Positions 1 through 64,000 of a stretch of DNA of 64,000 nucleotides are shown one piece after another. The DNA lies in assembly GCA_041649675.1 (NCBI GenBank), contig JBAZMQ010000002.1:65920-129919 (forward strand), in the 5' to 3' direction. The DNA is from Patescibacteria group bacterium (GTDB taxonomy: Bacteria; Patescibacteriota; Patescibacteriia; Buchananbacterales; UBA6539). The notes beneath the pieces were generated by a model. That model was not told the origin of the DNA and made no database searches. It saw nothing but the letters and a program-made list of their open reading frames with translations. How positions within the stretch are numbered: position 1 is the first letter of the stretch; the number at the start of each line of letters is the position of its first letter. The translations under genes were made by a program, and so were the position numbers.

Positions 1-365
1 TTAATAATTTCTGGCACCGAAATCAATTTAAAAAAACTGGCCAAAAATATTTCATCCAAAATTACCAGATTAAATTTAGAACTTTTTAAAATTTTCTTGC
101 AAAATTTCAAAGCTTTTTTAGCTTCAACTTTATCATTGGGTTTACCTAAGCCATAAATAAAAGTTTTTTGGCCAAAGCGCTTGACTGTAATTTCCGGCAG
201 TTTCTTTAAACTGTTTAACTCGCTGTAATCCTGGGCTTTAAGAAATTGAACAATATACACTTTAAAACCCGCACCTACAGCGCGCAAAGCCAAACCTAAG
301 GCGGCTGTGGTTTTACCCTTACCATTGCCAGTATAAATATGAATTTTGCCTAAATTGCTTTTCAT
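1..365 (-). CDS. cobO: cob(I)yrinic acid a,c-diamide / cob(I)alamin adenosyltransferase (CobO/BtuR-like), 3'-partial (C-terminus beyond window start)
   Basis: Minus-strand reading from ATG at 363-365 gives MKSNLGKIHIYTGNGKGKTTAALGLALRAVGAGFKVYIVQFLK..., with the P-loop GNGKGKTTAA and overall colinearity with E. coli BtuR. The start overlaps the upstream gene's stop in an ATGA motif. Confidence 0.75.
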   Translation of the reverse strand, partial: MKSNLGKIHIYTGNGKGKTTAALGLALRAVGAGFKVYIVQFLKAQDYSELNSLKKLPEITVKRFGQKTFIYGLGKPNDKVEAKKALKFCKKILKSSKFNLVILDEIFLASFFKLISVPEII

Positions 366-838
366 AAATCTTCTTCGGTCATTACCTTAATACCATTTTG
401 CAAAAGCAAGGCGGCTAAAACCCCATTGCCTTCAACTAAAGTCCGGGAAAAATTTCCATCATAAGTTTTGCCGTGGCCACAAGAGGGACTTTTAGCTTTT
501 AATATTGCTAAAGTTGCGCCAGTTAGCTTGGCGATTTGCAAAACTTCTTGGGCACCTTTAATAAACTCACCAGAAACATCCGTACCGTCCGGTTCCACGA
601 CTTTTACCTCCCCGATTAATACTCTATCACCCTGACCACCGTTAATTTCGGCTCCGGGCCGTGGAGTACTTTGGCCGCCATAAATTTCGGGGCAAACGGG
701 AATAAAATTTTTATCTTTAACAAAATCTAAAACCTTCTGATTAAGTCGATTACCACCCTTATAATCACAGTTTACACCTAACAGGCAGGCGCTAACTAAA
801 ATTGTTGGTTCTTTTGCCATAATCCCATTATAAATCAA
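362..838 (-). CDS. DUF523 family protein (YbbK / TudS-like, Cys-rich)
   Basis: 158-aa ORF with VSACLLGVNCDYKGG...CPE...SPSCG spacing, typical of the DUF523/TudS family. Family assignment is from memory of the motif pattern. Confidence 0.55.
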   Translation of the reverse strand: MIYNGIMAKEPTILVSACLLGVNCDYKGGNRLNQKVLDFVKDKNFIPVCPEIYGGQSTPRPGAEINGGQGDRVLIGEVKVVEPDGTDVSGEFIKGAQEVLQIAKLTGATLAILKAKSPSCGHGKTYDGNFSRTLVEGNGVLAALLLQNGIKVMTEEDL

Positions 839-1029
839 TCCTTTGCCGTTGACAAAGTATTCCTCATTGTGCTAAAAACAAGATGGCAAAAGAGATAGTC
901 TCTGGCGCCATTGAACACTACAATTGGCTTTATTTGCTTTAGAGCAAAAAAAGCCGGCTTCTTTTTTCGAAGAGAAGTGCACAGCTGCTTTAGAGCAGCG
1001 CCTGCTTTAGCAGGAAAAGGATAAAGATA

Positions 1030-1809
1030 ATGGGAGAAGATAGAAAAAATCTGACAGAAGCATTGATATTCCAAGCGGTAGAAAAACTGTTTGGACAGTC
1101 AACACTTACATTGCTAAAGGAACTTCAAGATTCTGCTGAGATGTGCCGGCAAATTGAGGCCATTGTTATGGCCGAATACAAAAAACCGGCCAACCAGGTA
1201 GAAATGCTTTGGCTACTGCTTCGTTTGACTGAATACAAAGTGCTGTTGGCGGCGGTGTCACCTACCACAGCTTCCGGTGATGATAACCAACTGAAAAGTA
1301 ACTGTGGCCTGGCTGTATTAAACAAAGCCATTGAAATTCTTGGCTACAAAAATTTGCGGGCAGCAGCAGTCGGAGAAATGCTTTACCACATGGCGGTAAT
1401 CTGTATCTTCAACCATGACTTGGAAATGAGCCTTGGTTTCTTCAAAGTTATCGTCAATTTCAATTTCAGTTCGGGCGGTGATTTAGATACGGAAATAGCC
1501 AACGCCATCCGGTTGGCAATAGTCAATAAAAATTCGACAGAAAAAATACCTTTGCCTCGTCTCCTCTGCTATTCTCAGATGCTTATGAACCAGGCGGCGG
1601 CGCAGACAGAGGCTGACAAAGTTAAGCGGGCAAGACCGCTGCTGAAAGTTTTACTTCATGCCATTATCAATACCCTGGATTTGCCAGAGCTTCTCTGTGC
1701 TGCTGAAATCTTGAAGTTGCTGACGGTAACTAAAGAAAATCAAAAACAAGGTTTGGAATTTCTCAGGGCACTTATGCCGGTCTTGGTTACGGCAGCGGAA
1801 GCTGAGTAG
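1030..1809 (+). CDS. hypothetical protein (259 aa), no recognisable motifs; slightly elevated GC (~44%)
   Basis: Long uninterrupted ORF in an otherwise gene-dense region; helical, Leu/Ala-rich. No homolog recognised. Confidence 0.45.
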   Translation: MGEDRKNLTEALIFQAVEKLFGQSTLTLLKELQDSAEMCRQIEAIVMAEYKKPANQVEMLWLLLRLTEYKVLLAAVSPTTASGDDNQLKSNCGLAVLNKAIEILGYKNLRAAAVGEMLYHMAVICIFNHDLEMSLGFFKVIVNFNFSSGGDLDTEIANAIRLAIVNKNSTEKIPLPRLLCYSQMLMNQAAAQTEADKVKRARPLLKVLLHAIINTLDLPELLCAAEILKLLTVTKENQKQGLEFLRALMPVLVTAAEAE

Positions 1810-1838
1810 AAAAATGGCTAAAGCAAAACCAAAACATT

Positions 1839-2099
1839 TTGCCCCATCACCATTTCGCCATCAAAGACCACGGCATCTGCCATTTGTGCAATGGTATGAT
1901 AAGCGCTGGCGATTATTATGAAGGTAATGTCTTTGTTGAAATTGTCAGCCAAAGAGGCAGGCGAAAGAAAAAAGAAATAAGGGTAATAAAAACCCACTTT
2001 CCGTGCCCTGACGAACTAGACGAAATGGAAAAAGAAGCCGCCCAAGAACGCCAAGAGGAAAATGGTTTTCAAGGCGAAATTTTTCAGTTAGCTGCCTAA
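1839..2099 (+). CDS. hypothetical small protein (86 aa)
   Basis: ORF 29 nt downstream of the previous gene, followed by an intrinsic-terminator-like hairpin plus T-run. Confidence 0.3.
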   Translation: MPHHHFAIKDHGICHLCNGMISAGDYYEGNVFVEIVSQRGRRKKKEIRVIKTHFPCPDELDEMEKEAAQERQEENGFQGEIFQLAA

Positions 2100-2121
2100 A
2101 ATGATTTAGGTGGCTTTTTTT
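2095..2121 (+). terminator. candidate rho-independent terminator (CCTAAA-atga-TTTAGG stem, then tggc + TTTTTTT)
   Basis: 6-bp stem with 4-nt loop followed by a 7-T run immediately after the stop of ORF 1839-2099. Confidence 0.4.
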
Positions 2122-2364
2122 ATTATTAAAAAGCAAATCCCCGCCTAGAGGGACCTGCTTTCGTGTTTGTTAGTTAAACTTTAACTTAAGCCGCAAAGTT
2201 ATTCACAGAGCAGTTTAAGCTATTTATATTATACCAAAAATACCATGATTAAAAAAGAAGAGGGGCAAGACCGTGCAAAAACGACCTGCCCCTGATAAAA
2301 ATACCCTCCAAAAATTGCGGCGGACCAAAGACCAAAACTACGAAAGGAACCAGGGTCCAAAGCC

Positions 2365-3114
2365 CTAGATGTAACTACTGCACGAGGCTGAACCCCACTT
2401 GGCACTGACATGGTCGACGCTACTGTAGTAGAGCCTGGGCTCACCGCCGCCGCGACACAGGTTGGGCACCTTGCCAGCGTCCTTAAACCGCGAACCAGTA
2501 GCATCAACGTTGTGCCGCGCGAGAACATCTGTATGGATGTCCAGAGCAATGGCGCCGGTTGCGATAACGCGCAGACGGCCTTGGTCCTCGATAATGGTTT
2601 TTTCGTCTTCCGGGGTAGTTTTGTCGGTGCAGAACTGCTGGCCGTCTTCCACGTCAGTCAGCCACCAGGCGATGCCTTCAGGCAATTCCACTTCGTCGGT
2701 GATCTCGTCGTCGGTCAGGTAGTTGGTGCCATCATTGCCTATGTACTTGGCCATCAGCATTTGCACACTGGCGGTCAGAAAGTCCTTGCTGATGGCGGCA
2801 AGTATTGGCAGATGGGTACCGATGATCGGCACGTTCGCGACCTTGGCAATCGCCGCTTCTCGTTTGGACTCAAGGCAGGTGACAATCGCGTCAATCTGTT
2901 CTTGCGTGACCTTGCCTTTTGCGACGAGCTCGCCGAGCCGCTGCCGCAGACAGGCGACCTGCTCGTTGGCCATGGCCAGCAATTCCTCGGCTGTGTAGAC
3001 CTTGTGCTTGCCGACCAACCCTTCCTTGATCTTTCCGAGAACTTCATCAACCTTGTCCGGCGGTACGTTGATCAGGACATCAACTGCCTCGTTCACAACC
3101 TTCCTCATGTCCAT
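2365..3114 (-). CDS. hypothetical protein, compositionally atypical (~58% GC) ORFan
   Basis: Start chosen at ATG 3112-3114 (MDMRKVVNEAVDVL...), preceded by a strong SD GAAGGGAGAAACAAAC. The six-frame ORF extends further 5' to 3243 but lacks an RBS there. Acidic, Ala-rich; no family recognised. GC far above the window background. Confidence 0.5.
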   Translation of the reverse strand: MDMRKVVNEAVDVLINVPPDKVDEVLGKIKEGLVGKHKVYTAEELLAMANEQVACLRQRLGELVAKGKVTQEQIDAIVTCLESKREAAIAKVANVPIIGTHLPILAAISKDFLTASVQMLMAKYIGNDGTNYLTDDEITDEVELPEGIAWWLTDVEDGQQFCTDKTTPEDEKTIIEDQGRLRVIATGAIALDIHTDVLARHNVDATGSRFKDAGKVPNLCRGGGEPRLYYSSVDHVSAKWGSASCSSYI

Positions 3115-3261
3115 GTTTGTTTCTCCCTTCGGAAACCTATGTTTGCCACTGCTCTCCGTGGCTCGAGATTTTCTCTGAATTTCAACAATATTGGTACTAA
3201 AACAATAACATGATAATATATCATTTATTAAACCAAATGTCAATAATAAAATACCTAAAAA

Positions 3262-3298
3262 TAAACTCCCGCCTAGAGGAGCTTATTTTTTGAACTTA
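3262..3298. terminator. candidate bidirectional terminator / repeated GC motif (AAACTCC-cgcctaga-GGAGCTT flanked by A-run and T-run)
   Basis: Hairpin with A-rich 5' flank and T-rich 3' flank, about 70 nt downstream of the nrdJ stop on the minus strand. Contains CCCGCCTAGAGG, which is also present at 2143-2154. Confidence 0.35.
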
Positions 3299-3364
3299 TA
3301 TCCAGTTAATTAGACTGCTATACCAAATGAGAATAAACTTACCTACTGCTTTTTCTATACCAAA

Positions 3365-5719
3365 TTAACCGCATTTAGAAAAACCACAAGATCGGCACTT
3401 CAAACAGCCTTCGGAAATCTCTAAAATATTGCCGCATTCCGGACATTCCGGCGCCGTACCAAAATCCGCAATATCACGCTTAATATTTAAGCCATTGCCA
3501 TTATGAGAAACTGGCGCTGGATCTGGCGCTGGTTTAGCCATCGCCTCTTTAGTCACCTGATCAGCCGAATGAAATTCTAAACCCAACTTGGGCTGATTTT
3601 GAGTGATATGACGCTCTAAAATTTGAGCAATGGCGTCAGGCAGGGACAAAACCATTCCACCCTCAGTCCAAGACGGCATCGGCCCTCTAATCCCTTTAAT
3701 TTGCTTAATTACCTCTTCTGGCGGAATTCCGGCGCGCAAAGCTAGCGACAGCAAACGGCAGACCGCTTCTGACTTGGCCGAAAAGAATCCACCGGCCTTG
3801 CCAATTGTGGCAAAAACCTCAAATGGCCGGCCTTGCTCATCGTCATTAATGGTGGTAAATAAATCACCATAGGAGGTAGTAATTTTATAGGTAGTTCCCC
3901 GCATTGCTGCTGGCCGTTCTCGTTTATAAAAAGGTTGGGCCACAACTGGCTTTTCTTCCTTTGATTGGTGGGATTTACCAGTGGTTAGAACTTGGACTTC
4001 CCGGCTGCCATCACGATAGATCGTTACTCCCTTGCAGCCGGTTTCATAAGCCAATAAATAAGCCTTGGCAATATCTTCTTTAGTAGCGGTATGAGAAAAA
4101 TTAATTGTTTTGGAAACAGCATTATCAATATGTTTTTGAAAAGCCGCCTGCATCCGAATATGCCATTCCGGACTAATATCGTGAGCCGTGGTAAAAATTC
4201 TTTTTATATCATCGGGTATTTCGGCCAAATCTTTAATTGATCCGGCTTCCGAAATTTTTTCCATCAATTCTTTTGAATAAAATCCTCGCTCTTTGGCAAT
4301 TTGCTCAAAGTAAGGATTAACTTCAACCAATTCCACCCAATCATCACCCTTTTTGCCGATATGAGATTTACGAACATAGGCCAGGGCAAATAACGGTTCA
4401 ATGCCGGAAGAACAAGAAGCAATAATGCTCAAGGTGCCGGTTGGCGCAATTGTCGTTCGGGTGGCATTGCGAATACCTTCGCTTTCTGAAGTATCGTAAA
4501 TACTACCTTCAAAGTTAGGAAAGACGCCTTTTTCTTTGGCCAAAGCCACCGAAGCTTTGTCAGCCTCTTGTTTGATAAATCGCATTACTCTTTCGGCTAA
4601 ATCAATGGCTCTTTGGCTATTGTAAGGAATTCCTAATTGAATTAACATATCGGCCCAACCCATAATGCCTAAACCAATCTTTCGGTTATTGCGAGACATT
4701 TCCCCAATTTCTTTGACCGGATATCGGTTCATGTCAATTACATCATCTAAAAATTGAACCGCAATCTTTACTAATTCACCCAAGCGTTCAAAATCAATCT
4801 TGCCTTCCAAAACGAAATTGGCTAAATTGATTGAACCCAAATTGCAAGATTCAAAAGGCAGTAACGGCTGCTCGCCACAAGGATTTGTACTTTCAATCTT
4901 GCCAATATGAGGAGTAGGATTGAACTTATTTATTGTATCAATAAAAATTACTCCCGGATCACCATTTTTCCAGGCGTGCTCAACAATTTTGTCCCAAACT
5001 TCCTTGGCTTTTAGCTTAAAAGCCAGCTGACCATCGTGAGGATTGATCAAATCATACTCTTCGTCACGGTCCAAGGCTTCCATAAACCGGTCAGTAATAG
5101 CAACTGACAAATTAAAATTATTCAATTTATCATTATCTTCTTTAGCGTTAATGAATTCTAAAATGTCTGGATGATCTACCCGTAAAATACCCATGTTCGC
5201 TCCCCGCCGAGTGCCGCCTTGCTTGATCGTATCGGTTGCTGCATCAAAAACCCGCATAAAAGAAATCGGACCGGAAGCTAAACCGTTGGTCGTTTTGACC
5301 ACGTCTTTGGCCGGACGCAAACGAGAAAATGAAAAACCAGTGCCACCGCCTGATTTGTGAATTAAAGCCGTCTGTTTAATCGCTTCAAAAATATCTTCCA
5401 TTGAATCACCAACGGGTAAAACAAAACAAGCTGATAATTGGCCTAAATCCGTGCCCGCCCCGGAAAAAGTCGGACTATTGGGTAAAAAATCCAAATTGAC
5501 CATGATTTCCAAAAAGGCCCGCTCCAATTCTTCCTTCTTCTCTTTGGATAAATTATACTTGTCTTCGGCTTTAACAATAAAACTTGATACCCGCTTAAAC
5601 ATTTCCATTGGTTTTTCCACCACTTTGCCGTTTTCATCCTTTTGCAAATAGCGGCTTTCTAAAACCTTCAAAGCATTTTTCGTTAATTTCAGTTTTGGCT
5701 CACCAACTCCAAAAATCAT
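3365..5719 (-). CDS. nrdJ: adenosylcobalamin-dependent (class II) ribonucleotide reductase
   Basis: 784-aa ORF collinear with class II RNRs (N-terminal LESRYL, catalytic-core motifs, C-terminal zinc ribbon CPECG...CLKCRSCG). Confidence 0.9.
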   Translation of the reverse strand: MIFGVGEPKLKLTKNALKVLESRYLQKDENGKVVEKPMEMFKRVSSFIVKAEDKYNLSKEKKEELERAFLEIMVNLDFLPNSPTFSGAGTDLGQLSACFVLPVGDSMEDIFEAIKQTALIHKSGGGTGFSFSRLRPAKDVVKTTNGLASGPISFMRVFDAATDTIKQGGTRRGANMGILRVDHPDILEFINAKEDNDKLNNFNLSVAITDRFMEALDRDEEYDLINPHDGQLAFKLKAKEVWDKIVEHAWKNGDPGVIFIDTINKFNPTPHIGKIESTNPCGEQPLLPFESCNLGSINLANFVLEGKIDFERLGELVKIAVQFLDDVIDMNRYPVKEIGEMSRNNRKIGLGIMGWADMLIQLGIPYNSQRAIDLAERVMRFIKQEADKASVALAKEKGVFPNFEGSIYDTSESEGIRNATRTTIAPTGTLSIIASCSSGIEPLFALAYVRKSHIGKKGDDWVELVEVNPYFEQIAKERGFYSKELMEKISEAGSIKDLAEIPDDIKRIFTTAHDISPEWHIRMQAAFQKHIDNAVSKTINFSHTATKEDIAKAYLLAYETGCKGVTIYRDGSREVQVLTTGKSHQSKEEKPVVAQPFYKRERPAAMRGTTYKITTSYGDLFTTINDDEQGRPFEVFATIGKAGGFFSAKSEAVCRLLSLALRAGIPPEEVIKQIKGIRGPMPSWTEGGMVLSLPDAIAQILERHITQNQPKLGLEFHSADQVTKEAMAKPAPDPAPVSHNGNGLNIKRDIADFGTAPECPECGNILEISEGCLKCRSCGFSKCG

Positions 5720-5985
5720 AAATATTTATAATTACTTAATCTTTAATTGAGTGAACAAAAAATAAGACAATTGGTGCCTTATTAAAAATTTTTAACCAAC
5801 CACACTTTTATTTTTCTTTTCTGAAACTTATTTTATTTTTGATTTTTTGTTCCTACTTAATATTTTACTACTTCGTCTTTTTAAAAACAAGCTGGGCAAA
5901 ACTGCCAAAATAAAGGGTTATTTTACTTCATCTTTTTCCGGCTAAAGGCGGCGGGCAGGCCCGCCGAAATCACCAAAATCCAAAC

Positions 5986-7188
5986 CTACTTCATTTTTTT
6001 CCGGATGAAGGCGGGAATATCTAGCTCCTCCTCCTCGGGTGTTTTGTCAACTTCTTTAGCAAATACTTTTTTGACAATTTTTCTGGGCAGCCTGGTGATT
6101 TCTTCTTCTGACCGACGATTTTTAGCTTCAATAAACTCACTGGGCGTATAAGCTGATTCTTTGGTCGCTACACTTTCGGCCATATTGGCATTGCTGCGCG
6201 TTTCCCGACCAGAAAAACCAGTGGCAATAACTGTAATTTTTATTTCATCCTTCATGTTTTCGTCAATAACCGCACCAAAAATAATTTTGGCGCCCGGATC
6301 GGCTGACTGGGTAATAATTTTAGCCGCCTCATTAACTTCATACATGCCCAAATCTGCACCACCAACAACTGTAAACAAAATCCCCTTGGCCCCATCAATT
6401 GAAAGCTCAAGTAACGGGCTAGAAATTGCGGCTTTAGCTGCCTGAGTGGCCCGATTTTCACCGCTGCCTTGACCAATACCCATTAAAGCCGAGCCGGTTT
6501 CTTGCATAATCGTTTTGACATCGGCAAAATCAACATTAATCAAACCCGGCATGGTAATAATTTCAGCAATGCCTTGCACGCCCTGTTTTAATATTTCATC
6601 ACAAATTTTAAAAGCTTCTAATAAAGATGTTTTTTTATCAATAATTTGCAATAATCGGTCATTGGGAATCGTGACAATAGCATCAACTTTGTCTTTCAAG
6701 CTGTTATACCCTCTTTCGGCAATATCGCGCCGTTGGGCACCTTCAAACGAAAAAGGCTTGGTCACCACCGCTACGGTCAAAGCTCCGGCTTCTTTAGCCA
6801 TATTGGCAATCACCGGCGCTGCACCGGTACCGGTACCACCACCCAAACCACAGGTAATAAAAACCATGTCCGCTCCTTTAAGCAAGTCACGAATTTCACT
6901 TTGGCTTTCTTCGGCTGCCTTGTTACCAACTTCCGGATTCATTCCTGCCCCCAAGCCGCGAGTTGTCATTTTACCGATATGCAGCTTGGTATTGGCTTGA
7001 GAATGATGCAGGGCTTGAACATCAGTATTAATTGCCAAAAAATCCACTCCTTTAATCCTGGATTGGACCATTCGATTAATAGCAGCACCACCCGAACCGC
7101 CAACACCAACTACTTTGATTTTGGCAAAAGTTTCAATTTCTGGTTTGATTTCGGCCATAGAATTAGGCTTTATCTTTTTTATACTCAA
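5986..7188 (-). CDS. ftsZ: cell division protein FtsZ
   Basis: GVGGSGGAAINRM and GGGTGTGAAPVIA tubulin signature motifs. The true start may be the internal Met (MAEIKPEIETF...) about 10 codons downstream. Confidence 0.95.
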   Translation of the reverse strand: MSIKKIKPNSMAEIKPEIETFAKIKVVGVGGSGGAAINRMVQSRIKGVDFLAINTDVQALHHSQANTKLHIGKMTTRGLGAGMNPEVGNKAAEESQSEIRDLLKGADMVFITCGLGGGTGTGAAPVIANMAKEAGALTVAVVTKPFSFEGAQRRDIAERGYNSLKDKVDAIVTIPNDRLLQIIDKKTSLLEAFKICDEILKQGVQGIAEIITMPGLINVDFADVKTIMQETGSALMGIGQGSGENRATQAAKAAISSPLLELSIDGAKGILFTVVGGADLGMYEVNEAAKIITQSADPGAKIIFGAVIDENMKDEIKITVIATGFSGRETRSNANMAESVATKESAYTPSEFIEAKNRRSEEEITRLPRKIVKKVFAKEVDKTPEEEELDIPAFIRKKMK

Positions 7189-7212
7189 ATCCTCCTTAAA
7201 TTTATAAATAAA

Positions 7213-8457
7213 TTATCTTTTAAACCCCTTAAATTTACCAAACAACCCTTTTAGGTTAGGTAAATAATTAAAAATTTTACCAAAACCGTTTTGACTTTGC
7301 TGGCCCTGAAGCTGACTGCCCCAAACCACTAGCCCAACAGCTGTTGAAAATGCCGGATCATTGACCTTGTCAATTGCACTGGTAATACTTAATGGCCGGC
7401 TTAGGCTGGCGGGTAATCGTAAACGGATCTTAGCGGCTTCAACCAGATTAGTCAGCTTGGATCCGCCGCCGGTTAAAACGACTCCCGCGGGTAGCTTACC
7501 ACTTTTGTCTATCTTTTTCAACTCGGTATCAATCTTGTCAAAAATTTCTTCAACCCTGGCCTCAATGATTTCGGCAATATACTTTTTAGACACAAAATTG
7601 CTCTCTTTTCCTTCCAATTCACCAATATCAATCTCGTCACGTTTACCAATTCCTTCGGCAATTGCCGAGCCATATTCCAATTTTATTTTTTCCGCCGTAT
7701 CAATTGGAATTCTTAAACCAATGGCAATGTCAGAAGTGATGTGATCAGAACCAACCGGTAAAACTGCTGTATGTAAAATATCGCCTTCTTCGAAAACCGC
7801 TAAACTGGTAGTTGAACCGCCGATATTAATTACGACTACTCCCAATTCCTTTTGCCGATTAGTTAAAACTGCTTCAGCAGTAGCCAAAATTGAAAGGACT
7901 AAATCATTAATATGAATATGGGGCCGGTAAACTGCCTTGGTTAAATTCTTTATTTGTGAACTTAAGCCCTGAATAATTTGTGTATCCACCTCTAACCGTA
8001 CGCCAGTCATGCCTAAAGGATCTTTAATTCCACTTTGGCCATCAACGGTAAAACCTTTAGGAATAACATGTAAAATTTCGTAGTTAGGCGGCGTGGCCAC
8101 TGTCCGGGCCGCTTCTATTGCCCGCTCAATATCATCTTCAGAAATTTCACCATCAGAACGAGCCACCGCTACCACTCCCCGGCTCTCTTGGGAAATTATA
8201 TGACTACCGGATATTCCTACCCAGGCGCTATCAATTGGTACCCCAACCATTCTTTCGGCTTTTTCCAAACAAGCGGAAATCGAAGAAACCGCATCTTCAA
8301 TGCTACTGATTATCCCTTTACTAATACCTTCAGCGGCTACTTCCGCTGAACCAATAATATGAATTTTACCTTGTTGGTCGGAAACATTTTGCCCCACCAC
8401 CAGCCTAATAGCGGTTGAACCAATGTCCAAACCAGAAATGATTTCTTGCTCAGCCAT
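7213..8457 (-). CDS. ftsA: cell division protein FtsA
   Basis: 414-aa actin-fold ATPase immediately upstream of ftsZ (ISGLDIGSTAIRLVVGQ...), the classic ftsA-ftsZ arrangement. Confidence 0.9.
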   Translation of the reverse strand: MAEQEIISGLDIGSTAIRLVVGQNVSDQQGKIHIIGSAEVAAEGISKGIISSIEDAVSSISACLEKAERMVGVPIDSAWVGISGSHIISQESRGVVAVARSDGEISEDDIERAIEAARTVATPPNYEILHVIPKGFTVDGQSGIKDPLGMTGVRLEVDTQIIQGLSSQIKNLTKAVYRPHIHINDLVLSILATAEAVLTNRQKELGVVVINIGGSTTSLAVFEEGDILHTAVLPVGSDHITSDIAIGLRIPIDTAEKIKLEYGSAIAEGIGKRDEIDIGELEGKESNFVSKKYIAEIIEARVEEIFDKIDTELKKIDKSGKLPAGVVLTGGGSKLTNLVEAAKIRLRLPASLSRPLSITSAIDKVNDPAFSTAVGLVVWGSQLQGQQSQNGFGKIFNYLPNLKGLFGKFKGFKR

Positions 8458-8538
8458 AATTTTTAGACTCTTTCAAATATATAAGATATTTTAACATAAA
8501 AGTAATAAACCGACAACTCCTTTACCTGTTGATTAACC

Positions 8539-8973
8539 CTAACGGACAAGGATTTTCTCTTCTAGGCGTTGCATCACCTTTTTTGGCTTGGGCTTTTGGT
8601 GGTCATAGCCTAAAAGGTGCAAAAAACCGTGAATCAAAAGCATTTCTAACTCTAAATTTACGGAGTGACCTAAAGCTTTTGCCTGCTTGCAGGCCCTTGA
8701 ATAACAAATTACAATTTCACCCAAATAATTAGCTGACAGCTTGCTAGGTTTTGACTTATAATCTCTTTCGCTAAAGCTTAATACGTCAGTAACCTTGTCC
8801 TGCCTGCGATAAATTCGGTTAAATTTTCTGATGGTTGGGCCAGAGACTAACGCAATTGAAACTTCTAAATTATCTTTGAGCTTTAATTCCTTTTGAATTT
8901 TGACCAACCATTTACGCCAAATTTTTTGAGCAATCTTCTTTCCACTCTGCTGGTTAACCGCAAACTTCATCAT
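8539..8973 (-). CDS. ybeY: rRNA maturation endoribonuclease YbeY
   Basis: HGFLHLLGYDH (H-x3-H-x5-H) zinc-binding motif, about 144 aa. Confidence 0.85.
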   Translation of the reverse strand: MMKFAVNQQSGKKIAQKIWRKWLVKIQKELKLKDNLEVSIALVSGPTIRKFNRIYRRQDKVTDVLSFSERDYKSKPSKLSANYLGEIVICYSRACKQAKALGHSVNLELEMLLIHGFLHLLGYDHQKPKPKKVMQRLEEKILVR

Positions 8974-8976
8974 ACC

Positions 8977-9960
8977 TTAAGGATTAACTTTAAAACTTTT
9001 AACCATGGCATTAAGGGTGGCCAAAAAATTCAATTCTGATAAATTACCGGCGTTATAAATTAAAACAAAGATTTTGCTGCCATCTGGCTTCATGAAATAA
9101 TAACTTTGATTATCAGCTGAACGCAAACCGGACAAGTTATTAATTTTTACCTCTGTTAATTGGCTTAAACTGTTTTTTGGAAATTCTCTTTGGTACCAGT
9201 CTCCCAGGGATAAGTTACTGCTATTATCAATAGTCAGCACTTCAATAAATTCGCCATCACTAGCGGTAAATAAGACTTCACTTTTTGCCTGATCTTGCTC
9301 TTTGACCGTCCAATTCTTTGGGTAAATAATTGAATAGATCGGCTGGTTGTAAGTCAAAAATAATCCGGAGCCAAGCAATGTTTGATTTTTCTGAGTCGGA
9401 TCATAACCACTAAGCAACTCAGCCCCGTCTTGATAGCCGTCACCGTCACTATCAGCATTATTTGAATCAGTGCCATATAAAGATTCCTCGGCAGCAGTTA
9501 AGCCATCATTATCAGAATCTAAAGCCGATGGCAGCGGAGCCTGGGTGGCAGTATTGGTGTTTGAATTAATATTAACATTGGTATTGATATTAGCATTAAC
9601 ATTTATATTGGCGTTGGCGTTGATATCAATATTGGTATTAGCATTAAAATTTATATTGGTATTAAGTGGCTGGTTAGTGTTCTCGTTGACTGCTTGATTT
9701 ATATTGGTATTAAGTGGCTGGTTAGTATTTACCGCAGCCTGATTTTTCTTTAAATTTTCATTTAGATAAAAGGCAACTCCAATTAAACCACCAATCAAAA
9801 GTACCCCGACTAAAATAATAATAATTAATCCGGTTTGTTTCTTTTTTGGTGCAACATAAAATCGTTGCGGCATAACATGAATTCGCCCGGATAAGTCAGA
9901 ATCAATCTGAGATATCGGGGTTGCACCTTTTTTTTGTTTTTGTTTTCTAAAACCAAACAT
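8977..9960 (-). CDS. membrane-anchored protein with Asn-rich low-complexity region and thrombospondin type-3-like (DxDGDG) Ca-binding repeats
   Basis: N-terminal TM helix (LIIIILVGVLLIGGLIGVAFYL), long N/T/I low-complexity tract, then DSDNDGLTAAEE...DSDGDGYQDGAEL TSP3-like repeats. Confidence 0.6.
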   Translation of the reverse strand: MFGFRKQKQKKGATPISQIDSDLSGRIHVMPQRFYVAPKKKQTGLIIIILVGVLLIGGLIGVAFYLNENLKKNQAAVNTNQPLNTNINQAVNENTNQPLNTNINFNANTNIDINANANINVNANINTNVNINSNTNTATQAPLPSALDSDNDGLTAAEESLYGTDSNNADSDGDGYQDGAELLSGYDPTQKNQTLLGSGLFLTYNQPIYSIIYPKNWTVKEQDQAKSEVLFTASDGEFIEVLTIDNSSNLSLGDWYQREFPKNSLSQLTEVKINNLSGLRSADNQSYYFMKPDGSKIFVLIYNAGNLSELNFLATLNAMVKSFKVNP

Positions 9961-10048
9961 AAATTAATAATAGCAAATCTAAAATCCAAAGGCTAAATCC
10001 AGTTTAAAAAAATTAAGCCATTTGGTCTTACTACCGATCACTAATTGA

Positions 10049-10789
10049 TTAAGGATTTTGTTCAATATTTAATAATTTACCTGCTCCTTTGGGATCATAC
10101 CCATTCTTTACCTCATCACCGTCTTTATAGCCATCCCCGTCAGTATCGGGGTTATTTGGATCGGTACGAAAAACTTTAACTTCATCACGGTCAGTTAGAC
10201 CATCGCCATCAGTATCGGGGTTATTTGGATCGGTGCCATACATTCTTTCTTCAGTATCAATTAAACCATCTTGGTCACTGTCTAAATTTTGGTTTGTTTC
10301 ACTATTAATATTACTATCAATATTAGTGTTAGAAATATTACCCTGATTAACTATGTCTGGTTCATTATTAATAGCGTTATTAATCGGCTGATTGCTATTC
10401 AAAGGGACAGTATTGGTATTTGCCAATGGCAACTCCGAATTTCGGTCACTGGTAAAAAGACTATAGGCATACCAACCCGAAGCGGCTAAAACTACTATTG
10501 CCACTAACAGAATAGCAATAATAACCAAAATCTTTTTATACTGTTTGGCCATTGGTTCCTTAGCGTCTGTTACAGCCGCTTTGGCATTGTCTACCATTTT
10601 GTTCCAATCAGGCACGATTTGCGCCGGGCCTTTAACTAAGGACTGCCCCTGATCAACTTCAGCCAAAATGTCTTCTGGCTCATTGCTGGAAACGGGGCTA
10701 GGCCCAACCGAAGTTGGCGCTGGTGTTGGACTGCCAGTTGGTAAATTTTGCGGAATTTGATTGTTGCTATTTGGGTTTTGATCAAACAT
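10049..10789 (-). CDS. membrane-anchored TSP3-repeat protein (paralog of 8977-9960)
   Basis: Pro-rich N-terminus, TM helix, Asn-rich tract, then DSDQDGLIDTEE / NPDTDGDGLTDRDE / NPDTDGDGYKDGDE repeats. Confidence 0.6.
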   Translation of the reverse strand: MFDQNPNSNNQIPQNLPTGSPTPAPTSVGPSPVSSNEPEDILAEVDQGQSLVKGPAQIVPDWNKMVDNAKAAVTDAKEPMAKQYKKILVIIAILLVAIVVLAASGWYAYSLFTSDRNSELPLANTNTVPLNSNQPINNAINNEPDIVNQGNISNTNIDSNINSETNQNLDSDQDGLIDTEERMYGTDPNNPDTDGDGLTDRDEVKVFRTDPNNPDTDGDGYKDGDEVKNGYDPKGAGKLLNIEQNP

Positions 10790-10813
10790 ACTTAAAAATA
10801 TTAGAAAATTATT

Positions 10814-13800
10814 TTATGGCCAAGTAAATAGTTTTTTACAATAAGTATGGCTAGATGAGGTGTAATTACTGCCGCCATTGACTTTAGGATCACCCCAAAC
10901 TGGCCAAGGATGTTGGCTGGCAAAAGCACTATATAAACTACTAACCGCTGAACCGGTATTAGCATTGCCATCTTTGCTATTTTGCCAAGACGCACCAGGG
11001 ACAAAGCTGACTAATTTCCAGTCAGTAGCCGGTAAAGCTAAATCACCATCATTGATAGTATAGCATTGACTGGGCAAGCTGCTAACCGCGCCAACATGTG
11101 AATAAGACTCAGACCATTTCGGCACGGTTCCAAAGACACTGCAAACATCAGTACCGGCGTAATTGGCAAAAATCCCTCTAATCTGGCGATTAACCGCTGT
11201 GGTATAAGCCTCAAAGGCTAAAACATTAGCATTGGTTCCAGTATTTAAGCTAAAGCCACTGGGTTTAAAATAAATCTTGGTCCCCTTGCCACTTGAGTAA
11301 GGAAAAGTATAAGCCGAATCACTCCCCTGGCCGCTACTGCCAATAATCTCACCTTTCTGTTTATAGCCATTTGGTAAAAACAAATTACCGGTCAACAGAT
11401 TACCGTTAAGATAAATATTCAAATAATCATCAGCGCCAAAAAGTAATAAACAACTATTACTGCTGTCACAGCTGCCTTCAGCACCACCTAAGCAAGTATC
11501 ATAGACAACATCGCTGGTCAAACCGCCAACGCAGATATAGCCATTGCTGTAACAACTGGTTTTACCTTTAGCCGTATCAATAGTACAGGTTGAACCAACA
11601 TTACTGATATGGCTGCAGCCAAGCGCACAAATGCCATCATTATCTAAATCATTGCTTGAGTCATAAGGACAAGGATCAGTTATATCAACTAAGCCGTCAC
11701 CGTCAGTGTCGCTACCACTAATACATTGATTAATATCTTGGCAAATACAACTACCGCCGGTACAACCGGTTGTACCATAACATTGATTTGAACCATTTTT
11801 GTCTTCTTTGTAGCCATTAATTGCCACGCAAGTCCCACTGGTCCCAGCTAAACTACATTCCGAGCAAACAACACTGCAATAGTTGTTGTTTGCTTGGCAG
11901 CTAAAACTGGTACCAGCACCTTGGCAAGTACCACAACCACTGCAGCTTAAAGCACTAGCCTCACAATTTAGAGTTGTAGCGTTACATTGGCTGCAATTAC
12001 CCAAGCAAGCCACGGCTGATGCCGAATAATTACAAATATTACTGCTGCAAGAAGCAATAGCACAGTTGCCCGGAATGCCAGCCAAACAATCATTAGCTGT
12101 TTGACAACATAGGGCGCTACCCGACTGTTTGCCAACACAGCTTGAGTCAGCACAATCAGCTTTACCGTCACAATTATTATCTAAACTGTCTGAACAATAT
12201 CCGGTTTCAGAAATATGATAAGTTGGAATTGTTGTATAATCGCAGCCTGGCCACTGACCAGCGGTATTGCAGGTTTCCTGAGACCCAGCACATACTCCCT
12301 GTTGGTTGGCACAGTTCCGTTTTGTCCCCGGATTACAAGCCCAGCAATCAGCATCAGCGCCGTCAACTTTACCGTTACAATTGTTATCTAAACTGTCTGA
12401 ACAATATCCGGTTTCAGAAATATGATAAGTTGGAATTGTTGTATAATCACAGCCCAGCCACTGACCAGCGGTATTGCAGGTTTCCTGAGACCCAGCACAT
12501 ACTCCCTGTTGGTTGGCACAATTTTGTTTCTGCCCGGACGTACAAGTCGCGGTCGTATTACAAATACCGCCATTACAGAAAGCTGGCGTTGGCCCGCACA
12601 AAGCCGGGCTAACTGTATCTAAGCTTCCATTATGAGCAGCAATGCATGATCCCCCTGCACCATCAGCACAGGCTTGGCAGGGTTGGCTACATTCATCTTC
12701 TAAGCCAATAGCGGCAGTTCGGTTAACACAGCTACCAGCCGAGCAAAGCGTACATTGGCCAGCACATTTGTTACCGTCCGGAGCGTTAGGCTGAACTTCG
12801 CAATAGTGAATATTGGCTCCTGACAAACCACAGCGATAACAAGCCGAACAGTAATTGTCATTTTTCTGGCCCGAGCCTGAAGCACTTTCCCAACAACAAA
12901 TCGCACCGCCAACCGTCGGCTTACCAGCACAGACAAAGTCATCGCAATCGGCATAGCCATTGCAGTCATTATCTTTACCATCATTACAAACTTCTAAAAC
13001 CGTCGGATGAATACCAACATCATTGTCATCACAATCATTGCCCGCCCGGTCACTATACTTAGTCCCCCGACAATCAGGTTGACCAGCTACCTGGCTGCAA
13101 GTACTAGCCTGAGTACTGTAATAGTTATCATTGTCAGTATCAGTATAATAAGTAACTGTTTGAGTTGATTGATCAATACACCTGTTATTAATACAGTCTT
13201 TGCCAGCCAAACAGCCACAATCCTTGCAACAATTACTGGCACTCTCATTATATTCACATTTATTATTACCACAAATAATTGTCAAACCCTTATTGACGCT
13301 ACCTGCCGGGCAAGTGCCGTCCGGACCAGTAATCACAAACTGACCCCAGCCACCAGCCGGCCCATCCGAATCCACTCTCACCACATTACTGTCTTCTTGC
13401 CAGGAACAAATATTATACCAAGCAGGATCTCCAAGAGCCATATAGGCATATTTGCCGGTACTGGTAAGCTTAAAGGTTACTATGTCACCACACTTAAAAG
13501 TTATTCCGCTGTTTACACCGTTGCTGTCCAATAATTCCCATTTTTCCCAACTATTGTCAGTTACATCACAATTATTTTCGCGAACATGCATATATGGTGT
13601 ACCTTCAGTTTCGGCAGAAAGGCCACAGAGTAAATCGTCTTTGCCTCTAATGTAGATTGTATCATAGCCATATTGAGTGCCAGCCGTTCTCATACAAGCA
13701 TGATTTCCGGCTGTAACTTCGCCGTGAACAAGGTCAATACCGACAAATTGAAATACTTCACGCTGATCGCTGCTACCATGCAAAAACAAAGGTACCGTAC

Positions 13801-16800
13801 CAATCCAACAATCAAGCATAGTACTCATACAATTAACTTCAATATCGTCAGCTTTTAACCAATTATTAACACTATTATCAAGAACTTTTAAAGCAAAAGT
13901 GTCTTCATATTTCAAATTACATTTTATTTCATTGGAAAAATTTTCACCAACCGAACAGCAGCCATCACCGTGCGTGCCAATGCAAGGCTTTGGCTTCTGG
14001 CAGGCTTCACCGGTGTTGGAATTAATACAAACCACATTAACTTCGCCACAATTACCCGGACTACAAGCCCCGGGCAGGGCACAAGCCCAACCGCCACCGG
14101 CTTCTTGGCCATGGCAGACCGGCGCCGCGACCGCCGAAAACGGACAATAAGACAAACTTAAATCTTTAATTGTTACCGTAGTGCCAGCATTCTGTTTTAT
14201 ACCCTCAACTGAAACATCAATATTTTGTGAATTGGCAGTACAAACAAAAGATGGTACCGCCAAATTTACTGTACTGCTATAAGCGCCAGTGCTGTATTGA
14301 TACTCCCCTAAAGTATTTAAACCTGATTTAAATTTAACCCGGATTGGATTAGTCAAATTGTCAATAATTTTAGTAGTGATTCTATTATAAAAATCAAGTG
14401 CATTGTCTGAATACAAACAGTAACCGCTACCATCACAAGGACCGCCACAATCACTGCCAGTCTTGCAATTAGAAGACAATCCGTCCAATAAGTTATAATC
14501 AACTCCATTACCAAGACCTAAAGTATAAATTTCAACTCCTTGGTTTTTGGCCGCTGTCGCTGCCGCTTTGGCCGCTGTCGCTGCCGCATTACTCGGGTCG
14601 CCGGCCATCACTAAAATCATGACTTTCGTGGCTGTGTTTGGATTAGGCATGCCATTTAATATATTGGTACCGGTGATAATTCCTAAATTTATCGGCGGGG
14701 GGCCGGCATTTAGATAGTTATAGGTGCCAATAGCTGTCTCAATAACTCCGCTTGGTGTAATTCCGGCCGTTGACGGATCACCGGGATTATTTCGACATTC
14801 ATTAGTTGTAACGCTTTCACCATTGGTATCTTTGCCGACCCAACGGTTGGTATTATTTTCATTACAATCATGATTGGAACAAATTCTTTCACTTTGGCAA
14901 AGCCACCTTAAACTATCATCACCGATATCACCATTCATGTCTGCTCGATAATGAGCCAGACCAATTCTCAAATATTGGTTAATTTTTGGTTCGGCCAAAA
15001 ATTGGTTGGCAGAAAATTGCAAAGCCACTTTAAAAACTGGAAAATTGATACCCATAATGGCGGATAGGTCAGTGACATAAACAATAGAGATATCATCGGT
15101 AGTTGAATGACCGGAGATGGCAACGTTAAAATCAATCTTATCACCAACCTGACAAGCCGGAATAGCAAAAGTACCAGATGACGAACCATAGTTAAAAGTC
15201 AGAATATCTGGATTAGTAGCTTCCACGGTATAAAAAGGCGGACAATACCTAATCTTTTTACAATTCAAATCACAAGTTAAGGCGTTAGGCGGATCGCACT
15301 CTTCAAGTTGGTTAGTACATTTACTAGGATTACTGTTACAAGCCTCCGCTTTATTAGGATCACAGGCCGTGACTTTATCATCACAGCGATAATCAGTTTG
15401 AAGGATGCCATCGCCGCAACCGCCGCCAACGGGCCAATCCTCCATCACGCGGCAATTATCGCACCATCGGTGCATATTGGTTCCGGAGTAACTATCAGTT
15501 GGCTGAACGCCATTAATAGTTTCACAGGGTAATTTACATTTTGTTGGATCACCACTACAGCTATTAATGTCTGATGGATCGCAAGCTTCTTGGGTTCTTT
15601 CGCATTTATAACCTTGCTGACTATTGGCTAAGCTCATATTAGCTGCACTGTCACCGCAATCACAGGCTTCGTTGGCCGCTTCAATTATACCGTTACCACA
15701 ATATTCTGGAGCATGAACGACTTTAGTTTCCGAACAATTATTACACCAGCTACATTCGGCGCCATAACTAGTACCAACCGTGCAAGCAGCGTTATTAGCC
15801 GTGCTGCAAGCAAAAGGATTGACTGGCGGCGCGCCATAAGGCTGAGTAACACCACAATCACAAACTTCGCCACTATCAATCTTTTTATTACCACATAAAT
15901 CACAAATATTGCCCTGCCAATTACCATTAGAATCGGTTTGGTCAGGATTATAACAAGAAATTTCAATACCAAACTTATCCAGGCAAGTCGCGCCACCCAC
16001 GCCGCCAGGACAATTGTCTAAATCACCCTCGCTAAAACTATTTTTTGAAACCTGGCAACCGGCAAAATGTTCCTTTTGATCAGAATTTAAATTGGCCGCT
16101 GGATTAGAAACGGTCGCTTTAGTATAAAAAGTGTAATCACCAAAACTATCTCGATCAAAATCAATACAGTCATTACAGATATAACCAACTTGACTGCCAT
16201 CATAGTCTTCTTGAAATGGATTATAATATTTATAAGTATTATCAGTAAATTGTTTACAAGTTGGCTTGTTTGACGGACAACAAGTTTGTCCGGACGGACA
16301 AGTAGCTTGGTAATTGCTGGTACAAGCAATCGCTACTGGATAATTACCATTAAAAGTACAATAACCTCGGCGATCATTAGAAACACCATTTCCGTTAAAT
16401 GGCACGGTACAATTGGAATAAGTTGAATCGCAATCGTTATTTTGATGACAACGTTGACCGTTTCGCTGGCCAGAAGCATTTTGGCACCAACCGTTTAAAT
16501 AAGGTGAACAGTTGTCTTTGGGACAAATAGTCGGATCATTAACGCCAGTATTAACATCCCAGTACCTGTCTCCGTCAATATCCGTACAAGGATCACAAGC
16601 ATTACCATAGCCGTCGCCATCACTGTCGCGTTGGTCAGGATTATAAACTGTTGGGCAATTATCAGCATTGTCACCATTATCACAAGCTCCATCATTGTCA
16701 GCATCACCCGAACAAGTTAAATCGCAAATATCGCCCAAGCTGTCGCCATTGCTATTCTTCTGATCAGGATTATAACAATCAACTGGTTTTATCGGACAAG

Positions 16801-19800
16801 CAGTTGCCGGATTACAATTATCAAAAGAAGTGGTTGAATTCAAATAATCACAACTACCATCATTGTCCGCATCACCCGAGCAAAAAGTACCAGGTCCGTG
16901 ATCCGGACAGGCCAGAATATCACCATCGGTGCAATCATCAAAAGCCGGATCATTTGTGCCACCATAACAACGTTTAACACCATTACAATCCGGCGTACTT
17001 ACTCCCCCGCCGATGGTTGCTTGATGAATTTCAAAATTTAATCTGTTGCAAGCAACTGGTAACTCATAAAAATTAGGTAAAACCGAAGCACAAGTTTGAC
17101 CAGTTGCACAATCTGCTTGAGATTGGCAGACTTTACCAGTATCAGTCGTACCTATCAGACAATGACTGATTGGCAACGACCGCCAAGTGCCTTGGCCGGT
17201 ATATTCAAAATTGGTATAAAGACCATAAAGCGCTCCTTCGCTAGCTGATTTGTAAGCATAAACTGACATTTCAGCCGGACAGCTGTATTGTTTAGCAACG
17301 TTATCCCAGCAAGTCAGCTGTTTATCTGCATCTTTAGGCAAACAAATACCGGGATTATTGCCACAATTAGAAACAACACCAGGCCGACATTCGCCTGACG
17401 AACCAAAGAGATACTCCTTACCGGTGTCATCATTAAATTTATAATTATAGAACCCAATGGTAGGGATAAATTCTTTTGGATAACCTAAAGTACCAGCCTC
17501 ATGGTAACCCCAAACCAACTGGCCATTACTATTCTCCGGATAAATATACATGTTGCCATCTTTATCACCAATTACATTTCTGCCTTCAGTATCAGCTCCA
17601 GTCACTATACCGCCAAGCGGATGGTAAAAACCCATAGTCGGTTTAAAGGCCGCTGGCAAAGTTTCACCCGGACCAAAACATTTGAAAATCAACTTTGTGC
17701 CTTCGGCTGAAGCTAAAGTCGGATAAATACAAAGTTTTCCGTCTTTATCCCAAAGATGAATTTGACCTATAACATGAGCCCCAACAATCATGGCACCAAA
17801 CTGAGTATAATAACCAACTACTGGTTTAAAATCTACTGGTAAACCTAAACTTTGGTCAGCATTAGTCCGATCAACATGTTGCCAACTGGTATGATCGGTT
17901 GGATTATTAACATTAGGATAAATATATTCTTCACCGTTTTCATCAAATAGAACAATTCGGCCGGGCGTAGTTTGGCCAGAACCAGAAACTGTTTGGTCAA
18001 AAGCATGATAAAATCCAACTACGGGTTTAAATGCAGGATCAGGGAAATAATCAGTTAACAGCGCACCGCTTGCCCAAGAATCACCGGTAAAAGCATAAAC
18101 TTTTGAACCGTACCAAAGAATGGTTTTGTTGTCATGCAAAGGATCAAAATAACCTACTTGCGGCCGGCCAGCGGTGGCCATGAAGCCAGCGTCAGAACCA
18201 ACGGAAATATTTTTCCATGACAAATTTTTATCATAAGTATATATTTGACCAAAGGTTTCGCTATTATCAATAGTACCGTTACCGTTAAAATCACAATAGA
18301 AATCACCACAGCTGCCAAAATAATTAAGCGGATCGGTAAATAAATTACCGCCAAGCTCCTTGGCAAATGTCTGATTCCAAGACGGCCAAACCGAAAAGGT
18401 CGTGCTGGCAATATAAGTTCCCCCAGAAAGCAGCGGATAAATTCCTTTGGTTTTTAGGTAAGTCCCTAAACTTAATTGAATATCCCGCAAATCGCCATAA
18501 CGTTGGGCATCCCTAACGACTTTTTCTTTGTTAGCCAAACAATTGAGGTTAGGACAATCAAAATTATTATTACAATAAATCGGACTGCAGACTTTAGCCA
18601 AACAAGCATTAATTTCGTTTGACCAATAGCAGCCGTGCTTAATGCCATCGTTAGACTGGCAAGTTACTGGCGCCACTAAAGTATTACAATAATCAAACTG
18701 TGAATTCCCAAGCGCCGTATATGGTAAAACATCTTGGGAACCACATAAAATATTAGTGCCATCATAATAACCAATATCACTGCACATTCGATAATTATTA
18801 AAATTGGCATTAAATGACAACGCACCAGACTGGCCGGTTGAATCTAAAATCCGGTTAAAAATTTCCTTAATTGGGCCAGTTGCATTCTGACTATGAGAAA
18901 TCAAATAGATGTTTGAATATAGAAAATCATTGCCCGCCGAATCAATGGTCAAATTAGGTGCACCAATATAAGCCGTTCGGCCGTCCAAAACCGCTTGATA
19001 ACCATCAATGGTAAACGCTTTTGGCGCACCCTTGGTTGGTAAATTCATCTGGCAGGTGCTAGTTAAACTCAAATCATCAATATCAACTACTGATCCGGTT
19101 TCATTTTTACCAATAACGGCAAACGAAACATTAGTTGTCTCCTTCAAACTGAAATTGCAAGTTACTTTTTCCCATTTATCCGCCTTGAGCAAAGTGCTGC
19201 AAACTCCGCCGCCTCGACTACCAAACGAGCAATTGGCATTACTACAAATCATTGGATAGGTAGCTCCACTGGTAACCACCGCCGTTAAAATTACTTGCTG
19301 GGCTGAGCGGACATAGGCTGAAACAGCATAGTTGCCGGGTGCTAAATTTCTAACTTCACCCGGGCTGCCGATCAACTCAGCTCCCCAGCCTTTTTTCGGA
19401 GTTGATTGATTAATAATTGTTAGTCTCGTACCGAGGTTACCGCTTCTGGCGGCCTCTGTCTTATATTCCAGCTTAGCATTCAAATCCCTGTCCTCTGGGT
19501 AACTGCTACCAACACTACAATGAATCAACCAGTCATGGACATTGGAATTATTAATAGTTTTCACACCATTAATACAATGACCAATTTCGGCCCCAGCCGT
19601 GCCGTCTTCAAAATCACCGTTATTGAACAAATTGGTTTGACTGCAATCAGCATCATTGAAACATAAATTATTAATATTGGCGTTACCGCCACATAAACCA
19701 GACTTGTACCAAGTCATTGGCGATAAATGAAGCGGATTAGGCAAAACTTTAATTCCCAAAGCATCGCTGCTGGAATTAATATCGCCTTCTAATTTAATTA

Positions 19801-22800
19801 AATTCACCCGACTAATTAAAGTATTGGAATCAAGTGGATCATTATTACCGTCACCGTCTTTATGGTTCCAGTCACCCCAATCATTTACCCAACGAATTCT
19901 AATTTCATGGTTGCCAGAAGCTAGGTGACCCAAAGCTAATTCACCGCTGGTATTATTTTCAGTTGCCAAATTAGAAATCTTCCCGGCCAAAACACCATCA
20001 ATATAAATTTGGAAAACATGGGTTACGCCGTGAAGGCAAGAAACGCCGGTCGGACAAGTTCCCGGATCACAAGCTGTATTTTCGCCAACACTAAGCATAC
20101 CGTCGTTATTAGCATCACAATAACTATAAATACTAAAATCCCGATTATTATGAGATGTAACATTTAATCTATAATTACCATCAGCGACAGAATCAAATTT
20201 ATAAACCCAAGCCGCCGTACCTTTGTTTTGCTCCCATAAGCTAGCAAACCGAGAGCCAGCCGCTGAGCATTGATAAGTATCGGCTATCCCCTCATACCAA
20301 CCGCAACATAAAGAATCAGTCGTGCCGATATTAATCGGTAAATTGCTGGTACAAGCGCTAGTACTACCATTAATATTATTGCAGAAACAGGCTGTCTTGA
20401 CTGGATCATATTCTTGGCCATTTTTAGAAGCAACCACTACTTTAGTTGAATTGATATCTTGGTCACCAATTGGAAAGATAAACTCTTTCAATGATTTAAT
20501 TGGATCATTTTTTCCTAAAATGATAGGCGACAATGATAATGGCGGTAAATCATCGCTAAACCCAGATTCACCAAAATCACGGCAATAGTACATCTTAAAA
20601 TTCGTGTTTGGCATTCTAAAATTACTGGCATTGTCCTGATAAGGAAAATTGGCAATATCTGGCCAAGGATTATCACAGATAAAATTAGTAACATTAACAA
20701 TTTGTGAATTAGCAACTTTGGCCCGACATTCTATGCCTGGCTGACAATTGTGACTTTCAGCGCAAAATAGACTGGTATTGCCACAAGTTCGTTCCAAGGC
20801 TAAAACATTAACTGCCGAATCGCCGTTTTTACCTTTCGGGGTGCCTGGGTCTTGGCCCGGAGTAACATAATAAATATCATTTGAAGTGTTGGGTAAACAG
20901 GTTCCTTTTCCGGCTGAGATACATTCTGAATCACTTAAACAAGCAAAAGAATCATCTAGGGAACAAAGTCCCGGAAATGGGTTGGTTAAATAAATTAAAT
21001 TACTTGGATCAATACCAAGCCAAGAAAAGCTGGTACCAAAAGAACTTAAAGGAATTCTAATACCACTTGGATTATTGATGTCATAACAAATTGCCTGGTA
21101 GGCATGTTGATTGCCAGCAGTCGGCTGATAATAATCACTACTATTAGCAACACAAGCGTCAAAAGTAGTAGCCGCTTCGGTGTTGGGACAATCTTTACTG
21201 GCAGTTTCTAATTTGCTGCAAACCAAACCAGCTCGGATACCAGCAGCACAAATATAATCCGGTGCCACATCGTCATCAAGTTTAGTAATGGTATTGGCCC
21301 CACAATCGTTACCGGCACAAGTGAAATAATCATTAGTGGTTTCTGTACCGCCGCTGCTGGAATCAATTGTCACACCGATATAATCACAATGGCAAAAATC
21401 ACCATAAGTAGCAAAATTCCAGGTTGTACAATACAAATCAGACTCCGCTTGACAAACCTTTTTAGTCAGTGAATCACCGGTACGACTTAATACTCCTCCC
21501 TCATCAGCTTTAACAAACAATTGATAAGATGAATTGGCATCTAAAACATTACTAACTAATCCATTAACCAAAATTTCACTACCCATGCAGCTAGTATCAT
21601 ATTTACATTCGCTATTGGCGGCTGTATAAGTTCGGCCAGCGACTTTAAATTCACACTGGCTGTTAGCATTACAGTTACCGCTTAATTTTTTATAGCTTAA
21701 GCTGCTAATCTGGTTTTCAGAAACTGCCGGATCATTTTGGCAGTTGCCGTAGCTTCTGCCCAAACCACATTTTTTCAAAATTAAATTATCAAATTTACAA
21801 ACATCATTTTTTTCAAAGCAGCCCGCTGCCTGCCAACAAGACTGGCTAGAACAATCAGACTTAGAACACTTGGTATTATCCGGTACTGAATTGCCACTGG
21901 CATCATGGCCAGTACAATTTACCGCCGGACTACTGGCACAGGCATAACTTTTTTGGCAGCTGCCTTTAATTGTATCTAAATTTAATTCATGGGTAAAAAC
22001 AGTATAAATAACCGCATTGCGACATTGCAATGAATTGAAGTTGGGATCATGCGGCGGTTGCTGACCAACGATTTCAAACGGGACCGAAGCCTGACCAATA
22101 ACGGTTAACTCGCCGACGCCAACGATATCTTTTTGTAATTTATGCCAAGCCCTGATTTCTTCTTTCACTTCCTGAGAAACCGAAAAGAAATTTAAAGTCT
22201 GAACTAATTGGTGCGGACCAACTCGGTTACCATTCTGGACTGAGCCGGAATGTAAACACATATTGCTGCAACCATCTAAAACACAATCACCCAAACTGCC
22301 GGTTATACAGTCCAAATTAGAATCACAAGGTATAGCTCCTAATTCCGGGTCAGTTTTGGCACAATAACCATTGTAAGGGGTGCAATCGCTGCCTGATTTG
22401 CAAGCGGAAGTATCTTTTGCGGTACAATTTGTCCACTGGTTATTGATATCCTGGCACCAACCACCATCATCACATTCCTCGCCTTTTTCAGTGCTGCCAT
22501 TGCCACAGACTGACTGACCAGAATTGCCACTGCCGTTAGCTCGGCCGGTTTCTAACAAGCACGGCCGTACCCGACAATTTGAGCCTGTCCAATAACACCA
22601 CATTAACTGATTATTGCTTGGGTTACTTAAATCAATTTTTTCACAATCTTCTTTAGTATTAAAAGTACTGCAAGGATGATTAACTAAATCATTGGTAAGA
22701 TCCGGACCTTGATAAACACCGGTGCAATTACCAACATCACCGGTCATCGGTATTTTTCCTTGAGATTTTTCACCAGTATCACAAGCCTCGCCTTTAGTAA

Positions 22801-25800
22801 TCTGCCCATCGCCGCAGTTAGAACCTAGACCGGCAATAGCGCCACTTAGAGTGCAGATGGTGGTACAGCCCGTACCCTCAGTACCGTTTGACTTGCCTTC
22901 ATCACATTCCTCACCAACTTCTTTTGTACCATTGCCACAGACCGTAATTCCCTTTTGACTACCAGTTAATAAACAATCTGCACCACAGTAAGCGCCATCT
23001 GACGGGTCACATTCTTCACCCAAATCAATTTTGCCATTACCACATTTGGAAGAATCAACTGGAACATTTAAACAAATAGCGCTACAACCATCACCGCCAG
23101 TTAAATTAGCATCGTCACAATCCTCGCCGGTTTCAATAACCGCATTACCGCAAAGTTGACGCAAAGGAGTAACTAAATTAGCGGCCGTAACACCCGAGAC
23201 TACATCATGTATATCCCAATCCCAATCATAGAAATAAGGATTAAGCCTCTGGCCGTTGATTGGATCACATTCATCCTTGTTAGACCAAGGCTCACTGTAA
23301 TATTTAAGCCGCTCAACGCCAATCACGGTTTTAGTTGTCGGAATTACTGCCACCCGGCCAATCGTACATAAGCTGGAAGATTCCTGCGTCTTAAAAACCC
23401 AAGAATAAGCGTCAAACTTTTGATCATTATTTAAATCTAAATTCAAACCCCACCATGGCAACTTATCCGGACCCTTGCTGGAGACTTGGTCTTTAATTAT
23501 TACCCGATAATAAGTATTGGGCAGTAGCAACCCGCCTTCCAAAACACCATCTTCATTAATATCCGTTAAATTATAATTTGCTGGCAAGGTAATATCAAAC
23601 CTAACATCCGCTTCACCATTAACACCATTACCAGGAGTCACTGTAGCTCCGACTACCTTTTTAGCCGTAGCCATTTGACAATTAAAGTCAGCCCCACATT
23701 CATAAAGTAAAATATTGTCTGCAGCCGTAATTGTTGTTGGGTCAGTTGAAGTATTAAACTGTGCGCCCATAGCAGCATTCAAACAGGCCGTAGAACATTT
23801 AGGCCAACGATCAACTACGCCAAATGCACCGGGCGGAATTAGATTGCCAACCTGTAGTCGGCCTTGACCCAAAGGTCCTTTTGGCGGAATATTTTCTTTG
23901 ACCCAGCACTGCATGTAAGTTTCTCCATCCTTATTGAAAGTCTGAGCAATTTGATAAGCACCAACATAAGAAGCATTAACCGCATCCTGAACTGAACCAT
24001 TTTTTAAACAGCTGTTGGAACAACCGCTGCGCAAACAAATACCGGTTTTGGCGACACCATTGATTGGTGTACCATTGCCAACTGTACAGACTTGGTTATT
24101 AGTACAACCGGTATAATATGAATTGCCGCCAGCCATACAATAGCCATTAGTACAGAAGCCATCGGTGCTGCAAGCGCTGCCAACAGTACCGCACGGTGAA
24201 TTACCAACTGAGCAGACTCCGCTAAAGACGCTGCAGACTTGCCCCAAATCACAAAATGAACCAACACTATTACAATATTTAGGATTGCCATATTTATCCA
24301 AAATTGGAAAACCAGCCACGCTACACCAACCGCCATTATCGCATTCTTCACCAGTTTCTACTTGGTTATTGCCGCAAACTGAACCACTGGTAACATTGTT
24401 ACCAGTCACGGTATTTAACTGAACACATTTATAAGTTAAGCCGTAATTATTTTTGCAATAATCATCACTGGAACAATCAGAATCAGTTGGCAATTGGCCA
24501 AAAACAAATTTATTAGTGATTGAATCACGGCAAAAATTTAATCCCCGAGCCGTAAACTCAATTAGACAGCTGGCGCTACACCAATCACCATCACCACTTT
24601 CTGAGCCAATGATACAATCTTCCGGTTTAAAACAAATACTGGAATTATTAGTACAGTCCAAAGTATAATTACCAGCACAATGCCGATAAAGCAAAGACCC
24701 GGTATCACATTCCTCGCCTGGCTCTATCCGCCCATCACCGCAACCAGGCGAGCCAGCTGCCAAGCCAATATACATACATTTCGCGCCACAACCATCTTTT
24801 CCCGGCGGGTCACATTCTTCATTAGTTTCAACAATACCATTGCCACAAATTTTTAGATTATGATTAGTGTTGCCTTTCCATAAACAATTAGCGTTGCAAT
24901 AACTTTCAGCTAATCCGTTTAGAGCACCTTGGTCGCAGCTTTCACCAGTTTCCAAAATACCATTGCCACAAACATTGACTGTACCGCTAGCAACCTGATA
25001 ATAGCCAATTTCTAAATTATCAAAATAAACCGGACTATCTGAATCAAATCCGTAAAATCCGGCGTTGCCTTCAATTCGCGAATCAGTTTTATAAGTTAAA
25101 ATTTTATTATCATCAAAGTAACCATAAATTACTGCTCCTTTATCGCTGTTTAACACCTCAACTTTAATATCATGCCAATTGCCATCATTAGCTATCCGGC
25201 CAGGCGTTTTAATTACATAGCCTTGGGTATTATTATCCGGATTAGCCGCCTTAGAATTAGCAATGGCAAATTTCTGAAAATCAGTATTGGTGTCATAGCC
25301 AACATAAATCCATTCAAACACCCAGTAGCTATTAAAGTCTTTAGAACCAAAAATTAATCCGACATCATTTATAGCCGAAGGTTCAGGATCGCCAGCACCC
25401 CTGACTTGAGCAGTATTGACTTTAATTTTAGCTTTGACAATATAATGATCTTTATTAATGCTAAAACCATTTTTCATTAATCCTGATTTGCCGTTATTGC
25501 CATAAACATAAACTGCACCAGAAGAATTATAACCGCCATTAGTTATTGCTCCCCAAGGTGCTGGGCCAGTACACCATTCGCCATCACCCGTACAGGCAAT
25601 ACCAAAATTTTGGTAATCAGCATAAGCCGTACCGACAAAAGGATTATTGCTAGCCGTTTGATTAATATTAGCCTCAAAATTATCAAAATTTTCCGCCAAA
25701 ATAGCTTCGTAACCTTGCAAACCAGAAACCGAACCTTCCTTCAAACAAATACTGGAACAACCATCACCATTGACTAAGTTGCCATCGTCACATTGTTCAC

Positions 25801-28800
25801 CAGCTTCAATTACATTATTACCGCAACTGCCGCGCAATTTATTTGATAAAGTTTCTGGATTATTACGCGTCGGACAGTAAAATACCAAAGTACTGCTAGC
25901 ACTTATCAGGTTAGCAATTTCTTGACCAGTACAGAAAGGATGGTCATATTTGTTTGGAGTTAAATTAGTATCCCAATCCCAATTAAAACTATAAGAACTT
26001 AGCCGTTGGCCAAAGAGTGGGTCACAGATATCCGGCGCCGTCATTGGCTGGGCCGAATAATTAACTTTTTGTTGGTAATCAGTTTGCCAATCAGCTGGAT
26101 TAACATTAATCTTGTTTGGCAAACACATTCCATAAACACTCTGCGTTTTAAAAACCCAAGAATAAGAATCTTTCTTAGTATCATTATTAATATCAAAATT
26201 CAAACCAGCCAATGATTTATGTTCATCAGCACTCCGAACTGTTCCGTCAATTACTACCCGATAATAAGTATCCGGCAATAAACAATAATCAAATTTACCG
26301 TCACCATTGAAATCAAGGCAAGGTACATAGCCGGTATAAGTGTTATTTTTTTCAGCCGGATCAAGCATAACTGAAGGAGTGAAGCTATTAACCAAATTAG
26401 CAATATCAGCTGAGCAGTTGGGATCATCGTAGCAGATATATAGGCGCATGTGGTTATTATTGACGGCATAACCACCAGTGGTATCCATTGCCCGGCTAAA
26501 AGTGGCACCAATTTTGGCATTCAAGCAAGCCGCACCGCAATCCGGAAAACGATCAATAACATACGGCCGTGAAAAATCATTGGTTAATTCGCTGTGACCA
26601 CTCACACTGTAAGTGCCAGTTTCCGTAGTAAAATTGCAGGTTGAACTAGTGTAAGTAAACGGCGGCAAATCTTTGAAAGTATCAGCGTCAGCCGCGGCGT
26701 TAGCACAATTATCATTAGCATTAGTATCACAAGGATCAACAGGATTAGTTAATCCGTGTTTAGCACTTGGAACGATATAAGCCCGAATTCCGCCATCAGC
26801 CTCTTTTGGATTAGGGTCAGGATTGGTCCAAATATAAGCTGGCGTCGCATTACAGCTTTCATCGCGAATATCAGTACAAACAAAATCTAGCGGTGCGGGA
26901 TGAGCCGAATAAGTCTGGCGCTGATCATAAGCATACAAAGTTGAAGCCGCTGGATTAACATAAAGACAAGCCACCTGGCTTAAAGCAGTACTTTCCCTGG
27001 TCTTAAAAGCCCAAACATAATCACTACCCGATTCATTACCAGCTAATCTCATGCCATTTTCACCAAAAATCTTTGAAGCGGTTAAGCGCAAAGCAAACCA
27101 ATGATTGGCCGGCAATAAATCTTTAGGTTTAAGATAAATACAATTGGAATCGGTTTCCAAATGATCTTTATAATTACAATCTTCAATCGTAATTGTTGTC
27201 TGCACTTTTAAAGTACAATTAGCCTTATTAAACGGCTCAGTGCCTAAGCTACTTCTACTTCGAGAACCAATAGAGCAATCATATAAAGCAATGGTTGAAT
27301 TATTCAAAGAAGGTTTAAACATTTTTTGAGTAAATCGGGCGCTAACAATCACGTCAATCGGCACTGCCCCGTCGTCGGGTCTAACCGTACTCACCTTCCA
27401 ACCAGCAGCATCAGTTCCTGCCCGATTAAATGGTGACGGACTGGTAACAGCAAACGGGTTACAATTAGATGTCCGGTTACACATTTCTACTACTTGGGGC
27501 CCGGCATAAATAGTACTGAAATCCCACTTGTATGTTGATTCCGTTGGTAACCCAAGACTGGGCACGCAAAAACAGCTGCCCTTTGGATCACAGACATATC
27601 CACTGGGACACAGCCTATCGTCAGGATGGCAAGCCGGGTCAATTGGACTAGCGGCTCTGGCCGGATTATCACAACGAATTCCAGGATAGCAGTAACACGG
27701 CAACTTGCTGCTGTCATAGCCCGCGTCACCCGGATAGAGATTATAACAAGTATATTGAGTTAAATTATTACTGGTGCAAGCTTCCCCGCTCGGACAATCA
27801 GATTCGCAAGTGCCGCAGCCGTCTGGTAAAAATCCAATAGGACTGCAAGTGCCACAGCCAACCATTGGATTAGGGTCACCAATCAAACAACTTACATGGC
27901 TATTTGTACAAATACCCTTTAGACTGCAAGATATATTTTTCTTGTTGGAACAGTTCCCCCACCAACGGCGGCATAAACCTTTAGACTCACTACATTCTCC
28001 TAAGGTACACATGCTTTGATCGGGATTACAAATCGGATCGCCGGAATTATTGTCACAAGCAACTAATGTTTGACATTGACATTTAGTATTACAAAATTGA
28101 TCTAATTGACACTTAGTATTATCCGGCGCACAGCTTAAAGATTCACTACTGCATTGATAGCCAGTAAATTTACAAAAACAAGTTGTTTGGTCACAGATTT
28201 CATTGGTACCACATTTGGCATCGTCCGGATCGCAAATGCCTGCATCTTTACTACAAGGCCCGGGCTCTTGACCGGTTCTAAATGTCCAATTGTAAGTTGA
28301 CTGCGTGGGCAAACCAGTACCCGGTTGGCAGGTACAATTATTATTAGGATCACAGCGGTAATTGGCTGGACATAAAGTATCATCTGGATGACAAGCCGGA
28401 TTGCCCGGACTAGCAGGATTAGCCGGATTGTCACATAAAATTCCCGGATAGCAATAGCATGACTTCTTATGGCTATCATAACCAGGGTCACTGGGCTTAA
28501 AATTATAGCAATAAAAAGTCAAACCAATATCCTGGCAGGTTTCCGGACTCTCGCAATCCCCTTGGCAGGTTTGGCCCGCTGGACAGCTTGGTGTAGCTAA
28601 ATCACAAGGCGCACCAGTGCCCGAACAGTTACCCCAAAATTGTCGGCAAATTTTTCCTGAGGTGCTGCACCGGCCCAAACTGCACATATTTTGATTCGGG
28701 CTGCAGAGAGGATCACCAATTTGATTATCGCAAGCAATTAATTTTTCGCACTTGCATTGGCTGTCGCAAAATTCATCAGTGGCACATTGAGCATTATCCG

Positions 28801-31378
28801 GATCGCAAGTTTGTTGGCTTAAATCTCTAGTGCAAGCAAAATTAGTCAATTTTTCACATTGACAAGTAACCTTATTACATTCATACCCTTGATCACAAAG
28901 CTGATCACTTGGGTTACAAACTCCGGCATCAATACTGCAAGGCCCTGGATTAGTACCGGTTTTGAATGTCCAATTATAAGTTGATTCAGCTGACAAATTA
29001 CCGTTACCAGCCTGACAGGTACAATTACTAGCCGAATCACAAAAATAATCGCTGGGACAACTGCCTGGTTCGCAAACTGGAGTTGTTGTATCAGCATCAC
29101 AACCATTGGCCGGATAACAATAGCAGTCATTTTTTAAAGGATCAGCGGTTTGGTGTACCGAATCATAACAATAATAACCAGGTCCGCAACTACTTTGGGT
29201 TGGATTACATTGGTTATCAGAAAAATTGTTGTTATCACAAGAGACTAAAGTCTCACATTTGCATTGATTATTGCACCATCGGCCAGAACCGCAATTCTGA
29301 GTTGGTACGCAAGTCGAAATTTCACTGCTACAATCAAAGGCTGAACCTTCAGTGCCAGACTCAACTTTAAAGGTTTTAGGATTACTGTATTCTGTACCGA
29401 CTTTAACCCGGACACCGACATCAGCTGGATTTATTTGCGGTACGCTAATACCGGTAATCCCAGTTTCACCGGTAAAATTCGGCGTGCCACCAGATAAAAC
29501 CGCGCCAAAATAAACTTGAGTCGTAGCTGCAGGATAAAATCGAATGCCTGCCAAAGCAACTAAGGCACCAACTTTACCGTTGACTGGATTGATGCTACAA
29601 AGTCCGGGTCGGACAATATTATTAATTTTAAAATCATCAATTATTGAACCACGACTATCATTAGTCTGGTCTGATAAACCATTTAAAGACGCTTTTCTTG
29701 TAACTTTAATCGGGCCTTTAGCGGCTTGGTTTGGTACGACCACAACAATTTCATTATCAGTCCAAGAGTTGTTACAATTAGCGTTGACTTCGCTAGCTAA
29801 ATTTGCCAAAACTGTTGGATTGCCGGCACTGTCAGAAAAATAAACTTGACCAAATTGATCGCCAAAATATCTCCCGCCAATCGTGATAATATTGCCAACT
29901 GCTCCATCGCCTGGTGAGACCCAATCAATAATCGGCACATCTTGGCAAGTACAATTAACTATATCGGCAAAACAAACCCGGTTGTCAGCGCAAACTCCAG
30001 GCTGACAAAGCGGTTCGTCTGAAGTATCACAATTTTCACCGGCGCCCGGCAAACGGCATTTACAAGTTGTATTGTCACATTGCAGACCAGGTTGGCAAAG
30101 ACCTTTGACCGGATCGCAAGTTGGTTGAGTACCGGAATCACAAGACTCACCAACGGCAGCCAAACAAGCACTGGCGTCACGGCAACTAAAGCCTTTGCAG
30201 CAAACTGAAGGACAATCACTGTTTTGCTGGCAAGAAATAGCAAACCAAATTTTATTACTTTCCTGGTTGGCCGCATCTTTAACGCTGACATAACCGGAAA
30301 CTGCCGCTTGAGGCACTTGAGGTGAACTAATTAAAGTATCGGCCCAAGAGGCATAAATATTTGCTGCTTTATTTTTAGCAAAGAATAAACCATCAGTATT
30401 TTCGGAAGTAGTAGCCGGGTCAGCCCCAAATCTAATCCCTTCAGCTTTAACCAAGTCCTGATTATTAATGCCGCTGCCAGGAACAATGCAAGCCAAGGCT
30501 GGTTTAGAAACATCGGCTAAAACAATTGTAAACGGCAAAGCAGAGCTAGTCTGGCTAGTTACCCCATTGACCACACTGACATCCCAAATCTGTAAATTAA
30601 TATTTGGTACTTGAATCCGGGTCAAACTATAATTGTCTGCTCGCTCAGCCCAAACCGGGCTGCCGCTGCATTGAACAATTTCAGCATCATTACCACCAAA
30701 TTTAACCTTACTGACACCGGCCACATAATTACCAAAATACCAACCTTCAATCGTTACATAATCGCCAGGGGCACCTTGAGGCATGCCGCCCAGACCCGAT
30801 CCCCGAGTCGCTTCAATCTTACAAATCTTTGGTGTTGGGGTTGAAGGTTTGGGACAAGTTAATTCAGGAATAGCACAATAAATTTCATCGCCACATTCAG
30901 TGGCCGTATATTCTGTACCAGTGCCTTGGGCATTACATTTACTATGACAGCTAGTACAAACATTAGGCGTACAACCGCTGCTAGTGCCATAGTTAGCACC
31001 AGTGGCTTTAATCAAATTATTAATAATAAAACTGGTAATCATAAAAGCCGAGAAGATGATTACCAGCCCGATTACTGCATTAACTAAAATTTTCTTAGCG
31101 GTGCTAATTTTTTCAACGTTACCGCCAGCCGTCATCCAAGTATAACCACCGTAAATTATAATCAGTAAAGAAATCACGCCTAAAAATCCCAAAACGACCC
31201 GAATAATTGACATCACAGTAACTCGCAAATCTTGAGTCCCCAAACCACTTAACGCCCCATAATTTATGCCCGTATCCAAAGCCAAAGCTACTTGAGAAAT
31301 CAAAAAGCTGCCAATCAGAATACCAAACAGGATTGGTAGAATTAACTTTTTGTTTTTAATTTTTTGATAAACCATCAA
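10814..31378 (-). CDS. giant (6854 aa) secreted/surface multi-domain Cys-rich protein with N-terminal pilin-like (signal + 2 TM) anchor domain
   Basis: Single uninterrupted 20.6-kb ORF. The N-terminal roughly 130 aa (LALDTGINYGALSGLGTQDLRVTVMSIIRVVLGFLGVISLLIIIYGGYTWMTAGGN...KKILVNAVIGLVIIFSAF) is near-identical in architecture to the N-terminus of the upstream gene. Recognisable modules include IPT/TIG-like, about 13 CGNGxxExGEECD (myxo-type Cys-rich) repeats, a TSP3 run (DNCPTVYNPDQRDSDGDGYGNACD), MopE-like CxDxxDNDCDG motifs, CBM4_9-like (NGDFEDG), a LamG-like region and a possible vWA. Antisense ORFs inside are spurious. Confidence 0.85.
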   Translation of the reverse strand: MMVYQKIKNKKLILPILFGILIGSFLISQVALALDTGINYGALSGLGTQDLRVTVMSIIRVVLGFLGVISLLIIIYGGYTWMTAGGNVEKISTAKKILVNAVIGLVIIFSAFMITSFIINNLIKATGANYGTSSGCTPNVCTSCHSKCNAQGTGTEYTATECGDEIYCAIPELTCPKPSTPTPKICKIEATRGSGLGGMPQGAPGDYVTIEGWYFGNYVAGVSKVKFGGNDAEIVQCSGSPVWAERADNYSLTRIQVPNINLQIWDVSVVNGVTSQTSSALPFTIVLADVSKPALACIVPGSGINNQDLVKAEGIRFGADPATTSENTDGLFFAKNKAANIYASWADTLISSPQVPQAAVSGYVSVKDAANQESNKIWFAISCQQNSDCPSVCCKGFSCRDASACLAAVGESCDSGTQPTCDPVKGLCQPGLQCDNTTCKCRLPGAGENCDTSDEPLCQPGVCADNRVCFADIVNCTCQDVPIIDWVSPGDGAVGNIITIGGRYFGDQFGQVYFSDSAGNPTVLANLASEVNANCNNSWTDNEIVVVVPNQAAKGPIKVTRKASLNGLSDQTNDSRGSIIDDFKINNIVRPGLCSINPVNGKVGALVALAGIRFYPAATTQVYFGAVLSGGTPNFTGETGITGISVPQINPADVGVRVKVGTEYSNPKTFKVESGTEGSAFDCSSEISTCVPTQNCGSGRWCNNQCKCETLVSCDNNNFSDNQCNPTQSSCGPGYYCYDSVHQTADPLKNDCYCYPANGCDADTTTPVCEPGSCPSDYFCDSASNCTCQAGNGNLSAESTYNWTFKTGTNPGPCSIDAGVCNPSDQLCDQGYECNKVTCQCEKLTNFACTRDLSQQTCDPDNAQCATDEFCDSQCKCEKLIACDNQIGDPLCSPNQNMCSLGRCSTSGKICRQFWGNCSGTGAPCDLATPSCPAGQTCQGDCESPETCQDIGLTFYCYNFKPSDPGYDSHKKSCYCYPGILCDNPANPASPGNPACHPDDTLCPANYRCDPNNNCTCQPGTGLPTQSTYNWTFRTGQEPGPCSKDAGICDPDDAKCGTNEICDQTTCFCKFTGYQCSSESLSCAPDNTKCQLDQFCNTKCQCQTLVACDNNSGDPICNPDQSMCTLGECSESKGLCRRWWGNCSNKKNISCSLKGICTNSHVSCLIGDPNPMVGCGTCSPIGFLPDGCGTCESDCPSGEACTSNNLTQYTCYNLYPGDAGYDSSKLPCYCYPGIRCDNPARAASPIDPACHPDDRLCPSGYVCDPKGSCFCVPSLGLPTESTYKWDFSTIYAGPQVVEMCNRTSNCNPFAVTSPSPFNRAGTDAAGWKVSTVRPDDGAVPIDVIVSARFTQKMFKPSLNNSTIALYDCSIGSRSRSSLGTEPFNKANCTLKVQTTITIEDCNYKDHLETDSNCIYLKPKDLLPANHWFALRLTASKIFGENGMRLAGNESGSDYVWAFKTRESTALSQVACLYVNPAASTLYAYDQRQTYSAHPAPLDFVCTDIRDESCNATPAYIWTNPDPNPKEADGGIRAYIVPSAKHGLTNPVDPCDTNANDNCANAAADADTFKDLPPFTYTSSTCNFTTETGTYSVSGHSELTNDFSRPYVIDRFPDCGAACLNAKIGATFSRAMDTTGGYAVNNNHMRLYICYDDPNCSADIANLVNSFTPSVMLDPAEKNNTYTGYVPCLDFNGDGKFDYCLLPDTYYRVVIDGTVRSADEHKSLAGLNFDINNDTKKDSYSWVFKTQSVYGMCLPNKINVNPADWQTDYQQKVNYSAQPMTAPDICDPLFGQRLSSYSFNWDWDTNLTPNKYDHPFCTGQEIANLISASSTLVFYCPTRNNPETLSNKLRGSCGNNVIEAGEQCDDGNLVNGDGCSSICLKEGSVSGLQGYEAILAENFDNFEANINQTASNNPFVGTAYADYQNFGIACTGDGEWCTGPAPWGAITNGGYNSSGAVYVYGNNGKSGLMKNGFSINKDHYIVKAKIKVNTAQVRGAGDPEPSAINDVGLIFGSKDFNSYWVFEWIYVGYDTNTDFQKFAIANSKAANPDNNTQGYVIKTPGRIANDGNWHDIKVEVLNSDKGAVIYGYFDDNKILTYKTDSRIEGNAGFYGFDSDSPVYFDNLEIGYYQVASGTVNVCGNGILETGESCDQGALNGLAESYCNANCLWKGNTNHNLKICGNGIVETNEECDPPGKDGCGAKCMYIGLAAGSPGCGDGRIEPGEECDTGSLLYRHCAGNYTLDCTNNSSICFKPEDCIIGSESGDGDWCSASCLIEFTARGLNFCRDSITNKFVFGQLPTDSDCSSDDYCKNNYGLTYKCVQLNTVTGNNVTSGSVCGNNQVETGEECDNGGWCSVAGFPILDKYGNPKYCNSVGSFCDLGQVCSVFSGVCSVGNSPCGTVGSACSTDGFCTNGYCMAGGNSYYTGCTNNQVCTVGNGTPINGVAKTGICLRSGCSNSCLKNGSVQDAVNASYVGAYQIAQTFNKDGETYMQCWVKENIPPKGPLGQGRLQVGNLIPPGAFGVVDRWPKCSTACLNAAMGAQFNTSTDPTTITAADNILLYECGADFNCQMATAKKVVGATVTPGNGVNGEADVRFDITLPANYNLTDINEDGVLEGGLLLPNTYYRVIIKDQVSSKGPDKLPWWGLNLDLNNDQKFDAYSWVFKTQESSSLCTIGRVAVIPTTKTVIGVERLKYYSEPWSNKDECDPINGQRLNPYFYDWDWDIHDVVSGVTAANLVTPLRQLCGNAVIETGEDCDDANLTGGDGCSAICLNVPVDSSKCGNGKIDLGEECDPSDGAYCGADCLLTGSQKGITVCGNGTKEVGEECDEGKSNGTEGTGCTTICTLSGAIAGLGSNCGDGQITKGEACDTGEKSQGKIPMTGDVGNCTGVYQGPDLTNDLVNHPCSTFNTKEDCEKIDLSNPSNNQLMWCYWTGSNCRVRPCLLETGRANGSGNSGQSVCGNGSTEKGEECDDGGWCQDINNQWTNCTAKDTSACKSGSDCTPYNGYCAKTDPELGAIPCDSNLDCITGSLGDCVLDGCSNMCLHSGSVQNGNRVGPHQLVQTLNFFSVSQEVKEEIRAWHKLQKDIVGVGELTVIGQASVPFEIVGQQPPHDPNFNSLQCRNAVIYTVFTHELNLDTIKGSCQKSYACASSPAVNCTGHDASGNSVPDNTKCSKSDCSSQSCWQAAGCFEKNDVCKFDNLILKKCGLGRSYGNCQNDPAVSENQISSLSYKKLSGNCNANSQCEFKVAGRTYTAANSECKYDTSCMGSEILVNGLVSNVLDANSSYQLFVKADEGGVLSRTGDSLTKKVCQAESDLYCTTWNFATYGDFCHCDYIGVTIDSSSGGTETTNDYFTCAGNDCGANTITKLDDDVAPDYICAAGIRAGLVCSKLETASKDCPNTEAATTFDACVANSSDYYQPTAGNQHAYQAICYDINNPSGIRIPLSSFGTSFSWLGIDPSNLIYLTNPFPGLCSLDDSFACLSDSECISAGKGTCLPNTSNDIYYVTPGQDPGTPKGKNGDSAVNVLALERTCGNTSLFCAESHNCQPGIECRAKVANSQIVNVTNFICDNPWPDIANFPYQDNASNFRMPNTNFKMYYCRDFGESGFSDDLPPLSLSPIILGKNDPIKSLKEFIFPIGDQDINSTKVVVASKNGQEYDPVKTACFCNNINGSTSACTSNLPINIGTTDSLCCGWYEGIADTYQCSAAGSRFASLWEQNKGTAAWVYKFDSVADGNYRLNVTSHNNRDFSIYSYCDANNDGMLSVGENTACDPGTCPTGVSCLHGVTHVFQIYIDGVLAGKISNLATENNTSGELALGHLASGNHEIRIRWVNDWGDWNHKDGDGNNDPLDSNTLISRVNLIKLEGDINSSSDALGIKVLPNPLHLSPMTWYKSGLCGGNANINNLCFNDADCSQTNLFNNGDFEDGTAGAEIGHCINGVKTINNSNVHDWLIHCSVGSSYPEDRDLNAKLEYKTEAARSGNLGTRLTIINQSTPKKGWGAELIGSPGEVRNLAPGNYAVSAYVRSAQQVILTAVVTSGATYPMICSNANCSFGSRGGGVCSTLLKADKWEKVTCNFSLKETTNVSFAVIGKNETGSVVDIDDLSLTSTCQMNLPTKGAPKAFTIDGYQAVLDGRTAYIGAPNLTIDSAGNDFLYSNIYLISHSQNATGPIKEIFNRILDSTGQSGALSFNANFNNYRMCSDIGYYDGTNILCGSQDVLPYTALGNSQFDYCNTLVAPVTCQSNDGIKHGCYWSNEINACLAKVCSPIYCNNNFDCPNLNCLANKEKVVRDAQRYGDLRDIQLSLGTYLKTKGIYPLLSGGTYIASTTFSVWPSWNQTFAKELGGNLFTDPLNYFGSCGDFYCDFNGNGTIDNSETFGQIYTYDKNLSWKNISVGSDAGFMATAGRPQVGYFDPLHDNKTILWYGSKVYAFTGDSWASGALLTDYFPDPAFKPVVGFYHAFDQTVSGSGQTTPGRIVLFDENGEEYIYPNVNNPTDHTSWQHVDRTNADQSLGLPVDFKPVVGYYTQFGAMIVGAHVIGQIHLWDKDGKLCIYPTLASAEGTKLIFKCFGPGETLPAAFKPTMGFYHPLGGIVTGADTEGRNVIGDKDGNMYIYPENSNGQLVWGYHEAGTLGYPKEFIPTIGFYNYKFNDDTGKEYLFGSSGECRPGVVSNCGNNPGICLPKDADKQLTCWDNVAKQYSCPAEMSVYAYKSASEGALYGLYTNFEYTGQGTWRSLPISHCLIGTTDTGKVCQSQADCATGQTCASVLPNFYELPVACNRLNFEIHQATIGGGVSTPDCNGVKRCYGGTNDPAFDDCTDGDILACPDHGPGTFCSGDADNDGSCDYLNSTTSFDNCNPATACPIKPVDCYNPDQKNSNGDSLGDICDLTCSGDADNDGACDNGDNADNCPTVYNPDQRDSDGDGYGNACDPCTDIDGDRYWDVNTGVNDPTICPKDNCSPYLNGWCQNASGQRNGQRCHQNNDCDSTYSNCTVPFNGNGVSNDRRGYCTFNGNYPVAIACTSNYQATCPSGQTCCPSNKPTCKQFTDNTYKYYNPFQEDYDGSQVGYICNDCIDFDRDSFGDYTFYTKATVSNPAANLNSDQKEHFAGCQVSKNSFSEGDLDNCPGGVGGATCLDKFGIEISCYNPDQTDSNGNWQGNICDLCGNKKIDSGEVCDCGVTQPYGAPPVNPFACSTANNAACTVGTSYGAECSWCNNCSETKVVHAPEYCGNGIIEAANEACDCGDSAANMSLANSQQGYKCERTQEACDPSDINSCSGDPTKCKLPCETINGVQPTDSYSGTNMHRWCDNCRVMEDWPVGGGCGDGILQTDYRCDDKVTACDPNKAEACNSNPSKCTNQLEECDPPNALTCDLNCKKIRYCPPFYTVEATNPDILTFNYGSSSGTFAIPACQVGDKIDFNVAISGHSTTDDISIVYVTDLSAIMGINFPVFKVALQFSANQFLAEPKINQYLRIGLAHYRADMNGDIGDDSLRWLCQSERICSNHDCNENNTNRWVGKDTNGESVTTNECRNNPGDPSTAGITPSGVIETAIGTYNYLNAGPPPINLGIITGTNILNGMPNPNTATKVMILVMAGDPSNAAATAAKAAATAAKNQGVEIYTLGLGNGVDYNLLDGLSSNCKTGSDCGGPCDGSGYCLYSDNALDFYNRITTKIIDNLTNPIRVKFKSGLNTLGEYQYSTGAYSSTVNLAVPSFVCTANSQNIDVSVEGIKQNAGTTVTIKDLSLSYCPFSAVAAPVCHGQEAGGGWACALPGACSPGNCGEVNVVCINSNTGEACQKPKPCIGTHGDGCCSVGENFSNEIKCNLKYEDTFALKVLDNSVNNWLKADDIEVNCMSTMLDCWIGTVPLFLHGSSDQREVFQFVGIDLVHGEVTAGNHACMRTAGTQYGYDTIYIRGKDDLLCGLSAETEGTPYMHVRENNCDVTDNSWEKWELLDSNGVNSGITFKCGDIVTFKLTSTGKYAYMALGDPAWYNICSWQEDSNVVRVDSDGPAGGWGQFVITGPDGTCPAGSVNKGLTIICGNNKCEYNESASNCCKDCGCLAGKDCINNRCIDQSTQTVTYYTDTDNDNYYSTQASTCSQVAGQPDCRGTKYSDRAGNDCDDNDVGIHPTVLEVCNDGKDNDCNGYADCDDFVCAGKPTVGGAICCWESASGSGQKNDNYCSACYRCGLSGANIHYCEVQPNAPDGNKCAGQCTLCSAGSCVNRTAAIGLEDECSQPCQACADGAGGSCIAAHNGSLDTVSPALCGPTPAFCNGGICNTTATCTSGQKQNCANQQGVCAGSQETCNTAGQWLGCDYTTIPTYHISETGYCSDSLDNNCNGKVDGADADCWACNPGTKRNCANQQGVCAGSQETCNTAGQWPGCDYTTIPTYHISETGYCSDSLDNNCDGKADCADSSCVGKQSGSALCCQTANDCLAGIPGNCAIASCSSNICNYSASAVACLGNCSQCNATTLNCEASALSCSGCGTCQGAGTSFSCQANNNYCSVVCSECSLAGTSGTCVAINGYKEDKNGSNQCYGTTGCTGGSCICQDINQCISGSDTDGDGLVDITDPCPYDSSNDLDNDGICALGCSHISNVGSTCTIDTAKGKTSCYSNGYICVGGLTSDVVYDTCLGGAEGSCDSSNSCLLLFGADDYLNIYLNGNLLTGNLFLPNGYKQKGEIIGSSGQGSDSAYTFPYSSGKGTKIYFKPSGFSLNTGTNANVLAFEAYTTAVNRQIRGIFANYAGTDVCSVFGTVPKWSESYSHVGAVSSLPSQCYTINDGDLALPATDWKLVSFVPGASWQNSKDGNANTGSAVSSLYSAFASQHPWPVWGDPKVNGGSNYTSSSHTYCKKLFTWP
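12173..12590. repeat. near-identical tandem duplication (2 x about 207 bp) inside the giant gene
   Basis: 12173-12379 and 12380-12586 are about 95% identical over about 150 bp. They encode repeated 69-aa modules ...NCANQQGVCAGSQETCNTAGQW.GCDYTTIPTYHISETGYCSDSLDNNC.GK.D... Confidence 0.85.
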
Positions 31379-31399
31379 ATATATTTTGGTTAATCAAGA

Positions 31400-34300
31400 T
31401 TATTGGACACATTCTTCACCGCTTGGACAGTCATCTTTGTTATCACAACCAATAGCTGTAGTCGTCTTGCAATGACGGCAAGGAATTGCACTCTTAGAAC
31501 CGTTGCAACAGTAAGGTTCAGTTCGACTAACCTGGCAACAACTGCCTGGATTGCTTGCTAAATCACAAAAGTTAATACAATGTTGACCAACGGGGCAATC
31601 CAAGTCACCAGTACAGGCTAAATTAGTTGTGGCGCTGCAATGGGTATAAGAATCACAAGTTTCACCAGTCGGACAATCACTATTCAAATTACAAGCTGTA
31701 GTTTTAGTTAAGTTGCAATTACCATTCAAAGCCTTTGGACCTTCGGAAGGCAAATAACAATTTTGATAGACATCCTGAATACCAGAACCAATCTCCGTAC
31801 CGTAATCAGTTACTTCAGCCAGTTTGGTATGGAAAAGTAAAGTCTGAGTTCGGTCGGCGTAAGTATCAAGCGGCGGCAAATCAATATCGCGTTTACCTAC
31901 CCACCAACCGACTTGAAAAGTAGATGGATTAACCAAGGTAACATAACGTTTATTCAAACAACGTTTAGAACCACAATCACTGTTTTGTTCACAAAAAGTC
32001 TGGGTGGTCTCATTTTTACATTTATTATCCTGGCAAGTCTCGCCCTGCTTGGTGTTACAGTCCTTACTTTCTGTACTCGGGTCACAATAGCAATAGCCAT
32101 CGCGATAGTTACTGCCGGATTTGAGAGTGCTGCTCATCATTACCTGATCAAAAGCCGCTTCAACCGGTAAAGTTAAGCTGACGCCATTGGCCGCAATGTT
32201 TGGACCAACCGAGACTAGATTGGCTGGTGTTAATTTAAGACCTTTGTTGATGAAAAAATACCAAATTAAATCATCACCTTGAGAGTCAGGCAAATTAACA
32301 CACTTATTGCCACTGCCACAGGTACTATCACTAGAACAATATTTTGTCTGATCGTTGGAACAGACTTTGTTTAAGGCATAAGCCGGCTTGCCGCTTTGGT
32401 TGCCGATTTCCGTATTAACATCAATGTAACCCGGACCTTCAGCCCGACCAAAAATACTGCCGCTAGCCATGGCATAAATATTATTATTACCGTTAAAAGA
32501 ATTATTGGCGGCATCAGTTAAACCGCCGGCTGGATTTGCCGCCTGCGGATAAAAAGCATTTACCGTATCCGGTGCGGTACCAAAAACTCCCTGACAAACT
32601 TTGCTGCCGTCTGCTGCGGCCACACAAGTGGTAAAACCAGGGTCAGTACATTTCTTTTCAGCATCATCACAATCCTTTAATTTACCGGCCTTAATAAAGA
32701 CTCGGTATTTGGTGGCGTCAATATCAGCCAGCGCCGGCAAACAATAAACCTTATCGCCGCAGGAATTTTTTACTGATTCACAGCTACCACCGCCACAAGT
32801 TAAAGACTCACTGCAAGCTTGACCATCTTTGGTTCCGCCGTAGCAAATCTTGCATTGATTTTCTGGAATAAATTCAACTGTTTGGTATTGATTACTGACT
32901 AAAAATTTACCGGCCACATCGGTCCAGGTTGGAGTTTGGGTCGGATTAGAATTACTGTTATATTGGACTTTAATTGCTGTTCCGGCTTGAGCCGCAATCG
33001 GATCAATTGGTTCATTAAAATCAATAGTAATAATTGTATTTCTTGGTTTATCAGCCGCGTCGTTGGCTGTAGAATTCAATTCTGAGTCACTGCCAATAGT
33101 AGTGCTGATTGTTGCCCAATCAGCCCCGCTTGGCTTAGTATCAACCATAAAATTACCAGCATGACCAATAATGCCTGATGTCAAAGTGACTTTATTGCCA
33201 TCAAGTACCGCGGTGATTGGCGGCGTCAGGCTGTCAGCTGCGATTTTTTTCTGAATATTTCCAGCGGTAACAGCTGGCGCACCAACGGCAATATCAGTGC
33301 CAAAAGTGTAAACTTTATTAGCAATCCGTAAACCATCTGGCTGGGTAAAAGATGTTAAGGTTACTTCCCATTGATCAGCGCCATTACTAGGATTAATAAA
33401 GGATAAGGTAATTCCATCGCCTAAAGTTAAGGTGTTATTAGCGATAGTGTAGCTAGACGGTGCCCCGTCGCGAAGGGGCGACCAAGTGGCCGCAGCGCTG
33501 GTTTTAGTCGCTCCACTATTTAGCAACAAAGTAACCTTTCCGTTATAAGTACCATTATAATTACCATTAGTCACAATTTTTGGCATCGCACTTGGACTTT
33601 CACCATCCATGTTGGCGGCACTACAAGCCGGGTCAGCCATATCAATTTTGCCATTACTATTATTATCAATTCCATCCGCGCAGGCATAAGTTGGCGCTCT
33701 TCTAACAGCACTAACCGTAGCGCCACTATAAGTCCTGGGAGTACCAGTAATAGTAATTTGGGCTATGGCCGCAGTGCCAATAGTGGCAGAATACTTGTCA
33801 GCTTCATTATCCGGCTGCGGAAAAACACCACTGTTTTCAACTGGGTCTAAATCTAGGTGAGTGCCAATTTCAAACCGCCACATGAAATAATTACTACTGC
33901 CAGGAAATGCCGTATCACCATTATCTTTCTTTACTCCATTACCTAATTTGACAGCATACCAAACATTATTAGTGCCATCACCCAAATACTGAACGGGTTG
34001 GAAAGTAAAGGTTAAGCCGTCAACACTAGAGGCACTAACATTGGTTAATTTATTCTTATCAATTTCGGCTTCTGACAGTTTATAAATATAAGGATAAATC
34101 TTGACATTATCAGCATTCACTAAACCAGAACAAGGGGCAGCCACGCTGCAAGCTTCTGCCGCCTCTTTAATCAAAGTATCCGGTTTCATTTTGACTTTGA
34201 AAGTCACCATGATTTTGGTATTTCTGGCAACATCACGGGCTAACGGCAACGGATAAACACTTTGGATGATTCCATTGCCTAAGTGACCGCAGTTTTCGCA

Positions 34301-34729
34301 GCCAATCGGCGGCTGGACAGTACCACCCGGACCACCCGGACGAAAGCTGTCTTGAAGCATATTAATAATAAAGCTAACGATACTGAAGGCTGAAAAAATA
34401 ATTAGCAAACCAATGGCCGCATTACGTAAAATCCGTTTGGCTTGATCAATTTTTTCAGCGTTGCCAGCTGAAGTCATCCAAATATAGCCGGCATAAATGA
34501 TGATTACAATAGCAATAATGCCAACTAAGCCCAAAAAGATTTGGATAATCCTCATGATGGTCACCCTGATGTCTTGAGTGCTTAAGCCAGTGGCCGTGCC
34601 GTAACTTAAACCGGTGTCTAAAGCGGCCCAAACCGGAGAAACCAACATTAAAAATAAAACTACCAGTCCAAAAATAAGCATGGTAGTTCTATTTCTCTGG
34701 GAACTGAAAAAGTTTTTTTGTTTATTCAT
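31400..34729 (-). CDS. large (1109 aa) surface protein with the same pilin-like N-terminal domain (paralog of the giant gene's N-terminus) and a Cys-rich C-terminus
   Basis: N-terminus AALDTGLSYGTATGLSTQDIRVTIMRIIQIFLGLVGIIAIVIIIYAGYIWMTSAGNAEKIDQAKRILRNAAIGLLIIFSAF mirrors the giant protein. MopE-like CADGIDNNSNGKIDMADPAC motif present. SD GGGAG 8 nt upstream of the ATG. 21-nt gap to the giant gene. Confidence 0.8.
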   Translation of the reverse strand: MNKQKNFFSSQRNRTTMLIFGLVVLFLMLVSPVWAALDTGLSYGTATGLSTQDIRVTIMRIIQIFLGLVGIIAIVIIIYAGYIWMTSAGNAEKIDQAKRILRNAAIGLLIIFSAFSIVSFIINMLQDSFRPGGPGGTVQPPIGCENCGHLGNGIIQSVYPLPLARDVARNTKIMVTFKVKMKPDTLIKEAAEACSVAAPCSGLVNADNVKIYPYIYKLSEAEIDKNKLTNVSASSVDGLTFTFQPVQYLGDGTNNVWYAVKLGNGVKKDNGDTAFPGSSNYFMWRFEIGTHLDLDPVENSGVFPQPDNEADKYSATIGTAAIAQITITGTPRTYSGATVSAVRRAPTYACADGIDNNSNGKIDMADPACSAANMDGESPSAMPKIVTNGNYNGTYNGKVTLLLNSGATKTSAAATWSPLRDGAPSSYTIANNTLTLGDGITLSFINPSNGADQWEVTLTSFTQPDGLRIANKVYTFGTDIAVGAPAVTAGNIQKKIAADSLTPPITAVLDGNKVTLTSGIIGHAGNFMVDTKPSGADWATISTTIGSDSELNSTANDAADKPRNTIITIDFNEPIDPIAAQAGTAIKVQYNSNSNPTQTPTWTDVAGKFLVSNQYQTVEFIPENQCKICYGGTKDGQACSESLTCGGGSCESVKNSCGDKVYCLPALADIDATKYRVFIKAGKLKDCDDAEKKCTDPGFTTCVAAADGSKVCQGVFGTAPDTVNAFYPQAANPAGGLTDAANNSFNGNNNIYAMASGSIFGRAEGPGYIDVNTEIGNQSGKPAYALNKVCSNDQTKYCSSDSTCGSGNKCVNLPDSQGDDLIWYFFINKGLKLTPANLVSVGPNIAANGVSLTLPVEAAFDQVMMSSTLKSGSNYRDGYCYCDPSTESKDCNTKQGETCQDNKCKNETTQTFCEQNSDCGSKRCLNKRYVTLVNPSTFQVGWWVGKRDIDLPPLDTYADRTQTLLFHTKLAEVTDYGTEIGSGIQDVYQNCYLPSEGPKALNGNCNLTKTTACNLNSDCPTGETCDSYTHCSATTNLACTGDLDCPVGQHCINFCDLASNPGSCCQVSRTEPYCCNGSKSAIPCRHCKTTTAIGCDNKDDCPSGEECVQ

Positions 34730-34755
34730 AAGTTTACTCCCTGTAAAAAATATAA

Positions 34756-34784
34756 ATAATATATATTAAATAATTTGTTCCCAA
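34756..34784 (-). promoter_or_regulatory. candidate sigma70-like promoter (TTGGGA-17-TATTAT) for the giant-protein operon
   Basis: Read on the minus strand about 25 nt upstream of the SD of gene 31400-34729. Inference only, in a very AT-rich context. Confidence 0.25.
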
Positions 34785-34821
34785 ATTATATTCTTTAAAG
34801 TCTCCTTTTAAACTTTAAAGA

Positions 34822-35277
34822 CTATTTTTTGCTACTTAATTCCTCTTTAACTAGCTGACTAACAACATTACCATCCGCCTGACCAGCCAACTCCTTCATG
34901 ACCAAACCCATTACTTTGCCTGTGTCTTGCGGACCTAAAGCTCCAACTTTCTTAATAATTTCCGCAATTTTTTGTCTGATCACTTCTGGCTCAATTTCCG
35001 CCGGTAGATATTTACTGATAATTTCAATTTCTTTGCTTTCTTTATCAGCCAACTCTTGGCGTCCGCCTTGGACGTAGAGAGCAATGGCATCCTTTCTTTT
35101 CTTTATTTCGCTTCTCAATAACTTAATCACTTCTGGCTCAGTCAATTTCTGCCGATTTTTAGCAATTTCCGCGTTAGTCACAGCCGATTTAAGCTGACGT
35201 AAAACCAAAACTACCAGCTCATTTTTTGCTTTAAATGCCTGGTTAAAATCCTGTTCCAACTGTGTTAGCACGTCCAT
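34822..35277 (-). CDS. GatB/YqeY domain protein
   Basis: 151-aa ORF with typical GatB/YqeY-family length and sequence features, adjacent to rpsU (conserved rpsU-yqeY neighbourhood). Confidence 0.75.
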   Translation of the reverse strand: MDVLTQLEQDFNQAFKAKNELVVLVLRQLKSAVTNAEIAKNRQKLTEPEVIKLLRSEIKKRKDAIALYVQGGRQELADKESKEIEIISKYLPAEIEPEVIRQKIAEIIKKVGALGPQDTGKVMGLVMKELAGQADGNVVSQLVKEELSSKK

Positions 35278-35283
35278 TGGATT

Positions 35284-35523
35284 TTAGCGGTAATTACTAG
35301 TATTTTCTTCTTTTAATTTACCAATTTTTTTCAAATATTCCCGTTTTTCCCGGATATCTTTTTTTCGTAAAGCTTCCCGGCGAACTTTGTTCTTGTTCTT
35401 TGGTTTTTCGTGAAAACGAATTTTTCGGGACTGAATCAATCGGCCGCTTTGTTGTAATTTTTTATGAAACCTTCGGACTAAACTCTCAAAAGTTTCGCTT
35501 TTCTTTCTTTTTACTTCTGACAC
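35284..35523 (-). CDS. rpsU: 30S ribosomal protein S21
   Basis: 79-aa highly basic protein; FESLVRRFHKKLQQSGRL...RFHEKPKNKNKVRREALRKK matches the S21 pattern. Confidence 0.85.
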   Translation of the reverse strand: MSEVKRKKSETFESLVRRFHKKLQQSGRLIQSRKIRFHEKPKNKNKVRREALRKKDIREKREYLKKIGKLKEENTSNYR

Positions 35524-35632
35524 CTGATATTCACCTCCTTAGTGTGAATGAATCGATTAATTTTTAAATAAAATTTTATTAGATTAACTGTCTTTACAAT
35601 AACATCTTCCGCTAAATAAGTCAACAATTAAA

Positions 35633-36967
35633 TTAAGATGTACGATTAGCCAATTTTTTCTTAATCTCATTAACTGTCTTGTTAAAATCAATAATCTCCT
35701 GAACCCCACTTTCCATGTCCCGAATCAAAATTGTCCCATCCATTACCTCTTTCTGCCCCAAAATCAAAGCGTATTTGACCTTCAATTTATTAGATATTTC
35801 CAATTGTGATTTGAGACTGTCTTTGGAAAAGCTTTCAGCCACTTTAATATTTTCCTTACGTAGTTGTTCAAATAAAATCAAAGCTTTGATTTTAGCTTGA
35901 TCACCAATCTGAGCTAAAAATACTTCAGGCTGATCGTCATTAGGAATTTTAACTTCCTTCTGCCTTAATTGACTAATTATTCTTTCAATACCAACGGCCA
36001 CTCCTACTGCCGGAGTCGGCCGGCCACCAAGCAATTCAACTAAGCCATCATATCGCCCGCCGCCGCACAACGCACTTTGAGCGCCTTCTTTGACTTCTTT
36101 TGGCCAAACCTCAAAAACGGTTCGGGTGTAATAATCCAAACCACGAACCAAATAAGGATTTAATTTATAAGAAACATTTAATTCGTCTAAATAGTTTACT
36201 AATTTCATAAAATGATTCTTGCAATCTTCGTCTAACCAATCAATAATTTGTGGCGCATCAGCTTTGGCAATCTGACAAGTCGGATTTTTGCAGTCCAAAA
36301 GACGCAACGGATTTTTGACCAAGCGCTTTTTGCAGTCTTCGCAAAGTAATTTTCTCTTACTCTTATAATAAGTGGTTAATTCTTGAATATAAGTTTTGCG
36401 GCATTGAGGACAACCAATACTATTAACCTGGATACTGATTTGATCTAAACCGATTTGGTTAAAAAAGTTGTTAACTACCACAATTATTTGAGCATCAATT
36501 ACCGGATTATCATCGCCTAAAATTTCAAAACCAAATTGGTGAAATTGGCGCTGGCGGCCAGATTGCGGCCTTTCGCGCCGAAACATTGGTCCCCAATAAA
36601 AAAGTTTGACTGGCTGAGGCAAATTAGCCATACCATGATTAATATAAGCTCGGGCGATAGAAGCTGTCGCTTCCGGCCGTAAAACTACCAAACCATCACT
36701 TTGATCGGCAAAACTAAACATCTCTTTTTCAACAATATCGGTCTGTTTACCGATTGAACGAACAAAAAGATTAGCTTCTTCCAAAATCGGCGAATCAATC
36801 CGGTCAAAGCCATAGCCAAAAGCAAAACTTTCAGCGGCTTGGCGAATGAAATGCCAATAATTCTGTTCGGCGGGTAAAATATCTTTAAACCCACGCAAAA
36901 GTTGAGAAGTTTTTTGCGCCGCTGGAATTTTACCGACTTTTTTAATTTTTTTATCAACAGATTTCAT
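35633..36967 (-). CDS. hisS: histidyl-tRNA synthetase
   Basis: Class II aaRS motifs (RGFKDILP, LRPEATASIARAY, GGGRYDGL) and a C-terminal anticodon-binding domain. Confidence 0.9.
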   Translation of the reverse strand: MKSVDKKIKKVGKIPAAQKTSQLLRGFKDILPAEQNYWHFIRQAAESFAFGYGFDRIDSPILEEANLFVRSIGKQTDIVEKEMFSFADQSDGLVVLRPEATASIARAYINHGMANLPQPVKLFYWGPMFRRERPQSGRQRQFHQFGFEILGDDNPVIDAQIIVVVNNFFNQIGLDQISIQVNSIGCPQCRKTYIQELTTYYKSKRKLLCEDCKKRLVKNPLRLLDCKNPTCQIAKADAPQIIDWLDEDCKNHFMKLVNYLDELNVSYKLNPYLVRGLDYYTRTVFEVWPKEVKEGAQSALCGGGRYDGLVELLGGRPTPAVGVAVGIERIISQLRQKEVKIPNDDQPEVFLAQIGDQAKIKALILFEQLRKENIKVAESFSKDSLKSQLEISNKLKVKYALILGQKEVMDGTILIRDMESGVQEIIDFNKTVNEIKKKLANRTS

Positions 36968-36971
36968 AAAA

Positions 36972-37589
36972 TTATAAATTATAATTTAAATTATTTGTAA
37001 GTATTCCAATCCGGTTAACGGGCCAACCCCGCCAGAGAGTTTTGCCAACGACATATTCTCGCTTAACCGGGCCAAAAGCTCTTGAATCCAAACTATGAAG
37101 CCGATTATCCCCCAACAAATAATACTCATCTGATTTTAATGTTACTTCAACATCACCCAAAGTCAGGGTACCTTCGGCCAAATAATCTTCTTCCAACAAC
37201 ATACCGTTAGGATATTTAGCATTAAAAATAAAAACTTGACCATCACCGACTCTAACTTTTTCACCGGGCAAACCAATAACGCGCTTAATAAAAAATTGGC
37301 TAGTATCAAACGGGTAACGAAAAACTACAACGTCGCCGCGCTCGGGCTCGCCTAGCCGATAACCAATTTCATTAATTATTAAATATTCATGATCAAAAAA
37401 ACTTGGTTCCATGGAAGCACCCTTAACATAGAAAGGTTTAATTAAAAAATAACGAACCGGCACGATAATTGCCAAAGAGATTACAACGACCTTAAAAACC
37501 TCCCAAAGAAAAATTAGAATTTGTTTGGCGGCTGAAAGATCTTGGTCTTGAATATGAGGTGGGTATTTATCTTTTTTAAACAGACTCAT
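36972..37589 (-). CDS. lepB: signal peptidase I
   Basis: S26 motifs VKGASMEPSF (Ser box) and LLGDNRLHSLDSR. Confidence 0.85.
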   Translation of the reverse strand: MSLFKKDKYPPHIQDQDLSAAKQILIFLWEVFKVVVISLAIIVPVRYFLIKPFYVKGASMEPSFFDHEYLIINEIGYRLGEPERGDVVVFRYPFDTSQFFIKRVIGLPGEKVRVGDGQVFIFNAKYPNGMLLEEDYLAEGTLTLGDVEVTLKSDEYYLLGDNRLHSLDSRAFGPVKREYVVGKTLWRGWPVNRIGILTNNLNYNL

Positions 37590-37673
37590 TTTTTTAGAAT
37601 TACGAATTATGAATTATGAATAAGGGAAGGAATGACCTGCCTAATTCCTAATTCTTAATTCCTAATTCTTTCT

Positions 37674-38399
37674 CTACAGTCGATCCGGATAATTAGTAAT
37701 AATACCATCAATACCCAATCCTTTAAGATAATCAATCTTTTTTATATCATCAACCGTCCAGGCACAAATTCTAATCCCTTTCCTTTTGAAAAGTTCAACT
37801 TTCTTTTTGTTTAAAAAATGATAATTGATACAAAGATAACTAGCATTTGCTCGTTTTACCAGCCAGCTAATATAATATTTAGTTATTGGCAAAAATAAAA
37901 CCGCTAAAAAATCCATAATAAACCAAAAAGAAAATACGTTTCCGGCTCGAAAAACTAAAGCTGTTGTAATTGCTGGTTCTAATTGTTCGGCAACTCTAAT
38001 CTCCGAAGCCAGATTTGAAGAAATCATGATATCTTCAAAATTGACCTTATAATCCCGCAAGGTTTGAACAATAATTTGAGCACTATTATTGGCTTTTATT
38101 TCAATATCCAAACCAACTTTACCATCAATCACTTCTAAAACCTCACCTAGAGTTGGGATGGTTTCACCTTCAACCAATTTCAATTCTTTAACTTGCTGCA
38201 AAGTCAGTTTGTCAATCCGGCCTCGAGTTTGAGTTAAGCGCTTCAAATTATTATCATGAATTACAATCGGATGTTTATCTTTAGTAATCCGAACGTCAAA
38301 TTCAATCATGTCAACGCCCAACTCCAAGGCCTTGCGAAAAGATGATAAAGTATTTTCCGGCGCGTAAGCTTTGGCACCGCGGTGACCGATTCTTAACAT
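37674..38399 (-). CDS. glycerophosphodiester phosphodiesterase family protein
   Basis: N-terminal IGHRGA...ENTLSSF...D.IEFDV...HD GDPD signature; hydrophobic C-terminal segment. Confidence 0.8.
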   Translation of the reverse strand: MLRIGHRGAKAYAPENTLSSFRKALELGVDMIEFDVRITKDKHPIVIHDNNLKRLTQTRGRIDKLTLQQVKELKLVEGETIPTLGEVLEVIDGKVGLDIEIKANNSAQIIVQTLRDYKVNFEDIMISSNLASEIRVAEQLEPAITTALVFRAGNVFSFWFIMDFLAVLFLPITKYYISWLVKRANASYLCINYHFLNKKKVELFKRKGIRICAWTVDDIKKIDYLKGLGIDGIITNYPDRL

Positions 38400-38440
38400 A
38401 AATACAAAAAATTAAATAACACTATTTTCTAAAAATGTGA

Positions 38441-38620
38441 ACCCCGCCCGCTTCGCCTTGCCATTGTTTGCTTGGTGGGTTCGAGAGGACTCGAACCTCT
38501 GACCTCTGCAATGTGAATGCAGCGCTCTAACCAACTGAGCTACGAACCCTTAAACACAATTCTAATTCTCATTTTAATTTACTTTAAGGCGGTAAAGCAA
38601 GGCGGGCGGGTAACCTCCGC
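38441..38620. repeat. GC-rich inverted repeats flanking tRNA-Val (arms about 38441-38470 and 38591-38620; core GCAAGGCG..GGGCGGG)
   Basis: The reverse complement of 38441-38470 (gcaaacaatggcaaggcgaagcgggcggggttcac) aligns with 38591-38617 (ggtaaagcaaggcgggcgggtaacc). Confidence 0.5.
38473..38549 (-). tRNA. tRNA-Val (anticodon CAC)
   Basis: Minus-strand sequence GGGTTCGTAGCTCAGTTGGTTAGAGCGCTGCATTCACATTGCAGAGGTCAGAGGTTCGAGTCCTCTCGAACCCACCA folds as a canonical cloverleaf with a 7-nt anticodon loop TTCACAT; CCA is encoded. Confidence 0.85.
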
Positions 38621-38757
38621 CAAAGGCGGATGCGCCTCTGGCGCAAGCTGAGCTACAGACCCCCTCTATTTTAAATTATACTGATTCGCCGACTTCGGTG
38701 CGGGGTAAAAAAAGAAAGCGTTTGGGTTCACGATACACCTAAATATTACGCCTTGGT

Positions 38758-38898
38758 GTATGCCCGGTAGTAGTCCCTCGCCTAAATTATTTTTTGGCCA
38801 GAGAATAAACTTTTTTGCTCAAGTTAAAAATAATATATTACCCTAGTAGTAAAAGTAATTACCCCCTTAAGAGGGATCACTACCGGGTATGCCCGGTA
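38758..38898. repeat. imperfect inverted repeat / long hairpin (arms 38758-38779 and 38871-38890; second arm also forms a local 7-bp palindrome TACCGGGtatgCCCGGTA)
   Basis: Arm 1 ATGCCCGGTAGTAGTCCCTC and the reverse complement of arm 2 TACCCGGTAGTGATCCCTC match 17/19; spacer about 90 nt; no ORF. Confidence 0.55.
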
Positions 38899-38915
38899 AT
38901 TTTAACTATTAACTT

Positions 38916-38971
38916 TTAGCTTACAGCTATTAGATTTCATTAAACCTGCTAAAAGCTATAAGCTAACAGCT
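38916..38971. repeat. palindromic element (TTAGCTTACAGCTATTAG ... TAAAAGCTATAAGCTAACAGCT); the 3' arm is a 22-nt exact copy of 47633-47654
   Basis: Stem about 15/17 with a 16-nt loop. The same palindrome family flanks the four-helix-bundle gene at 47279-47635. Confidence 0.6.
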
Positions 38972-39045
38972 TCAAACTACGTTAATATAGCACATATAAT
39001 AAGATAATTCAAGCCAAAAATTGGCCAAAAATACGAAAAAAATAC

Positions 39046-39075
39046 TTGACAAAAGCATTAATTACCAACTATACT
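39046..39075 (+). promoter_or_regulatory. candidate sigma70-like promoter TTGACA-18-TATACT upstream of the LCP gene
   Basis: Consensus -35 hexamer at 39046-39051 and near-consensus -10 at 39070-39075, about 50-95 nt upstream of candidate start codons. Confidence 0.35.
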
Positions 39076-39125
39076 ACCTCTTTAAACACGACTAAATCAC
39101 CTTGTCAAGTAGTAATTCATTCTAA

Positions 39126-40673
39126 TTGCCATTTCAACTTTTTTATGGCACAATTAAAGCATTAAAAATTATGCGATCTCATATTGATTTTTTAGATGAA
39201 AAAGACAAACTAGTTGCTAAGCCAAAAAAGAAAAAACTTAGATTGATTAGCAAAATTATTATCTACCTATTAATAATCGGCGGTATTCTTTTTGTTTCCT
39301 CAACTTACGGCATAATTACTTCCGGTGAACATCTAGCCCAAACTTTCGGTAATGTCAGTTTATGGGGACAAATTAAACATTTAATCAGCAGTGATAGTAA
39401 AAAAATAGCCGGGCAAGACGAAGATAGAATTAATATCCTCCTTCTGGGTATTGGCGGTGAAAACCATGATGGCCCCTATTTAACTGATACCAATATCATT
39501 GTCAGCTTCAAACCGTCAACCAAACAAGTAGCTCTAATTTCCATTCCCCGTGACTTATTAGTTCCAATCCCCAATTACGGCTGGCTAAAAATAAATCACG
39601 CCGATGCTTACGGTGAGTTAGCTAACCCCGGCCGTGGCGGGGAATTAAGCAGCCAAGTGGTCAGCAATGTATTCAATATTCCAATTCATTATTATGTTCG
39701 CATTGATTTTTCTGGCTTTAAACAGATCGTTGATGATTTAGGCGGCATAACAGTAAATGTTGAAAATACCCTGGACGACCCAATGTACCCGGTGGCTGGC
39801 AAAGAAAATGCCACTACTACCCAAAGATATGAGCATCTTTACATAAAACCCGGCCAGCAATACCTGAACGGCAGCTTAGCTTTAAAGTTTGTTCGCTCGC
39901 GCCACGCCCTAGGGATTGAAGGTTCTGATTTTGCCCGAAGTAAACGGCAACAAAAAGTATTAATGGCAATCAAAGATAAAGGTTTATCTTTTGGCACTTT
40001 AATTAATCCTTACAAAATCAGCCGGGTCATGGATACTTTAAGCCAACATCTAGCAACCAATCTACAAGTTTGGGAAATTATTGAACTTTATAACCTCGGC
40101 CGAAATATTGATGAACAAAATATTATCAACCGGGTAGTTGATGACAGTCCCGATGGTCCGCTATATGATGCTATTACCGAACAAGGTGCTTTTGTTTTAA
40201 AACCTAAGGCCGGAAATTTTTCCGAGCTGCAAGAAATTGCTCAAAATATTTTTAATTACTCACTAGTTGAAGAAGAAAAATCAGTTACCACTAATATTGA
40301 GCCAAAAAAAGTTACTACCAATACTAATACCAACACCAGCAGCACCAACCCGACCATAGCTAAACCAAAAAAGATTGAGATTCAAAATGGCACCAAAATT
40401 AACGGCTTGGCCTCACGCACCGCGCTTTATCTAAAAAGTTTAGGTTATCAAATAGTAAAAATGGGTAATGCCCCAACCCAAGACTACCAAAAAACTGTTA
40501 TTTATAATCTAAGTACCGATTCAAACAACAAAACAGCAGAGAATATTGCCAAACTTTTAGATTCAGAAGTAGCCAGCGCTTTGCCCGATTGGGTAACTTC
40601 AACTTCAACCCGTAAAGTTAGTGCCAGTGCTGAAGTTTTAATTATTTTGGGCCAAGATCGGCAAGACCTATGA
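39126..40673 (+). CDS. LytR-CpsA-Psr (LCP) family cell-envelope phosphotransferase with C-terminal LytR_C-like domain
   Basis: N-terminal TM helix, then RINILLLGIGG...PRDLLVPIP...VRIDFSGFKQIVDDLGGITV LCP core. Alternative start at ATG 39171. Confidence 0.8.
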   Translation: MPFQLFYGTIKALKIMRSHIDFLDEKDKLVAKPKKKKLRLISKIIIYLLIIGGILFVSSTYGIITSGEHLAQTFGNVSLWGQIKHLISSDSKKIAGQDEDRINILLLGIGGENHDGPYLTDTNIIVSFKPSTKQVALISIPRDLLVPIPNYGWLKINHADAYGELANPGRGGELSSQVVSNVFNIPIHYYVRIDFSGFKQIVDDLGGITVNVENTLDDPMYPVAGKENATTTQRYEHLYIKPGQQYLNGSLALKFVRSRHALGIEGSDFARSKRQQKVLMAIKDKGLSFGTLINPYKISRVMDTLSQHLATNLQVWEIIELYNLGRNIDEQNIINRVVDDSPDGPLYDAITEQGAFVLKPKAGNFSELQEIAQNIFNYSLVEEEKSVTTNIEPKKVTTNTNTNTSSTNPTIAKPKKIEIQNGTKINGLASRTALYLKSLGYQIVKMGNAPTQDYQKTVIYNLSTDSNNKTAENIAKLLDSEVASALPDWVTSTSTRKVSASAEVLIILGQDRQDL

Positions 40674-42073
40674 CCGCACTTCAAATAAAAAAATTACCAA
40701 CCGTCGTGATTATCGGCCGAATTAATGTCGGTAAATCCAATCTTTTCAATCGGCTGACTGAATCACATAAAGCCTTGGTGTCTGAGATTGAAGGTACAAC
40801 GCGTGATTATAATTTAGGTCAAGTTAATTGGCGCAAAAAAGTTTTTGAATTGATTGATACTGGCGGTGTTGATATTGAAAGTCTGAAAAATAGTATTCAG
40901 GCGATTTTACCGACTAAAAAAAATAAATTAGCCCAAAACAATCTAATTGAAACCGAAATTATTAAACAAACCAAAACCGCTTTACAAAAAGCGGATTTAA
41001 TTTTAATGGTAGTTGATGCTCAAAGTGGCCTCATGCCCCAAGATAAAGAACTAGCTTTAGTTTTGAAAAAAATTAAAACCCCAACTATGCTGGTTTGCAA
41101 CAAAGTTGACAGTCAAAAATGGCGCAACCAAACCAGTGACTTTTTCAAACTCGGTCTGGGTAATCCCTATCCGGTTTCAGCTGCGAACGGCAGCGGGACT
41201 GGGGATTTGCTTGATGATTTGATAAAAAAAATTAAGGGGCCAAAGGGCCGGCCAAAAATCGTAAATGAACAGAAACCAATCAAAGTAGCAATTATCGGCA
41301 AACCAAACGTTGGCAAATCATCTTTAGTTAATAAAATCTTAGGTGAAAACCGAGTAATTGTTTCTGATGTTCCTCAAACCACGCGCGAACCACAAGACAC
41401 TGAGATTACCTATAAAGATAATAAAATTATTTTGATTGATACTGCCGGCTTGCGCAAAAAGGCTAGGATTGAGTGGGGTTTAGAAAGAATGGCCACCAGA
41501 AGAACTTTAAAAATGATCAAAACCGCTGATGTAATTTTACTGGTAACGGAAGTCAATAAATTATTAACCGTTCAGGATAGTTATCTGGGTGGCATAGTTA
41601 AGGATTCCGGAGCGGCGATGATTATCGTGGCTAACAAATGGGATATTTTAGAAGATAAAACCGATAAAAGCGACAAAGTAGCAAAAGAATTTTACCAAGG
41701 TCATTTTTCCTACTTAAGCTTTGCCCCAATAGTTTTTATTTCGGCCAAGACTGGACGCAATGTTGATAAAATTTTAGAATTAGTACTAGAAGTAGCAACC
41801 CAGAGACGAAAAGAAATTTCCGAAAAAGACTTAAAAGAATTATTGCAAAAAGTAGTTCGCCATCATCATCCGGCCCAAGCCAAGGGTCAAAAACGGCCTC
41901 ATCTTTATACCTTGGCTCAAGTCGGAACCAATCCGCCAAAATTTTTGGTCACTATTGGCAAGGGCCAGTCAGTCCACTTCTCCTACCTCCGATTTATTGA
42001 AAACCAATTGCGTTATAATTTTGGTTTTACCGGTACGCCAATTAGCATTGGCGTAAAAAATCTAAAGCACTAA
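40670..42073 (+). CDS. der: ribosome-associated GTPase EngA/Der (tandem GTPase domains + KH-like)
   Basis: Two G-domains (GRINVGKSNLFNRL and GKPNVGKSSLVNKIL) plus a C-terminal KH-like domain. ATGA overlap with the upstream gene. Confidence 0.9.
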   Translation: MTALQIKKLPTVVIIGRINVGKSNLFNRLTESHKALVSEIEGTTRDYNLGQVNWRKKVFELIDTGGVDIESLKNSIQAILPTKKNKLAQNNLIETEIIKQTKTALQKADLILMVVDAQSGLMPQDKELALVLKKIKTPTMLVCNKVDSQKWRNQTSDFFKLGLGNPYPVSAANGSGTGDLLDDLIKKIKGPKGRPKIVNEQKPIKVAIIGKPNVGKSSLVNKILGENRVIVSDVPQTTREPQDTEITYKDNKIILIDTAGLRKKARIEWGLERMATRRTLKMIKTADVILLVTEVNKLLTVQDSYLGGIVKDSGAAMIIVANKWDILEDKTDKSDKVAKEFYQGHFSYLSFAPIVFISAKTGRNVDKILELVLEVATQRRKEISEKDLKELLQKVVRHHHPAQAKGQKRPHLYTLAQVGTNPPKFLVTIGKGQSVHFSYLRFIENQLRYNFGFTGTPISIGVKNLKH

Positions 42074-42074
42074 T

Positions 42075-42647
42075 ATGAAATTAATTGTCGGCTTAGGCAA
42101 TCCAGATACAAAATACCAAGACACTTGGCATAATGTTGGCTTTATTATGATTGATAAAATTCAAGCCCATAAGCCTCAAGAATTTCTAACCTGTAAAAAT
42201 AACAAAAAATTTCAAGCCGCAATTTGCGAAGGTATGAGCCCGGAAGAAAAAATAATTTTAGTCAAACCTCAAACCTATATGAATAATTCCGGCCAAGCCG
42301 TTAGTGCTTTGGTTAATTTCTACAAAATTCAGCTGTCCGATCTCTGGGTTATTCATGACGACATCGATTTACCCTTAGGTAATATCCGAATTTCCCAAAA
42401 TGCTTCAGCCGCGGGCCATAAAGGCGTGCAATCAATCATTGACCACTTGGGCTCAAAAGATTTTGTCCGTTTCCGAATTGGCATTCAACCCCAGCATTCC
42501 GTTCAAATACCAACCGAAGCTTACGTCTTGCAAAAAATGGATAAAGAAGCTAAAGTAATCATTGATGACGTTTCTCAAGAAATAATTTCGGCCATTGAAG
42601 TTTGCCTAGCTCAAGGAGTTACGGACGCGATGAACGAATTCAATTAA
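42075..42647 (+). CDS. pth: peptidyl-tRNA hydrolase
   Basis: MKLIVGLGNP...YQDTWHNVGF...NNSGQAV...HDD.DLPLG signature. Confidence 0.9.
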   Translation: MKLIVGLGNPDTKYQDTWHNVGFIMIDKIQAHKPQEFLTCKNNKKFQAAICEGMSPEEKIILVKPQTYMNNSGQAVSALVNFYKIQLSDLWVIHDDIDLPLGNIRISQNASAAGHKGVQSIIDHLGSKDFVRFRIGIQPQHSVQIPTEAYVLQKMDKEAKVIIDDVSQEIISAIEVCLAQGVTDAMNEFN

Positions 42648-42675
42648 AATTTAAAATTAAAAGTAATCAACATAG

Positions 42676-42699
42676 CGCACTAATTTTAAGTGCGTTTTT
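42676..42699 (+). terminator. rho-independent terminator after pth (CGCACT-aatttta-AGTGCG + TTTTT)
   Basis: 6-bp stem, 7-nt loop, 5-T run ending immediately before the ATG at 42700. Confidence 0.5.
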
Positions 42700-43098
42700 A
42701 TGTTAAACCAAGAATCAACCAAAAACTTAAAACCCAAAAGTCAAAACCACAACTTAAATCTTAAAACCAGGTGCTTTATCTTTTCTATTAAAATTATAAA
42801 ACTAACAGAAAAGCTGCCTCCAAAAAAATGTTACTGGATAATCGCTGACCAACTAATCAGATCAGCCACTAGTATTGGGGCTAATATTGCCGAGGCTAAA
42901 GGCAGTAATTCAAAAAAAGACTTTACTCACTTTTATCAAATCTCCTTAAAGTCGGCCAATGAGAGTAAGTATTGGCTTAATCTTTTAATCGCCTTGACCT
43001 TAACCGATAAAGACGAATTAAAAGAACTTCTTGACGAAAATATTCAACTAGCTAATATCTTAGCCGCCAGCATTTTAACCATGAGAAACAAGAGATAA
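42700..43098 (+). CDS. four-helix-bundle protein (TIGR02436 / '23S rRNA intervening sequence protein' family), 5' end uncertain and possibly degenerate
   Basis: C-terminal 100 aa (IIKLTEKLPPKK...IADQLIRSATSIGANIAEAKGSNSKKDFTHFYQISLKSANESKYWLNLL) match the family. The annotated N-terminal 26 aa are low-complexity, are encoded by the left inverted repeat, and the ATG abuts a terminator T-run. The true N-terminus is therefore doubtful. Confidence 0.55.
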   Translation: MLNQESTKNLKPKSQNHNLNLKTRCFIFSIKIIKLTEKLPPKKCYWIIADQLIRSATSIGANIAEAKGSNSKKDFTHFYQISLKSANESKYWLNLLIALTLTDKDELKELLDENIQLANILAASILTMRNKR

Positions 43099-43140
43099 CT
43101 CCTGGTTTTGGGTTTTAAGTTTTTGGTTTTAAGATTTTAA
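42723..43140. repeat. inverted repeats flanking four-helix-bundle gene 1 (left about 42723-42778; right about 43101-43140; unit CTTAAAACC(C)AAAA)
   Basis: 42723-42744 ACCAAAAACTTAAAACCCAAAA is the exact reverse complement of 43107-43128. Confidence 0.7.
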
Positions 43141-43143
43141 AAA

Positions 43144-43280
43144 AGTAGCTTCCAAGACCCTGTCTATCAGCGTAAGGCACCGTACCGAATGCTCAGTAGA
43201 TACCTTAGCTTTTGGCTAATTGGGAGAAATAGGAGGGTTAATCTCACGTTCGCCGCTGACAAACAGGGTTTTAAAAGCTA
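43144..43280. repeat. IR-bounded structured element upstream of dprA (arms 43144-43171 and 43253-43280)
   Basis: GTAGCTTCCAAGACCCTGTCTATCAGCG and the reverse complement of CGCTGACAAACAGGGTTTTAAAAGCTAC pair at about 21/28. The 80-nt interior contains a TTAGC-ttttg-GCTAA hairpin and a purine-rich GGGAGAAATAGGAGGG tract. Confidence 0.5.
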
Positions 43281-43373
43281 CCTCAAATTAATAAAATAAC
43301 TTATCACTTTCTATCATAAATGTCAAGGGGGGCCAAAATAATGGCTAAAATATATAACTACTATCAATAATAT

Positions 43374-44483
43374 ATGAAAACAACCACTGAATTTAATAAA
43401 AATGAACTCAAATATTGGATTGCCTTTAATCAACTAACTGTAATCGGCCCCATTCGCTGGCAAAAAATTTTAAGCTATTTTCCTAATCTAAAAACTGCCT
43501 GGCAAGCACCGATTCAACAATTAATCCAAGCGGGGTTAGAAACAAAAATTGCTCAGCAGGTTAGCGAAAAGCGTCAAGGTATCACGCCAGATTTAGAATT
43601 AAAAAAAATTGAAAAACTAAACATTAAAATCGTTACTATTTTAGACGAGGCTTATCCTAAAGCGCTGAAACAAGCCTACGGCTGCCCGCCTCTGCTTTAT
43701 TATTTTGGCAATCTTGATTTAAATAATGATTATTGCCTCGCCGTTGTTGGTACGAGGAAAATTACTCCTTATGGCCAAAGAGTAACTCAGGATTTAGTTA
43801 AAGAATTAGCGGGTACCGGAATTACTATTGTTTCCGGACTAGCTTTAGGTGTTGACGCCTGTGCCCATCAAACCACTTTAGACAGTAATGGCAAAACTAT
43901 TGCGGTTTTGGGTTCGGGCTTGGATCAAATTTACCCGTCTGCCAACCGTCAGCTGGCCCAAAAAATTATTGAATCTGGTGGCGCCGTTATTTCAGAATTT
44001 CCTTTAGGCACACCGCCCTATAAATCAAACTTTCCCTTGCGCAACCGCATTATTTCGGGCTTAAGTTTAGGCACTTTAATTACTGAAGCTGGAATTAAAT
44101 CGGGAGCGTTAATCACCGGTCAATTTGCCTTGGAACAAAACCGCGAAGTTTTTGCCGTGCCGGGAAATATCTATAGTCTAACTTCAGCTGGCCCAAACCA
44201 ATTAATCAAACTGGGCGCAAAAATGGTTATTCAAGCTTCAGATATTTTGGAAACTTTAAACATTAAATCAGCGGCCAGTGCTAAACAAATCAAAGAGATT
44301 ATTCCGGAAAACGAGACGGAAAAAATGTTGTTAGAAGATTTAAACGCCGAACCGCTTCACGTTGACAAATTAGTCCAATGCACTAAACTGAATATTAGTC
44401 TCGTTAATTCCACCTTGTCGGTTTTGGAAATGAAAGGAATAATAAAAAATTTAGGTGGCCAAACTTATATTAAACTCAGATAA
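43374..44483 (+). CDS. dprA: DNA processing protein A (DprA/Smf)
   Basis: Rossmann-like DprA core GLALGVDACAHQ...GSGLDQIYP...PLRNRIISGLS. Confidence 0.85.
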   Translation: MKTTTEFNKNELKYWIAFNQLTVIGPIRWQKILSYFPNLKTAWQAPIQQLIQAGLETKIAQQVSEKRQGITPDLELKKIEKLNIKIVTILDEAYPKALKQAYGCPPLLYYFGNLDLNNDYCLAVVGTRKITPYGQRVTQDLVKELAGTGITIVSGLALGVDACAHQTTLDSNGKTIAVLGSGLDQIYPSANRQLAQKIIESGGAVISEFPLGTPPYKSNFPLRNRIISGLSLGTLITEAGIKSGALITGQFALEQNREVFAVPGNIYSLTSAGPNQLIKLGAKMVIQASDILETLNIKSAASAKQIKEIIPENETEKMLLEDLNAEPLHVDKLVQCTKLNISLVNSTLSVLEMKGIIKNLGGQTYIKLR

Positions 44484-44487
44484 ACCC

Positions 44488-45144
44488 ATGATTAAAGCTG
44501 CAATTTACGATTTAGACGATTTAATGGTTAATTCCCTGCCTCTTCACCGAAGAGCTTGGGATATTTTGTTTAATGAATACCAAGTCAAGACTGCCGACCT
44601 ACCGCCCAATCTTAGCTCCCGTTTTGTTGGCATGAGAATAAGTGATATTCTTAAAGAAATGATTAATCACTTTAAGCTTAAAGCCGACTACCAAATTCTT
44701 TACCAAAAAAGGCAAGAAATTTTTTTGAAGCTAGCCGCGGCAGAATTGGAAATGCTACCTGGTTTAATTGAATCGTTGAATTTTTTTAGAGATAATAAAA
44801 TAAAAATTGCCTTGGCAACCTCCGGCACAAAAAGATATATTAATTTTGTTTTGAACAAATTCAACCTCAACGATTTTTTTGACATCATTATTACCGGCGA
44901 CGATGTTAAACTCGGTAAACCTAACGCCGAAACTTACCAAGTCACTTGCCAGAAGTTAAATCTTGACCCCAAAGATTGTGTGGTTTTGGAAGATGCCACC
45001 AGCGGAATTATGGCAGCTAAAGCTGCTAATTGTAAGTGTATTGCCATTAAAAATCCTCACACTCCCCCGCAAATTTTAGACCAATCTGACTTAATCCTCA
45101 ATTCACTGGCCGAGATAGACTTAAATGTTTTAAATTCTCTTTAA
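44488..45144 (+). CDS. HAD-superfamily hydrolase (beta-phosphoglucomutase-like)
   Basis: Motif I IYDLDDLMVNS directly after Met; motif III/IV region GKPNAETY...VLEDATSG. Start at 44488 is preferred over the in-frame ATG at 44455, which would overlap dprA by 29 nt. Confidence 0.7.
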   Translation: MIKAAIYDLDDLMVNSLPLHRRAWDILFNEYQVKTADLPPNLSSRFVGMRISDILKEMINHFKLKADYQILYQKRQEIFLKLAAAELEMLPGLIESLNFFRDNKIKIALATSGTKRYINFVLNKFNLNDFFDIIITGDDVKLGKPNAETYQVTCQKLNLDPKDCVVLEDATSGIMAAKAANCKCIAIKNPHTPPQILDQSDLILNSLAEIDLNVLNSL

Positions 45145-45920
45145 TGAAACTAAATCAGCAAGACAAAATTTTTCTTCTGTTTGGCATTTTCATTGGCGCC
45201 TTGTTGTCAGCCAATTTTTTAGGTGCCAAAATTACTGCCTTTACCCTACCTTGGGCCGTGGCCTTAATTTTAAACCTAATTTTTTGGCCGCTGATTTTTT
45301 TAATCAATCTAATTGTTTCAGCTCTACCGGCCTATACTATTTTTAGCCAGCCCTTTTTAGCTTACAATTTTTTTGACGTCATCCATGTTTCCGTTGCCAT
45401 CTTAACCGTTCCAATTATGTTTTTGGTAAACGACATAATTTCCGAAGTTATTGGCAAACCAATGGCTCACAAATTAATCAATCTAGCCCTAATTGTTATG
45501 CTCGTTGTTTTAGTTATCACAGTGATTTCTGTTTGGCTGCCAGCTGACCCCAGCCGCCAGTATTTTTCCCAACAAGCTTATGCCGATATTTTTGGCGTAT
45601 CTTTGAGAATGACTATTGCTTCAATTATTGCTTTCGTTTTAGCCCAAAAACATGATGTTTGGGCTTTTAATTTTTGGCGCCAAAAAACCAAGGGCAAATG
45701 GCTTTGGCTAAGAAACAACGCCTCTAATTTCAGTTCGGAATTTGTTGACTCAACAATTTTTATGTTCATCGCCTTTTATGCTTTAACCCCAAAATTTAAC
45801 GCTGTTTATATTTTTTCCTTAATTATTCCTTATTGGATTTTTAAAATTTTGTTTTCTCTAATCCAAACGCCATTTTGTTATTTGGGTGTTAGGTGGCTAA
45901 AAAACAACAATGAAAAATAA
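45144..45920 (+). CDS. YhhQ/DUF165-family membrane protein (putative queuosine-precursor transporter)
   Basis: Polytopic membrane protein with the LRNNASNFSSEFVDSTIF motif, resembling the conserved RN..S...SQ..DT segment of the YhhQ family. Confidence 0.55.
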   Translation: MKLNQQDKIFLLFGIFIGALLSANFLGAKITAFTLPWAVALILNLIFWPLIFLINLIVSALPAYTIFSQPFLAYNFFDVIHVSVAILTVPIMFLVNDIISEVIGKPMAHKLINLALIVMLVVLVITVISVWLPADPSRQYFSQQAYADIFGVSLRMTIASIIAFVLAQKHDVWAFNFWRQKTKGKWLWLRNNASNFSSEFVDSTIFMFIAFYALTPKFNAVYIFSLIIPYWIFKILFSLIQTPFCYLGVRWLKNNNEK

Positions 45921-47196
45921 TTTCCAAAATTATTACCAGGCCGTAGAATACTTAGAATCTTTGTTTAATCTACCGCAAGATGATTATTTTATAAAAAAAA
46001 CCGGCCGGAAAATTTTTTTGCAGCGCCTAAAATATCTCTTAAAACTGCTTGGCAACCCCCAACTGGGTTTTAAATATATCCATATTGGCGGCACTTCCGG
46101 CAAGGGATCGGTAGCCACCATGATTCATTCCGTTCTGACTGAAGCGGGCTACAATGCCGGCTTGTTTACTTCGCCTTTTTGCACCACTTCAATTGAAAAA
46201 ATTAAAGTTGGCAACTTATTAATTAGCCCAAACGATTTTGTAAAAATTGTTGAAAGGCTAAAGCCAGCCGTTGATTTGTGCTACCAAAAATCACCTTGGG
46301 GCCATCCGTCATATTTTGAAATTTTTACCGCCATTGCCTTTTTATATTTCAAACAAAAAAAATGCGACTACGTTGTTTTGGAAGTCGGCTTGGGCGGCCG
46401 CTTTGATGCCACTAACGTTATCCCGCCACCAAAAATTACAGTCATTAATTTAATTGATTTTGATCACACCGATGTTTTGGGCAAAACTTTAAAACAAATT
46501 GCCAAAGAGAAAGCCGCCATCATTAAACCAAAAACAATATTTTTTACAACCAAGCAAAGTAATTCAGTCTTAAAAATATTGAAAACCACCTGCCAAAAAA
46601 ATCGGGCGGAATTTAATCTAATTTCCGATTTTAGCCAAAGCTATAAACTGGGTTTATTAGGCAAGCACCAACAAAAAAATGCCGCTTTAGTCGTTGCGGT
46701 TTGTCAAAAATTAGATATCAAAAAAGACAAAATTTTAACCGGTTTAAAAAAGGCCCAACTCCCCTGTCGGCTGGAAATTATTCAAAGAAAACCACTGGTA
46801 ATTTTGGACGGCGCCCATAATCTTTCCAAACTAAAAACCACCGCCGATTTTATCAAAAATTTGACATATCGTAAATTATATCTTATTATTGCCTTAACTA
46901 ACGAAAGAAATCCCAAAGAAATCTTTGGCCAGATTGAATCATTAGCCGATCATATTTTTTTCACTCGTTACCAGGCAAGGGTAAAAAAGTGTTACCCGCC
47001 AAAATTGTTGGCCAAAAAACTCAAATCTAAAAAGCCAAACGAGATATTTTTAGACGCAAAAATGGCATTAGCCAAAGCCAAAAAATTGGCAAAATCAAAT
47101 GATTTAATTTTAATCACTGGCTCGCTTTATTTAGCCGGTGAACTAAGAAATAATTGGCGGAGCGAAAAAAAAATCTTACAGCAAAGGACAACTTAA
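45910..47196 (+). CDS. folC: folylpolyglutamate synthase / dihydrofolate synthase (Mur-ligase family)
   Basis: HIGGTSGKGSV P-loop variant typical of FolC, a Mur-ligase middle domain, and a length of about 430 aa. Confidence 0.8.
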   Translation: MKNNFQNYYQAVEYLESLFNLPQDDYFIKKTGRKIFLQRLKYLLKLLGNPQLGFKYIHIGGTSGKGSVATMIHSVLTEAGYNAGLFTSPFCTTSIEKIKVGNLLISPNDFVKIVERLKPAVDLCYQKSPWGHPSYFEIFTAIAFLYFKQKKCDYVVLEVGLGGRFDATNVIPPPKITVINLIDFDHTDVLGKTLKQIAKEKAAIIKPKTIFFTTKQSNSVLKILKTTCQKNRAEFNLISDFSQSYKLGLLGKHQQKNAALVVAVCQKLDIKKDKILTGLKKAQLPCRLEIIQRKPLVILDGAHNLSKLKTTADFIKNLTYRKLYLIIALTNERNPKEIFGQIESLADHIFFTRYQARVKKCYPPKLLAKKLKSKKPNEIFLDAKMALAKAKKLAKSNDLILITGSLYLAGELRNNWRSEKKILQQRTT

Positions 47197-47235
47197 AAAA
47201 TATTACTGTCAACATAGCGCAACCTCATAATTAAT

Positions 47236-47660
47236 CAGCTGTTAGCTTTTAGCTGATAGCTTATAGAAAGGTTAAGCTATGTACATCCAATCGTTTAAAC
47301 AATTAACTGTTTGGCAAAAATCAATTATTCTGGTTAAAGAAATTTACCTGCTCACTCGTTGTTTGCCCAAGGAAGAGTTATATGGCTTAACTAGCCAAAT
47401 GAGAAGATCGGCAGTATCTATCCCTTCCAATATTGCTGAAGGCAAGAAACGCAAAACCAAAAAAGATTTTATTCAATTTTTAAGAATCGCTGACGGTTCG
47501 GCTGCCGAGCTAGAAACTCAAGTAATGATTGCCAAAGATTTATATCCTGACCTTAACTATTCAAAAATTGAATCCTTACTCGAAGAAGTTCAAAAAATGC
47601 TGATTACAATAATTAAAAAATTGGAAACTAACTAAAAGCTATAAGCTAACAGCTACCAGC
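47236..47660. repeat. inverted repeats flanking four-helix-bundle gene 2 (left 47236-47266 CAGCTGTTAGCTTTTAGCTGATAGCTTATAG; right 47633-47660 TAAAAGCTATAAGCTAACAGCTACCAGC)
   Basis: AGCTGTTAGCTT (47237-47248) is the exact reverse complement of 47643-47654. The right arm is identical to 38950-38971. Confidence 0.7.
47279..47635 (+). CDS. four-helix-bundle protein (TIGR02436 family), full length
   Basis: 118-aa ORF; LTVWQKSIILVKEIYLLTRCLPKEELYGLTSQMRRSAVSIPSNIAEG is the canonical family N-terminus. Confidence 0.75.
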   Translation: MYIQSFKQLTVWQKSIILVKEIYLLTRCLPKEELYGLTSQMRRSAVSIPSNIAEGKKRKTKKDFIQFLRIADGSAAELETQVMIAKDLYPDLNYSKIESLLEEVQKMLITIIKKLETN

Positions 47661-47666
47661 TAACTT

Positions 47667-49907
47667 ATGAAAAACTTAGTTATCGTTGAATCACCAACGA
47701 AAGCCAAAACCATTACCAAGTTTTTAGGGACCGACTATAAAATCGAGTCCTCTTTTGGTCATATCCGCGATTTGCCAAAAAGCAAATTAGGCGTTGATGT
47801 TGATAATAATTTTGAACCGCAATATGTTATTCCGCTAAAAGCCAAGAAGCACGTCACCGAATTAAAAAAATTAGCCGAGAAAGCAAAAATGATTTACTTT
47901 GCCACTGACGAAGACCGCGAAGGTGAAGCGATTTCTTGGCATTTAGTCCAAGCTTTAAAAACGCCAAAAGACAAAATTAAAAGAATAGTTTTTCATGAAA
48001 TCACCGAACATGCAATCAAAGAGGCTTTAAAAAATCCCCGAACCATTGATTTAAACTTAGTTGATGCCCAACAAGCTCGCCGGGTTTTGGACCGCTTGGT
48101 CGGCTATCAGCTTTCGCCTTTTTTATGGAAAAAAGTTGCCCGCGGACTTTCGGCCGGTCGCGTCCAATCAGTAGCCGTTCGATTAATCGTTGAACGCGAA
48201 CGAGAAATCCAAGCCTTCAAAGAGGAAGAATATTGGAGCATTGAGGGTATTTTTTGCCAACAGGCAGTTAAAACCGGACAAAAGCCAATGGATTTTGAAG
48301 CCAAGCTTCATCAAATTGATGGAAAAATTATTGATAAATTGGAAATTAAAGATCAAAAGCACGCCGACAAAATACTAAAAGACTTAAAAGATGCCAAATA
48401 CATCGTGGCCGATATTGAGCAACGGGAAATGAAAAAAAGTCCGCTGCCGCCTTTTACCACTTCCACCCTGCAACAAGAAGCGATTAAACGTTTAGGCTTT
48501 TCGGCGAAACAAACCATGATGATTGCTCAACAGCTTTACGAAGGTATTGAATTGGGTGCTGGCGGTGCCGTTGGTTTAATTACTTACATGAGAACCGACT
48601 CGGTCAATTTAGCCGACAAATTTTTAGACGAAACTCAAGATTATATCAAAAGTCAGTTTGGCCCGACTTATACTCCGGGCAAAAGATATTATAAAGCTAA
48701 ATCAAAATTGGCCCAGGAAGCCCACGAAGCGGTCCGGCCAACTTCAATTACTAATGATCCTCAAAGCGTCAAACAATATTTAGACCCCAGACAATTCAGG
48801 CTCTATCAGCTGATTTGGCAGCGGGCTTTAGCTAGCCAAATGGCCAATGCCATTATTGATACTTCAAAAGTTGATATTTCCGCTCAAAAAACACCTTATA
48901 CTTTTCGGGCTATTGGTTCGGTAATTAAATTTGAAGGCTATCTAAAAATTTATCCTTCCGCCACCAAAGAAAATCTTTTGCCGGAATTAAAAACCAAGGA
49001 AGGTTTGGATTTAGTGTCTTTAACACCAAATCAACATTTTACCCAACCGCCGGCCCGTTATTCAGAAGCGACTTTAGTCAAAATTTTGGAAGAATATGGT
49101 ATTGGCAGGCCTTCAACTTATGCGCCAACCATTGCCACGGTTCAAGACCGCGGTTATGTGACCAAGGAAGAAAAAAGATTAAAACCAACTGACCTAGCTT
49201 TTTTGGTCAACGACCTTTTAGTCAAACACTTCCCTAATATTGTTGACTATGAATTCACGGCCAATATGGAAAACGACTTGGACGAAATTGCCGAGGGCAA
49301 AAGAAAATGGCAACCAATTATCCACGAATTTTGGGGGCCGTTCAAATCAAATTTGGATGAAAAATATAAAGAATTAGACAAACAAGAACTGACTGAAACA
49401 AAAACCGATGAGGTCTGCGAGCTTTGCGGCAAGCCAATGGTGATTAAAATCGGCCGGTTTGGTAAATTTTTGGCTTGCACCGGTTACCCGGAATGCAAAA
49501 ATACCAAACCCTTAGCCGAAGGCGGCCTTGAGCCACAAAAACCACAAGAGACTGGCGAAAAATGTCCAGAGTGCGAAAGCCCCTTGGTTAAACGCAAAGG
49601 CCGGTTTGGCGAATTTGTCGGCTGTTCAAATTATCCTAAATGTAAGTACATTAAAAAACAACCGTCTCAAGAATTCGGTACCTGTCCCAAATGCAACAAG
49701 GGAAAAATTGTTGGCAAGCGTTCCCGCCGCGGCTGGTTTTATGGTTGCAGCGCTTATCCGGATTGTAACTTTGCCTTGTGGGGTAAACCCGTAATTGCCG
49801 AGGGTAAAACTGAGCCAGAAAAATGTCCGGACTGCGGCTCAATTTTAGTTCACGCCAAAGAAGATCAGATAAAGTGCAGTAGTAAAGAATGCAAATATAA
49901 ACAATAA
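47667..49907 (+). CDS. topA: DNA topoisomerase I with C-terminal zinc-ribbon repeats
   Basis: Toprim N-terminus MKNLVIVESPTKAKTI..., a type IA core, and four C4 zinc-ribbon modules at the C-terminus. Confidence 0.95.
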   Translation: MKNLVIVESPTKAKTITKFLGTDYKIESSFGHIRDLPKSKLGVDVDNNFEPQYVIPLKAKKHVTELKKLAEKAKMIYFATDEDREGEAISWHLVQALKTPKDKIKRIVFHEITEHAIKEALKNPRTIDLNLVDAQQARRVLDRLVGYQLSPFLWKKVARGLSAGRVQSVAVRLIVEREREIQAFKEEEYWSIEGIFCQQAVKTGQKPMDFEAKLHQIDGKIIDKLEIKDQKHADKILKDLKDAKYIVADIEQREMKKSPLPPFTTSTLQQEAIKRLGFSAKQTMMIAQQLYEGIELGAGGAVGLITYMRTDSVNLADKFLDETQDYIKSQFGPTYTPGKRYYKAKSKLAQEAHEAVRPTSITNDPQSVKQYLDPRQFRLYQLIWQRALASQMANAIIDTSKVDISAQKTPYTFRAIGSVIKFEGYLKIYPSATKENLLPELKTKEGLDLVSLTPNQHFTQPPARYSEATLVKILEEYGIGRPSTYAPTIATVQDRGYVTKEEKRLKPTDLAFLVNDLLVKHFPNIVDYEFTANMENDLDEIAEGKRKWQPIIHEFWGPFKSNLDEKYKELDKQELTETKTDEVCELCGKPMVIKIGRFGKFLACTGYPECKNTKPLAEGGLEPQKPQETGEKCPECESPLVKRKGRFGEFVGCSNYPKCKYIKKQPSQEFGTCPKCNKGKIVGKRSRRGWFYGCSAYPDCNFALWGKPVIAEGKTEPEKCPDCGSILVHAKEDQIKCSSKECKYKQ

Positions 49908-49925
49908 TAAAATTTTTAAGCTAAA

Positions 49926-49953
49926 CAAAAAATCCCCGAATCGGGGATTTTTT
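49926..49953. terminator. bidirectional rho-independent terminator (AAAAAATCCCCGAATCGGGGATTTTTT)
   Basis: 6-bp GC-rich stem ATCCCC/GGGGAT flanked by an A-run and a T-run, 20 nt after the topA stop. Confidence 0.65.
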
Positions 49954-49973
49954 GTATCATTGACAAAATTGTT

Positions 49974-50156
49974 TTAATAAATTGCGCCCAACGAATAAGA
50001 AACAACCGATAGGGCTAAATACATTGGCAAAACCAGCGTGGCCGTCAGCACCAAATACGTGCGGGCGATGTCAAAATCCATATCCCCGACTTTCTGCGGC
50101 ATTGGGCCACATTGCATCTGGGGCGTTGTTTGACTTGTGTCTTGAATCTGTTGCAT
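49974..50156 (-). CDS. hypothetical small membrane protein (60 aa)
   Basis: ORF with one hydrophobic helix (LVLTATLVLPMYLALSVV); no RBS; GC about 48%. Weak call. Confidence 0.2.
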   Translation of the reverse strand: MQQIQDTSQTTPQMQCGPMPQKVGDMDFDIARTYLVLTATLVLPMYLALSVVSYSLGAIY

Positions 50157-50968
50157 ATGTTTGTTTTTGTTTTATCCCAACTTGCCGTTGAGAATTTTTA
50201 TTTTCCCTGATTTTAAAGGATCAAACATCGCGGCAATTTTTTTAAAGAAATAAACTGAGTTGGACCGCGTGTTAATTTTGATTTTTGTTTTTTGGCGCCC
50301 GCGTGTTATCTTGGGGCATATTGTCACGCCGTAGGTCACCTGAGGCAACCAAAGGCGGACAAATTAAAAAGATAGGGCAATCCCTATCTGAACTCTATAA
50401 ATACAGTATAGCATACCTAAATTATTTTGTCAACTTAGTTTGCAATGCGGTTGGAAGAGAGTTAGACCCCGAAACCATGTTGATGCTAGGGTACTCCTTC
50501 CAAACCGCAAAGTTATCTTAACAAATCCCTCAATTTTTGGCAATAAAAAAAGATCCGCCATTAAGTGGATCCATTTTTTTGACTGGTTATGATCCAGTTA
50601 CCCATTGACGGTGCAGCGGTTGGGTGCCGCTCCTCTTTGGTTTGACCGATGGCTCGGGGGTAAGAAGTTCAGGGCAGCCAGAAGGCTGGAAGCAGCAGCG
50701 TCCTGACTGGAATCCTGCAACTAAACTATGTTTAGTTTGCTCCTTTTAAGTCTTAACCACCTTCTTTGCTAATGTGCAATTTTGGACGCAGTAGCTTCGC
50801 TAGGACTTCAACGTCTGTTTCATGAGAGATATCCTCCTACGCTTTTTGTTGAATGTTTACCTTTATCATACTACCGCTAGGGTTAGCGGCAATACATCAA
50901 TATTACATAAATTTTTAAAAAAGTCAATAATAAAAAAGAACCAATCACTACGAAATAATTGGCTCGTG

Positions 50969-51212
50969 TTAAGTTTGCTCTTCTGACTGGCTTTGCTCAA
51001 CCAGCAAAAAGAATTCGCTGGCCAATAGCCCCAGAGCTTTGATAATTTTGAGCAGTGTCATTAAATTAAAGCTTTTCTTGCCTTTTTCAAGGTTAGACAC
51101 CTGCCCCTGACCGACTCCGGCTAAGTTTGCCAGCTCTGCCTGGTTCCAATGTTTTTCTGTCCGGAGCCGGTATGCTACTCTGGCGGAATGCCAGCCGCTC
51201 AGGTTTTGTCAT
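50969..51212 (-). pseudogene. XRE-family helix-turn-helix regulator, apparently disrupted by a +1 frameshift
   Basis: ATG at 51210-51212 has a good SD (GGAGGG, 8-nt spacer) and reads MTKPERLAFRQSS..., hitting a stop after 39 codons. The +1 frame from 51208 reads ...VAYRLRTEKHWNQAELANLAGVGQGQVSNLEKGKKSFNLMTLLKIIKALGLLASEFF... (a textbook XRE HTH) to the stop at 50969-50971 but has no in-frame start codon. Confidence 0.45.
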
Positions 51213-51456
51213 TATTTGGCCCTCCAAGGTTGCGTGGGTATATTAACAAAAAACCGGACAAAAGAAAACACCTTGAGTTTGACCACAAGGCGTTCTCTCG
51301 GTTTCTAGGATCTCTCCTAGCATCATGCCGGCAGCTTAGCACATTTTTTTAAACTTGTCAAGCCCCCACCATATAAAAACTCAATGACTAAGTTGCTTTT
51401 TAGAGTTATTTGCTCTAGAATAAATTATAATGTAAATTAAAATTTCAGCTAAAAAT

Positions 51457-52980
51457 GTGGCTACAATTGAAACTTTACTAAAAATTCTCAAAGGAGATAA
51501 TGACAAGGGAAATCAAAAAATGACAATTTTTCCCCATTTTCGGAGTCATAAAAATGAATATGATTTAATCATGATCAAATTGGCCTATGAGTTCGCTGAG
51601 CAAGCCCATAAAGGCCAACTGCGAAAATCGGGCGAACCCTACATTGAGCATCCGCTTCAAACTGCCATTATTTTGGCAAAAATGGGAATGGATCAGCCGT
51701 CAATAATTGCTGCTCTATTGCATGATGTGCCAGAAGACACTAATTACAGCTTAATTGATATTGAAAAAAATTTTGGCAGTGAAGTGACAAAACTAGTAGC
51801 TGGTATTACCAAATTAGGCGTGATTAAATATCGCGGCATGGAAAAATACGCGGAGAATTTACGCAAAATGTTTATTTCCATGGCTGAAGATATTAGAATA
51901 ATTTTGATTAAAATGGCTGACCGGCTGCATAATTTAAAAACTTTAGCCGCTTTGCCAGTGGAAAAACAAAAAAGAATTGCTCGGGAGAGTTTGGAAATTT
52001 ATGCGCCAATTGCCAATCGCTTAGGCATGGGGCAAATCAAAGGTGAATTGGAAGATTTGGCTTTTCCTTATATCTATCCGGAAAAATTCAAGTGGTTTGA
52101 ACAAGATATTTTGCCAAAAATTAAAATTGAAATGGCCTATACCCAAAAAGTTATTGAAATTGCCAGAAAAGAATTAGCCAATGAAAAAATTAAAATAATT
52201 TCCATTCATGGTCGGGCCAAACGGCTCTATAGTCTGTACCAAAAATTACTTCGGCCTCATTATGACGGTGATGTTTCAAAAATTTATGACTTAGTGGCCC
52301 TGCGTATTATTGTCCCCACCGTGGCTGATTGCTATCAATCTTTAGGTATTATTCATCGTTTATGGAAACCATTGCCTAGAAGAATTAAAGACTATATTGC
52401 CCAGCCAAAACCTAATGGCTATCAGTCTTTGCATTCCACGGTTTTTTGCCTGGACGGCAAAATTGTTGAATTTCAAATCAGGACGCCTCAAATGCATGAA
52501 CAGGCTGAATATGGTATTGCCGCTCATTGGCATTACAAAGAGAATAATAAGAATCCAAAAAAAATCGGCGAGAAGGGATATATTTTGCCAAAAAAATTAA
52601 CTTGGATTGAGGATTTGGTTAAATGGCAAAAAGAGATCCAGGACAATGAACAATACTTGCAATCACTGGCAATTGATTTTTTCCATAACCGAATTTTTGT
52701 TTTTACGCCCAAAGGCGATGTCATTGATTTGCCCGAAGAAGCCACACCAGTTGACTTTGCTTATCATGTCCACAGCTGGATTGGCGACCATTGCACCGGT
52801 GCCAAAGTCAACAATCAAATGGTGAGTTTGGATTCCAAACTAAAAAACGGTGACGTTATTGAAATCATCACCGATAAAAATAGAAAGGGCCCAAGCCAAG
52901 ATTGGATGAAATTTGTCAAAACCAGTGCGGCTAAAAGCAAAATCAAGCCAAGACTCGGCCACTCACGGTTTCAAAACTAA
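51457..52980 (+). CDS. rel: RelA/SpoT-homolog (p)ppGpp synthetase/hydrolase (HD + synthetase + TGS domains)
   Basis: HD-domain HDVPEDT motif, a nucleotidyltransferase synthetase domain (...RAKRLYSLYQKL...), and a TGS domain (GDVIEI). Confidence 0.85.
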   Translation: MATIETLLKILKGDNDKGNQKMTIFPHFRSHKNEYDLIMIKLAYEFAEQAHKGQLRKSGEPYIEHPLQTAIILAKMGMDQPSIIAALLHDVPEDTNYSLIDIEKNFGSEVTKLVAGITKLGVIKYRGMEKYAENLRKMFISMAEDIRIILIKMADRLHNLKTLAALPVEKQKRIARESLEIYAPIANRLGMGQIKGELEDLAFPYIYPEKFKWFEQDILPKIKIEMAYTQKVIEIARKELANEKIKIISIHGRAKRLYSLYQKLLRPHYDGDVSKIYDLVALRIIVPTVADCYQSLGIIHRLWKPLPRRIKDYIAQPKPNGYQSLHSTVFCLDGKIVEFQIRTPQMHEQAEYGIAAHWHYKENNKNPKKIGEKGYILPKKLTWIEDLVKWQKEIQDNEQYLQSLAIDFFHNRIFVFTPKGDVIDLPEEATPVDFAYHVHSWIGDHCTGAKVNNQMVSLDSKLKNGDVIEIITDKNRKGPSQDWMKFVKTSAAKSKIKPRLGHSRFQN

Positions 52981-53846
52981 ACCTGGTTAGCTATTTTGTT
53001 AATGATATTATTTAATTCTTCGTTTGAGTAAAATTCAATGATAATTTGTCCGGTTTCACCGGATTTTTTTACGTTCACCTTTGTTCCCAAAGCGGCTTGC
53101 AACCTATCTTCCAAAGCCAAAAGGTTTGCATCTTTCGCTTTTCTAACATGCTGACGCACCACTATTTTTTTAGCCTGACCTTCAGCGGCCCTAACAGTTA
53201 AATCCTGTTTTAAAACCTTTTCAAAAAACTTTAAGCGCTCTTGCGGCGGTAAGCCAACAATCACCCGAGCCGTACTGTAATTAATTTTTTCATTAATTAA
53301 GGCTTTCTGGATTTCAGTTGGCAAGCTTAAGAGTCTTAGAGCGTTAGCAATTACCGGACGGCTCTTGCCCACCCGCTTAGACACTTCTTCCTGAGTCAAA
53401 TTGAATTCATCTACTAAGCGCTGATACGCGAAAGCTTCTTCAATTGGATTTAAATCTTTACGCTGAATATTTTCAACTAATGCCATTTCTAATTTTTGTT
53501 GTTCTTTCATTTCACGAATCACGGCCGGGACAAACTTTAAATCCAAAATTTGGGCCGCGCGTAACCGTCTTTCACCAGCAATTACTTCATAGCCGTTGCC
53601 TTCTAAAGTTAAAATCAAAGGCTGAATTATGCCATGCTCTTTAATTGAATTGGTTAAATCTTCCAGGCTTTCATGATCAAAATCAGTTCGCGGCTGCAGC
53701 GGGTTGGCTTTGATTTTTTCAATCGGTACCCTGACAATCATTTCATCTTGAGCTAAAACATTAGAATCTTTAGGTAAAATTTGCTTATCAATTTTTGATG
53801 GAATTAAAGAACTTAAGCCTTTACCCAAACCTTGTACTTTAGCCAT
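52977..53846 (-). CDS. parB: chromosome partitioning protein ParB/Spo0J
   Basis: ParB box GIIQPLILTLEGNGYEVIAGERRLRAAQIL and an HTH region. ATGA-type 4-nt overlap with rel. Confidence 0.9.
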   Translation of the reverse strand: MAKVQGLGKGLSSLIPSKIDKQILPKDSNVLAQDEMIVRVPIEKIKANPLQPRTDFDHESLEDLTNSIKEHGIIQPLILTLEGNGYEVIAGERRLRAAQILDLKFVPAVIREMKEQQKLEMALVENIQRKDLNPIEEAFAYQRLVDEFNLTQEEVSKRVGKSRPVIANALRLLSLPTEIQKALINEKINYSTARVIVGLPPQERLKFFEKVLKQDLTVRAAEGQAKKIVVRQHVRKAKDANLLALEDRLQAALGTKVNVKKSGETGQIIIEFYSNEELNNIINKIANQV

Positions 53847-53864
53847 AAAATTATTGATGTTTTA

Positions 53865-54635
53865 TTAAATATAATTTTCTTGTAAGATAATTTCCCGGGC
53901 CAAATCTTCATAAGCTTTGCCACCAGCCGAACGCGGATCGTATGACAAAATTGTTTGGCCAAAACTTGGTGATTCGGTCAAACGAACATTTCGGGGAACA
54001 ATGGTATCAAAAACGCGATGGGGAAAATGTTGCTTGAGCTCGTTTAAAACCTGACTTGAAAGTTTATTGCGCTTATCATACATCGTCACTACCGCTCCCA
54101 AAATGTTTAATTCCGGTTTTAAATTTTCTTTAACCAAACTGATGGTATTGAGCAGTTGGCCTAAGCCCTCTAGCGCCAAATATTCGGCCTGAACCGGCAC
54201 TAATACTTCTTCGGCTGCCACCAAACCGTTTAAAGTTAACAAGTCCAATGATGGCGGACAATCAATCAAAATATAGTCATAGTCATGTTTAACCTCAAGC
54301 ATGGTTTGAGCCAACCGAAATTCCCGATTTTCCAAGCCTACTAGCTCCACCCTGGCCCCAGCCAAATCCGGTGTGGCCGGTGCCACCTTGTAGCCCTGGT
54401 GATTAGTACCTTGAATAATTTGCCTGAAAGAGATTGGCTCAACTAAAGAGTGATATACTCCCTTTTCTAGGCTTGAGTGGTCAATACCCAGCCCGGAAGT
54501 GGCATTAGCCTGTGGGTCAATGTCAACTAATAAAACAAACTTACCTAACCAAGCCAGATAAGCCCCTAAATTGACAGCGGTGGTGGTTTTACCAACTCCC
54601 CCTTTTTGATTGACAATTGCAATGGTTCTCGACAT
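53865..54635 (-). CDS. parA: chromosome partitioning ATPase ParA/Soj
   Basis: Deviant Walker A KGGVGKTTTAVNLGAYLA. Confidence 0.9.
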   Translation of the reverse strand: MSRTIAIVNQKGGVGKTTTAVNLGAYLAWLGKFVLLVDIDPQANATSGLGIDHSSLEKGVYHSLVEPISFRQIIQGTNHQGYKVAPATPDLAGARVELVGLENREFRLAQTMLEVKHDYDYILIDCPPSLDLLTLNGLVAAEEVLVPVQAEYLALEGLGQLLNTISLVKENLKPELNILGAVVTMYDKRNKLSSQVLNELKQHFPHRVFDTIVPRNVRLTESPSFGQTILSYDPRSAGGKAYEDLAREIILQENYI

Positions 54636-54780
54636 GCCCCGTAGTAGAAATTTGATTTCTTAATAATTAAAGAAAGATTTATTTACAGTCTTAAGTCTTA
54701 ATTCTAACTATTAATTACCCATTAGTACCCCTATTTAGCTCAACAAAGATAACATATCAAATTTTCACTACGGGGCATAT
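54632..54780. repeat. inverted repeat pair spanning the parA start codon (arms 54632-54654 and 54758-54780)
   Basis: ACATGCCCCGTAGTAGAAATTTG versus the reverse complement of CAAATTTTCACTACGGGGCATAT; about 19/23 match; spacer about 100 nt. Confidence 0.45.
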
Positions 54781-54847
54781 CATTATTATAATAAAAAAAT
54801 CGCCTTTCGGCAATTCAATTATAACTAAAATAAAAATTATTGTTATC

Positions 54848-54924
54848 TGGTAGCGAGGGTGGGGATCGAACCCACGACCTAAGGGTTATGATTCCTTCGC
54901 TCTGACCAACTGAGCTACCTCGCC
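54848..54924 (-). tRNA. tRNA-Met (anticodon CAT; elongator-type, or possibly Ile2-lysidine)
   Basis: GGCGAGGTAGCTCAGTTGGTCAGAGCGAAGGAATCATAACCCTTAGGTCGTGGGTTCGATCCCCACCCTCGCTACCA; cloverleaf with anticodon loop ATCATAA, a G1-U72 wobble, and encoded CCA. Confidence 0.8.
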
Positions 54925-54959
54925 GCGGCAAATGAGAATATATAAACGAAATAATAATT

Positions 54960-55034
54960 TGGTTGCGGGGGCGGGAGTTGCACCCGCGACCTCTAGGTTA
55001 TGGGCCTAGCGAGCTGCTACTGCTCTACCCCGCG
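54960..55034 (-). tRNA. initiator tRNA-fMet (anticodon CAT)
   Basis: CGCGGGGTAGAGCAGTAGCAGCTCGCTAGGCCCATAACCTAGAGGTCGCGGGTGCAACTCCCGCCCCCGCAACCA; C1xA72 mismatch and a 5'/3' acceptor identical to E. coli tRNAfMet (CGCGGGG...CCCCGCAACCA). Confidence 0.85.
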
Positions 55035-55141
55035 TCGGATATTAATCATTAACCTTTAACAATTAACTTCATAATAGTACTTCTTTATCTAATATCTGTC
55101 AATCCAATAGTAGTTAATTGTAGAGTGTTAGTTGTTTTGAA

Positions 55142-55226
55142 TGGTGCCCGAGGAGAGACTCGAACTCTCATGCCTTGCGGCACACGATTTTGAGTCGTGC
55201 GTGTATACCAATTTCACCACTCGGGC
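55142..55226 (-). tRNA. tRNA-Leu (anticodon CAA), class II with long variable arm
   Basis: GCCCGAGTGGTGAAATTGGTATACACGCACGACTCAAAATCGTGTGCCGCAAGGCATGAGAGTTCGAGTCTCTCCTCGGGCACCA; anticodon loop CTCAAAA and a 13-nt variable arm. Confidence 0.85.
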
Positions 55227-55265
55227 AATAAAAAAACAAATTCTACAAATTTAACTGCAAATGTT

Positions 55266-55294
55266 ATTATAAATAATTTCTCTTTATTTGTCAA
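55266..55294 (-). promoter_or_regulatory. consensus sigma70 promoter TTGACA-17-TATAAT (minus strand) upstream of the tRNA-Leu/fMet/Met cluster
   Basis: Perfect -35 and -10 hexamers with a 17-nt spacer; the -10 ends 39 nt before the tRNA-Leu 5' end. Confidence 0.55.
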
Positions 55295-55337
55295 AAGTTT
55301 TCTTAAAATACTTTTTAAGTCAGCTCTAGAGAAGGTG

Positions 55338-55402
55338 ATTTTTTTGATAAAAAGAAAACCACCCAACAAAGAGATGATATTAGGTAATTCTCTTGTGGGT
55401 GG
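55338..55402 (-). terminator. rho-independent terminator (about 14-bp stem CCACCCAACAAAGAGA/TCTCTTGTGGGTGG + T-rich tail on the minus strand) after gene 55427-55690
   Basis: The hairpin starts 25 nt downstream of the stop codon; the minus-strand tail is TTTTCTTTTTATCAAAAAAA. Confidence 0.5.
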
Positions 55403-55426
55403 CTAAAGTAAAGCCACGAAATTGAG

Positions 55427-55690
55427 TCACAGCCCAACCACGTTTGGGAGTTGCTCCCTGATTTCCTCGAGAGACGGAAATCCAACGCGGTTTTTACCTT
55501 GTTTTTTGGCGAAAGCAATTACTTTTGGGCCGATGACGAGGATACAATCCGAGTTACCACTTTTGCGGCATTCTTCTTTGTGAACTAGGGTGGCGTATGA
55601 TTCACTCCCACATTCTGGACAACGCCACATTCCGTAGGAAAGTGAGTAGTTGGCGTCAAACTCTAACTTTGGCGTATTGGTCTTTGACAT
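55427..55690 (-). CDS. hypothetical small Cys-containing (zinc-ribbon-like CPECG...C..SGNSDC) protein, GC-richer than background
   Basis: 87-aa ORF with a defined terminator; about 46% GC. No family recognised. Confidence 0.4.
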   Translation of the reverse strand: MSKTNTPKLEFDANYSLSYGMWRCPECGSESYATLVHKEECRKSGNSDCILVIGPKVIAFAKKQGKNRVGFPSLEEIREQLPNVVGL

Positions 55691-56029
55691 ATCAGTATTT
55701 CTCCTTTTGTAAATCCAGAAATCTAGTTTAACCTGACCTCATTTACATTACTTGACTGCACATAGCTAAAAACAAATAACTGTTGTTTAAAATTATGTGC
55801 AGTCAAAATAAATATTTTTATTGGAAAAAGAACAATATTACATAATAACATATATTTTCAGTTCTGTCAACCATTCCTCCCAAAAAGTATAAAAGGCGAA
55901 AAATTACCCAAGATAAACAAAATTCCCTCCTAAGCAGAAAGGATTTGGTTTTTTAGCTTGGCTTGTTAATAACTTTTTGCTCCAGAAGTGGTAAAATAAG
56001 AACAGCTTAAAGAATAAGTAACATTACGA

Positions 56030-56509
56030 TTGATTATGTATTTAACTATCCATGCTGCCTGTGGTGCCTTAATTGGTAATTATATTAATGAACCACTAGT
56101 TTCTCTTAATCTCGGCTTAATCTCTCACTATTTTTTGGACATGCTGCCACATTCGGACGGCAACTTCCCGACCAAAGGCCATACCCCAAGGTCATTGAGA
56201 AAAATGTATTTAAATAAAATTGTCGGCTTGGTTTATTTGGATATTTCTTTAGCCATAATTGTAACGGCAGCAATTTTAACCAACCACGCCCATTTTTTTA
56301 CTCCGGCAGTTGTTTGGGGCATGATTGGTGCGGTATTGCCAGACATTATTCAGGCTTTAAGTTTCTTTCGCCGAAAAAATCGAGTTTTCAAAAAGTTAAA
56401 TGAATTCCATAACTTTCTCCATTACTCCCCTAAAAAGCAACTCTCCTTGGTGACTGGCCAGCTGACCCAATTAATAACATTGATAATTCTGGTTAGGCCA
56501 TTGCTTTAA
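56030..56509 (+). CDS. small polytopic membrane protein, putative DUF457/YdjM-like metal-dependent membrane hydrolase
   Basis: LTIHAACGALIG...HYFLDMLPHSD (H-x3-D-x3-H) plus 3-4 TM helices; tandem paralog of the next gene. Confidence 0.4.
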   Translation: MIMYLTIHAACGALIGNYINEPLVSLNLGLISHYFLDMLPHSDGNFPTKGHTPRSLRKMYLNKIVGLVYLDISLAIIVTAAILTNHAHFFTPAVVWGMIGAVLPDIIQALSFFRRKNRVFKKLNEFHNFLHYSPKKQLSLVTGQLTQLITLIILVRPLL

Positions 56510-56604
56510 ATAATTTTAAAAAACTAAAATATCACTAAGGCTATTTACCTCGTACCAATTTTATCAAAAAATTTTTGGTAAAATAGGCCCGAGGTTTATC
56601 TTTT

Positions 56605-57087
56605 ATGTTTTTGACTATTCACGGCACAGCTGGAACTCTAATTGGCCAACAGACAAATAATATTTGGCTGGCTTTTATTTTAGGCTTTGTTTTCCATTTT
56701 ATTTTGGATCTAATCCCCCATGGCGATGCGGATTTACTTACCAAACAATCTGAAAAATATGCCTTTGGCCAAAAAACAGTAGATTTATTAAAAAAAATTA
56801 CAGCGATTGATGCTTTGGTTATGATTTCACTTTTAGCAGTTTTTTACTGGCAAGGTTTGATTACTCAACCTCTACCGGTATTAGCCGGCGTGACAGGCAG
56901 CATTCTTCCTGATTTTATCCAGGGCTTGTATTTCCTGACAAAACATCCTTGGCTAAAAAAATATTTTATTTTCCATTCCGATATCCATTTTGTTTCAAAA
57001 AAATTATTAGTTTCTTTTTGGCCAGGCATAGGCATTCAAATAGTAACTCTAACAATTTTAATATCAGTTTTAATCTTGTTGAAATAA
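56605..57087 (+). CDS. paralog of 56030-56509 (putative DUF457/YdjM-like membrane protein)
   Basis: LTIHGTAGTLIG...HFILDLIPHGD; same length and hydropathy pattern. Confidence 0.4.
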   Translation: MFLTIHGTAGTLIGQQTNNIWLAFILGFVFHFILDLIPHGDADLLTKQSEKYAFGQKTVDLLKKITAIDALVMISLLAVFYWQGLITQPLPVLAGVTGSILPDFIQGLYFLTKHPWLKKYFIFHSDIHFVSKKLLVSFWPGIGIQIVTLTILISVLILLK

Positions 57088-57133
57088 AAAACGCAGGGAT
57101 ACGTTAAAACACACCTCTACGTTTTTTTGTTTA

Positions 57134-58402
57134 TTAAAATTTTAACAATTTTTCAAATTCTGCCTTTTGTTTGAATGGTCCGATCAAAGAAAGATTTAAT
57201 TTTTTATCCAAAATTAATTCAGCCGCAACTTTTTTAATATCTTTTTGACTAACGGCAAAAATCTTTTTCAATTGCTGCTGCGGCGTATCAATTTTATTTA
57301 TTAATAATTCTTGTTTGCTATACCAATCAGCAACGTTTTCCGAATCTTCGAGGCCCAAAATTAATTTACCCTTTAAAAATTCTTTGGCCCTGCTTAATTC
57401 TTTGACTGTTACTCCCTGCTCTCTGATATTCTTCAATTCTGCCAGAATTAAACCAATTGCTTGCTTAATTCGGTCTTTGTCCAACCCCGCTTGAATTACA
57501 AATGAACCAATGTCTTGATAAGATGAAAGGTCACTTTTAATGTAATAGGCCAAGCCGTATTTTTCGCGGACGTTTATAAATAACCTTGAACTCATATTAC
57601 CGCCTAAAATCACAGCTAGCAGATAAAGCGGGTAAATTTTTGGGTTAATTAAGCTATAACTGGGCACGCCTAAGCAGATTTGAATCTGCTCGGTTTGCCT
57701 AAAATTTAAACTGACTTGCGGCTTAGATTGTTTGGTTTTAAACGGTAAAAATTTGACGGGTCTGTTTACTTTAGCTTTTTGGCCAAAATATTTTTTAGTT
57801 AAATTTAGAACCTTTTTCTGGCCAAAATTTCCAGCCACTGTCACTACCATATTACTGGGTTGATAAAATTTATTTTTGTATTGCAAAATTTGGGCCCGAG
57901 ATATTTTTTTTATTACATCTTTAGGCCCAGAAATTAATTGGCCCAAAGAATGATTGGGAAAAATTGTCTGCTCAAACAGTTGCTGGACATAAAACAAAGG
58001 ATTATCCCGATACATGTTAATCTCTTCTAAAATTACTCCCCTCTCTTTGGCAATCTCTACTGGCTCCAAGGTAGCATTAAAAATAATATCGGCCAAGACG
58101 TCAAAAGCTAATTCAATTTTGTCCGCGGCAATTTTGATATGATAACCAGTATGATCTTTGGCCGTGTAGGCGTTAAATTCAGCCCCAACCGAATCTAATT
58201 CCTTGCTGATATCCAAGCTGGTCGGCCGACGCTTTGTCCCTTTAAAAACCAAGTGTTCAATGAAATGGGAAACACCATTAATATTTTTTGTTTCATAACG
58301 CGAACCAACCGGCAAAACTACTAAAACCGTTACTGCTTTAGTTTCAGGCAGCGGTGCGGTGATCAGGGTTAAGCCATTTTTCAATTTACTTTTTGAATAC
58401 AT
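57134..58402 (-). CDS. M16-family (pitrilysin/insulinase-like) zinc peptidase
   Basis: Inverted zinc motif HFIEHLVFKGT (HxxEH), plus E...E downstream; about 420 aa. Confidence 0.8.
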   Translation of the reverse strand: MYSKSKLKNGLTLITAPLPETKAVTVLVVLPVGSRYETKNINGVSHFIEHLVFKGTKRRPTSLDISKELDSVGAEFNAYTAKDHTGYHIKIAADKIELAFDVLADIIFNATLEPVEIAKERGVILEEINMYRDNPLFYVQQLFEQTIFPNHSLGQLISGPKDVIKKISRAQILQYKNKFYQPSNMVVTVAGNFGQKKVLNLTKKYFGQKAKVNRPVKFLPFKTKQSKPQVSLNFRQTEQIQICLGVPSYSLINPKIYPLYLLAVILGGNMSSRLFINVREKYGLAYYIKSDLSSYQDIGSFVIQAGLDKDRIKQAIGLILAELKNIREQGVTVKELSRAKEFLKGKLILGLEDSENVADWYSKQELLINKIDTPQQQLKKIFAVSQKDIKKVAAELILDKKLNLSLIGPFKQKAEFEKLLKF

Positions 58403-58480
58403 AAAAAAATAAAACTTAAAAGCAAAATCTTAAAACCCAAAAACTTTTAAGCTTTATGCTGTAGTTTTTGACTTTGGGCT

Positions 58481-59878
58481 TTAACTTTTAAATTTTTCCT
58501 CAAAATATTTTTTAATTTCTGAAATTTTAATTCTTTCCTGGCCCATCGTATCCCGATTCCTGACAGTTACTGCTTTATCTTCAATCGTTTCAAAATCAAC
58601 GGTCACGCAATAAGGCGTGCCAATTTCATCTTGCCGCCGGTAACGCTTGCCGATTGAGCCGGTCTCGTCATACTGGCAAAGCCATTGGCCGCGCAATTGA
58701 TCAAGAACTGCCTGAGTGGCTTTTTGCAACTCGGGCTTTTTTGAAAGCGGTAAAACCGCAATTTTTATCGGCGCAATTTTAGAATTAAATTTTAAGACTA
58801 CTTCAATATCTTTTATACTTTCAGTCGTAGTCGATCGGCCACCACTGATTTCCGTATAGGCATCCAATAAAAACATTAACGTTGCTCGGTCAGCCCCGGC
58901 TGAAGTTTCTATAATATAAGGATAAAATTTTTCGCCTGACTCCGAGTCGGTATATTTCAAATCTTGGCCCGAATATTCAGCGTGACGTGACAAATCCCAA
59001 TCGCCGCGGTGATGAATACCTTCCAATTCTTTCCAACCAAAAGGTGTTTGGTATTCAATATCCATAGCTTTCTTAGCATAGTGAGCCAATTCATCTTTAC
59101 CGTGTTCGCGGAAACGCAAATTTTCTTTTTTAATCCCTAAAGACAAATACCAATTCATCCGAACCTCTTTCCATTGATCAAAAATTTTGTCAGCCTCTTT
59201 TGGATTAACAAAATATTGCATTTCCATTTGTTCAAATTCTCGAGTCCGGAAAGTAAAATTGCCCGGCGTAATTTCGTTGCGAAAAGCCTTACCAATTTGG
59301 GCAATCCCAAACGGTAATTTCAAACGCATACTATCTTTAACATTTAAAAAATTAACATAAATTCCCTGGGCAGTTTCCGGCCGCAAATAAACAACCGAAG
59401 TCGCATCTTCCACCGGCCCCATAAAAGTCTTAAACATCAAATTGAATTGTCTGATTTCGGTTAATTCGCCGCCGCATTCCGGACACGTCTTCAATTCCAA
59501 GGGCGGTTCTTTCATCGCGCCCAAAGCTGGCTTAATGCCTTTAGCTTCCAATAGATGATCAGCCCGAAAGCGCTTTTTACATTTTTTACAATCAACTAAC
59601 GGATCGGAAAAATTTTGAACATGGCCGGAAGCTTCCCAAATCCTTGGATGCATCAAAATCGCTGAATCTAGCCCAACGACGTCGTTTCGCTGATAAACCA
59701 TTGATTGCCACCATTGGCGCTTAACATTATTTTTTAATTCCACTCCCAACGGACCGTAATCATAAAATGAGTTTAAGCCGCCATAAATTTCCGAAGACTG
59801 AAAAATAAAGCCTCTTTGCTTGCATAAAGAGACAATTTTTTCCATAAAACTATTGTCTATTTTTTTAGGTTTAGTCAT
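58481..59878 (-). CDS. glyQS: glycyl-tRNA synthetase (homodimeric alpha2 type)
   Basis: Class II motifs; N-terminal [24 protein letters not shown] is typical of GlyQS; C-terminal anticodon-binding domain. Confidence 0.9.
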
Positions 59879-59975
59879 AAAAGTATTTTAGCTAATTCCC
59901 GGTTTTTTTTCAAGTCAAATCGGTAGTTTGACAAAATATTAGACATTTGATAAGTTTGCAGTAAAAGCATCAACC

Positions 59976-60626
59976 ATGGGAGATTTTACAATGAAAAAGC
60001 TTAGAGGAGTAACTCACGAGAATGCCGTAATCACTGCCAAGGCCAATCCGGAAATGGCAGTCGCTATTGCCAAACGTTTTCCCGATCTGCTTATACCGAT
60101 CTCACTTGAGGTCAGAGGTCAATTGGGGGAGCTGGCACAGGCCTTTCCAAAATCGGCAATCGATCTAATCAGAGGGGACCCCTATCGGGCAATAATAATT
60201 GCCCAGGCCCTACCGGAAAAAACCATGGAAATTTCCGAGTACGCCTGTTGCCACATTCCAGAGTTGGCCAAGGCCGTGCCTTCGGCCGCCGCTGAATTAG
60301 CCCGGGCCTACGGTACCCAAGAGTGGGAAATTGTCTTGATGGTGCCGGACAAAGCGCCCGAAATCGCCCAAGCGATTCCCAGACTGTGCGTGCGCATCGT
60401 TCAAGAATTTCCACAAATGGCGCCGACAATCGCCGAAAAGGTCCCAGGCAAAGCAGTTGATATCGCCCTCGCTGTACCAAGCTTCGCTGTTGAAGTTGCC
60501 ATAGCCTGCCCACAAAATGCGGCAGAGATTGCCAACAGAATTGAAACGGCCAGAGAGGCAATTCTGGCGATTTCAAAAGTGAAGGCAAAACCGCGTCACC
60601 GGTGGCTTCACTGGCTCATTGGTTAG
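59976..60626 (+). CDS. hypothetical A/P-rich repeat protein, compositionally atypical (~52% GC)
   Basis: 216-aa ORF built from about 8 degenerate 12-13-aa repeats (e.g. EMAVAIAKRFPD, PEIAQAIPRL, PTIAEKVPGKA, AVDIALAVPSFA, EVAIACPQNA), suggesting a helical solenoid. No family recognised. Confidence 0.45.
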   Translation: MGDFTMKKLRGVTHENAVITAKANPEMAVAIAKRFPDLLIPISLEVRGQLGELAQAFPKSAIDLIRGDPYRAIIIAQALPEKTMEISEYACCHIPELAKAVPSAAAELARAYGTQEWEIVLMVPDKAPEIAQAIPRLCVRIVQEFPQMAPTIAEKVPGKAVDIALAVPSFAVEVAIACPQNAAEIANRIETAREAILAISKVKAKPRHRWLHWLIG

Positions 60627-60685
60627 AAATCGCCTTCGCGATTTCTTTTTTTATAAAAAAATAAGCTTGTTCTCTTATTTTTTGT

Positions 60686-61249
60686 CTATTTGATAAAATA
60701 CATCACTGCCGCACTCACTAAAGTAACAGACACATTGTCATTTAGTCTTAAGGGCAAGCTTTCAACTAAGCCCGCGATTAAAGCAGTTTTGAAACCAAGG
60801 GAAAAAGCACCAATCAATGACAAATCAGGCAACATCCAACGAAGCAAAATAAAGGCGCCTAGAGTACCAAAAATAACAAAAGCAATGCTGCCGGCAAAAG
60901 TCTTGTGTCGATTCCAGGGCAATTCCTTAGCTTTAAAATTTGCACCAATCAAAGTAGCCGCCCCGTCGCCCAAAGCTAAAATCGCCCAGCTGGCAGCCAC
61001 AATATACAACGGAAAAATTAAAACCAAAACTAGCAAGACTAAAAAATAAAGAACTGCCCCCTGGCTATATTTCCTTTCAAAGCTTCGGTAAAAATATGAC
61101 TTGATCCGTAGTTTAGGAATAACAACTAAAGTAACAAGCAATAAAAACAAAAGTAGTAGCGCCGCTTGCCACCGATTCAAAAATTTTAATAAAAAAGCTA
61201 GAAAAAATAAAAGGATATGAACAATTTGTCTTTTTTCTTCAGAAAACAT
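60686..61249 (-). CDS. CTP-transferase-1 family (CdsA / dolichol-kinase-like) polytopic membrane protein
   Basis: LGDGAATLIGANFKAKELPWNRHKTFAGSIAFVIFG resembles the family's conserved C-terminal GD..A...G...GK......P.KT.EG block. Confidence 0.5.
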   Translation of the reverse strand: MFSEEKRQIVHILLFFLAFLLKFLNRWQAALLLLFLLLVTLVVIPKLRIKSYFYRSFERKYSQGAVLYFLVLLVLVLIFPLYIVAASWAILALGDGAATLIGANFKAKELPWNRHKTFAGSIAFVIFGTLGAFILLRWMLPDLSLIGAFSLGFKTALIAGLVESLPLRLNDNVSVTLVSAAVMYFIK

Positions 61250-61302
61250 GGTGGGGTTTAAAAAATTAATAAAAAAACCTGCGCTTTAATTTTTTATTTA
61301 TT

Positions 61303-64000
61303 CTAACCAAAAATACTTTTTTCCGGCGGTTGGCTCGGTTCTTTTTGGGGCTCAGTTGGTTTTGTTTTTACTTGACCATCGCTTGGCGGTAAATCTGGAG
61401 TAACTGGCTTTGGCGCCTGAACCAAAGAATCTTCTTTAGTTAAATCACTGTTTGCTGCTTGGGGTTCTTTAATCTCTTTTGCCTTTAAAAAAGTAGCTAA
61501 TGAATCACGGCCAACGCCAATGTCAACTGGCTTATTAACAATAGGCGCTGGCTTATCTGGCTGATTAATCGGACTAATAGGTACAGCTGGAGCTGGTGTA
61601 TTTTCAACTACTGGACCAACCGGAGTGGCTGCACCACTGACCGGCGGCAAAACTTGGCCAGTTGCTTTTGCCAAACCAATATCAAGACCAATAATTTTTT
61701 CTCTTTGAGTATGAACCAAATCAATATCTGCACTTTTGTATGATTGGTATCCAAGTTTCTCGGCCGTAATATAATAAATATTATCATTGACCAAAAAAGT
61801 ATAGCGACCGGATAAATCTGTCACCCGAGTCTCTAATAATTTATTATACTTTTTATCATAAACCCGGACAATTGCCTGAGCAATTGACTTATTATTACTC
61901 CGGTCATAAATTCTGCCCCAATTCTTTGCTGGTTTATGGTAACCTAAACGACGGAACAAAATATATAAAAAGCAATGCAGGGCAAATAGAGAGAAAGTCA
62001 GCGGCCCGGGACTAAGCACCATTGAAACAGTAGCCAAAGGAACGGCTGAGAACGCCGCCGCATACTGCACTTTGCGCAAATAATGCTGAAAAATAATTTT
62101 GACGGCTGGCTTGATTTCTTCTTTTGGATCAATTGGAATATTTAGAATAATGTCAGCGTTTTTGTCAGTCACTTCAAAAGTTTGGCCATGATACAAATCT
62201 AAGTATTTAACATCTTCTTTTTCGTTTTTAAGAAAAACTGTTGGAAAAACGTACTTTGGCTTAGTCACAGTTAAATAGTAATAGCCGCTTGAAGCCAAAA
62301 TATTATAACGGCCGGATTTATCAGTCACTCGTGATTGAACCAACCGATTATTGTCTTTTTGATACAATCTGACAATGGCTAAATCAACCGGTTGCTTGGT
62401 TAAAGAATTATAAACAGTTCCCCATTTTTGCCGCCGCCGTCTAAATAGCGCTGCCAAAGGTTGACTGACAAAAAACTGCAAGTAAGTTAAAAAGTTAAAA
62501 AAGGAAAAAGAGGCAAAAGTATTAACCACTACCGCTGTAACTAAGGCCGGAGCAGCAACTTGAGTATTGGTTTTTTGGATTACTGGATTATCTAAAACTT
62601 TTTCCTTAATAATCTTAGAAATATTTTTAATCCTTTCGCCCAAGTCTAATTCACTGTTACCAGCTGGAGTCTTACAACCTAAATCAGCCGGATAATCAAC
62701 TAAACTATCACTATCATTATCAATGCCATCCAAGCATTGCACTAAGGGAACTCTTGTCCCCGGAGCTAAACCGCAATCAACTGGGCACGAAGAAACATTC
62801 TCGGAATCTTCACAGATATGATTACCACAACAAGGAGTAATTGGTGCACAAATACAATTAGCTAAATTTAATTGCTGGCAGCTACTACAAGCAGCAACAC
62901 ACTGAGGATTGCAGGACCGAACCTCCGGCGGCCGATCCAAATTTAAGTTGCAATTATTCAAATCATTGCATTGCCGTTTGGAAACACCGTTGATGCAATC
63001 TCCCCAGACTGAACAAGTCCAGCTCGGCAAACAAATTGGCACACAGTCTTTTTGGCAAGTGCCATTAGTCTCTCCGGTTTCACAAATGCCATTGCCGCAG
63101 CACGGCACTAATTGTTCACAAAGGCACTGAGCAATATTAATCTGCTGGCAGCTACCGCAAGATAAGCCAGGACATTGAGGGCTGCAGCTTTGCTGAGTTG
63201 GCGGCGGATTAGTCGGAATTAAGCAAGCCCGCCGGTCAAAACATTCGCGAGTTTGAATACCTGATAACGGACAAGTTTGTGGCTCCCAACCGGTACAATC
63301 CCAATCGGAGATACAAGCTACTCCGCAATCGGCTGGACAATTACTGGCTGTTTCAGCCGGCGCTTCACAAGTACCATTACCGCAGCACGGAGCAGGATCG
63401 GACAAACATAAGGTGCAGGCTGCATCAGCATGTTGGCAGACACCGCAAGACAAACTGCAGCCACATTCTTGCTCATAGCTATAATCAAGCTGACATTTTG
63501 GTACGGACTGATCAATACAGGTCATTATCCATTTATTATTTGGTTCACAATCACCATGACTGCAAGAAAAATTCGGCGTACAATGGCAAGCGGCATCACC
63601 TGGTGTTGAACCATCGGTACAAATTGAAGCCGAATAATCGCAACGGCCATTATGATTATCATCAATACCATTGTTACAAATTTCTGTGCCACCAGTAGTG
63701 GTAAATGAACCAGTATGAATTTCTTGCAAAGCCCCGGCACTAGCCGTGATTCGGTAATAATAAACTGTATTAGGATTCAACCCAGTAATATTATAAGTAT
63801 AATTTTGACCGCTTAAACCGCTGGCAGTGCCATCGCCTACTGCCGAAGTCACTCCCCAATCTAAAATTGAAGTACTGGCTTGGCAAAGAGTTTGCCAATT
63901 AACTGTGGCTGAATTATTGGCCGGCAAAACCGAAACATTGGAAATTATTAGCTCCACTTGGCAAGAAGCCGAACAACAATCGCCTGAATTAGTATTACCA
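61303..64000 (-). CDS. Cys-rich surface protein, 5'-partial (N-terminus beyond window end): FN3-like + CCGNGxCE Cys repeats + MopE-like motif + TM segments + two carboxypeptidase-regulatory-like (prealbumin-fold) domains + Pro-rich tail
   Basis: The reading frame stays open to position 64000 upstream of the ORF-track start (...GNTNSGDCCSASCQVELIISNVS...). Three PCCGNG.CE....C..DCG repeats; CLDGIDNDSDSLVDYPADLGC; two copies of ..AIVR.Y.K.....L...VTD.SGRY.....YY.T..K.GY. Confidence 0.75.
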   Translation of the reverse strand, partial: GNTNSGDCCSASCQVELIISNVSVLPANNSATVNWQTLCQASTSILDWGVTSAVGDGTASGLSGQNYTYNITGLNPNTVYYYRITASAGALQEIHTGSFTTTGGTEICNNGIDDNHNGRCDYSASICTDGSTPGDAACHCTPNFSCSHGDCEPNNKWIMTCIDQSVPKCQLDYSYEQECGCSLSCGVCQHADAACTLCLSDPAPCCGNGTCEAPAETASNCPADCGVACISDWDCTGWEPQTCPLSGIQTRECFDRRACLIPTNPPPTQQSCSPQCPGLSCGSCQQINIAQCLCEQLVPCCGNGICETGETNGTCQKDCVPICLPSWTCSVWGDCINGVSKRQCNDLNNCNLNLDRPPEVRSCNPQCVAACSSCQQLNLANCICAPITPCCGNHICEDSENVSSCPVDCGLAPGTRVPLVQCLDGIDNDSDSLVDYPADLGCKTPAGNSELDLGERIKNISKIIKEKVLDNPVIQKTNTQVAAPALVTAVVVNTFASFSFFNFLTYLQFFVSQPLAALFRRRRQKWGTVYNSLTKQPVDLAIVRLYQKDNNRLVQSRVTDKSGRYNILASSGYYYLTVTKPKYVFPTVFLKNEKEDVKYLDLYHGQTFEVTDKNADIILNIPIDPKEEIKPAVKIIFQHYLRKVQYAAAFSAVPLATVSMVLSPGPLTFSLFALHCFLYILFRRLGYHKPAKNWGRIYDRSNNKSIAQAIVRVYDKKYNKLLETRVTDLSGRYTFLVNDNIYYITAEKLGYQSYKSADIDLVHTQREKIIGLDIGLAKATGQVLPPVSGAATPVGPVVENTPAPAVPISPINQPDKPAPIVNKPVDIGVGRDSLATFLKAKEIKEPQAANSDLTKEDSLVQAPKPVTPDLPPSDGQVKTKPTEPQKEPSQPPEKSIFG

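What the first reader, a model, noticed from the sequence alone, without database searches (positions are those of the whole stretch)
840..3300. Compositionally foreign 2.5-kb island between cobO and nrdJ, with an 11/11 repeated CCCGCCTAGAGG motif bracketing a ~58% GC ORFan
The window background is about 38-40% GC, but 2365-3114 (minus strand) is about 58% GC. It encodes an acidic 250-aa protein with a strong SD and no recognisable family. Two plus-strand hypothetical genes (1030-2099, about 44% GC) converge on it. The motif AAA.CCCGCCTAGAGG occurs at 2140-2156 and again at 3265-3283, on either side of the GC-rich gene; both copies sit in hairpin/terminator-like contexts. The island splits a functionally linked pair: cobO-like adenosyltransferase, which makes AdoCbl, and AdoCbl-dependent nrdJ. 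This pattern fits a horizontally acquired cassette or a chimeric contig.
Basis: seen in the sequence. Interest (0 to 1): 0.6.

Follow-up and report, generated by a model that had tools for sequence, protein, structure and literature searches.

The report
Orphan DGR variable-protein gene, GC-rich
The GC-rich "ORFan" is the hypervariable target gene of a diversity-generating retroelement, inserted without its reverse transcriptase next to the nrdJ terminator of a Patescibacteria genome; the odd part is that this gene family stays GC-rich in every low-GC genome that carries it.

Summary
Window 2365-3114(-) is 56% GC (GC3 0.70) against 40% for the rest of the window, and CCCGCCTAGAGG occurs exactly twice, each time at the tip of a minus-strand hairpin.

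The gene is not an ORFan. It belongs to a large DUF5701-related family, mostly from Patescibacteria. In sister loci the same promoter-to-terminator cassette is followed by a reverse transcriptase, an Avd protein and a template repeat. That repeat differs from the last ~120 nt of the gene almost only at adenines, which is the DGR signature. The window copy keeps the variable region but has no RT, Avd or template repeat in ~79 kb of contig, so it is an orphan or remote target.

Related genomes lack the cassette at this site; in one, nrdJ and cobO are 80 nt apart. So it is an insertion, not a chimera.

The repeated motif is the conserved nrdJ terminator, duplicated here. It is neither part of the cassette nor a genome-wide consensus.

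High GC does not mark a high-GC donor. Across 29 loci the target gene averages 15 GC points above its flanks, and it is well above its own RT and Avd where those were measured. That is unexplained.

The kind of element is known; the family-wide GC anomaly is the curious part.

The parts
3365..5719 (-). nrdJ (class II ribonucleotide reductase, 784 aa); upstream flank of the insertion
   Evidence: ORF; Pfam Ribonuc_red_lgN/lgC/TSCPD on the called gene; 78-91% identical orthologues in L008-L011
3257..3290 (-). Motif copy 2: intrinsic terminator directly after nrdJ (14-bp stem, loop CUAGGC, U-run); a diverged paralogue of the ancestral nrdJ terminator
   Evidence: Fold; terminator scan; comparison with L009, L011 and L008 terminators
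3215..3243 (-). Cassette promoter: TTGACA, 17 nt, TG-TATATT (11 of 12); start of the DNA conserved between cassettes
   Evidence: Scan; -35 box, spacer and -10 box align across 6 loci
3115..3208 (-). Conserved 5'UTR: hairpin GCCACGGAGAGCAGTGGC (3145-3162) and a second hairpin partly covering the Shine-Dalgarno sequence (3118-3136)
   Evidence: Alignments A2 and A6; motif present in 6 distinct cassettes; conserved but without covariation
2365..3114 (-). DGR variable-protein (target) gene, 249 aa, DUF5701-related: helical N-domain plus C-type-lectin-like C-domain; 56% GC
   Evidence: Homologues; cognate TR, RT and Avd in sister loci; AF2 pLDDT 94.8; Foldseek C-type lectin hits
2374..2492 (-). 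Variable region (last ~40 codons); its 3' end (about 2374-2400) is a conserved G+C-rich IMH-like stretch TGGGGTTCAGCCTCGTGCAGTAGT
   Evidence: 80.7% identical to the L006 template repeat; differences concentrated at TR adenines, 14 of 34 against 9 of 85, p = 4.7e-4; hypervariable columns in A3
2251..2364 (-). Conserved 3'UTR and the cassette's own intrinsic terminator (stem 2262-2292, U-run 2251-2260)
   Evidence: Alignment A1; fold; read directly in the sequence
2228..2240 (-). Recombination joint: homology to DGR cassettes (L001, L006) ends and homology to the cassette-free relative L008 begins within TTTTTGGTATAAT (an extended -10 box)
   Evidence: Three-way comparison
2120..2228 (-). Candidate small RNA (5' hairpin plus terminator), shared with L008 at 91% identity; not part of the cassette
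   Evidence: BLAST; folds with z = -4.1 and -4.4; L008 sequence
2129..2162 (-). Motif copy 1: terminator hairpin most like the nrdJ terminators of L008, L009 and L011 (the ancestral copy by sequence)
   Evidence: Fold; cross-genome comparison
1030..2099 (+). Two convergent hypothetical ORFs (259 aa; 86 or 67 aa) with their own terminator at 2090-2115; absent from L008; a separate, lineage-specific insertion in the same gap
1..838 (-). DUF523/2-thiouracil desulfurase (362-838) and cobO (1-364, cut by the window edge); downstream flank
   Evidence: Pfam; synteny with L008 and L009

Best explanation
Window 2365-3114(-) encodes the variable protein (target) of a Patescibacteria-type diversity-generating retroelement (DGR).

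How the complete element works:
- An Avd-assisted reverse transcriptase copies a template repeat (TR) RNA and randomises positions opposite adenines.
- The cDNA overwrites the last ~120 nt of the gene, the variable region (VR).
- This diversifies the ligand-binding face of a C-type-lectin-like C-terminal domain.

What the window holds:
- Only the target half of such an element: a ~1.0-kb unit of promoter, conserved 5'UTR, ORF, conserved 3'UTR and terminator (about 3243-2228).
- The unit sits between nrdJ and the small-RNA/terminator segment that follows nrdJ in the closest relative.
- On the distal side, homology to DGR cassettes switches to homology with the cassette-free relative inside a shared TGrTATAAT box.
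- No RT, Avd or TR lies within ~79 kb.

So the gene is an orphan. Either a DGR elsewhere in the genome still rewrites it in trans (a remote target), or it is a frozen relic. I put these at roughly even odds.

The CCCGCCTAGAGG repeat is the loop and upper stem of the lineage's nrdJ terminator. The original-like copy (2129-2162) now lies beyond the insert. A diverged second copy (3257-3290) terminates nrdJ.

The 56% GC is a property of the gene family, not evidence of a high-GC donor.

Shown: family membership, the DGR signature in sister loci, the insertion, the terminator orthology and the family-wide GC excess.
Inferred: past A-mutagenesis of this particular copy, the recombination route, and whether the copy is still active.
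For: 1. DGR signature in homologues.
- L006 has target(+), RT(-), bAvd(+) and a 120-nt inverted copy of the gene's 3' end.
- TR-to-VR differences fall at TR adenines. L006: 19 of 34 A sites against 1 of 86 other sites. L095: 17/28 against 3/88. L096: 16/27 against 1/90. L099: 16/31 against 0/97.
- The same target(+) RT(-) Avd(+) TR(-) architecture is complete in L095-L097 and L115 and fragmentary in L094, L098 and L099.

2. The window copy.
- 56-70% protein identity to these targets.
- The VR is 80.7% identical to the L006 TR. Its differences are enriched at TR adenines, 14/34 against 9/85, p = 4.7e-4.
- The GC-rich 3' end of the VR is conserved.

3. Cassette. DNA conservation runs from the -35 box to TTTTTGrTATAAT across loci with unrelated neighbours.

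4. Orphan status. No RT, Avd or TR in the window, L114 or L116. Decayed intermediates exist: L001 keeps only RT residues 191-362, and L099 keeps Avd and TR but only about 30 RT residues.

5. Insertion. L008, L009, L010 and L011 lack the gene at this site.

6. Terminator. Near-identical hairpins follow nrdJ in L008, L009 and L011.

7. Fold.
- AF2 gives pLDDT 94.8.
- The best PDB match is the Bd2740 C-type lectin domain (probability 0.97), followed by TSG-6, Ly49, MBP-A, BDCA2 and CD23.
- Its authors single out the DGR target Mtd as the only homologue that trimerises through the same face as Bd2740 (PMC10769870).

8. GC.
- The gene exceeds its flanks in 29 of 29 loci, by 15.3 points on average.
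- In L006 the target has GC3 0.76 against 0.42 for its RT. In L095 it is 0.55 against 0.30.
Against: - No cognate TR or RT was found for the window copy, so DGR action on this particular gene is inferred from homology and from a biased substitution pattern against a foreign TR. 9 of 85 non-A sites also differ.
- The rest of the genome could not be searched.
- The window protein itself is below Pfam's DUF5701 cut-off.
- The two contigs that carry the protein encode it identically, so they show no VR polymorphism.
- The order of events at the site cannot be resolved with four relatives: either gain in the window lineage, or loss in L008; and which hairpin copy is the original is likewise open.
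Confidence: 0.85

Rival explanations
1. Recent horizontal acquisition from a high-GC donor organism: the GC excess is un-ameliorated foreign DNA.
For: - Sharp GC step, with GC3 0.70 against 0.36.
- The gene is absent at this site in four relatives.
- One family member sits in a 55% GC contig, L100.
- L009 carries a different GC-rich 2-kb insert in the same gap.
Against: - The gene is GC-richer than its flanks in 29 of 29 loci, although members are only 25-70% identical. Synonymous sites would have equilibrated over such divergence.
- Within intact DGRs the adjacent RT and Avd are low-GC (L006 RT 38%, Avd 43%, target 59%), so the element as a whole is native to low-GC hosts.
- The promoter and its spacer are AT-rich and conserved among the cassettes.
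- Named homologues are almost all Patescibacteria.
Confidence: 0.1
2. Site-specific mobile element: the two CCCGCCTAGAGG hairpins are att sites or a target-site duplication made when a ~1.1-kb element integrated into the nrdJ terminator.
For: - Direct repeats flank the insert 1128 bp apart.
- Relatives without the gene have a single copy, the classic empty-site pattern.
- Terminator hairpins are known targets of some elements (general knowledge).
Against: - Only 12 nt are identical, with about 25 nt of weak similarity and no longer duplication.
- The stems differ.
- The repeats do not coincide with the limits of inter-cassette homology. Copy 1 lies about 65 nt beyond the cassette end, and the intervening segment is shared with cassette-free L008.
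- Other cassettes are flanked by unrelated terminators.
- No integrase, transposase or RT is nearby.
- 12-mer repeats at this spacing are common by chance, 54 in the window.
Confidence: 0.1
3. Assembly chimera: a fragment of a GC-rich genome mis-joined into a Patescibacteria contig.
For: Abrupt composition change. The data are metagenomic, and coverage could not be checked.
Against: - Two contigs on record carry the identical protein, and the one not shown has mostly the same neighbouring genes.
- The GC-rich part is a single complete gene with an AT-rich sigma-70 promoter and terminator of its own.
- Both flanks are syntenic with L008.
- Independent assemblies of homologues show the same pattern.
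Confidence: 0.02
4. An ordinary lineage-specific gene of unknown function with no connection to DGRs in this genome; its resemblance to DGR targets is only shared ancestry, as a family that is merely sometimes recruited by DGRs.
For: - Many loci have no RT or TR within the DNA held (window, L002, L003, L005, L101, L103, L105, L111, L112).
- No VR polymorphism was seen here.
Against: - Variability among homologues is concentrated exactly in the VR columns, while the flanking GS..., VP.L and WGSASC positions are fixed.
- The window VR shows A-site-biased divergence from a TR.
- Decay intermediates link orphan copies to full DGRs.
- The cassette ends exactly where the RT side begins in L001 and L006.
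Confidence: 0.1

Closest known systems
DGR variable proteins of Candidate Phyla Radiation/Patescibacteria (DGR clade 2 of Roux et al. 2021, PMC8144416; first surveyed by Paul et al. 2017)
   Same: - Host lineage.
- A short cytoplasmic-looking protein with no recognisable annotated domain and a C-terminal VR.
- Cognate RT, Avd and TR with adenine-specific TR-to-VR differences in sister loci.
[quoted passage not shown]
   Different: - The window copy lacks RT, Avd and TR.
- I could not verify whether this exact protein cluster is listed in those surveys' supplements. No paper in the library mentions DUF5701 in its main text.
- A GC excess of the target over its own RT is not mentioned in the papers I could read.
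Mtd of Bordetella phage BPP-1 and TvpA of Treponema denticola (archetypal C-type-lectin-fold DGR targets)
   Same: - The VR occupies the C-terminal ~40 residues of a Ca-independent C-type-lectin-like domain.
- The best PDB match, Bd2740, shares its trimerisation face only with Mtd among its homologues, according to its authors.
- A GC-rich IMH-like end of the VR.
   Different: - No detectable sequence similarity to any solved structure.
- The N-terminal part is a helical bundle or coiled coil rather than a phage fibre.
- TR and RT are inverted relative to the target, and Avd is divergent from RT.
- Not phage-borne: 1 hit in IMG/VR and none in GenBank phages.
Remote or orphan DGR targets (VR-bearing genes far from the RT and diversified in trans, as described for Legionella, Treponema and CPR genomes; from general knowledge)
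   Same: An intact ORF with a VR and an IMH-like end but no adjacent RT or TR.
   Different: A trans-acting DGR in this genome has not been found, so activity is unproven.
Pfam PF18959 (DUF5701)
   Same: Homologues carry precomputed PF18959 hits, and P0030 scores 48.8 bits. The window protein aligns to profile positions 37-170.
   Different: - The window protein scores 23.0 bits, below the 27.4 gathering score.
- Pfam gives the family no function. The DGR link is made here.
Rho-independent terminators
   Same: Both motif copies are G+C-topped hairpins followed by U-runs on the nrdJ strand.
   Different: They share an unusual conserved loop and upper stem (CCUCUAGGCGGG) that is kept across species downstream of nrdJ. 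That suggests something beyond generic termination, for example the 3' end of a small RNA.

Membership tests
DGR target (variable protein) gene | A cognate template repeat elsewhere that matches the VR except at TR adenines | tested here: not met
   No second copy of the VR in the window, L114 or L116, about 79 kb in all. The feature is met in homologous loci L006, L095, L096, L099 and L115.
DGR target (variable protein) gene | A DGR-type reverse transcriptase (with Avd) in the same genome | tested here: not met
   tblastn with the L006 RT and Avd finds nothing in the window, L114 or L116. Both are present next to homologues, with Pfam RVT_1 and bAvd and an IGNLTSQ motif (motif meaning from general knowledge).
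DGR target (variable protein) gene | A C-terminal VR whose divergence is concentrated at TR-adenine positions, followed by a conserved G+C-rich IMH-like element | tested here: met
   Against the heterologous L006 TR, 14 of 34 A sites differ against 9 of 85 non-A sites, p = 4.7e-4. TGGGGKTCRGCCTCGTGCAG is conserved at the VR end. The family alignment is hypervariable only in these columns.
DGR target (variable protein) gene | VR displayed on a C-type-lectin (or Ig-like) fold | tested here: inconclusive
Pfam DUF5701 (PF18959) | Score at or above the gathering threshold of 27.4 bits | tested here: not met
   23.0 bits, E = 7.7e-5. Homologues pass, so the window protein is a divergent relative, not a formal member.
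Integrated mobile element bounded by att sites or a target-site duplication | Direct repeats at the exact ends of the inserted DNA, plus a recombinase or transposase | tested here: not met
   The repeats are offset from the limits of inter-cassette homology. No recombinase is present. Identity is limited to 12 nt.
Integron gene cassette | An attC site with R''/L''-L'/R' cores, and an IntI with attI nearby | not tested
   Considered from the one-ORF-plus-hairpin look. No integrase domain was seen among the neighbouring genes, and the hairpins are orthologous terminators. No attC model was run.
Intrinsic (Rho-independent) terminator | A G+C-containing stem-loop followed by a U-run, downstream of a gene on the same strand | tested here: met
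   Copy 2 is called by the scan. Both copies fold at -17 to -24 kcal/mol on the minus strand with U-tails. Orthologous hairpins lie 30-40 nt after the nrdJ stop in L009 and L011.
Known RNA families (Rfam 15) | A match at the gathering score | tested here: not met
   Only GibS (28 bits against a gathering score of 115) and Atu_C4 (26 against 80), both terminator-driven noise.

The most novel reading that the evidence does not exclude
A DGR variable-protein family is actively held 10-25 GC points above its host genomes and above its own RT and Avd by a target-specific process. Candidates are GC-biased gene conversion at a recombination hotspot, or a retroelement-linked mutational bias. The mosaic 115-160-nt tracts of 21-28% divergence inside the gene between otherwise near-identical loci would fit the first. 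On this reading the composition of a hypervariable gene reports its recombination or retro-conversion history rather than foreign origin, and 'GC-foreign' single genes in Patescibacteria could be used to find DGR targets and other conversion hotspots.
Probability: 0.25. Interest if true: 0.65.

Novelty: new member of a known kind. Interest (0 to 1): 0.42.

Why it matters
- It turns an apparent GC-foreign ORFan into an interpretable gene: a hypervariable ligand-binding protein of an episymbiotic, small-genome bacterium.
- It gives Pfam DUF5701 a functional context as a DGR variable protein with a lectin-like fold.
- It documents how DGR targets become separated from their RT. The evidence is the decay intermediates and a recombination joint in a shared -10 box.
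- It is a warning for genome scans. Here a sharp GC anomaly is not evidence of a foreign donor, because the whole family carries it next to low-GC partner genes. What sustains that composition is an open, testable question.

Tried and rejected
- Rfam on 1-6500 at E <= 1 gave only noise.
- PHROGs and NCBIfam gave nothing for the target, the two plus-strand ORFs, the L009 island genes or the L003 neighbour. The PADLOC library was not run.
- The first AF2 run, with 9 sequences, was unusable at pLDDT 49. The second, with 61 sequences, succeeded.
- PDB sequence search found no relative.
- I tested whether the two motif copies are the ends of a longer degenerate duplication. They are not: nothing extends beyond about 25 nt.
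- I tested whether the motif is a dispersed element. At up to 3 mismatches there are 24 matches against 20.5 expected, and only nrdJ-linked copies occur in relatives.
- I tested whether the GC excess is adenine depletion from RT mutagenesis of the whole mRNA. It is not: both A3 and T3 are low and C3 is highest.
- I tested whether the second GC-rich ORF (59976-60626) is a paralogue. It is not.
- I looked for cassette relics in the 250-nt nrdJ-proximal spacer of L008 and found none.
- I looked for VR differences between duplicate assemblies (L001/L088, L003/L004, L002/L090). The sequences are identical, so this says nothing about activity.
- Two contig-walking look-ups failed.
- The Paul et al. 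2017 paper could not be read.
Full report
**1. Observation**

Window 2365-3114 on the minus strand is 56.4% GC. The rest of the 64-kb window is 40.0%. Its GC3 is 0.70, against 0.36 +/- 0.05 for 35 other ORFs (z = 7.2), and no other 750-nt stretch is as GC-rich.

The ORF has a GGGAG Shine-Dalgarno sequence, and the protein is acidic, with pI 4.9. Two plus-strand ORFs (1030-1809 and 1839-2099) converge on it.

CCCGCCTAGAGG occurs exactly at 2140 and 3268 and nowhere else at up to 1 mismatch. Both copies sit at the tip of 14-bp hairpins with loop CUAGGC. These hairpins fold well only on the minus strand, because they use G.U pairs, and each is followed by a U-run.

Three corrections to the finding:
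- The neighbour on the cobO side is a DUF523/2-thiouracil-desulfurase gene (362-838), with cobO (1-364) beyond it.
- The repeat is 12/12.
- An exact 12-mer repeated within 1.5 kb is not rare in itself: the window has 54 such pairs. The motif's meaning must come from comparison with other genomes.

**2. What the GC-rich gene is**

It is not an ORFan. It scores below threshold on Pfam DUF5701 and has homologues at 36-70% identity, two of them named 'Candidatus Buchananbacteria DUF5701 family protein'. A profile search finds 765 clusters. A second search returns 62 proteins, nearly all with PF18959 hits; the few that carry an organism name are mostly from Patescibacteria.

The contig of homologue P0005 (L006) carries a reverse transcriptase and a bAvd protein beside the gene. 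It also carries a 120-nt inverted copy of the gene's 3' end. Aligned in the sense orientation, that copy differs from the gene at TR adenines only. There are 21 such differences, 12 A-to-G and 9 A-to-T, and every other mismatch lies beyond the repeat's end. This is the diagnostic signature of a diversity-generating retroelement, with a template repeat (TR) and a variable region (VR).

Four independent loci show the same pattern:

| Locus | TR adenine sites differing | Other sites differing |
|---|---|---|
| L006 | 19 of 34 | 1 of 86 |
| L095 | 17 of 28 | 3 of 88 |
| L096 | 16 of 27 | 1 of 90 |
| L099 | 16 of 31 | 0 of 97 |

. The architecture target(+), RT(-), Avd(+), TR(-) is complete in L095-L097 and in one IMG/VR contig, L115, and fragmentary in L094, L098 and L099. 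The RT contains IGNLTSQ, which I recall as the DGR-type motif 4.

**3. The window copy**

Its last ~120 nt (2374-2492) are 80.7% identical to the L006 TR. The differences are concentrated at TR adenines: 14 of 34 against 9 of 85 other sites, Fisher p = 4.7e-4. The G+C-rich end of the repeat is conserved. In the family alignment, variability is confined to the VR columns between fixed GS..., VP.L and WGSASC positions.

AlphaFold2 with 61 homologues gives pLDDT 94.8. The model has a helical N-terminal part (residues 1-92) and an alpha/beta C-terminal domain, and the VR forms its last strands.

Foldseek against the PDB gives only weak hits, but they are dominated by C-type-lectin-fold domains. 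The best is Bd2740-CTD (probability 0.97), followed by the TSG-6 link module, Ly49, MBP-A, BDCA2, CD23 and CLEC5A. The Bd2740 paper describes a Ca-free C-type lectin fold and singles out the DGR target Mtd as the only homologue that trimerises through the same face (PMC10769870).

**4. Orphan status**

The VR has no second copy, and the L006 RT and Avd have no tblastn hit, in any of the following:
- the window;
- the 7.6 kb to its left (L114);
- the 7.2 kb to its right (L116).

Together these cover about 79 of the 86 kb of the ENA contig.

About half of the family loci with enough flank are also RT-less. Decay intermediates exist: L001/L088 keeps only RT residues 191-362 and has no TR, and L099 keeps Avd and TR but only about 30 RT residues.

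The gene may be a remote target of a DGR elsewhere in the genome, or a relic. I cannot decide between these with the data at hand.

**5. The cassette and its insertion**

DNA alignments of six loci with unrelated neighbours show one conserved unit. In window coordinates it consists of:
- the -35 box at 3243-3238, a conserved spacer and the TG-TATATT -10 box;
- the 5'UTR, with an invariant hairpin GCCACGGAGAGCAGTGGC and a second hairpin that partly covers the Shine-Dalgarno sequence;
- the ORF and the 3'UTR;
- the terminator at 2262-2292;
- the stretch TTTTTTAATCAkGrTATTTTTGrTATAAT, ending at about 2228.

Beyond that point L001 and L006 continue into a structured region and the RT. The window continues instead into a segment (2236-2112) that is 91% identical to the closest relative L008, which has no cassette. 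The switch of homology lies inside the shared TGrTATAAT box, which suggests recombination at a short common sequence.

The four closest nrdJ loci all lack the gene:

| Locus | nrdJ identity | Content between nrdJ and cobO |
|---|---|---|
| L011 | 83% | terminator only (80 nt) |
| L010 | 78% | one methyltransferase gene |
| L008 | 91% | 250-nt AT-rich spacer, small-RNA-like segment, small ORF, DUF523 |
| L009 | 83% | a different 2-kb, 55% GC, two-gene insert, then DUF523 |

The nrdJ-cobO gap is therefore a variable spot, and the DGR target is one of several lineage-specific insertions. The 1030-2099 genes are another: they are absent from L008, and the 259-aa protein has no homologue at all.

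A chimeric contig is very unlikely. Two contigs on record carry the identical protein, and the one not shown has mostly the same neighbouring genes. Both flanks are syntenic with L008. Other assemblies show the same GC step around homologues.

**6. The repeated motif**

The same hairpin follows nrdJ in three relatives:
- L009: acaaatcCTTCTAGGCGGGgatttgt, 40 nt after the stop codon;
- L011: cagatccCTCCTAGGCGGGggtttg, 30 nt after the stop codon;
- L008: core identical to window copy 1, 335 nt after the stop codon.

So the motif is the lineage's nrdJ terminator. It is not a cassette end, since other cassettes are preceded by unrelated terminators. It is not a genome-wide consensus either.

By sequence, copy 1 (2129-2162) is the ancestral-like copy. 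In the window and in L008 it also ends a candidate ~100-nt small RNA (z = -4.1 and -4.4). Copy 2 (3257-3290) is more diverged and now terminates nrdJ ahead of the cassette promoter.

Similarity between the copies does not extend beyond about 25 nt.

The simplest reading is that the insertion separated nrdJ from its terminator and a duplicate of that terminator now does the job. An att or target-duplication origin cannot be excluded, but it fits poorly, because the repeats do not coincide with the cassette limits and no recombinase is present.

**7. The GC anomaly**

High GC is a property of the family, not of this locus. In 29 loci the gene exceeds its flanks every time (mean +15.3 points, range +2 to +26, Wilcoxon p = 2.5e-6), although members are only 25-70% identical.

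Within intact elements the partner genes are low-GC. In L006 the target is 59% GC (GC3 0.76), the RT 38% (GC3 0.42) and Avd 43%. In L095 GC3 is 0.55 for the target against 0.30 for the RT. That argues against un-ameliorated foreign DNA.

The anomaly is not adenine depletion either: both A3 and T3 are low and C3 is the highest.

One clue comes from the near-identical loci L095, L096 and L097. They differ mainly by 115-160-nt patches of 21-28% divergence inside the target gene and not in the VR. These are recombination tracts. GC-biased gene conversion at a recombination hotspot is therefore a candidate cause, but it is untested.

I found no report of such a GC excess in the DGR papers I could read.

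**8. Comparison and verdict**

The closest known systems are the DGR variable proteins of CPR bacteria. These belong to DGR clade 2, whose targets are described as lacking recognisable domains (PMC8144416). Structurally the closest are the lectin-fold targets Mtd and TvpA.

The window gene meets the VR and IMH-type criterion by homology and substitution bias. It fails the criterion of a cognate TR and RT in the DNA available, and its fold evidence is only supportive.

I file it as a new member of a known kind, an orphan or remote DGR target, with three additions:
- a functional context for DUF5701;
- a documented route by which targets are separated from their RT;
- an unexplained, family-wide GC excess.

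Its 'foreign cassette' reading is right about the insertion, but wrong about the source of the GC signal, about the role of the repeat and about the gene being family-less.

Noticed in passing
window 2120-2236 (-); L008:3705-3830: Candidate ~100-nt small RNA downstream of nrdJ: an extended -10 box TGGTATAAT, a 5' hairpin whose differences from L008 look compensatory, then the conserved terminator. It is 91% identical between the two genomes, against 83% for nrdJ DNA, and folds with z about -4. It is absent from L009 and L011, where the terminator follows nrdJ directly.
   Followed up: partly
window 1030-1809 (+): The 259-aa helical protein is a true ORFan: it matches only itself in 5.8 billion proteins (NCBI WC508_01250, Patescibacteria group bacterium). 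It is absent from the closest relative L008. A short repeat GCTTTAGAGCA at 936 and 987 (and GCTTTAGCAGG at about 1003) lies upstream of it and could be an operator.
   Followed up: partly
window 59976-60626 (+): Second compositional outlier of the window: a 216-aa Ala/Pro-rich repetitive protein at 52% GC (GC3 0.52). It has no Pfam hit and is unrelated to the DGR target family.
   Followed up: partly
L009:9440-11400: The same nrdJ-DUF523 gap in a related Buchananbacteria MAG holds a different GC-rich insert (55% against 46% for the locus) with two overlapping minus-strand ORFs (379 and 290 aa). Neither has a Pfam, PHROGs or NCBIfam match. The gap looks like a hotspot for GC-rich insertions.
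   Followed up: partly
L003:1997-3205: A 402-aa protein with a signal-peptide-like N-terminus, also GC-rich (53-59%), sits immediately upstream of the DGR target cassette in a ~42% GC contig. No family hit.
   Followed up: no
L006:2128-3749 (also L095, L096, L097, L115): Unusual DGR layout. RT and Avd are divergent, with back-to-back start codons (CATATG at L006:3214-3219). The TR lies beyond Avd on the RT strand, so a TR-RT transcript would have to run antisense through avd. Target and RT are convergent.
   Followed up: no
L001:8880-9045; L006:2010-2130: A conserved structured region lies between the target's terminator and the RT 3' end. It has its own TGATATAAT box, a long inverted repeat (CTGCCTACATTGACTG ... 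CAGTCAATGTGGGCAG) and a terminator. It may be a DGR-associated non-coding RNA.
   Followed up: no
window 3115-3208 (-) and five other distinct cassettes (L001, L003, L005, L006, L007): The 5'UTR is strongly conserved, with the invariant hairpin GCCACGGAGAGCAGTGGC and a hairpin that partly covers the Shine-Dalgarno sequence. There is no covariation and no Rfam match. It may be a translational control element of this target family.
   Followed up: partly
L095, L096, L097 (target gene, L096:406-568 and 580-694): Near-identical DGR loci differ almost only by two mosaic patches of 21-28% divergence inside the target gene, outside the VR. These are recombination tracts from divergent alleles or paralogues.
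   Followed up: partly
L001:7580-7665: Reading the sequence by eye, a tRNA-like gene appears to lie about 330 nt upstream of the DGR target cassette promoter in that contig (no tRNA scan was run on L001). L001 is also full of T4SS-pilin-like genes.
   Followed up: no
window 10814-31378 (-): A single 6854-aa ORF with internal repeats and weak T4SS_pilin and MopE hits: a giant surface protein typical of CPR genomes.
   Followed up: no

Follow-up and report, generated by a model that had tools for sequence, protein, structure and literature searches.

In modular type IV pilins, a binding module is grafted C-terminally onto the pilin and the filament subunit itself becomes the adhesin, as with PilB and PilC of Streptococcus sanguinis, which carry a vWA module and a lectin module, respectively. 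These pilins, with a class III signal peptide and one helix at the N-terminus, form a class unrelated to the VirB2/TrbC-like hairpin. The T4SS pilins of Patescibacteria are small (~100-190 aa), encoded in arrays of 2-11 with a mean identity of 25% and often found near virB4 (Wang et al. 2023, PMC10633639; Quinonero-Coronel et al. 2025, PMC12102498), and neither paper mentions pilin fusion to large ectodomains. Giant surface proteins are also on record: Absconditicoccaceae, which are Patescibacteria, have giant cell-surface adhesin-like proteins (PMC13059738), Marinomonas MpIBP is a giant RTX adhesin (PMC4083281), and a pilin-hairpin anchor is reported for neither group in these papers. Giant genes of Omnitrophota are, according to the accessible part of a preprint, implicated in cell-wall degradation (West-Roberts et al. 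2023, bioRxiv 10.1101/2023.11.21.568195).

Here we describe two neighboring surface-protein genes that take up ~2% of the genome of an ultrasmall groundwater Patescibacteria bacterium and that form a pilin-anchored tandem, widely conserved in relatives yet undescribed in the literature. They lie in the window, by which we mean the whole 64,000-nucleotide stretch of DNA analyzed. A sequence-only reading had proposed two tandem genes on the minus strand, following rpsU and yqeY; the ORF listing reproduced their coordinates and lengths, and gene coordinates placed yqeY (34822-35277) and rpsU (35284-35523) upstream of the pair. The genes and their N-terminal features are as follows:

34785..34812, minus strand: promoter-like site TTTAAA-16-TATAAT, within the 92 nt that precede gene 1 (consensus scan, 10/12 matches)
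31400..34729, minus strand: gene 1, 1109 aa from an ATG start, pilin-anchored Ig-like rod protein (ORF listing)
34625..34729, minus strand: gene 1 signal peptide, aa 1-35, with a hydrophobic segment at aa 12-42
34349..34624, minus strand: gene 1 VirB2/TrbC-like hairpin, aa 36-127 (profile matches, model, hydropathy)
31403..34312, minus strand: gene 1 ectodomain, aa 140-1109, a chain of Ig-like beta-sandwiches including Big_5, with a Cys-rich C-terminus
10814..31378, minus strand: gene 2 (the giant), 6854 aa from TTG, pilin-anchored mosaic protein (ORF listing)
31280..31378, minus strand: gene 2 signal peptide, directly before the hairpin
31004..31279, minus strand: gene 2 VirB2/TrbC-like hairpin, aa 34-125 (PF18895, likeness to the gene 1 module, hydropathy)

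In the giant, the TTG is followed directly by an ATG at 31375, where public gene callers start (6853 aa), and the gap between the genes is thus 21 nt from the TTG or 24 nt from the ATG. NCBI annotates the gene 1 product (MFA5021705.1) as 'hypothetical protein WC508_01300' and the giant (MFA5021704.1) as 'MopE-related protein'. Promoter-like sites in the region are no commoner than shuffled expectation and the gene 1 candidate is weak; no terminator-like site was found in the gap separating the two genes or behind gene 2.

The first ~125 aa of both proteins resemble the patescibacterial VirB2/TrbC-like pilins (PF18895) in having a signal peptide, two hydrophobic helices and a short basic loop. 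Both N-termini had been suggested to share a module similar in layout to T4SS pilins, and we found that PF18895 exceeds its gathering score of 26.6 in each (40.7 bits at aa 52-121 of gene 1; 28.4-29.8 bits in gene 2) and that the two modules are 63% identical over 97 aa without a gap (E = 2e-34). In gene 1, NCBIfam NF045849 reached 40.4 bits against a cut-off of 40, while PF04956 TrbC stayed below its cut-off (27.0 versus 27.9 bits). Hydropathy recovered the signal peptide and two TM helices of the first reading as three N-terminal hydrophobic segments per protein, with no convincing TM segment after the N-module in either. The gene 1 hairpin consists of a conserved LDTGLxYGxxTGL motif, TM1, a basic loop and TM2, and structure prediction, which had been proposed as a check, gave a two-helix hairpin in the AlphaFold model (helices 54-86 and 91-129). 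From the -3/-1 rule, cleavage of the gene 1 precursor is predicted between VWA and ALDTG.

Like the T4SS pilins of the same phylum, the two genes are tandem duplicates with diverged copies. Unlike them, the window copies share as much as 63% identity and sit among housekeeping genes with no T4SS gene nearby. The plan of an N-terminal pilin module followed by C-terminal binding modules is that of the modular type IV pilins, but what is grafted here is 10-60 times larger, assembly into a filament is hypothetical, and no GFTLIE-type motif is present at the N-terminus of the window proteins. The hairpin makes up 2-11% of protein length; a module known elsewhere as a small secretion-pilus subunit would serve here as the membrane tether of both proteins. 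A profile search with the pilin module matched 79,632 cluster representatives, and among its best 62 single-module proteins, 40 carry tails of >500 aa and 18 of >1300 aa.

The gene 1 ectodomain contains Big_5 (Pfam, 52.6 bits) and is modeled by AF2 as beta nearly throughout after residue 150 (pLDDT 80.2, pTM 0.69); orthologues in Ca. Buchananbacteria measure 946-1092 aa. Its closest PDB structure is the S-layer protein SbsC of Geobacillus stearothermophilus (4uic, E = 8.5e-6; also 4uj6), likewise an elongated string of beta-sandwiches. Since sequence identity is 12% and TM scores are about 0.1, only the bead-on-a-string architecture is held in common, and SbsC attaches to the cell wall by an N-terminal helical domain, whereas the predicted anchor of the window proteins is a membrane hairpin.

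The giant is a mosaic in which we distinguished the following regions:

29399..29935, minus strand: IPT/TIG domains, aa about 482-660, in two stretches (PF01833, 30.3 bits versus GA 20.9)
27509..29341, minus strand: Cys-rich region, aa 680-1290, about three diverged copies of a ~220-aa unit
22469..25825, minus strand: myxo-type/DUF4215 region, aa 1852-2970, nine CGNGxxExGEECD repeats and a duplicated ~270-aa unit
18224..19066, minus strand: 'DGYxAxxDGR ... S.WPSW' module, aa 4105-4385, conserved in all giants
17399..18181, minus strand: four to five blade-like repeats of ~62 aa, aa 4400-4660, with an FxPxxGFY motif (regex, internal BLAST)
16574..16891, minus strand: TSP type-3-like Ca-binding repeats, aa 4830-4935, with NPDQxDxDxD motifs (phmmer versus PDB)
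14459..15091, minus strand: VWA domain, aa about 5430-5640 (PF00092, 27 bits versus a gathering score of 23.8)
12149..13081, minus strand: three MopE-type CxDxxDNxCxG motifs, aa 6100-6410 (PF11617, 44 bits; regex)
10817..11581, minus strand: C-terminal domain, aa 6600-6854, common to other giants (BLAST to P0122, P0123 and P0179)

The predicted TIG and MopE content was thus borne out, and other assignments held in part. The myxo-type family is present (TIGR02232 myxo_disulf_rpt, 76.8 bits; DUF4215, 27.8 bits), with 11 copies by regex and not about 13, and its region contains the DNA repeat families D1/D2. The TSP type 3 repeats match COMP (E = 4.8e-8) and thrombospondin-2 (E = 2.6e-7) in the PDB search but have no Pfam TSP_3 match. 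The VWA domain barely clears its threshold and its MIDAS motif (DLSAI) is degenerate, while the CBM_4_9 and LamG (Laminin_G_3) modules that had been proposed stay below threshold at 16.6 and 15.7 bits. The giant has 473 cysteines, with a density of 36 per 250 aa in aa 680-1290, where internal BLAST aligns the unit copies at 45-50% identity (E down to 1.5e-63); the MopE-type region holds a 207-nt tandem duplication (DNA repeat D3, 90% identity). An hhalign comparison with CPR type IV pilins shows that the DGY/WPSW module contains a helix resembling their alpha1-C (probability 90.7%, E = 1.3e-6, 42 columns). The blade-like repeats sit as an insert in this module and are missing there in P0122, P0114 and P0179; their fold is tentative, as the one module of the giant put to structure prediction gave a low-confidence model (pLDDT 53.8, and below 50 in the repeats). 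Roughly half of the giant matches no recognizable family.

The window proteins resemble the Absconditicoccaceae giants and RTX adhesins in being very large, repetitive and secreted or membrane-bound, in their Ig-like, Ca-binding and lectin-type modules, and in coming from (epi)symbiotic or surface-attached bacteria. On the other hand, RTX adhesins have a C-terminal T1SS signal and GGxGxD repeats, both missing in the giant, and near-identical tandem repeats where the giant is a mosaic of diverged modules; motif checks found no LPXTG or RTX signal in either protein or in the giant's C-terminal domain. As far as the accessible part of the preprint describes them, the Omnitrophota giants are likewise exceptionally long genes of ultrasmall host-dependent bacteria known from metagenomes, and, unlike in those, searches of the giant turned up no catalytic domain, peptidoglycan-degrading or otherwise; domain searches of both window proteins returned no enzyme domain.

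A comparison with relatives showed that this pair of genes is conserved. Of 78 informative genomes from Buchananbacteria, Falkowbacteria and kin, 70 have another gene with the pilin module immediately downstream of the first, at a median distance of about 24 nt, and gene 1 occurs without gene 2 in seven related loci. The tandem usually follows lepB-hisS, which are upstream in 61-63 related loci with lepB three genes away, and precedes two small TSP3 membrane proteins. In the window these are:

10049..10789, minus strand: gene 3, 246 aa, single-pass membrane protein carrying bacterial TSP3 repeats (PF18884, 66.3 bits)
8977..9960, minus strand: gene 4, 327 aa, single-pass membrane protein that combines a TSP3 repeat (PF18884, 35.1 bits) with a C-terminal domain

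A gene 3 homologue directly follows the pilin genes in 31 related loci, and gene 4 homologues cover ~55% of its length, so the cassette is bigger than the two genes first reported. The order yqeY, ~1000-aa pilin protein, giant pilin protein recurs in loci L007-L010. The second gene is mostly about 1,500-3,500 aa in relatives (full span about 1,460-6,860 aa), with lineage-specific insertions and fusions, and giant orthologues of 4,800-6,860 aa are collinear with the window's. At least 22 loci encode the DGY/WPSW module as a third gene of its own, other relatives have it as a stand-alone ~360-aa protein (P0186-P0190), and in the window it is internal to the giant, which points to growth of the giant by fusion. 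We therefore take the giant as a product of this lineage, in which neighboring cassette genes that stay apart in relatives were fused and further modules inserted.

Together, PF18895, the hairpin model and tandem conservation support the core of the first reading, a VirB2/TrbC-like anchor on two cysteine-rich, adhesin-like surface proteins. We consider it reasonably probable that the pair is a conserved chromosomal Patescibacteria cassette whose surface proteins have the pilin hairpin as their sole membrane anchor and serve attachment or surface architecture; its lineage is Buchananbacteria-like (GTDB class ABY1). Both precursors would be exported by Sec and cut by signal peptidase I between ALA and LD or VWA and AL. 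Hydropathy and the AF2 model, together with the positive-inside rule, predict that the two helices enter the membrane as a hairpin whose short basic loop faces the cytoplasm; the whole C-terminal region would then lie outside the cell. The 1,109-aa protein would form an Ig-like rod of ~30 nm and the 6,853-aa protein a fibril of >100 nm, rich in disulfides and Ca sites, that would carry binding-type modules (TIG, VWA, TSP3, lectin-like) past the cell wall. The products are most likely membrane-anchored surface or attachment fibrils, and the names of the domains they contain suggest a possible role in adhesion or host attachment. The hairpins of one genome are 59% identical and those of orthologues from different genomes 43-45%; since they co-evolve within each genome, both probably join one membrane assembly or share a partner. 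Old gene conversion instead of co-assembly could also account for this similarity. The window hairpins bear no sign of recent conversion, with only 39% identity at third codon positions and a longest identical DNA run of 13 nt. The assembly and the two TSP3 membrane proteins may then serve surface architecture and host or substrate attachment.

A rather unlikely alternative is that a VirB4-type machine encoded elsewhere builds the hairpins into a VirB2-like filament as tip or minor subunits, such that a filament of small pilins shows off the Ig-rod and the giant adhesin. The N-modules are 35-41% identical to stand-alone 120-140-aa pilins of the same family, and hairpin co-evolution is the pattern expected of co-polymerizing subunits. 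In F-/T-pilus structures, both termini of VirB2-type pilins point outward, and a C-terminal fusion would therefore be displayed. In Ca. Southlakia, VirB2-like pilin arrays are essential and lie within the T4SS cluster (PMC10633639), the tandem-bearing relative GCA_013359225.1 (L007) is listed as VirB4-positive, and PrgB-like adhesins were not found in Patescibacteria (PMC12102498). On this reading, the window proteins would supply the adhesins that are 'missing' from the patescibacterial T4SS. However, the proposed check for VirB4, VirB6 and VirD4 came back empty for the 86-kb contig, and the conserved neighborhood holds no T4SS gene. The closest stand-alone pilins form 6-8-gene arrays next to genes for solute-binding proteins, and VirB4 is absent for 10 kb around them; this hairpin subfamily therefore shows no visible link to T4SS genes. 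An appendage of 6,700 aa would also sterically allow rare or terminal incorporation only, and pili are not known to have been seen in this lineage.

Somewhat less credible still is a purely structural envelope part, an S-layer-like or wall-spanning scaffold that would maintain cell integrity and recognize no host. The cassette is very widespread in the class, its position among hisS, lepB, rpsU, ybeY, ftsA/Z and LytR-CpsA-Psr is strictly conserved, and the best solved match of the gene 1 protein is SbsC; an envelope role fits this neighborhood and match as well as host attachment does. Against a scaffold, the likeness to SbsC comes down to a generic chain of Ig-like domains, VWA, TIG, TSP3 and lectin-like domains are binding modules, gene 2 can be missing beside gene 1, and the variable size and lineage-specific inserts of the second gene are typical of interaction proteins and not of lattice proteins.

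An exported polymorphic toxin bringing a variable C-terminal toxic domain to neighbor cells would suit the large size, modular build and some lineage-specific segments, but is very improbable given that the C-terminal domain is common to other giants and not polymorphic, that searches gave no match there to a toxin, enzyme, Rhs/YD, RTX or HINT domain and that the genes downstream encode conserved membrane proteins with TSP3 repeats in place of variable immunity proteins.

An assembly artefact or decaying pseudogene is hardly believable, even though the sequence is metagenome-derived and the giant is split into 1792 + 3127 aa in the relative L010, since collinear orthologues exist and the same uninterrupted sequence stands in three independent public assemblies (ENA, Logan and NCBI). 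Repeat collapse is unlikely because the DNA repeats within the giant gene are diverged (identity ≤90%), and a chance origin of a 6,854-codon open frame in 41% GC DNA can be considered impossible. The window matches the ENA contig at 99.987% identity over 23.3 kb and the Logan contig at 100% over 16.3 kb, where the giant's reading frame runs uninterrupted for 6295 aa up to the contig end.

Two neighbouring minus-strand genes for proteins of 1109 and 6854 aa had been claimed in the sequence-only reading, and both open reading frames are present. The features of the locus on which our analysis centres are the following:

31400..34729, minus strand: gene 1, encoding the small pilin-anchored protein, 1109 aa, ATG start
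10814..31378, minus strand: gene 2, encoding the giant pilin-anchored protein, 6854 aa counted from TTG
18224-19066, minus strand: DGY/WPSW module embedded in the giant, aa ~4105-4385
8977-9960 and 10049-10789, minus strand: two TSP3 membrane proteins after the giant, each crossing the membrane once and carrying Asn-rich linkers plus bacterial TSP3 repeats

Codon 2 of the giant is ATG, which is the start used by public gene callers and gives a protein of 6853 aa with a 24-nt gap to gene 1. At NCBI, the giant (MFA5021704.1, 'MopE-related protein') and the small protein (MFA5021705.1, hypothetical protein) are both placed on a 131.5-kb contig that belongs to a Patescibacteria MAG. We found that a Logan contig is 100% identical to the window over 16.3 kb and keeps the giant frame open for 6295 aa, up to the contig end, and that an 86-kb ENA contig matches the window at 99.987% identity over 23.3 kb. 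The DNA repeats inside the giant are diverged, the best being a single 207-nt tandem duplication at 90% identity. Together, the matches in Logan, ENA and NCBI and the diverged repeats speak strongly against an assembly artefact as the source of the giant, and no frameshift interrupts the frame in these assemblies. Promoter and terminator scans of the locus gave counts not exceeding the shuffled expectation. Overall, our findings confirm the earlier observation and support its interpretation in its core, with small corrections at the level of domains.

The proposal that both proteins start with the same T4SS pilin-type module is well supported. Within their first ~125 residues, an ungapped alignment covers 97 residues with 63% identity (E = 2e-34). 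PF18895 (T4SS_pilin), whose gathering score is 26.6, matches both proteins above threshold, with 40.7 bits for the small one and 28.4-29.8 bits for the giant. The small protein is also matched by NF045849, the NCBIfam Mbov_0395 pilin-like conjugal transfer family (40.4 against a cut-off of 40), while PF04956 (TrbC/VirB2) reaches 27.0 bits, slightly under its threshold of 27.9. Compared with the PDB, the module profile picked up short, spurious similarities to designed 'Pizza' proteins only, and no solved pilin. By hydropathy, each protein has three hydrophobic stretches near its N-terminus (residues 12-42, 54-89 and 100-127 of the small protein; 9-36, 50-83 and 91-125 of the giant), which correspond to a signal peptide, probably cleavable in both proteins, and two membrane helices; beyond these three, no convincing membrane segment was seen in either. 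In the AlphaFold model of the small protein, the hairpin helices lie at residues 54-86 and 91-129. Since the short inter-helix loops of the two proteins are basic (GNVEKISTAKKILVN and GNAEKIDQAKRILRN), they should face the cytoplasm, with the remainder of each protein outside the cell.

To place this module among its relatives, we searched exhaustively with its profile. A threshold of E ≤ 1e-3 gave 79,632 cluster representatives, and the stricter E ≤ 1e-10 gave 27,590. Architectures were counted on the 150 best of the 79,632 matches, a ranking biased to the window's subfamily. Among these 150, stand-alone pilins account for 11, and proteins with a single module carry a tail of 60-500 aa (11), 500-1300 aa (22) or more than 1300 aa (18, with a total length of up to 6860 aa). 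The other 88 are 'poly-pilins' with 2-13 modules per polypeptide (P0046-P0185; for example P0050, 1775 aa), which could be true polyproteins or read-through fusions of arrays produced by the wrong genetic code in gene calling. These counts show that long-tailed pilin-module proteins are a regular architecture and no oddity, and PF18895 matches counted as 'pilins' mix at least three architectures, namely stand-alone, multi-module and anchor of a giant. The nearest genuine stand-alone pilins among the best 150 matches, P0011 and P0013, are 35-41% identical and come from loci (L091:7558-11325 and L092:7938-10957) in which 6-8 tandem PF18895 genes directly follow SBP_bac_1 (solute-binding protein) and NTP_transferase genes, an association that is conserved; VirB4 was not found within 10 kb of these arrays.

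After the hairpin, the small protein is modelled as a nearly all-beta string of sandwich domains (AlphaFold with 36 homologues; mean pLDDT 80.2, pTM 0.69), and Big_5 is significant at residues 155-286. Among solved structures, SbsC, an S-layer protein, comes closest (E = 8.5e-6); the TM scores are low, so the common feature is the bead-on-a-string architecture only. Full-length orthologues of 946-1092 aa are found in Ca. Buchananbacteria at 38-66% identity, and remoter relatives are ~25% identical. T4SS_pilin and Big_5 are present in all of these relatives, some of which are labelled 'pilin' or 'TrbC/VirB2 family protein' at NCBI.

The giant contains 473 cysteines (6.9%) and is a mosaic in which several, though not all, of the modules named earlier could be recovered. 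IPT/TIG-like folds (TIG, 30.3 bits with the threshold at 20.9) and MopE-like motifs, of which there are three, were found as proposed. Myxo-type repeats are strongly matched by TIGR02232 (76.8 bits against a cut-off of 20.8), but we count eleven CGNGxxExGEECD motifs and not about 13; DUF4215 scores 27.8 bits against 27. On the other hand, the CBM4_9-like and LamG-like modules fall under the gathering scores in the giant (CBM_4_9, 16.6 bits against 25.9; Laminin_G_3, 15.7 bits against 27.6), and Laminin_G_3 is recorded for the orthologous giants of three syntenic loci (L007, L008 and L010). The thrombospondin type 3-like stretch matches the type 3 repeats of COMP and thrombospondin-2 in a phmmer search of the PDB (E = 5e-8 to 7e-7), while Pfam TSP_3, with its gathering score of 25, reaches just 12.7 bits, and that at a different site; PDB sequence searches with the giant halves and the small protein returned nothing besides this match. 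VWA (PF00092) scores 27 bits against 23.8 with about half of the profile covered, and the MIDAS position (DxSxS) is degenerate in our giant, reading DLSAI, compared to DLSGS and DLSVS in two other giants (P0123 and P0122, respectively).

We compared the giant with other giants and found a collinear conserved core, interrupted by lineage-specific insertions (aa 1900-2100, 3640-3780, 3900-4020, 4380-4620, 5200-6060 and 6720-6854). It also holds large internal duplications (aa 680-1035/1050-1290, 1607-1879/2521-2770 and 2118-2550/2715-3137). The DGY/WPSW module, recognized by the motifs DGYxAxxDGRxxY and S.WPSW, is found in at least 22 related loci as a third gene of its own, encoding ~900-1370 aa with a separate membrane segment (for example, L067:8243-11458), and also as stand-alone proteins of ~360 aa (P0186-P0190). 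Since the module is internal here and a separate gene elsewhere, the Buchananbacteria-type giant is a fusion of adjacent cassette genes plus inserted modules, and a clear case of gene growth by fusion of neighbouring genes. A profile search of the PDB with the module gave no match. One of its helices, VRDAQRYGDLRDIQLSLGTYLKTKGIYP, resembles type IV pilin alpha1-C (comparison with related loci; hhalign probability 90.7%, E = 1.3e-6, 42 columns); given the poor structure model here (giant aa 4105-4760; pLDDT 53.8, pTM 0.35), we treat the likeness as a lead and not as a fold assignment. Next to the module are four to five blade-like repeats of ~62 aa with an FxPxxGFY motif (17399-18181, minus strand), which are candidate propeller blades and sit at differing places across giants (~2074-2328 in P0134; ~4086-4284 in P0123). 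In GCA_034003985.1 (L010:12926-22889), two genes stand in place of the giant, one of 1792 aa with the pilin anchor and, ~360 nt downstream, one of 3127 aa; either a true fission or a frameshift from sequencing could explain this.

The locus follows rpsU-yqeY, as had been noted. Its upstream side (higher coordinates) holds yqeY, rpsU, hisS, lepB and a GDPD gene, with a LytR-CpsA-Psr gene, der, pth, dprA and topA further out, and on its downstream side (lower coordinates) the two TSP3_bac membrane proteins are followed by ybeY, ftsA, ftsZ and ribonucleotide reductase. Three Buchananbacteria-type loci have the identical order GDPD-lepB-hisS-rpsU-yqeY, then a ~1000-aa pilin protein and a giant pilin protein, with giants of 5756 aa, 4846/4826 aa, and 1792 + 3127 aa where split. 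A wider survey with one genome per species gave at least 592 stretches that are at least partially similar, and we took the best 80, all with a near full-length match. The MAGs of these best 80 are labelled Buchananbacteria, Falkowbacteria, Parcubacteria, 'Patescibacteria group' and, in many cases, 'uncultured Gammaproteobacteria', the last evidently by mislabelling. Using a local HMM of the pilin module, we found a second pilin-module gene directly downstream on the same strand in 70 of the 78 informative loci among the best 80 (median gap ~24 nt), so the tandem is conserved in relatives. Complete second genes in this set encode 1458-3452 aa (median 1956), six further ones exceed 3450 aa and leave the 10-kb flank, and in 7 of the 8 exceptions recA or ftsK follows gene 1 in place of a second pilin gene. 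Within the same best 80 loci, lepB and hisS lie ahead of the pilin genes in 61-63, and homologues of the two TSP3 membrane proteins come after them in 31. Since these homologues trail the pilin genes so often, the TSP3 membrane proteins belong to the cassette, and the conservation of the tandem, the TSP3 genes and lepB/hisS defines a unit of four to five genes that costs ~2% of a ~1-Mb genome. One MAG has two pilin tandems on separate contigs (L042, CAYGOK010000003.1; L046, CAYGOK010000025.1), and either the cassette may have been duplicated or the bin may be mixed.

We compared the hairpins of genes 1 and 2 across 74 genomes. Mean identity is 59% between gene 1 and gene 2 of the same genome, compared to 45% between gene 1 hairpins, 44% between gene 2 hairpins and 43% between gene 1 and gene 2 hairpins of different genomes. 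The simplest reading of this within-genome likeness is selection for matched hairpins, and the two hairpins may assemble together or have a common partner. Ancient gene conversion could also be the cause. Recent gene conversion is rejected for this genome, where the two hairpin coding stretches have 63.6% DNA identity, only 39% of third codon positions agree and no identical run exceeds 13 nt.

As shown or directly predicted from these data, the locus has two intact, conserved and co-oriented genes for secreted proteins whose sole hydrophobic anchor is a VirB2/TrbC-family hairpin and whose large C-terminal parts combine binding-type with structural extracellular modules. We think it rather probable that the pair forms anchored surface or attachment fibrils, leaving pilus incorporation aside. 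Both proteins would be exported by Sec and cut by signal peptidase, the hairpin would adopt an N-out/C-out topology, and the small protein would form a surface rod and the giant a long fibril; the two may associate with each other, and the pair would serve attachment or surface architecture. All that we say of the function of the pair, we infer from sequence.

Known systems differ from this arrangement in several respects. Unlike RTX/T1SS giant adhesins, which have GGxGxD repeats and a C-terminal T1SS signal, the giant has no GGxGxD motif and no HemolysinCabind match, and unlike sortase-anchored Gram-positive adhesins, which end in LPxTG, a TM segment and a basic tail, it has neither a C-terminal LPxTG nor a C-terminal hydrophobic segment. 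Type IV (class III signal peptide) pilins have the prepilin peptidase motif G|FTLxE, which is absent from the N-termini of both window proteins, although the giant has the internal alpha1-C-like helix; a search for the motif matched only unrelated ORFs in other loci. In a typical VirB2/TrbC-type pilin, the module would be about the whole mature polypeptide and the gene would lie in or near a T4SS cluster, whereas in the window the module ends at about residue 125 of proteins of 1,109 and 6,853 aa. The search for T4SS partners suggested earlier (VirB4, VirB6 and VirD4) was negative, with no virB3, virB4, virB6 or virD4 in the window, the examined parts of the 86-kb contig, or the syntenic loci L007-L010.

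These findings bear on the possibility that the proteins are true modular T4SS pilins, with their hairpins drawn into a pilus by the T4SS machine. The family membership of the hairpins, their co-evolution and the 'missing adhesin' problem all favour such a pilus, but the size of the appendage and the lack of a genomic tie to T4SS genes, both here and at the closest stand-alone pilins, speak against it, and we consider it unlikely. A purely structural role of the pair in the envelope seems quite improbable. We give little weight to a toxin or an artefact; 29 sub-pieces of the giant were searched with Pfam, and none gave a domain of the enzyme, toxin, RTX, HINT or peptidoglycan-binding type.

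Much of bacterial diversity lies in the Patescibacteria. They are apparently attached to other cells, and to our knowledge the mode of attachment of most of them is not known. Anchored fibrils of the kind that we favour would supply candidate attachment structures for a major uncultivated class, and at this locus a connection of pilin-like modules to the T4SS can be tested and shown to exist or not. VirB2-like pilins (PF18895, PF04956) have been described in 1,948 Patescibacteria assemblies, where they were handled as small proteins, and in 441 pilin arrays of 2-11 genes with a mean identity of 25%; adhesins such as PrgB were undetected in Patescibacteria by the same authors (PMC12102498). The patescibacterial T4SS is essential in the single lineage tested (PMC10633639), as epibiotic growth of Ca. 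Southlakia requires the T4SS and a pilin array (PMC10633639; review PMC12857230), and very large surface proteins bearing adhesion domains are known from other Patescibacteria (PMC13059738). Our search of the literature on T4SS pilins and giant genes in Patescibacteria and on Buchananbacteria turned up neither the fusion of pilin modules to large ectodomains nor the cassette. The new element here is a conserved cassette in which VirB2-like pilin modules are predicted to anchor giant adhesin-like proteins. The pilin module is routinely fused to very large adhesin-like ectodomains, a finding that is widespread and surprising for T4SS and CPR specialists.

Buchananbacteria belong to GTDB class ABY1, and a related genome, GCA_013359225.1 (1.01 Mb, 990 CDSs), is listed with VirB4 (PMC12102498, Table S1); the same genome (L007) carries the same pilin tandem as the window. 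We also considered that in ABY1 the VirB2-like hairpin might be a display platform, from which a VirB4-type machine would extract the matched hairpin pair and co-polymerise it with small pilins into an adhesin-bearing filament, with a ~120-kDa Ig-rod and a ~720-kDa mosaic adhesin as its cargo. We regard this as doubtful. If true, the pair would be the host-binding adhesins missed by patescibacterial T4SS surveys, and the first conjugative-type pilins onto which functional modules were grafted, a T4SS counterpart of modular type IV pilins.

Elsewhere in the window, parB and parA, with three clustered tRNA genes after them (two tRNA-Met, one tRNA-Leu), at 52977-55226 may place it near the replication origin; T4SS genes are reported near the origin in some Patescibacteria, and the window shows none. 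Two genes of the 23S rRNA-intervening-sequence family (four-helix bundle) lie on the plus strand at 42700-43098 and 47279-47635, the latter with an additional sub-threshold bAvd-like match; no reverse transcriptase was found near them, and nothing points to a diversity-generating retroelement. The stretch 1030-3243 has a G+C of 0.475 compared to ~0.39-0.42, holds ORFs without Pfam matches, including two long ones that overlap on opposite strands (2365-3243 minus, 2410-3213 plus), and may be foreign or mis-called DNA. Finally, the minus strand at 61303-64000 encodes a further large protein of surface type, an 884-aa ORF at the window's end that public callers extend to 1229 aa. It runs past the window (L003:6258-9947) and matches PT-HINT/Vint (intein-like), DUF4215, CarboxypepD_reg, bMG3-like and fn3-like domains.

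Follow-up and report, generated by a model that had tools for sequence, protein, structure and literature searches.

Intervening sequences (IVSs) that interrupt 23S rRNA genes and carry an open reading frame have been described in Leptospira, Coxiella burnetii and Brucella, and their ORFs belong to the protein family PF05635 ('S23p'). In Coxiella, the IVS is bounded by a 28-bp terminal stem, within which RNase III excises it. Tandem heptamer repeats, whose number varies between strains, are located upstream of the S23p ORF, which itself possesses a poor Shine-Dalgarno sequence (PMC4990558). PF05635 ORFs residing in rRNA insertions were also reported for bacteria of the Candidate Phyla Radiation (CPR; published CPR study). 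Both the role of the "23S rRNA IVS protein" and the origin of the intervening sequences have been questions since the 1990s, and work on them has dealt solely with a few rRNA copies, the ORFs of which are possibly dead. Two further systems deserve mention. Correia elements are co-transcribed with mRNAs and can bind RNase III, being either cleaved or protected (PMC2649163). PF05635 is moreover the commonest family found beside the reverse transcriptases of diversity-generating retroelements (DGRs; PMC10053308).

In this study, a PF05635 gene (gene 1) and its surroundings were analyzed within a 64-kb stretch of DNA, hereafter the window, whose contig stems from a metagenome assembly of Patescibacteria (CPR). 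Gene 1 and a second gene of the family (gene 2) each reside in a cassette of the same plan: an arm of approximately 40-65 nt composed of 7-nt repeats, the ORF and a complementary arm, with the start codon in or beside the left arm and the stop codon abutting the right one. Descriptions of four-helix-bundle genes enclosed by hairpins or inverted repeats in mRNA operons, outside rRNA, were not found in the literature covered, to which subscription journals mostly do not belong, so that an earlier mention is possible.

Organization of the cassettes in the window

Gene 1 is part of a co-directional housekeeping block, in which the genes for a LytR-family protein, EngA and Pth are followed by gene 1 and by the genes for DprA, a HAD hydrolase, Vut_1, a Mur-ligase family protein, gene 2 and TopA. 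Its product is named "four helix bundle protein" at NCBI. On the left side, the 3′-end of pth (42667..42699, + strand) contains the motif TCAACATAGCGCA, a terminator-like hairpin (42674-42696) detected by a terminator scan, and a T-run. The same motif and hairpin are also present 3′ of pth in the relatives L083, L084 and L152. On the right side, a structured element (43141..43287, + strand) with a 28-nt closing stem (fold z = -3.5) precedes dprA. This element is conserved directly 3′ of pth in L152, L084, L097 and L085, and weaker matches were obtained in L093, L090, L112 and L106. By these comparisons both regions are host sequences outside cassette 1, which set its left and right boundary, respectively, and the cassette appears to be inserted co-directionally between the pth terminator and the structured element upstream of dprA. 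Rfam did not reveal a family for the arms or the downstream element, neither at the gathering threshold in the whole window, where only four tRNAs were recognized, nor with E-values up to 10 in the region 42600-43400; homologues of the structured element gave no Rfam match either. The 13-mer TCAACATAGCGCA, which also occurs upstream of cassette 2 at 47209-47221, was considered as a cassette end or promoter. It was rejected as such, since motif and hairpin trail pth in the relatives whatever comes next.

The inverted repeats that the original prediction had placed around gene 1 are real. A repeat search identified an exact 23-nt inverted repeat formed by 42717-42739 (AACCAAAAACTTAAAACCCAAAA) and 43106-43128. 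A match of 22 nt had been claimed, with the right arm correctly assigned to 43107-43128 and the left arm to 42723-42744, while the true left arm lies 6 nt upstream. The 23-nt pair is the longest inverted repeat of the window. The next-best exact repeat anywhere in it comprises 13-14 nt, no other tile of 750 nt exceeded 14 nt, and 14 nt was also the maximum in 300 dinucleotide-preserving shuffles of the region 42600-43350. Chance and base composition were excluded as the source of the repeat. Pairing is also feasible in shifted registers, namely between 42756-42769 and 43124-43137 (14 nt, 100%) and between 42721-42748 and 43111-43138 (28 nt, 86%), and the minimum-free-energy fold of 42660-43300 contained the paired arms (z = -6.1).

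Both arms of cassette 1 are tandem heptamer tracts, whose self-match at lag 7 amounted to 0.57 (left) and 0.65 (right). The A-rich left arm (42705..42771, + strand; exact core at 42717-42739) indeed lies inside the annotated N-terminus, within codons 2-24 of the ORF. The T-rich right arm (43099..43140, + strand; exact core at 43106-43128) begins at the stop codon. In both arms of both cassettes, the best self-matches were found at lags of 7 and 14 nt, and each of the 13-14-nt repeat units described originally represents two heptamers.

The protein encoded by gene 1 (42700..43098, + strand; 132 aa) scored 91.1 bits against PF05635 (cutoff 33.8), covering profile positions 3-105 of 106, and 104.2 bits against TIGR02436 (cutoff 24), covering positions 3-107 of 109. 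PDB entry 2RLD could be aligned to residues 21-130, and the family-invariant residues are present in all alignment columns concerned (10/10). In an AlphaFold model for which 32 homologues were used (mean pLDDT 87), four helices were predicted at residues 21-37, 43-68, 72-99 and 104-130 with pLDDT values above 90. They are preceded by a tail of about 20 aa, encoded by the left arm, and only residues 1-17 were disordered. Foldseek comparisons of the model yielded target-normalised TM-scores of 0.90 with 2RLD (BT_0352) and 0.86 with 2GSC (XCC0516). The low-complexity tail (…KNLKPKSQNHNLNLK…) is the translation of the A-rich heptamer arm, and an equivalent tail (…SNLKSQNHNSKIK…) is found at the same place in homologues annotated as Thermodesulfovibrionales, Dehalococcoidales, Parcubacteria and Roizmanbacteria. 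The ATG at position 42700 is the sole canonical in-frame start and directly follows the terminator-like hairpin and its T-run, as had been noted. There is no room for a ribosome-binding site, which was correctly observed as well. As a sign of decay this is uninformative, since a Shine-Dalgarno core was detected in only 5 of the 32 plausible genes of the window and was missing in the other 27. Judged by the profile matches and the predicted structure, gene 1 is an intact, functional-looking member of PF05635. When cassette genes of this family are annotated, a low-complexity N-terminal tail or an absent ribosome-binding site should not be equated with decay.

Gene 2 (47279..47635, + strand; 118 aa), identified by PF05635 (7e-38) and TIGR02436 (1e-38), lies between the Mur-ligase-family gene and topA. 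It was already suspected to belong to a palindrome-bounded cassette, and a separate inverted repeat was found to flank it (47241-47266/47639-47664; 26 nt, 88%). Imperfect-repeat scan and lag self-match located its left arm at 47230..47273 (+ strand; core 47237-47266), where it is composed of AGCTNNT heptamers. The right arm (47625..47668, + strand) overlaps with the stop codon. Its core repeat extends to 47664, at a distance of 3 nt from the ATG of topA (47667). Thus, the two cassettes share the same design, while their arm sequences are unrelated.

Heptamer hairpins without an ORF also occur in the window. The third-best inverted repeat (37596..37669, - strand) consists of GAATTAN heptamers and fills the spacer between the signal peptidase and GDPD genes. 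It folds with -27.8 kcal/mol (z = -6.0) and exhibits one mismatch every 7 nt. A weaker hairpin with CTTAAAACCCAAAA-like units (58411..58496, - strand; z = -2.4) is situated between the genes for a peptidase M16 and a class II aminoacyl-tRNA synthetase. Both spacers separate co-directional genes.

Cassettes at homologous loci

Homologues of gene 1 were scanned in one genome per species, which resulted in 80 loci, 76 of them usable for the arm test. They originated from CPR groups, Chloroflexota, Omnitrophota, Planctomycetota, WOR-3, Zixibacteria, Atribacterota and others. As arm score we took the best complementarity between the zone of the start codon and that of the stop codon, and the same measure at shifted positions served as control. 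In 60 of the 76 loci, the flanking inverted repeats scored higher than the 95th percentile of the controls (median score 16 versus 8), though the shifted controls were mostly coding DNA and the A-rich and T-rich composition of the spacers could explain part of the excess. This effect is countered by the long exact matches and by a comparison within and across loci, in which an arm scored 22 with its own partner and 16 with arms of other loci (p = 3e-15). As the fit to the own partner was better, the arms apparently co-evolve within their cassette. Typical arms are 45-60 nt long, rich in A if left and in T if right of the gene, and are built from units like AAAAGTC. Positions -24 to +22 around the ATG are covered by the left arm and positions -1 to +48 from the stop codon by the right arm (medians). 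Of the 71 arms on each side, 57 left and 62 right ones matched themselves best at lag 7. Across cassettes, arm length ranged from about 4 to 9 repeats. Genes of the second type encountered in the same loci possess heptamer arms too, made up of other units (GAATNNN, GTATNTN, AGGGTAT; AGCTNNT in the window).

The genes next to the cassettes mostly lie on the same strand (upstream 66/71, downstream 65/71). Taken together, 131 of 142 neighbors were co-oriented, compared to 80 of 101 other adjacent gene pairs of the same loci (Fisher p = 0.003). The median gap measured 41 nt between the end of the upstream gene and the ATG, and 60 nt between the stop codon and the gene that follows. Since the arms fill these intergenic spacers, there is no room for a separate promoter. 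None of the 71 loci was located in long non-coding DNA and, therefore, none represents an rRNA insertion. One operon of L009 contains a cassette in each of three successive spacers. Phages were rejected as vehicle, since viral contigs hardly contain the family, 2.9 million of them yielding a single weak match.

The relatives in which the pth site could be inspected are all distant from the genome of the window (Pth identity 65% or less). They have the host flanks in common, i.e., TCAACATAGCGC, hairpin and T-run after pth and the structured element before dprA, and differ in what lies between. The site is occupied by a four-helix-bundle gene of the second type with its own arms in L083 and by a nested inverted-repeat element without an ORF, made of GGAATTA heptamers, in L152. 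L084 contains about 75 nt including a possible arm remnant. The structured element begins 0-55 nt after pth in L097, L085, L093, L090 and L106, and about 95 nt after it in L112; no insert is present in L097 and L085. Target-site duplications were not recognizable at the boundaries set by comparison with L083, L084 and L152, nor at the Bacteroides site described below, and no transposase or recombinase was found among the genes neighboring the cassettes. Because close relatives with a clean empty pth site are missing, evidence for presence and absence comes from Bacteroides.

In Bacteroides, the gene for a protein 98% identical to the chain of 2RLD (BT_0352) is inserted co-directionally between araD and araA. 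Its arms form a 31-nt inverted repeat (97%) of AATTGAC repeats, which comes within 3 nt of the araD stop codon and within 9 nt of the araA ATG. The cassette is present in the araD-araA spacer of L164-166 and absent from that of L170 and L171. A protein of 80% identity with the same AATTGAC arms is encoded between aminotransferase and DAHP-synthase genes (L167-169). Relatives whose AraD is 95% and 91% identical exhibit plain araD-araA spacers of 42 and 65 nt, and those with an 87% identical AraD harbor arrays of heptamers that lack an ORF. Between two strains sharing an identical four-helix-bundle protein, the difference amounts to exactly three heptamers. The left arm of L164 has two alternative pairing partners, an inverted copy next to it and the distal arm. 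With presence and absence at one site and one cassette at different loci, the Bacteroides elements qualify as mobile in the broad sense. BT_0352 offers a tractable system, with a crystal structure, genetic tools and the arabinose-inducible ara operon of Bacteroides thetaiotaomicron, which is controlled by AraR (PMC4666351).

The idea of small palindrome-bounded cassettes, raised originally for the two genes of the window, can thus be extended to a general property of the family, given the arms at 60 of 76 loci and the gain or loss at orthologous sites. We are highly confident that cassette 1 exists and belongs to a general class prone to turnover. The genomic comparison shows the hairpin-plus-ORF module as the normal state of this very large family, found mostly in mRNA operons of many phyla and evidently gained and lost between close relatives. 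What looked like an rRNA oddity becomes a general class of elements.

Possible functions of the arms

We have a modest preference for the explanation that gene 1 resides in a hairpin cassette (arm-ORF-arm) with IVS-like anatomy, which belongs to a widespread, gained-and-lost class and may be processed at the RNA level. Such a cassette would have no promoter of its own and would be transcribed by read-through from the host operon. Its arms would pair in the transcript and form a long A-U-rich double-stranded RNA stem around the ORF, which RNase III would cut as it does in rRNA IVSs. After the cut, the cistrons on either side would be detached from each other and a short mRNA would be set free, with the AUG at or near its new 5′-end; we propose that the insertion may therefore be tolerated in tightly packed operons poor in Shine-Dalgarno sequences. 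By this route, the cassettes may put processing sites inside housekeeping operons. The specific step, in which the paired arms would serve as an RNA stem for cleavage by RNase III, is suggested by analogy to the rRNA IVSs, and we regard it tentatively, with somewhat less than even confidence. A separate precedent is provided by the Correia elements, small elements with inverted repeats that are transcribed together with mRNAs and targeted by RNase III (PMC2649163). Since a terminator-like hairpin is located just upstream of gene 1, read-through may be limited. Isolated mismatches of the arms were of the G:T type in 21 and of the A:C type in 26 cases and, thus, did not disclose a preference for G:U on the sense strand. 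The duplex energies of sense and antisense arms were equal. Without such a bias in G:U pairs or sense energy, nothing separates constraint at the RNA level from constraint at the DNA level. A signature motif of RNase III was not found in the window, a 64-kb fragment too small to be informative. Many of the stems are mismatched every 7 nt, which is not ideal for RNase III.

Alternatively, the arms might be the ends of a non-autonomous DNA element, i.e., terminal inverted repeats or hairpin-forming single-stranded DNA, mobilized in trans by a transposase of the host or a hairpin-specific recombinase, with the gene as cargo and RNA pairing irrelevant. The presence and absence at orthologous sites, the occurrence of one cassette at two loci, the different elements at the pth site of different relatives, the existence of forms without an ORF and the missing G:U signal on the sense strand are all in line with this view. 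On the other hand, neither target-site duplications nor a transposase were seen, and a role confined to DNA does not require the co-orientation of the cassettes and the fit of the arms to start and stop codons. Moreover, the arm sequences of cassettes within one genome are fully different, so that one sequence-specific transposase cannot serve them all. We consider this explanation unlikely, albeit worth keeping in mind.

Protein rings that read repeats have precedents in HutP and TRAP, which recognize spaced triplets. By a similar token, the arms of a cassette could be binding sites of its own protein, a pentameric ring that reads the 7-nt repeats and controls stem formation, translation, processing or copying. 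Such binding is compatible with both the RNA stem and the DNA-only element. It would suit the 7-nt period, which is near-universal while the unit sequence differs from cassette to cassette, and the choice of the left arm of L164 between a local and a distal partner. Furthermore, 2RLD and 2GSC contain five chains each, and the structural relative Avd forms a pentamer in an RNA-containing retroelement complex (4DWL, 8UB7). Arm lengths of about 4 to 9 repeats do not cluster at five, however, and hairpins without an ORF occur where no four-helix-bundle gene is adjacent. Altogether, binding by the own protein seems rather improbable. A match of five repeats per arm to the pentamer was also considered and rejected, as the distribution of arm lengths gives no support to it.

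A more far-reaching possibility is that PF05635 cassettes are pan-bacterial, minimal selfish 'operon inserts', whose Avd-related pentameric protein recognizes its own 7-nt-repeat arms and thereby drives RNA processing, propagation or both. We offer this as speculation of low probability. If it were true, these would be mobile or self-excising modules without a recognizable transposase, integrase or ribozyme, which would also account for how the classical 23S rRNA intervening sequences arose.

Two readings fared considerably worse. The arms could be intercistronic hairpins of the usual kind, serving as terminators or mRNA stabilisers in an AT-rich genome, which by chance surround a small gene, and the hairpins without an ORF in other spacers and the low complexity of the arms might be taken in this sense. 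In the scan of the whole window for imperfect inverted repeats, however, the top two pairs were exactly those around the two four-helix-bundle genes; the association of arms and gene holds for 60 of 76 loci from different phyla as well as for the GC-richer Bacteroides, and the arms enclose the gene instead of trailing it. This makes the explanation very unlikely. Least tenable is the assumption, made in the original prediction on account of the low-complexity N-terminus and the lone ATG beside the T-run without a Shine-Dalgarno sequence, that gene 1 is a decaying, 5′-degenerate copy lacking helix 1 or requires a non-canonical start: given nearly full profile coverage, four predicted helices, the retained invariant residues, an N-terminus that is intact, conserved and with a tail kept by homologues, and the absence of Shine-Dalgarno sequences as the rule in this genome, we deem it extremely improbable and, by the family alignment that the original prediction had named as a check, refuted.

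Comparison with known systems

The hairpin cassettes share some features with the gene cassettes of integrons, i.e., a promoter-less module with a single gene and an imperfect inverted repeat, co-orientation and expression from an upstream promoter. The attC site of integrons is located at the 3′-end only, and integron cassettes are arrayed beside an integrase. In contrast, the cassettes described here possess arms on both sides and are scattered singly in housekeeping operons with no integrase nearby.

Avd, the accessory protein of DGRs, has the same fold as PF05635 proteins and is a distant homologue of them. The model of gene 1 reached a target-normalised TM-score of 0.81 with Avd (4DWL). 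Gene 2 gave sub-threshold matches to bAvd and DivGenRetAVD, and it alone matched NCBIfam Avd (22.3, cutoff 80). No reverse transcriptase was present among the called neighbors of gene 1 and gene 2 (EngA, Pth, DprA, HAD hydrolase, Vut_1, Mur-ligase family; TopA). An assignment of the cassettes to the diversity-generating retroelements was rejected, as an adjacent reverse transcriptase is missing.

Correia elements are accompanied by a TA target duplication. Their terminal sequences are conserved within a genome and they contain no ORF, whereas the arms of the cassettes differ from copy to copy, are composed of 7-nt repeats and surround a gene that is conserved. Cassettes 1 and 2 do not exhibit the shared terminal inverted repeats, the target-site duplication and the nearby transposase of MITEs or elements derived from insertion sequences. 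Similarities to Correia elements and MITEs are the small size, the bounding inverted repeats, the intergenic location and the co-transcription with neighboring genes. The hairpins of the window that lack an ORF resemble Correia elements.

The closest counterparts are the ORF-bearing 23S rRNA IVSs. They differ from the cassettes in their location, as an IVS is defined by its insertion into a helix of a 23S or 16S rRNA gene, while cassette 1 lies between pth and dprA and others occupy spacers of protein-coding operons such as Mur-ligase/topA and araD/araA. Excision by RNase III has been demonstrated for rRNA IVSs and would apply to the cassettes by analogy, and the ORF of Coxiella appears to be decaying, whereas the cassette ORFs are conserved. 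The two groups nonetheless encode the same protein family and agree in the ORF placed within complementary termini that form a long stem, as observed for cassette 1, in heptamers of strain-variable number beside the start codon and in poor or absent Shine-Dalgarno sequences. Both also display a sporadic distribution that looks like horizontal acquisition (PMC4990558; CPR study).

A structured element and a gene-end motif

Between cassette 1, whose four-helix-bundle gene lies behind pth, and dprA we identified a conserved structured element of approximately 145 nt on the plus strand (43141-43287). It is closed by a long stem and contains the conserved motifs CAGCGUAAGGCA and AGGAGGGUUGA. Some of its base pairs exhibited compensatory changes among the relatives, in which the counterpart of the element is situated directly 3′ of pth. 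A search of Rfam did not disclose any family matching this element. By means of a quick covariance model four additional weak matches were obtained, all of which resided on the same strand and immediately 3′ of pth.

In this CPR lineage, a second sequence, TCAAYATAGCGC, is found repeatedly at gene 3′ ends, a short way upstream of the sites that inverted-repeat elements occupy. It was detected twice in the window (42667-42679 and 47209-47221) and also in the homologous loci L083 (1413-1425), L152 (approximately 611-622), L084 (approximately 3124-3131) and L018. Most copies are followed by a short hairpin and a T-run; the copy upstream of cassette 2 (47209-47221) showed no hairpin of this kind. 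The motif may serve as a terminator signature specific to the lineage, or else represent a favoured insertion context.

Inverted repeats with and without a four-helix-bundle gene

Several cassettes can occur within one locus. In L009, three of them (2995-5474), two of the gene-1 type and one of the gene-2 type, occupy three successive spacers of a single operon and are separated by unrelated genes. Two to three copies within 6 kb were also found in L037, L038, L069, L070, L073 and L034.

Heptamer-repeat hairpins without an ORF are present in the window as well, each filling an intergenic spacer between co-directional genes: one between the genes for signal peptidase and GDPD (37596-37669), in which six bases of each heptamer are paired and one is skipped, the other between those for peptidase M16 and a class II aminoacyl-tRNA synthetase (58411-58496). 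Moreover, an imperfect inverted repeat of 32 nt (GACATGCCCCGTAGTAGAAATTTGAT…; 54631-54662 and 54750-54781) encloses an AT-rich stretch of approximately 87 nt, overlaps the start codon of a ParA-like gene (53865-54635, minus strand) and adjoins a cluster of three tRNA genes. This repeat could serve as an operator or be related to an origin.

In the Bacteroides locus L164 (2436-2499), an inverted AATTGTC tract lies directly behind the left AATTGAC tract of the araD-araA spacer cassette. The left tract can thus fold into a local 5′ hairpin rather than pair with the distal arm. At this site the assemblies of L164 and L165 differ by an expansion of 21 nt (three heptamers). The same spacer of other Bacteroides-like genomes (L173, 2490-2620; L174, 2490-2610) harbors direct heptamer arrays without an ORF, composed of AATTGAG, AATTTAG and AATTTTG units with T-runs between them, which may represent relics or else belong to a repeat family of their own.

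Translation starts and a giant ORF

Throughout the window, a Shine-Dalgarno-like core was present no more than 18 nt from the start in only five out of 32 plausible genes. Thus, the organism appears to start translation largely without Shine-Dalgarno sequences. The window also contains a single ORF of approximately 6,850 codons (10814-31378, minus strand), after which an ORF of 1,109 codons (31400-34729) comes. The former is a putative gene for a giant protein, of the type seen in CPR genomes.
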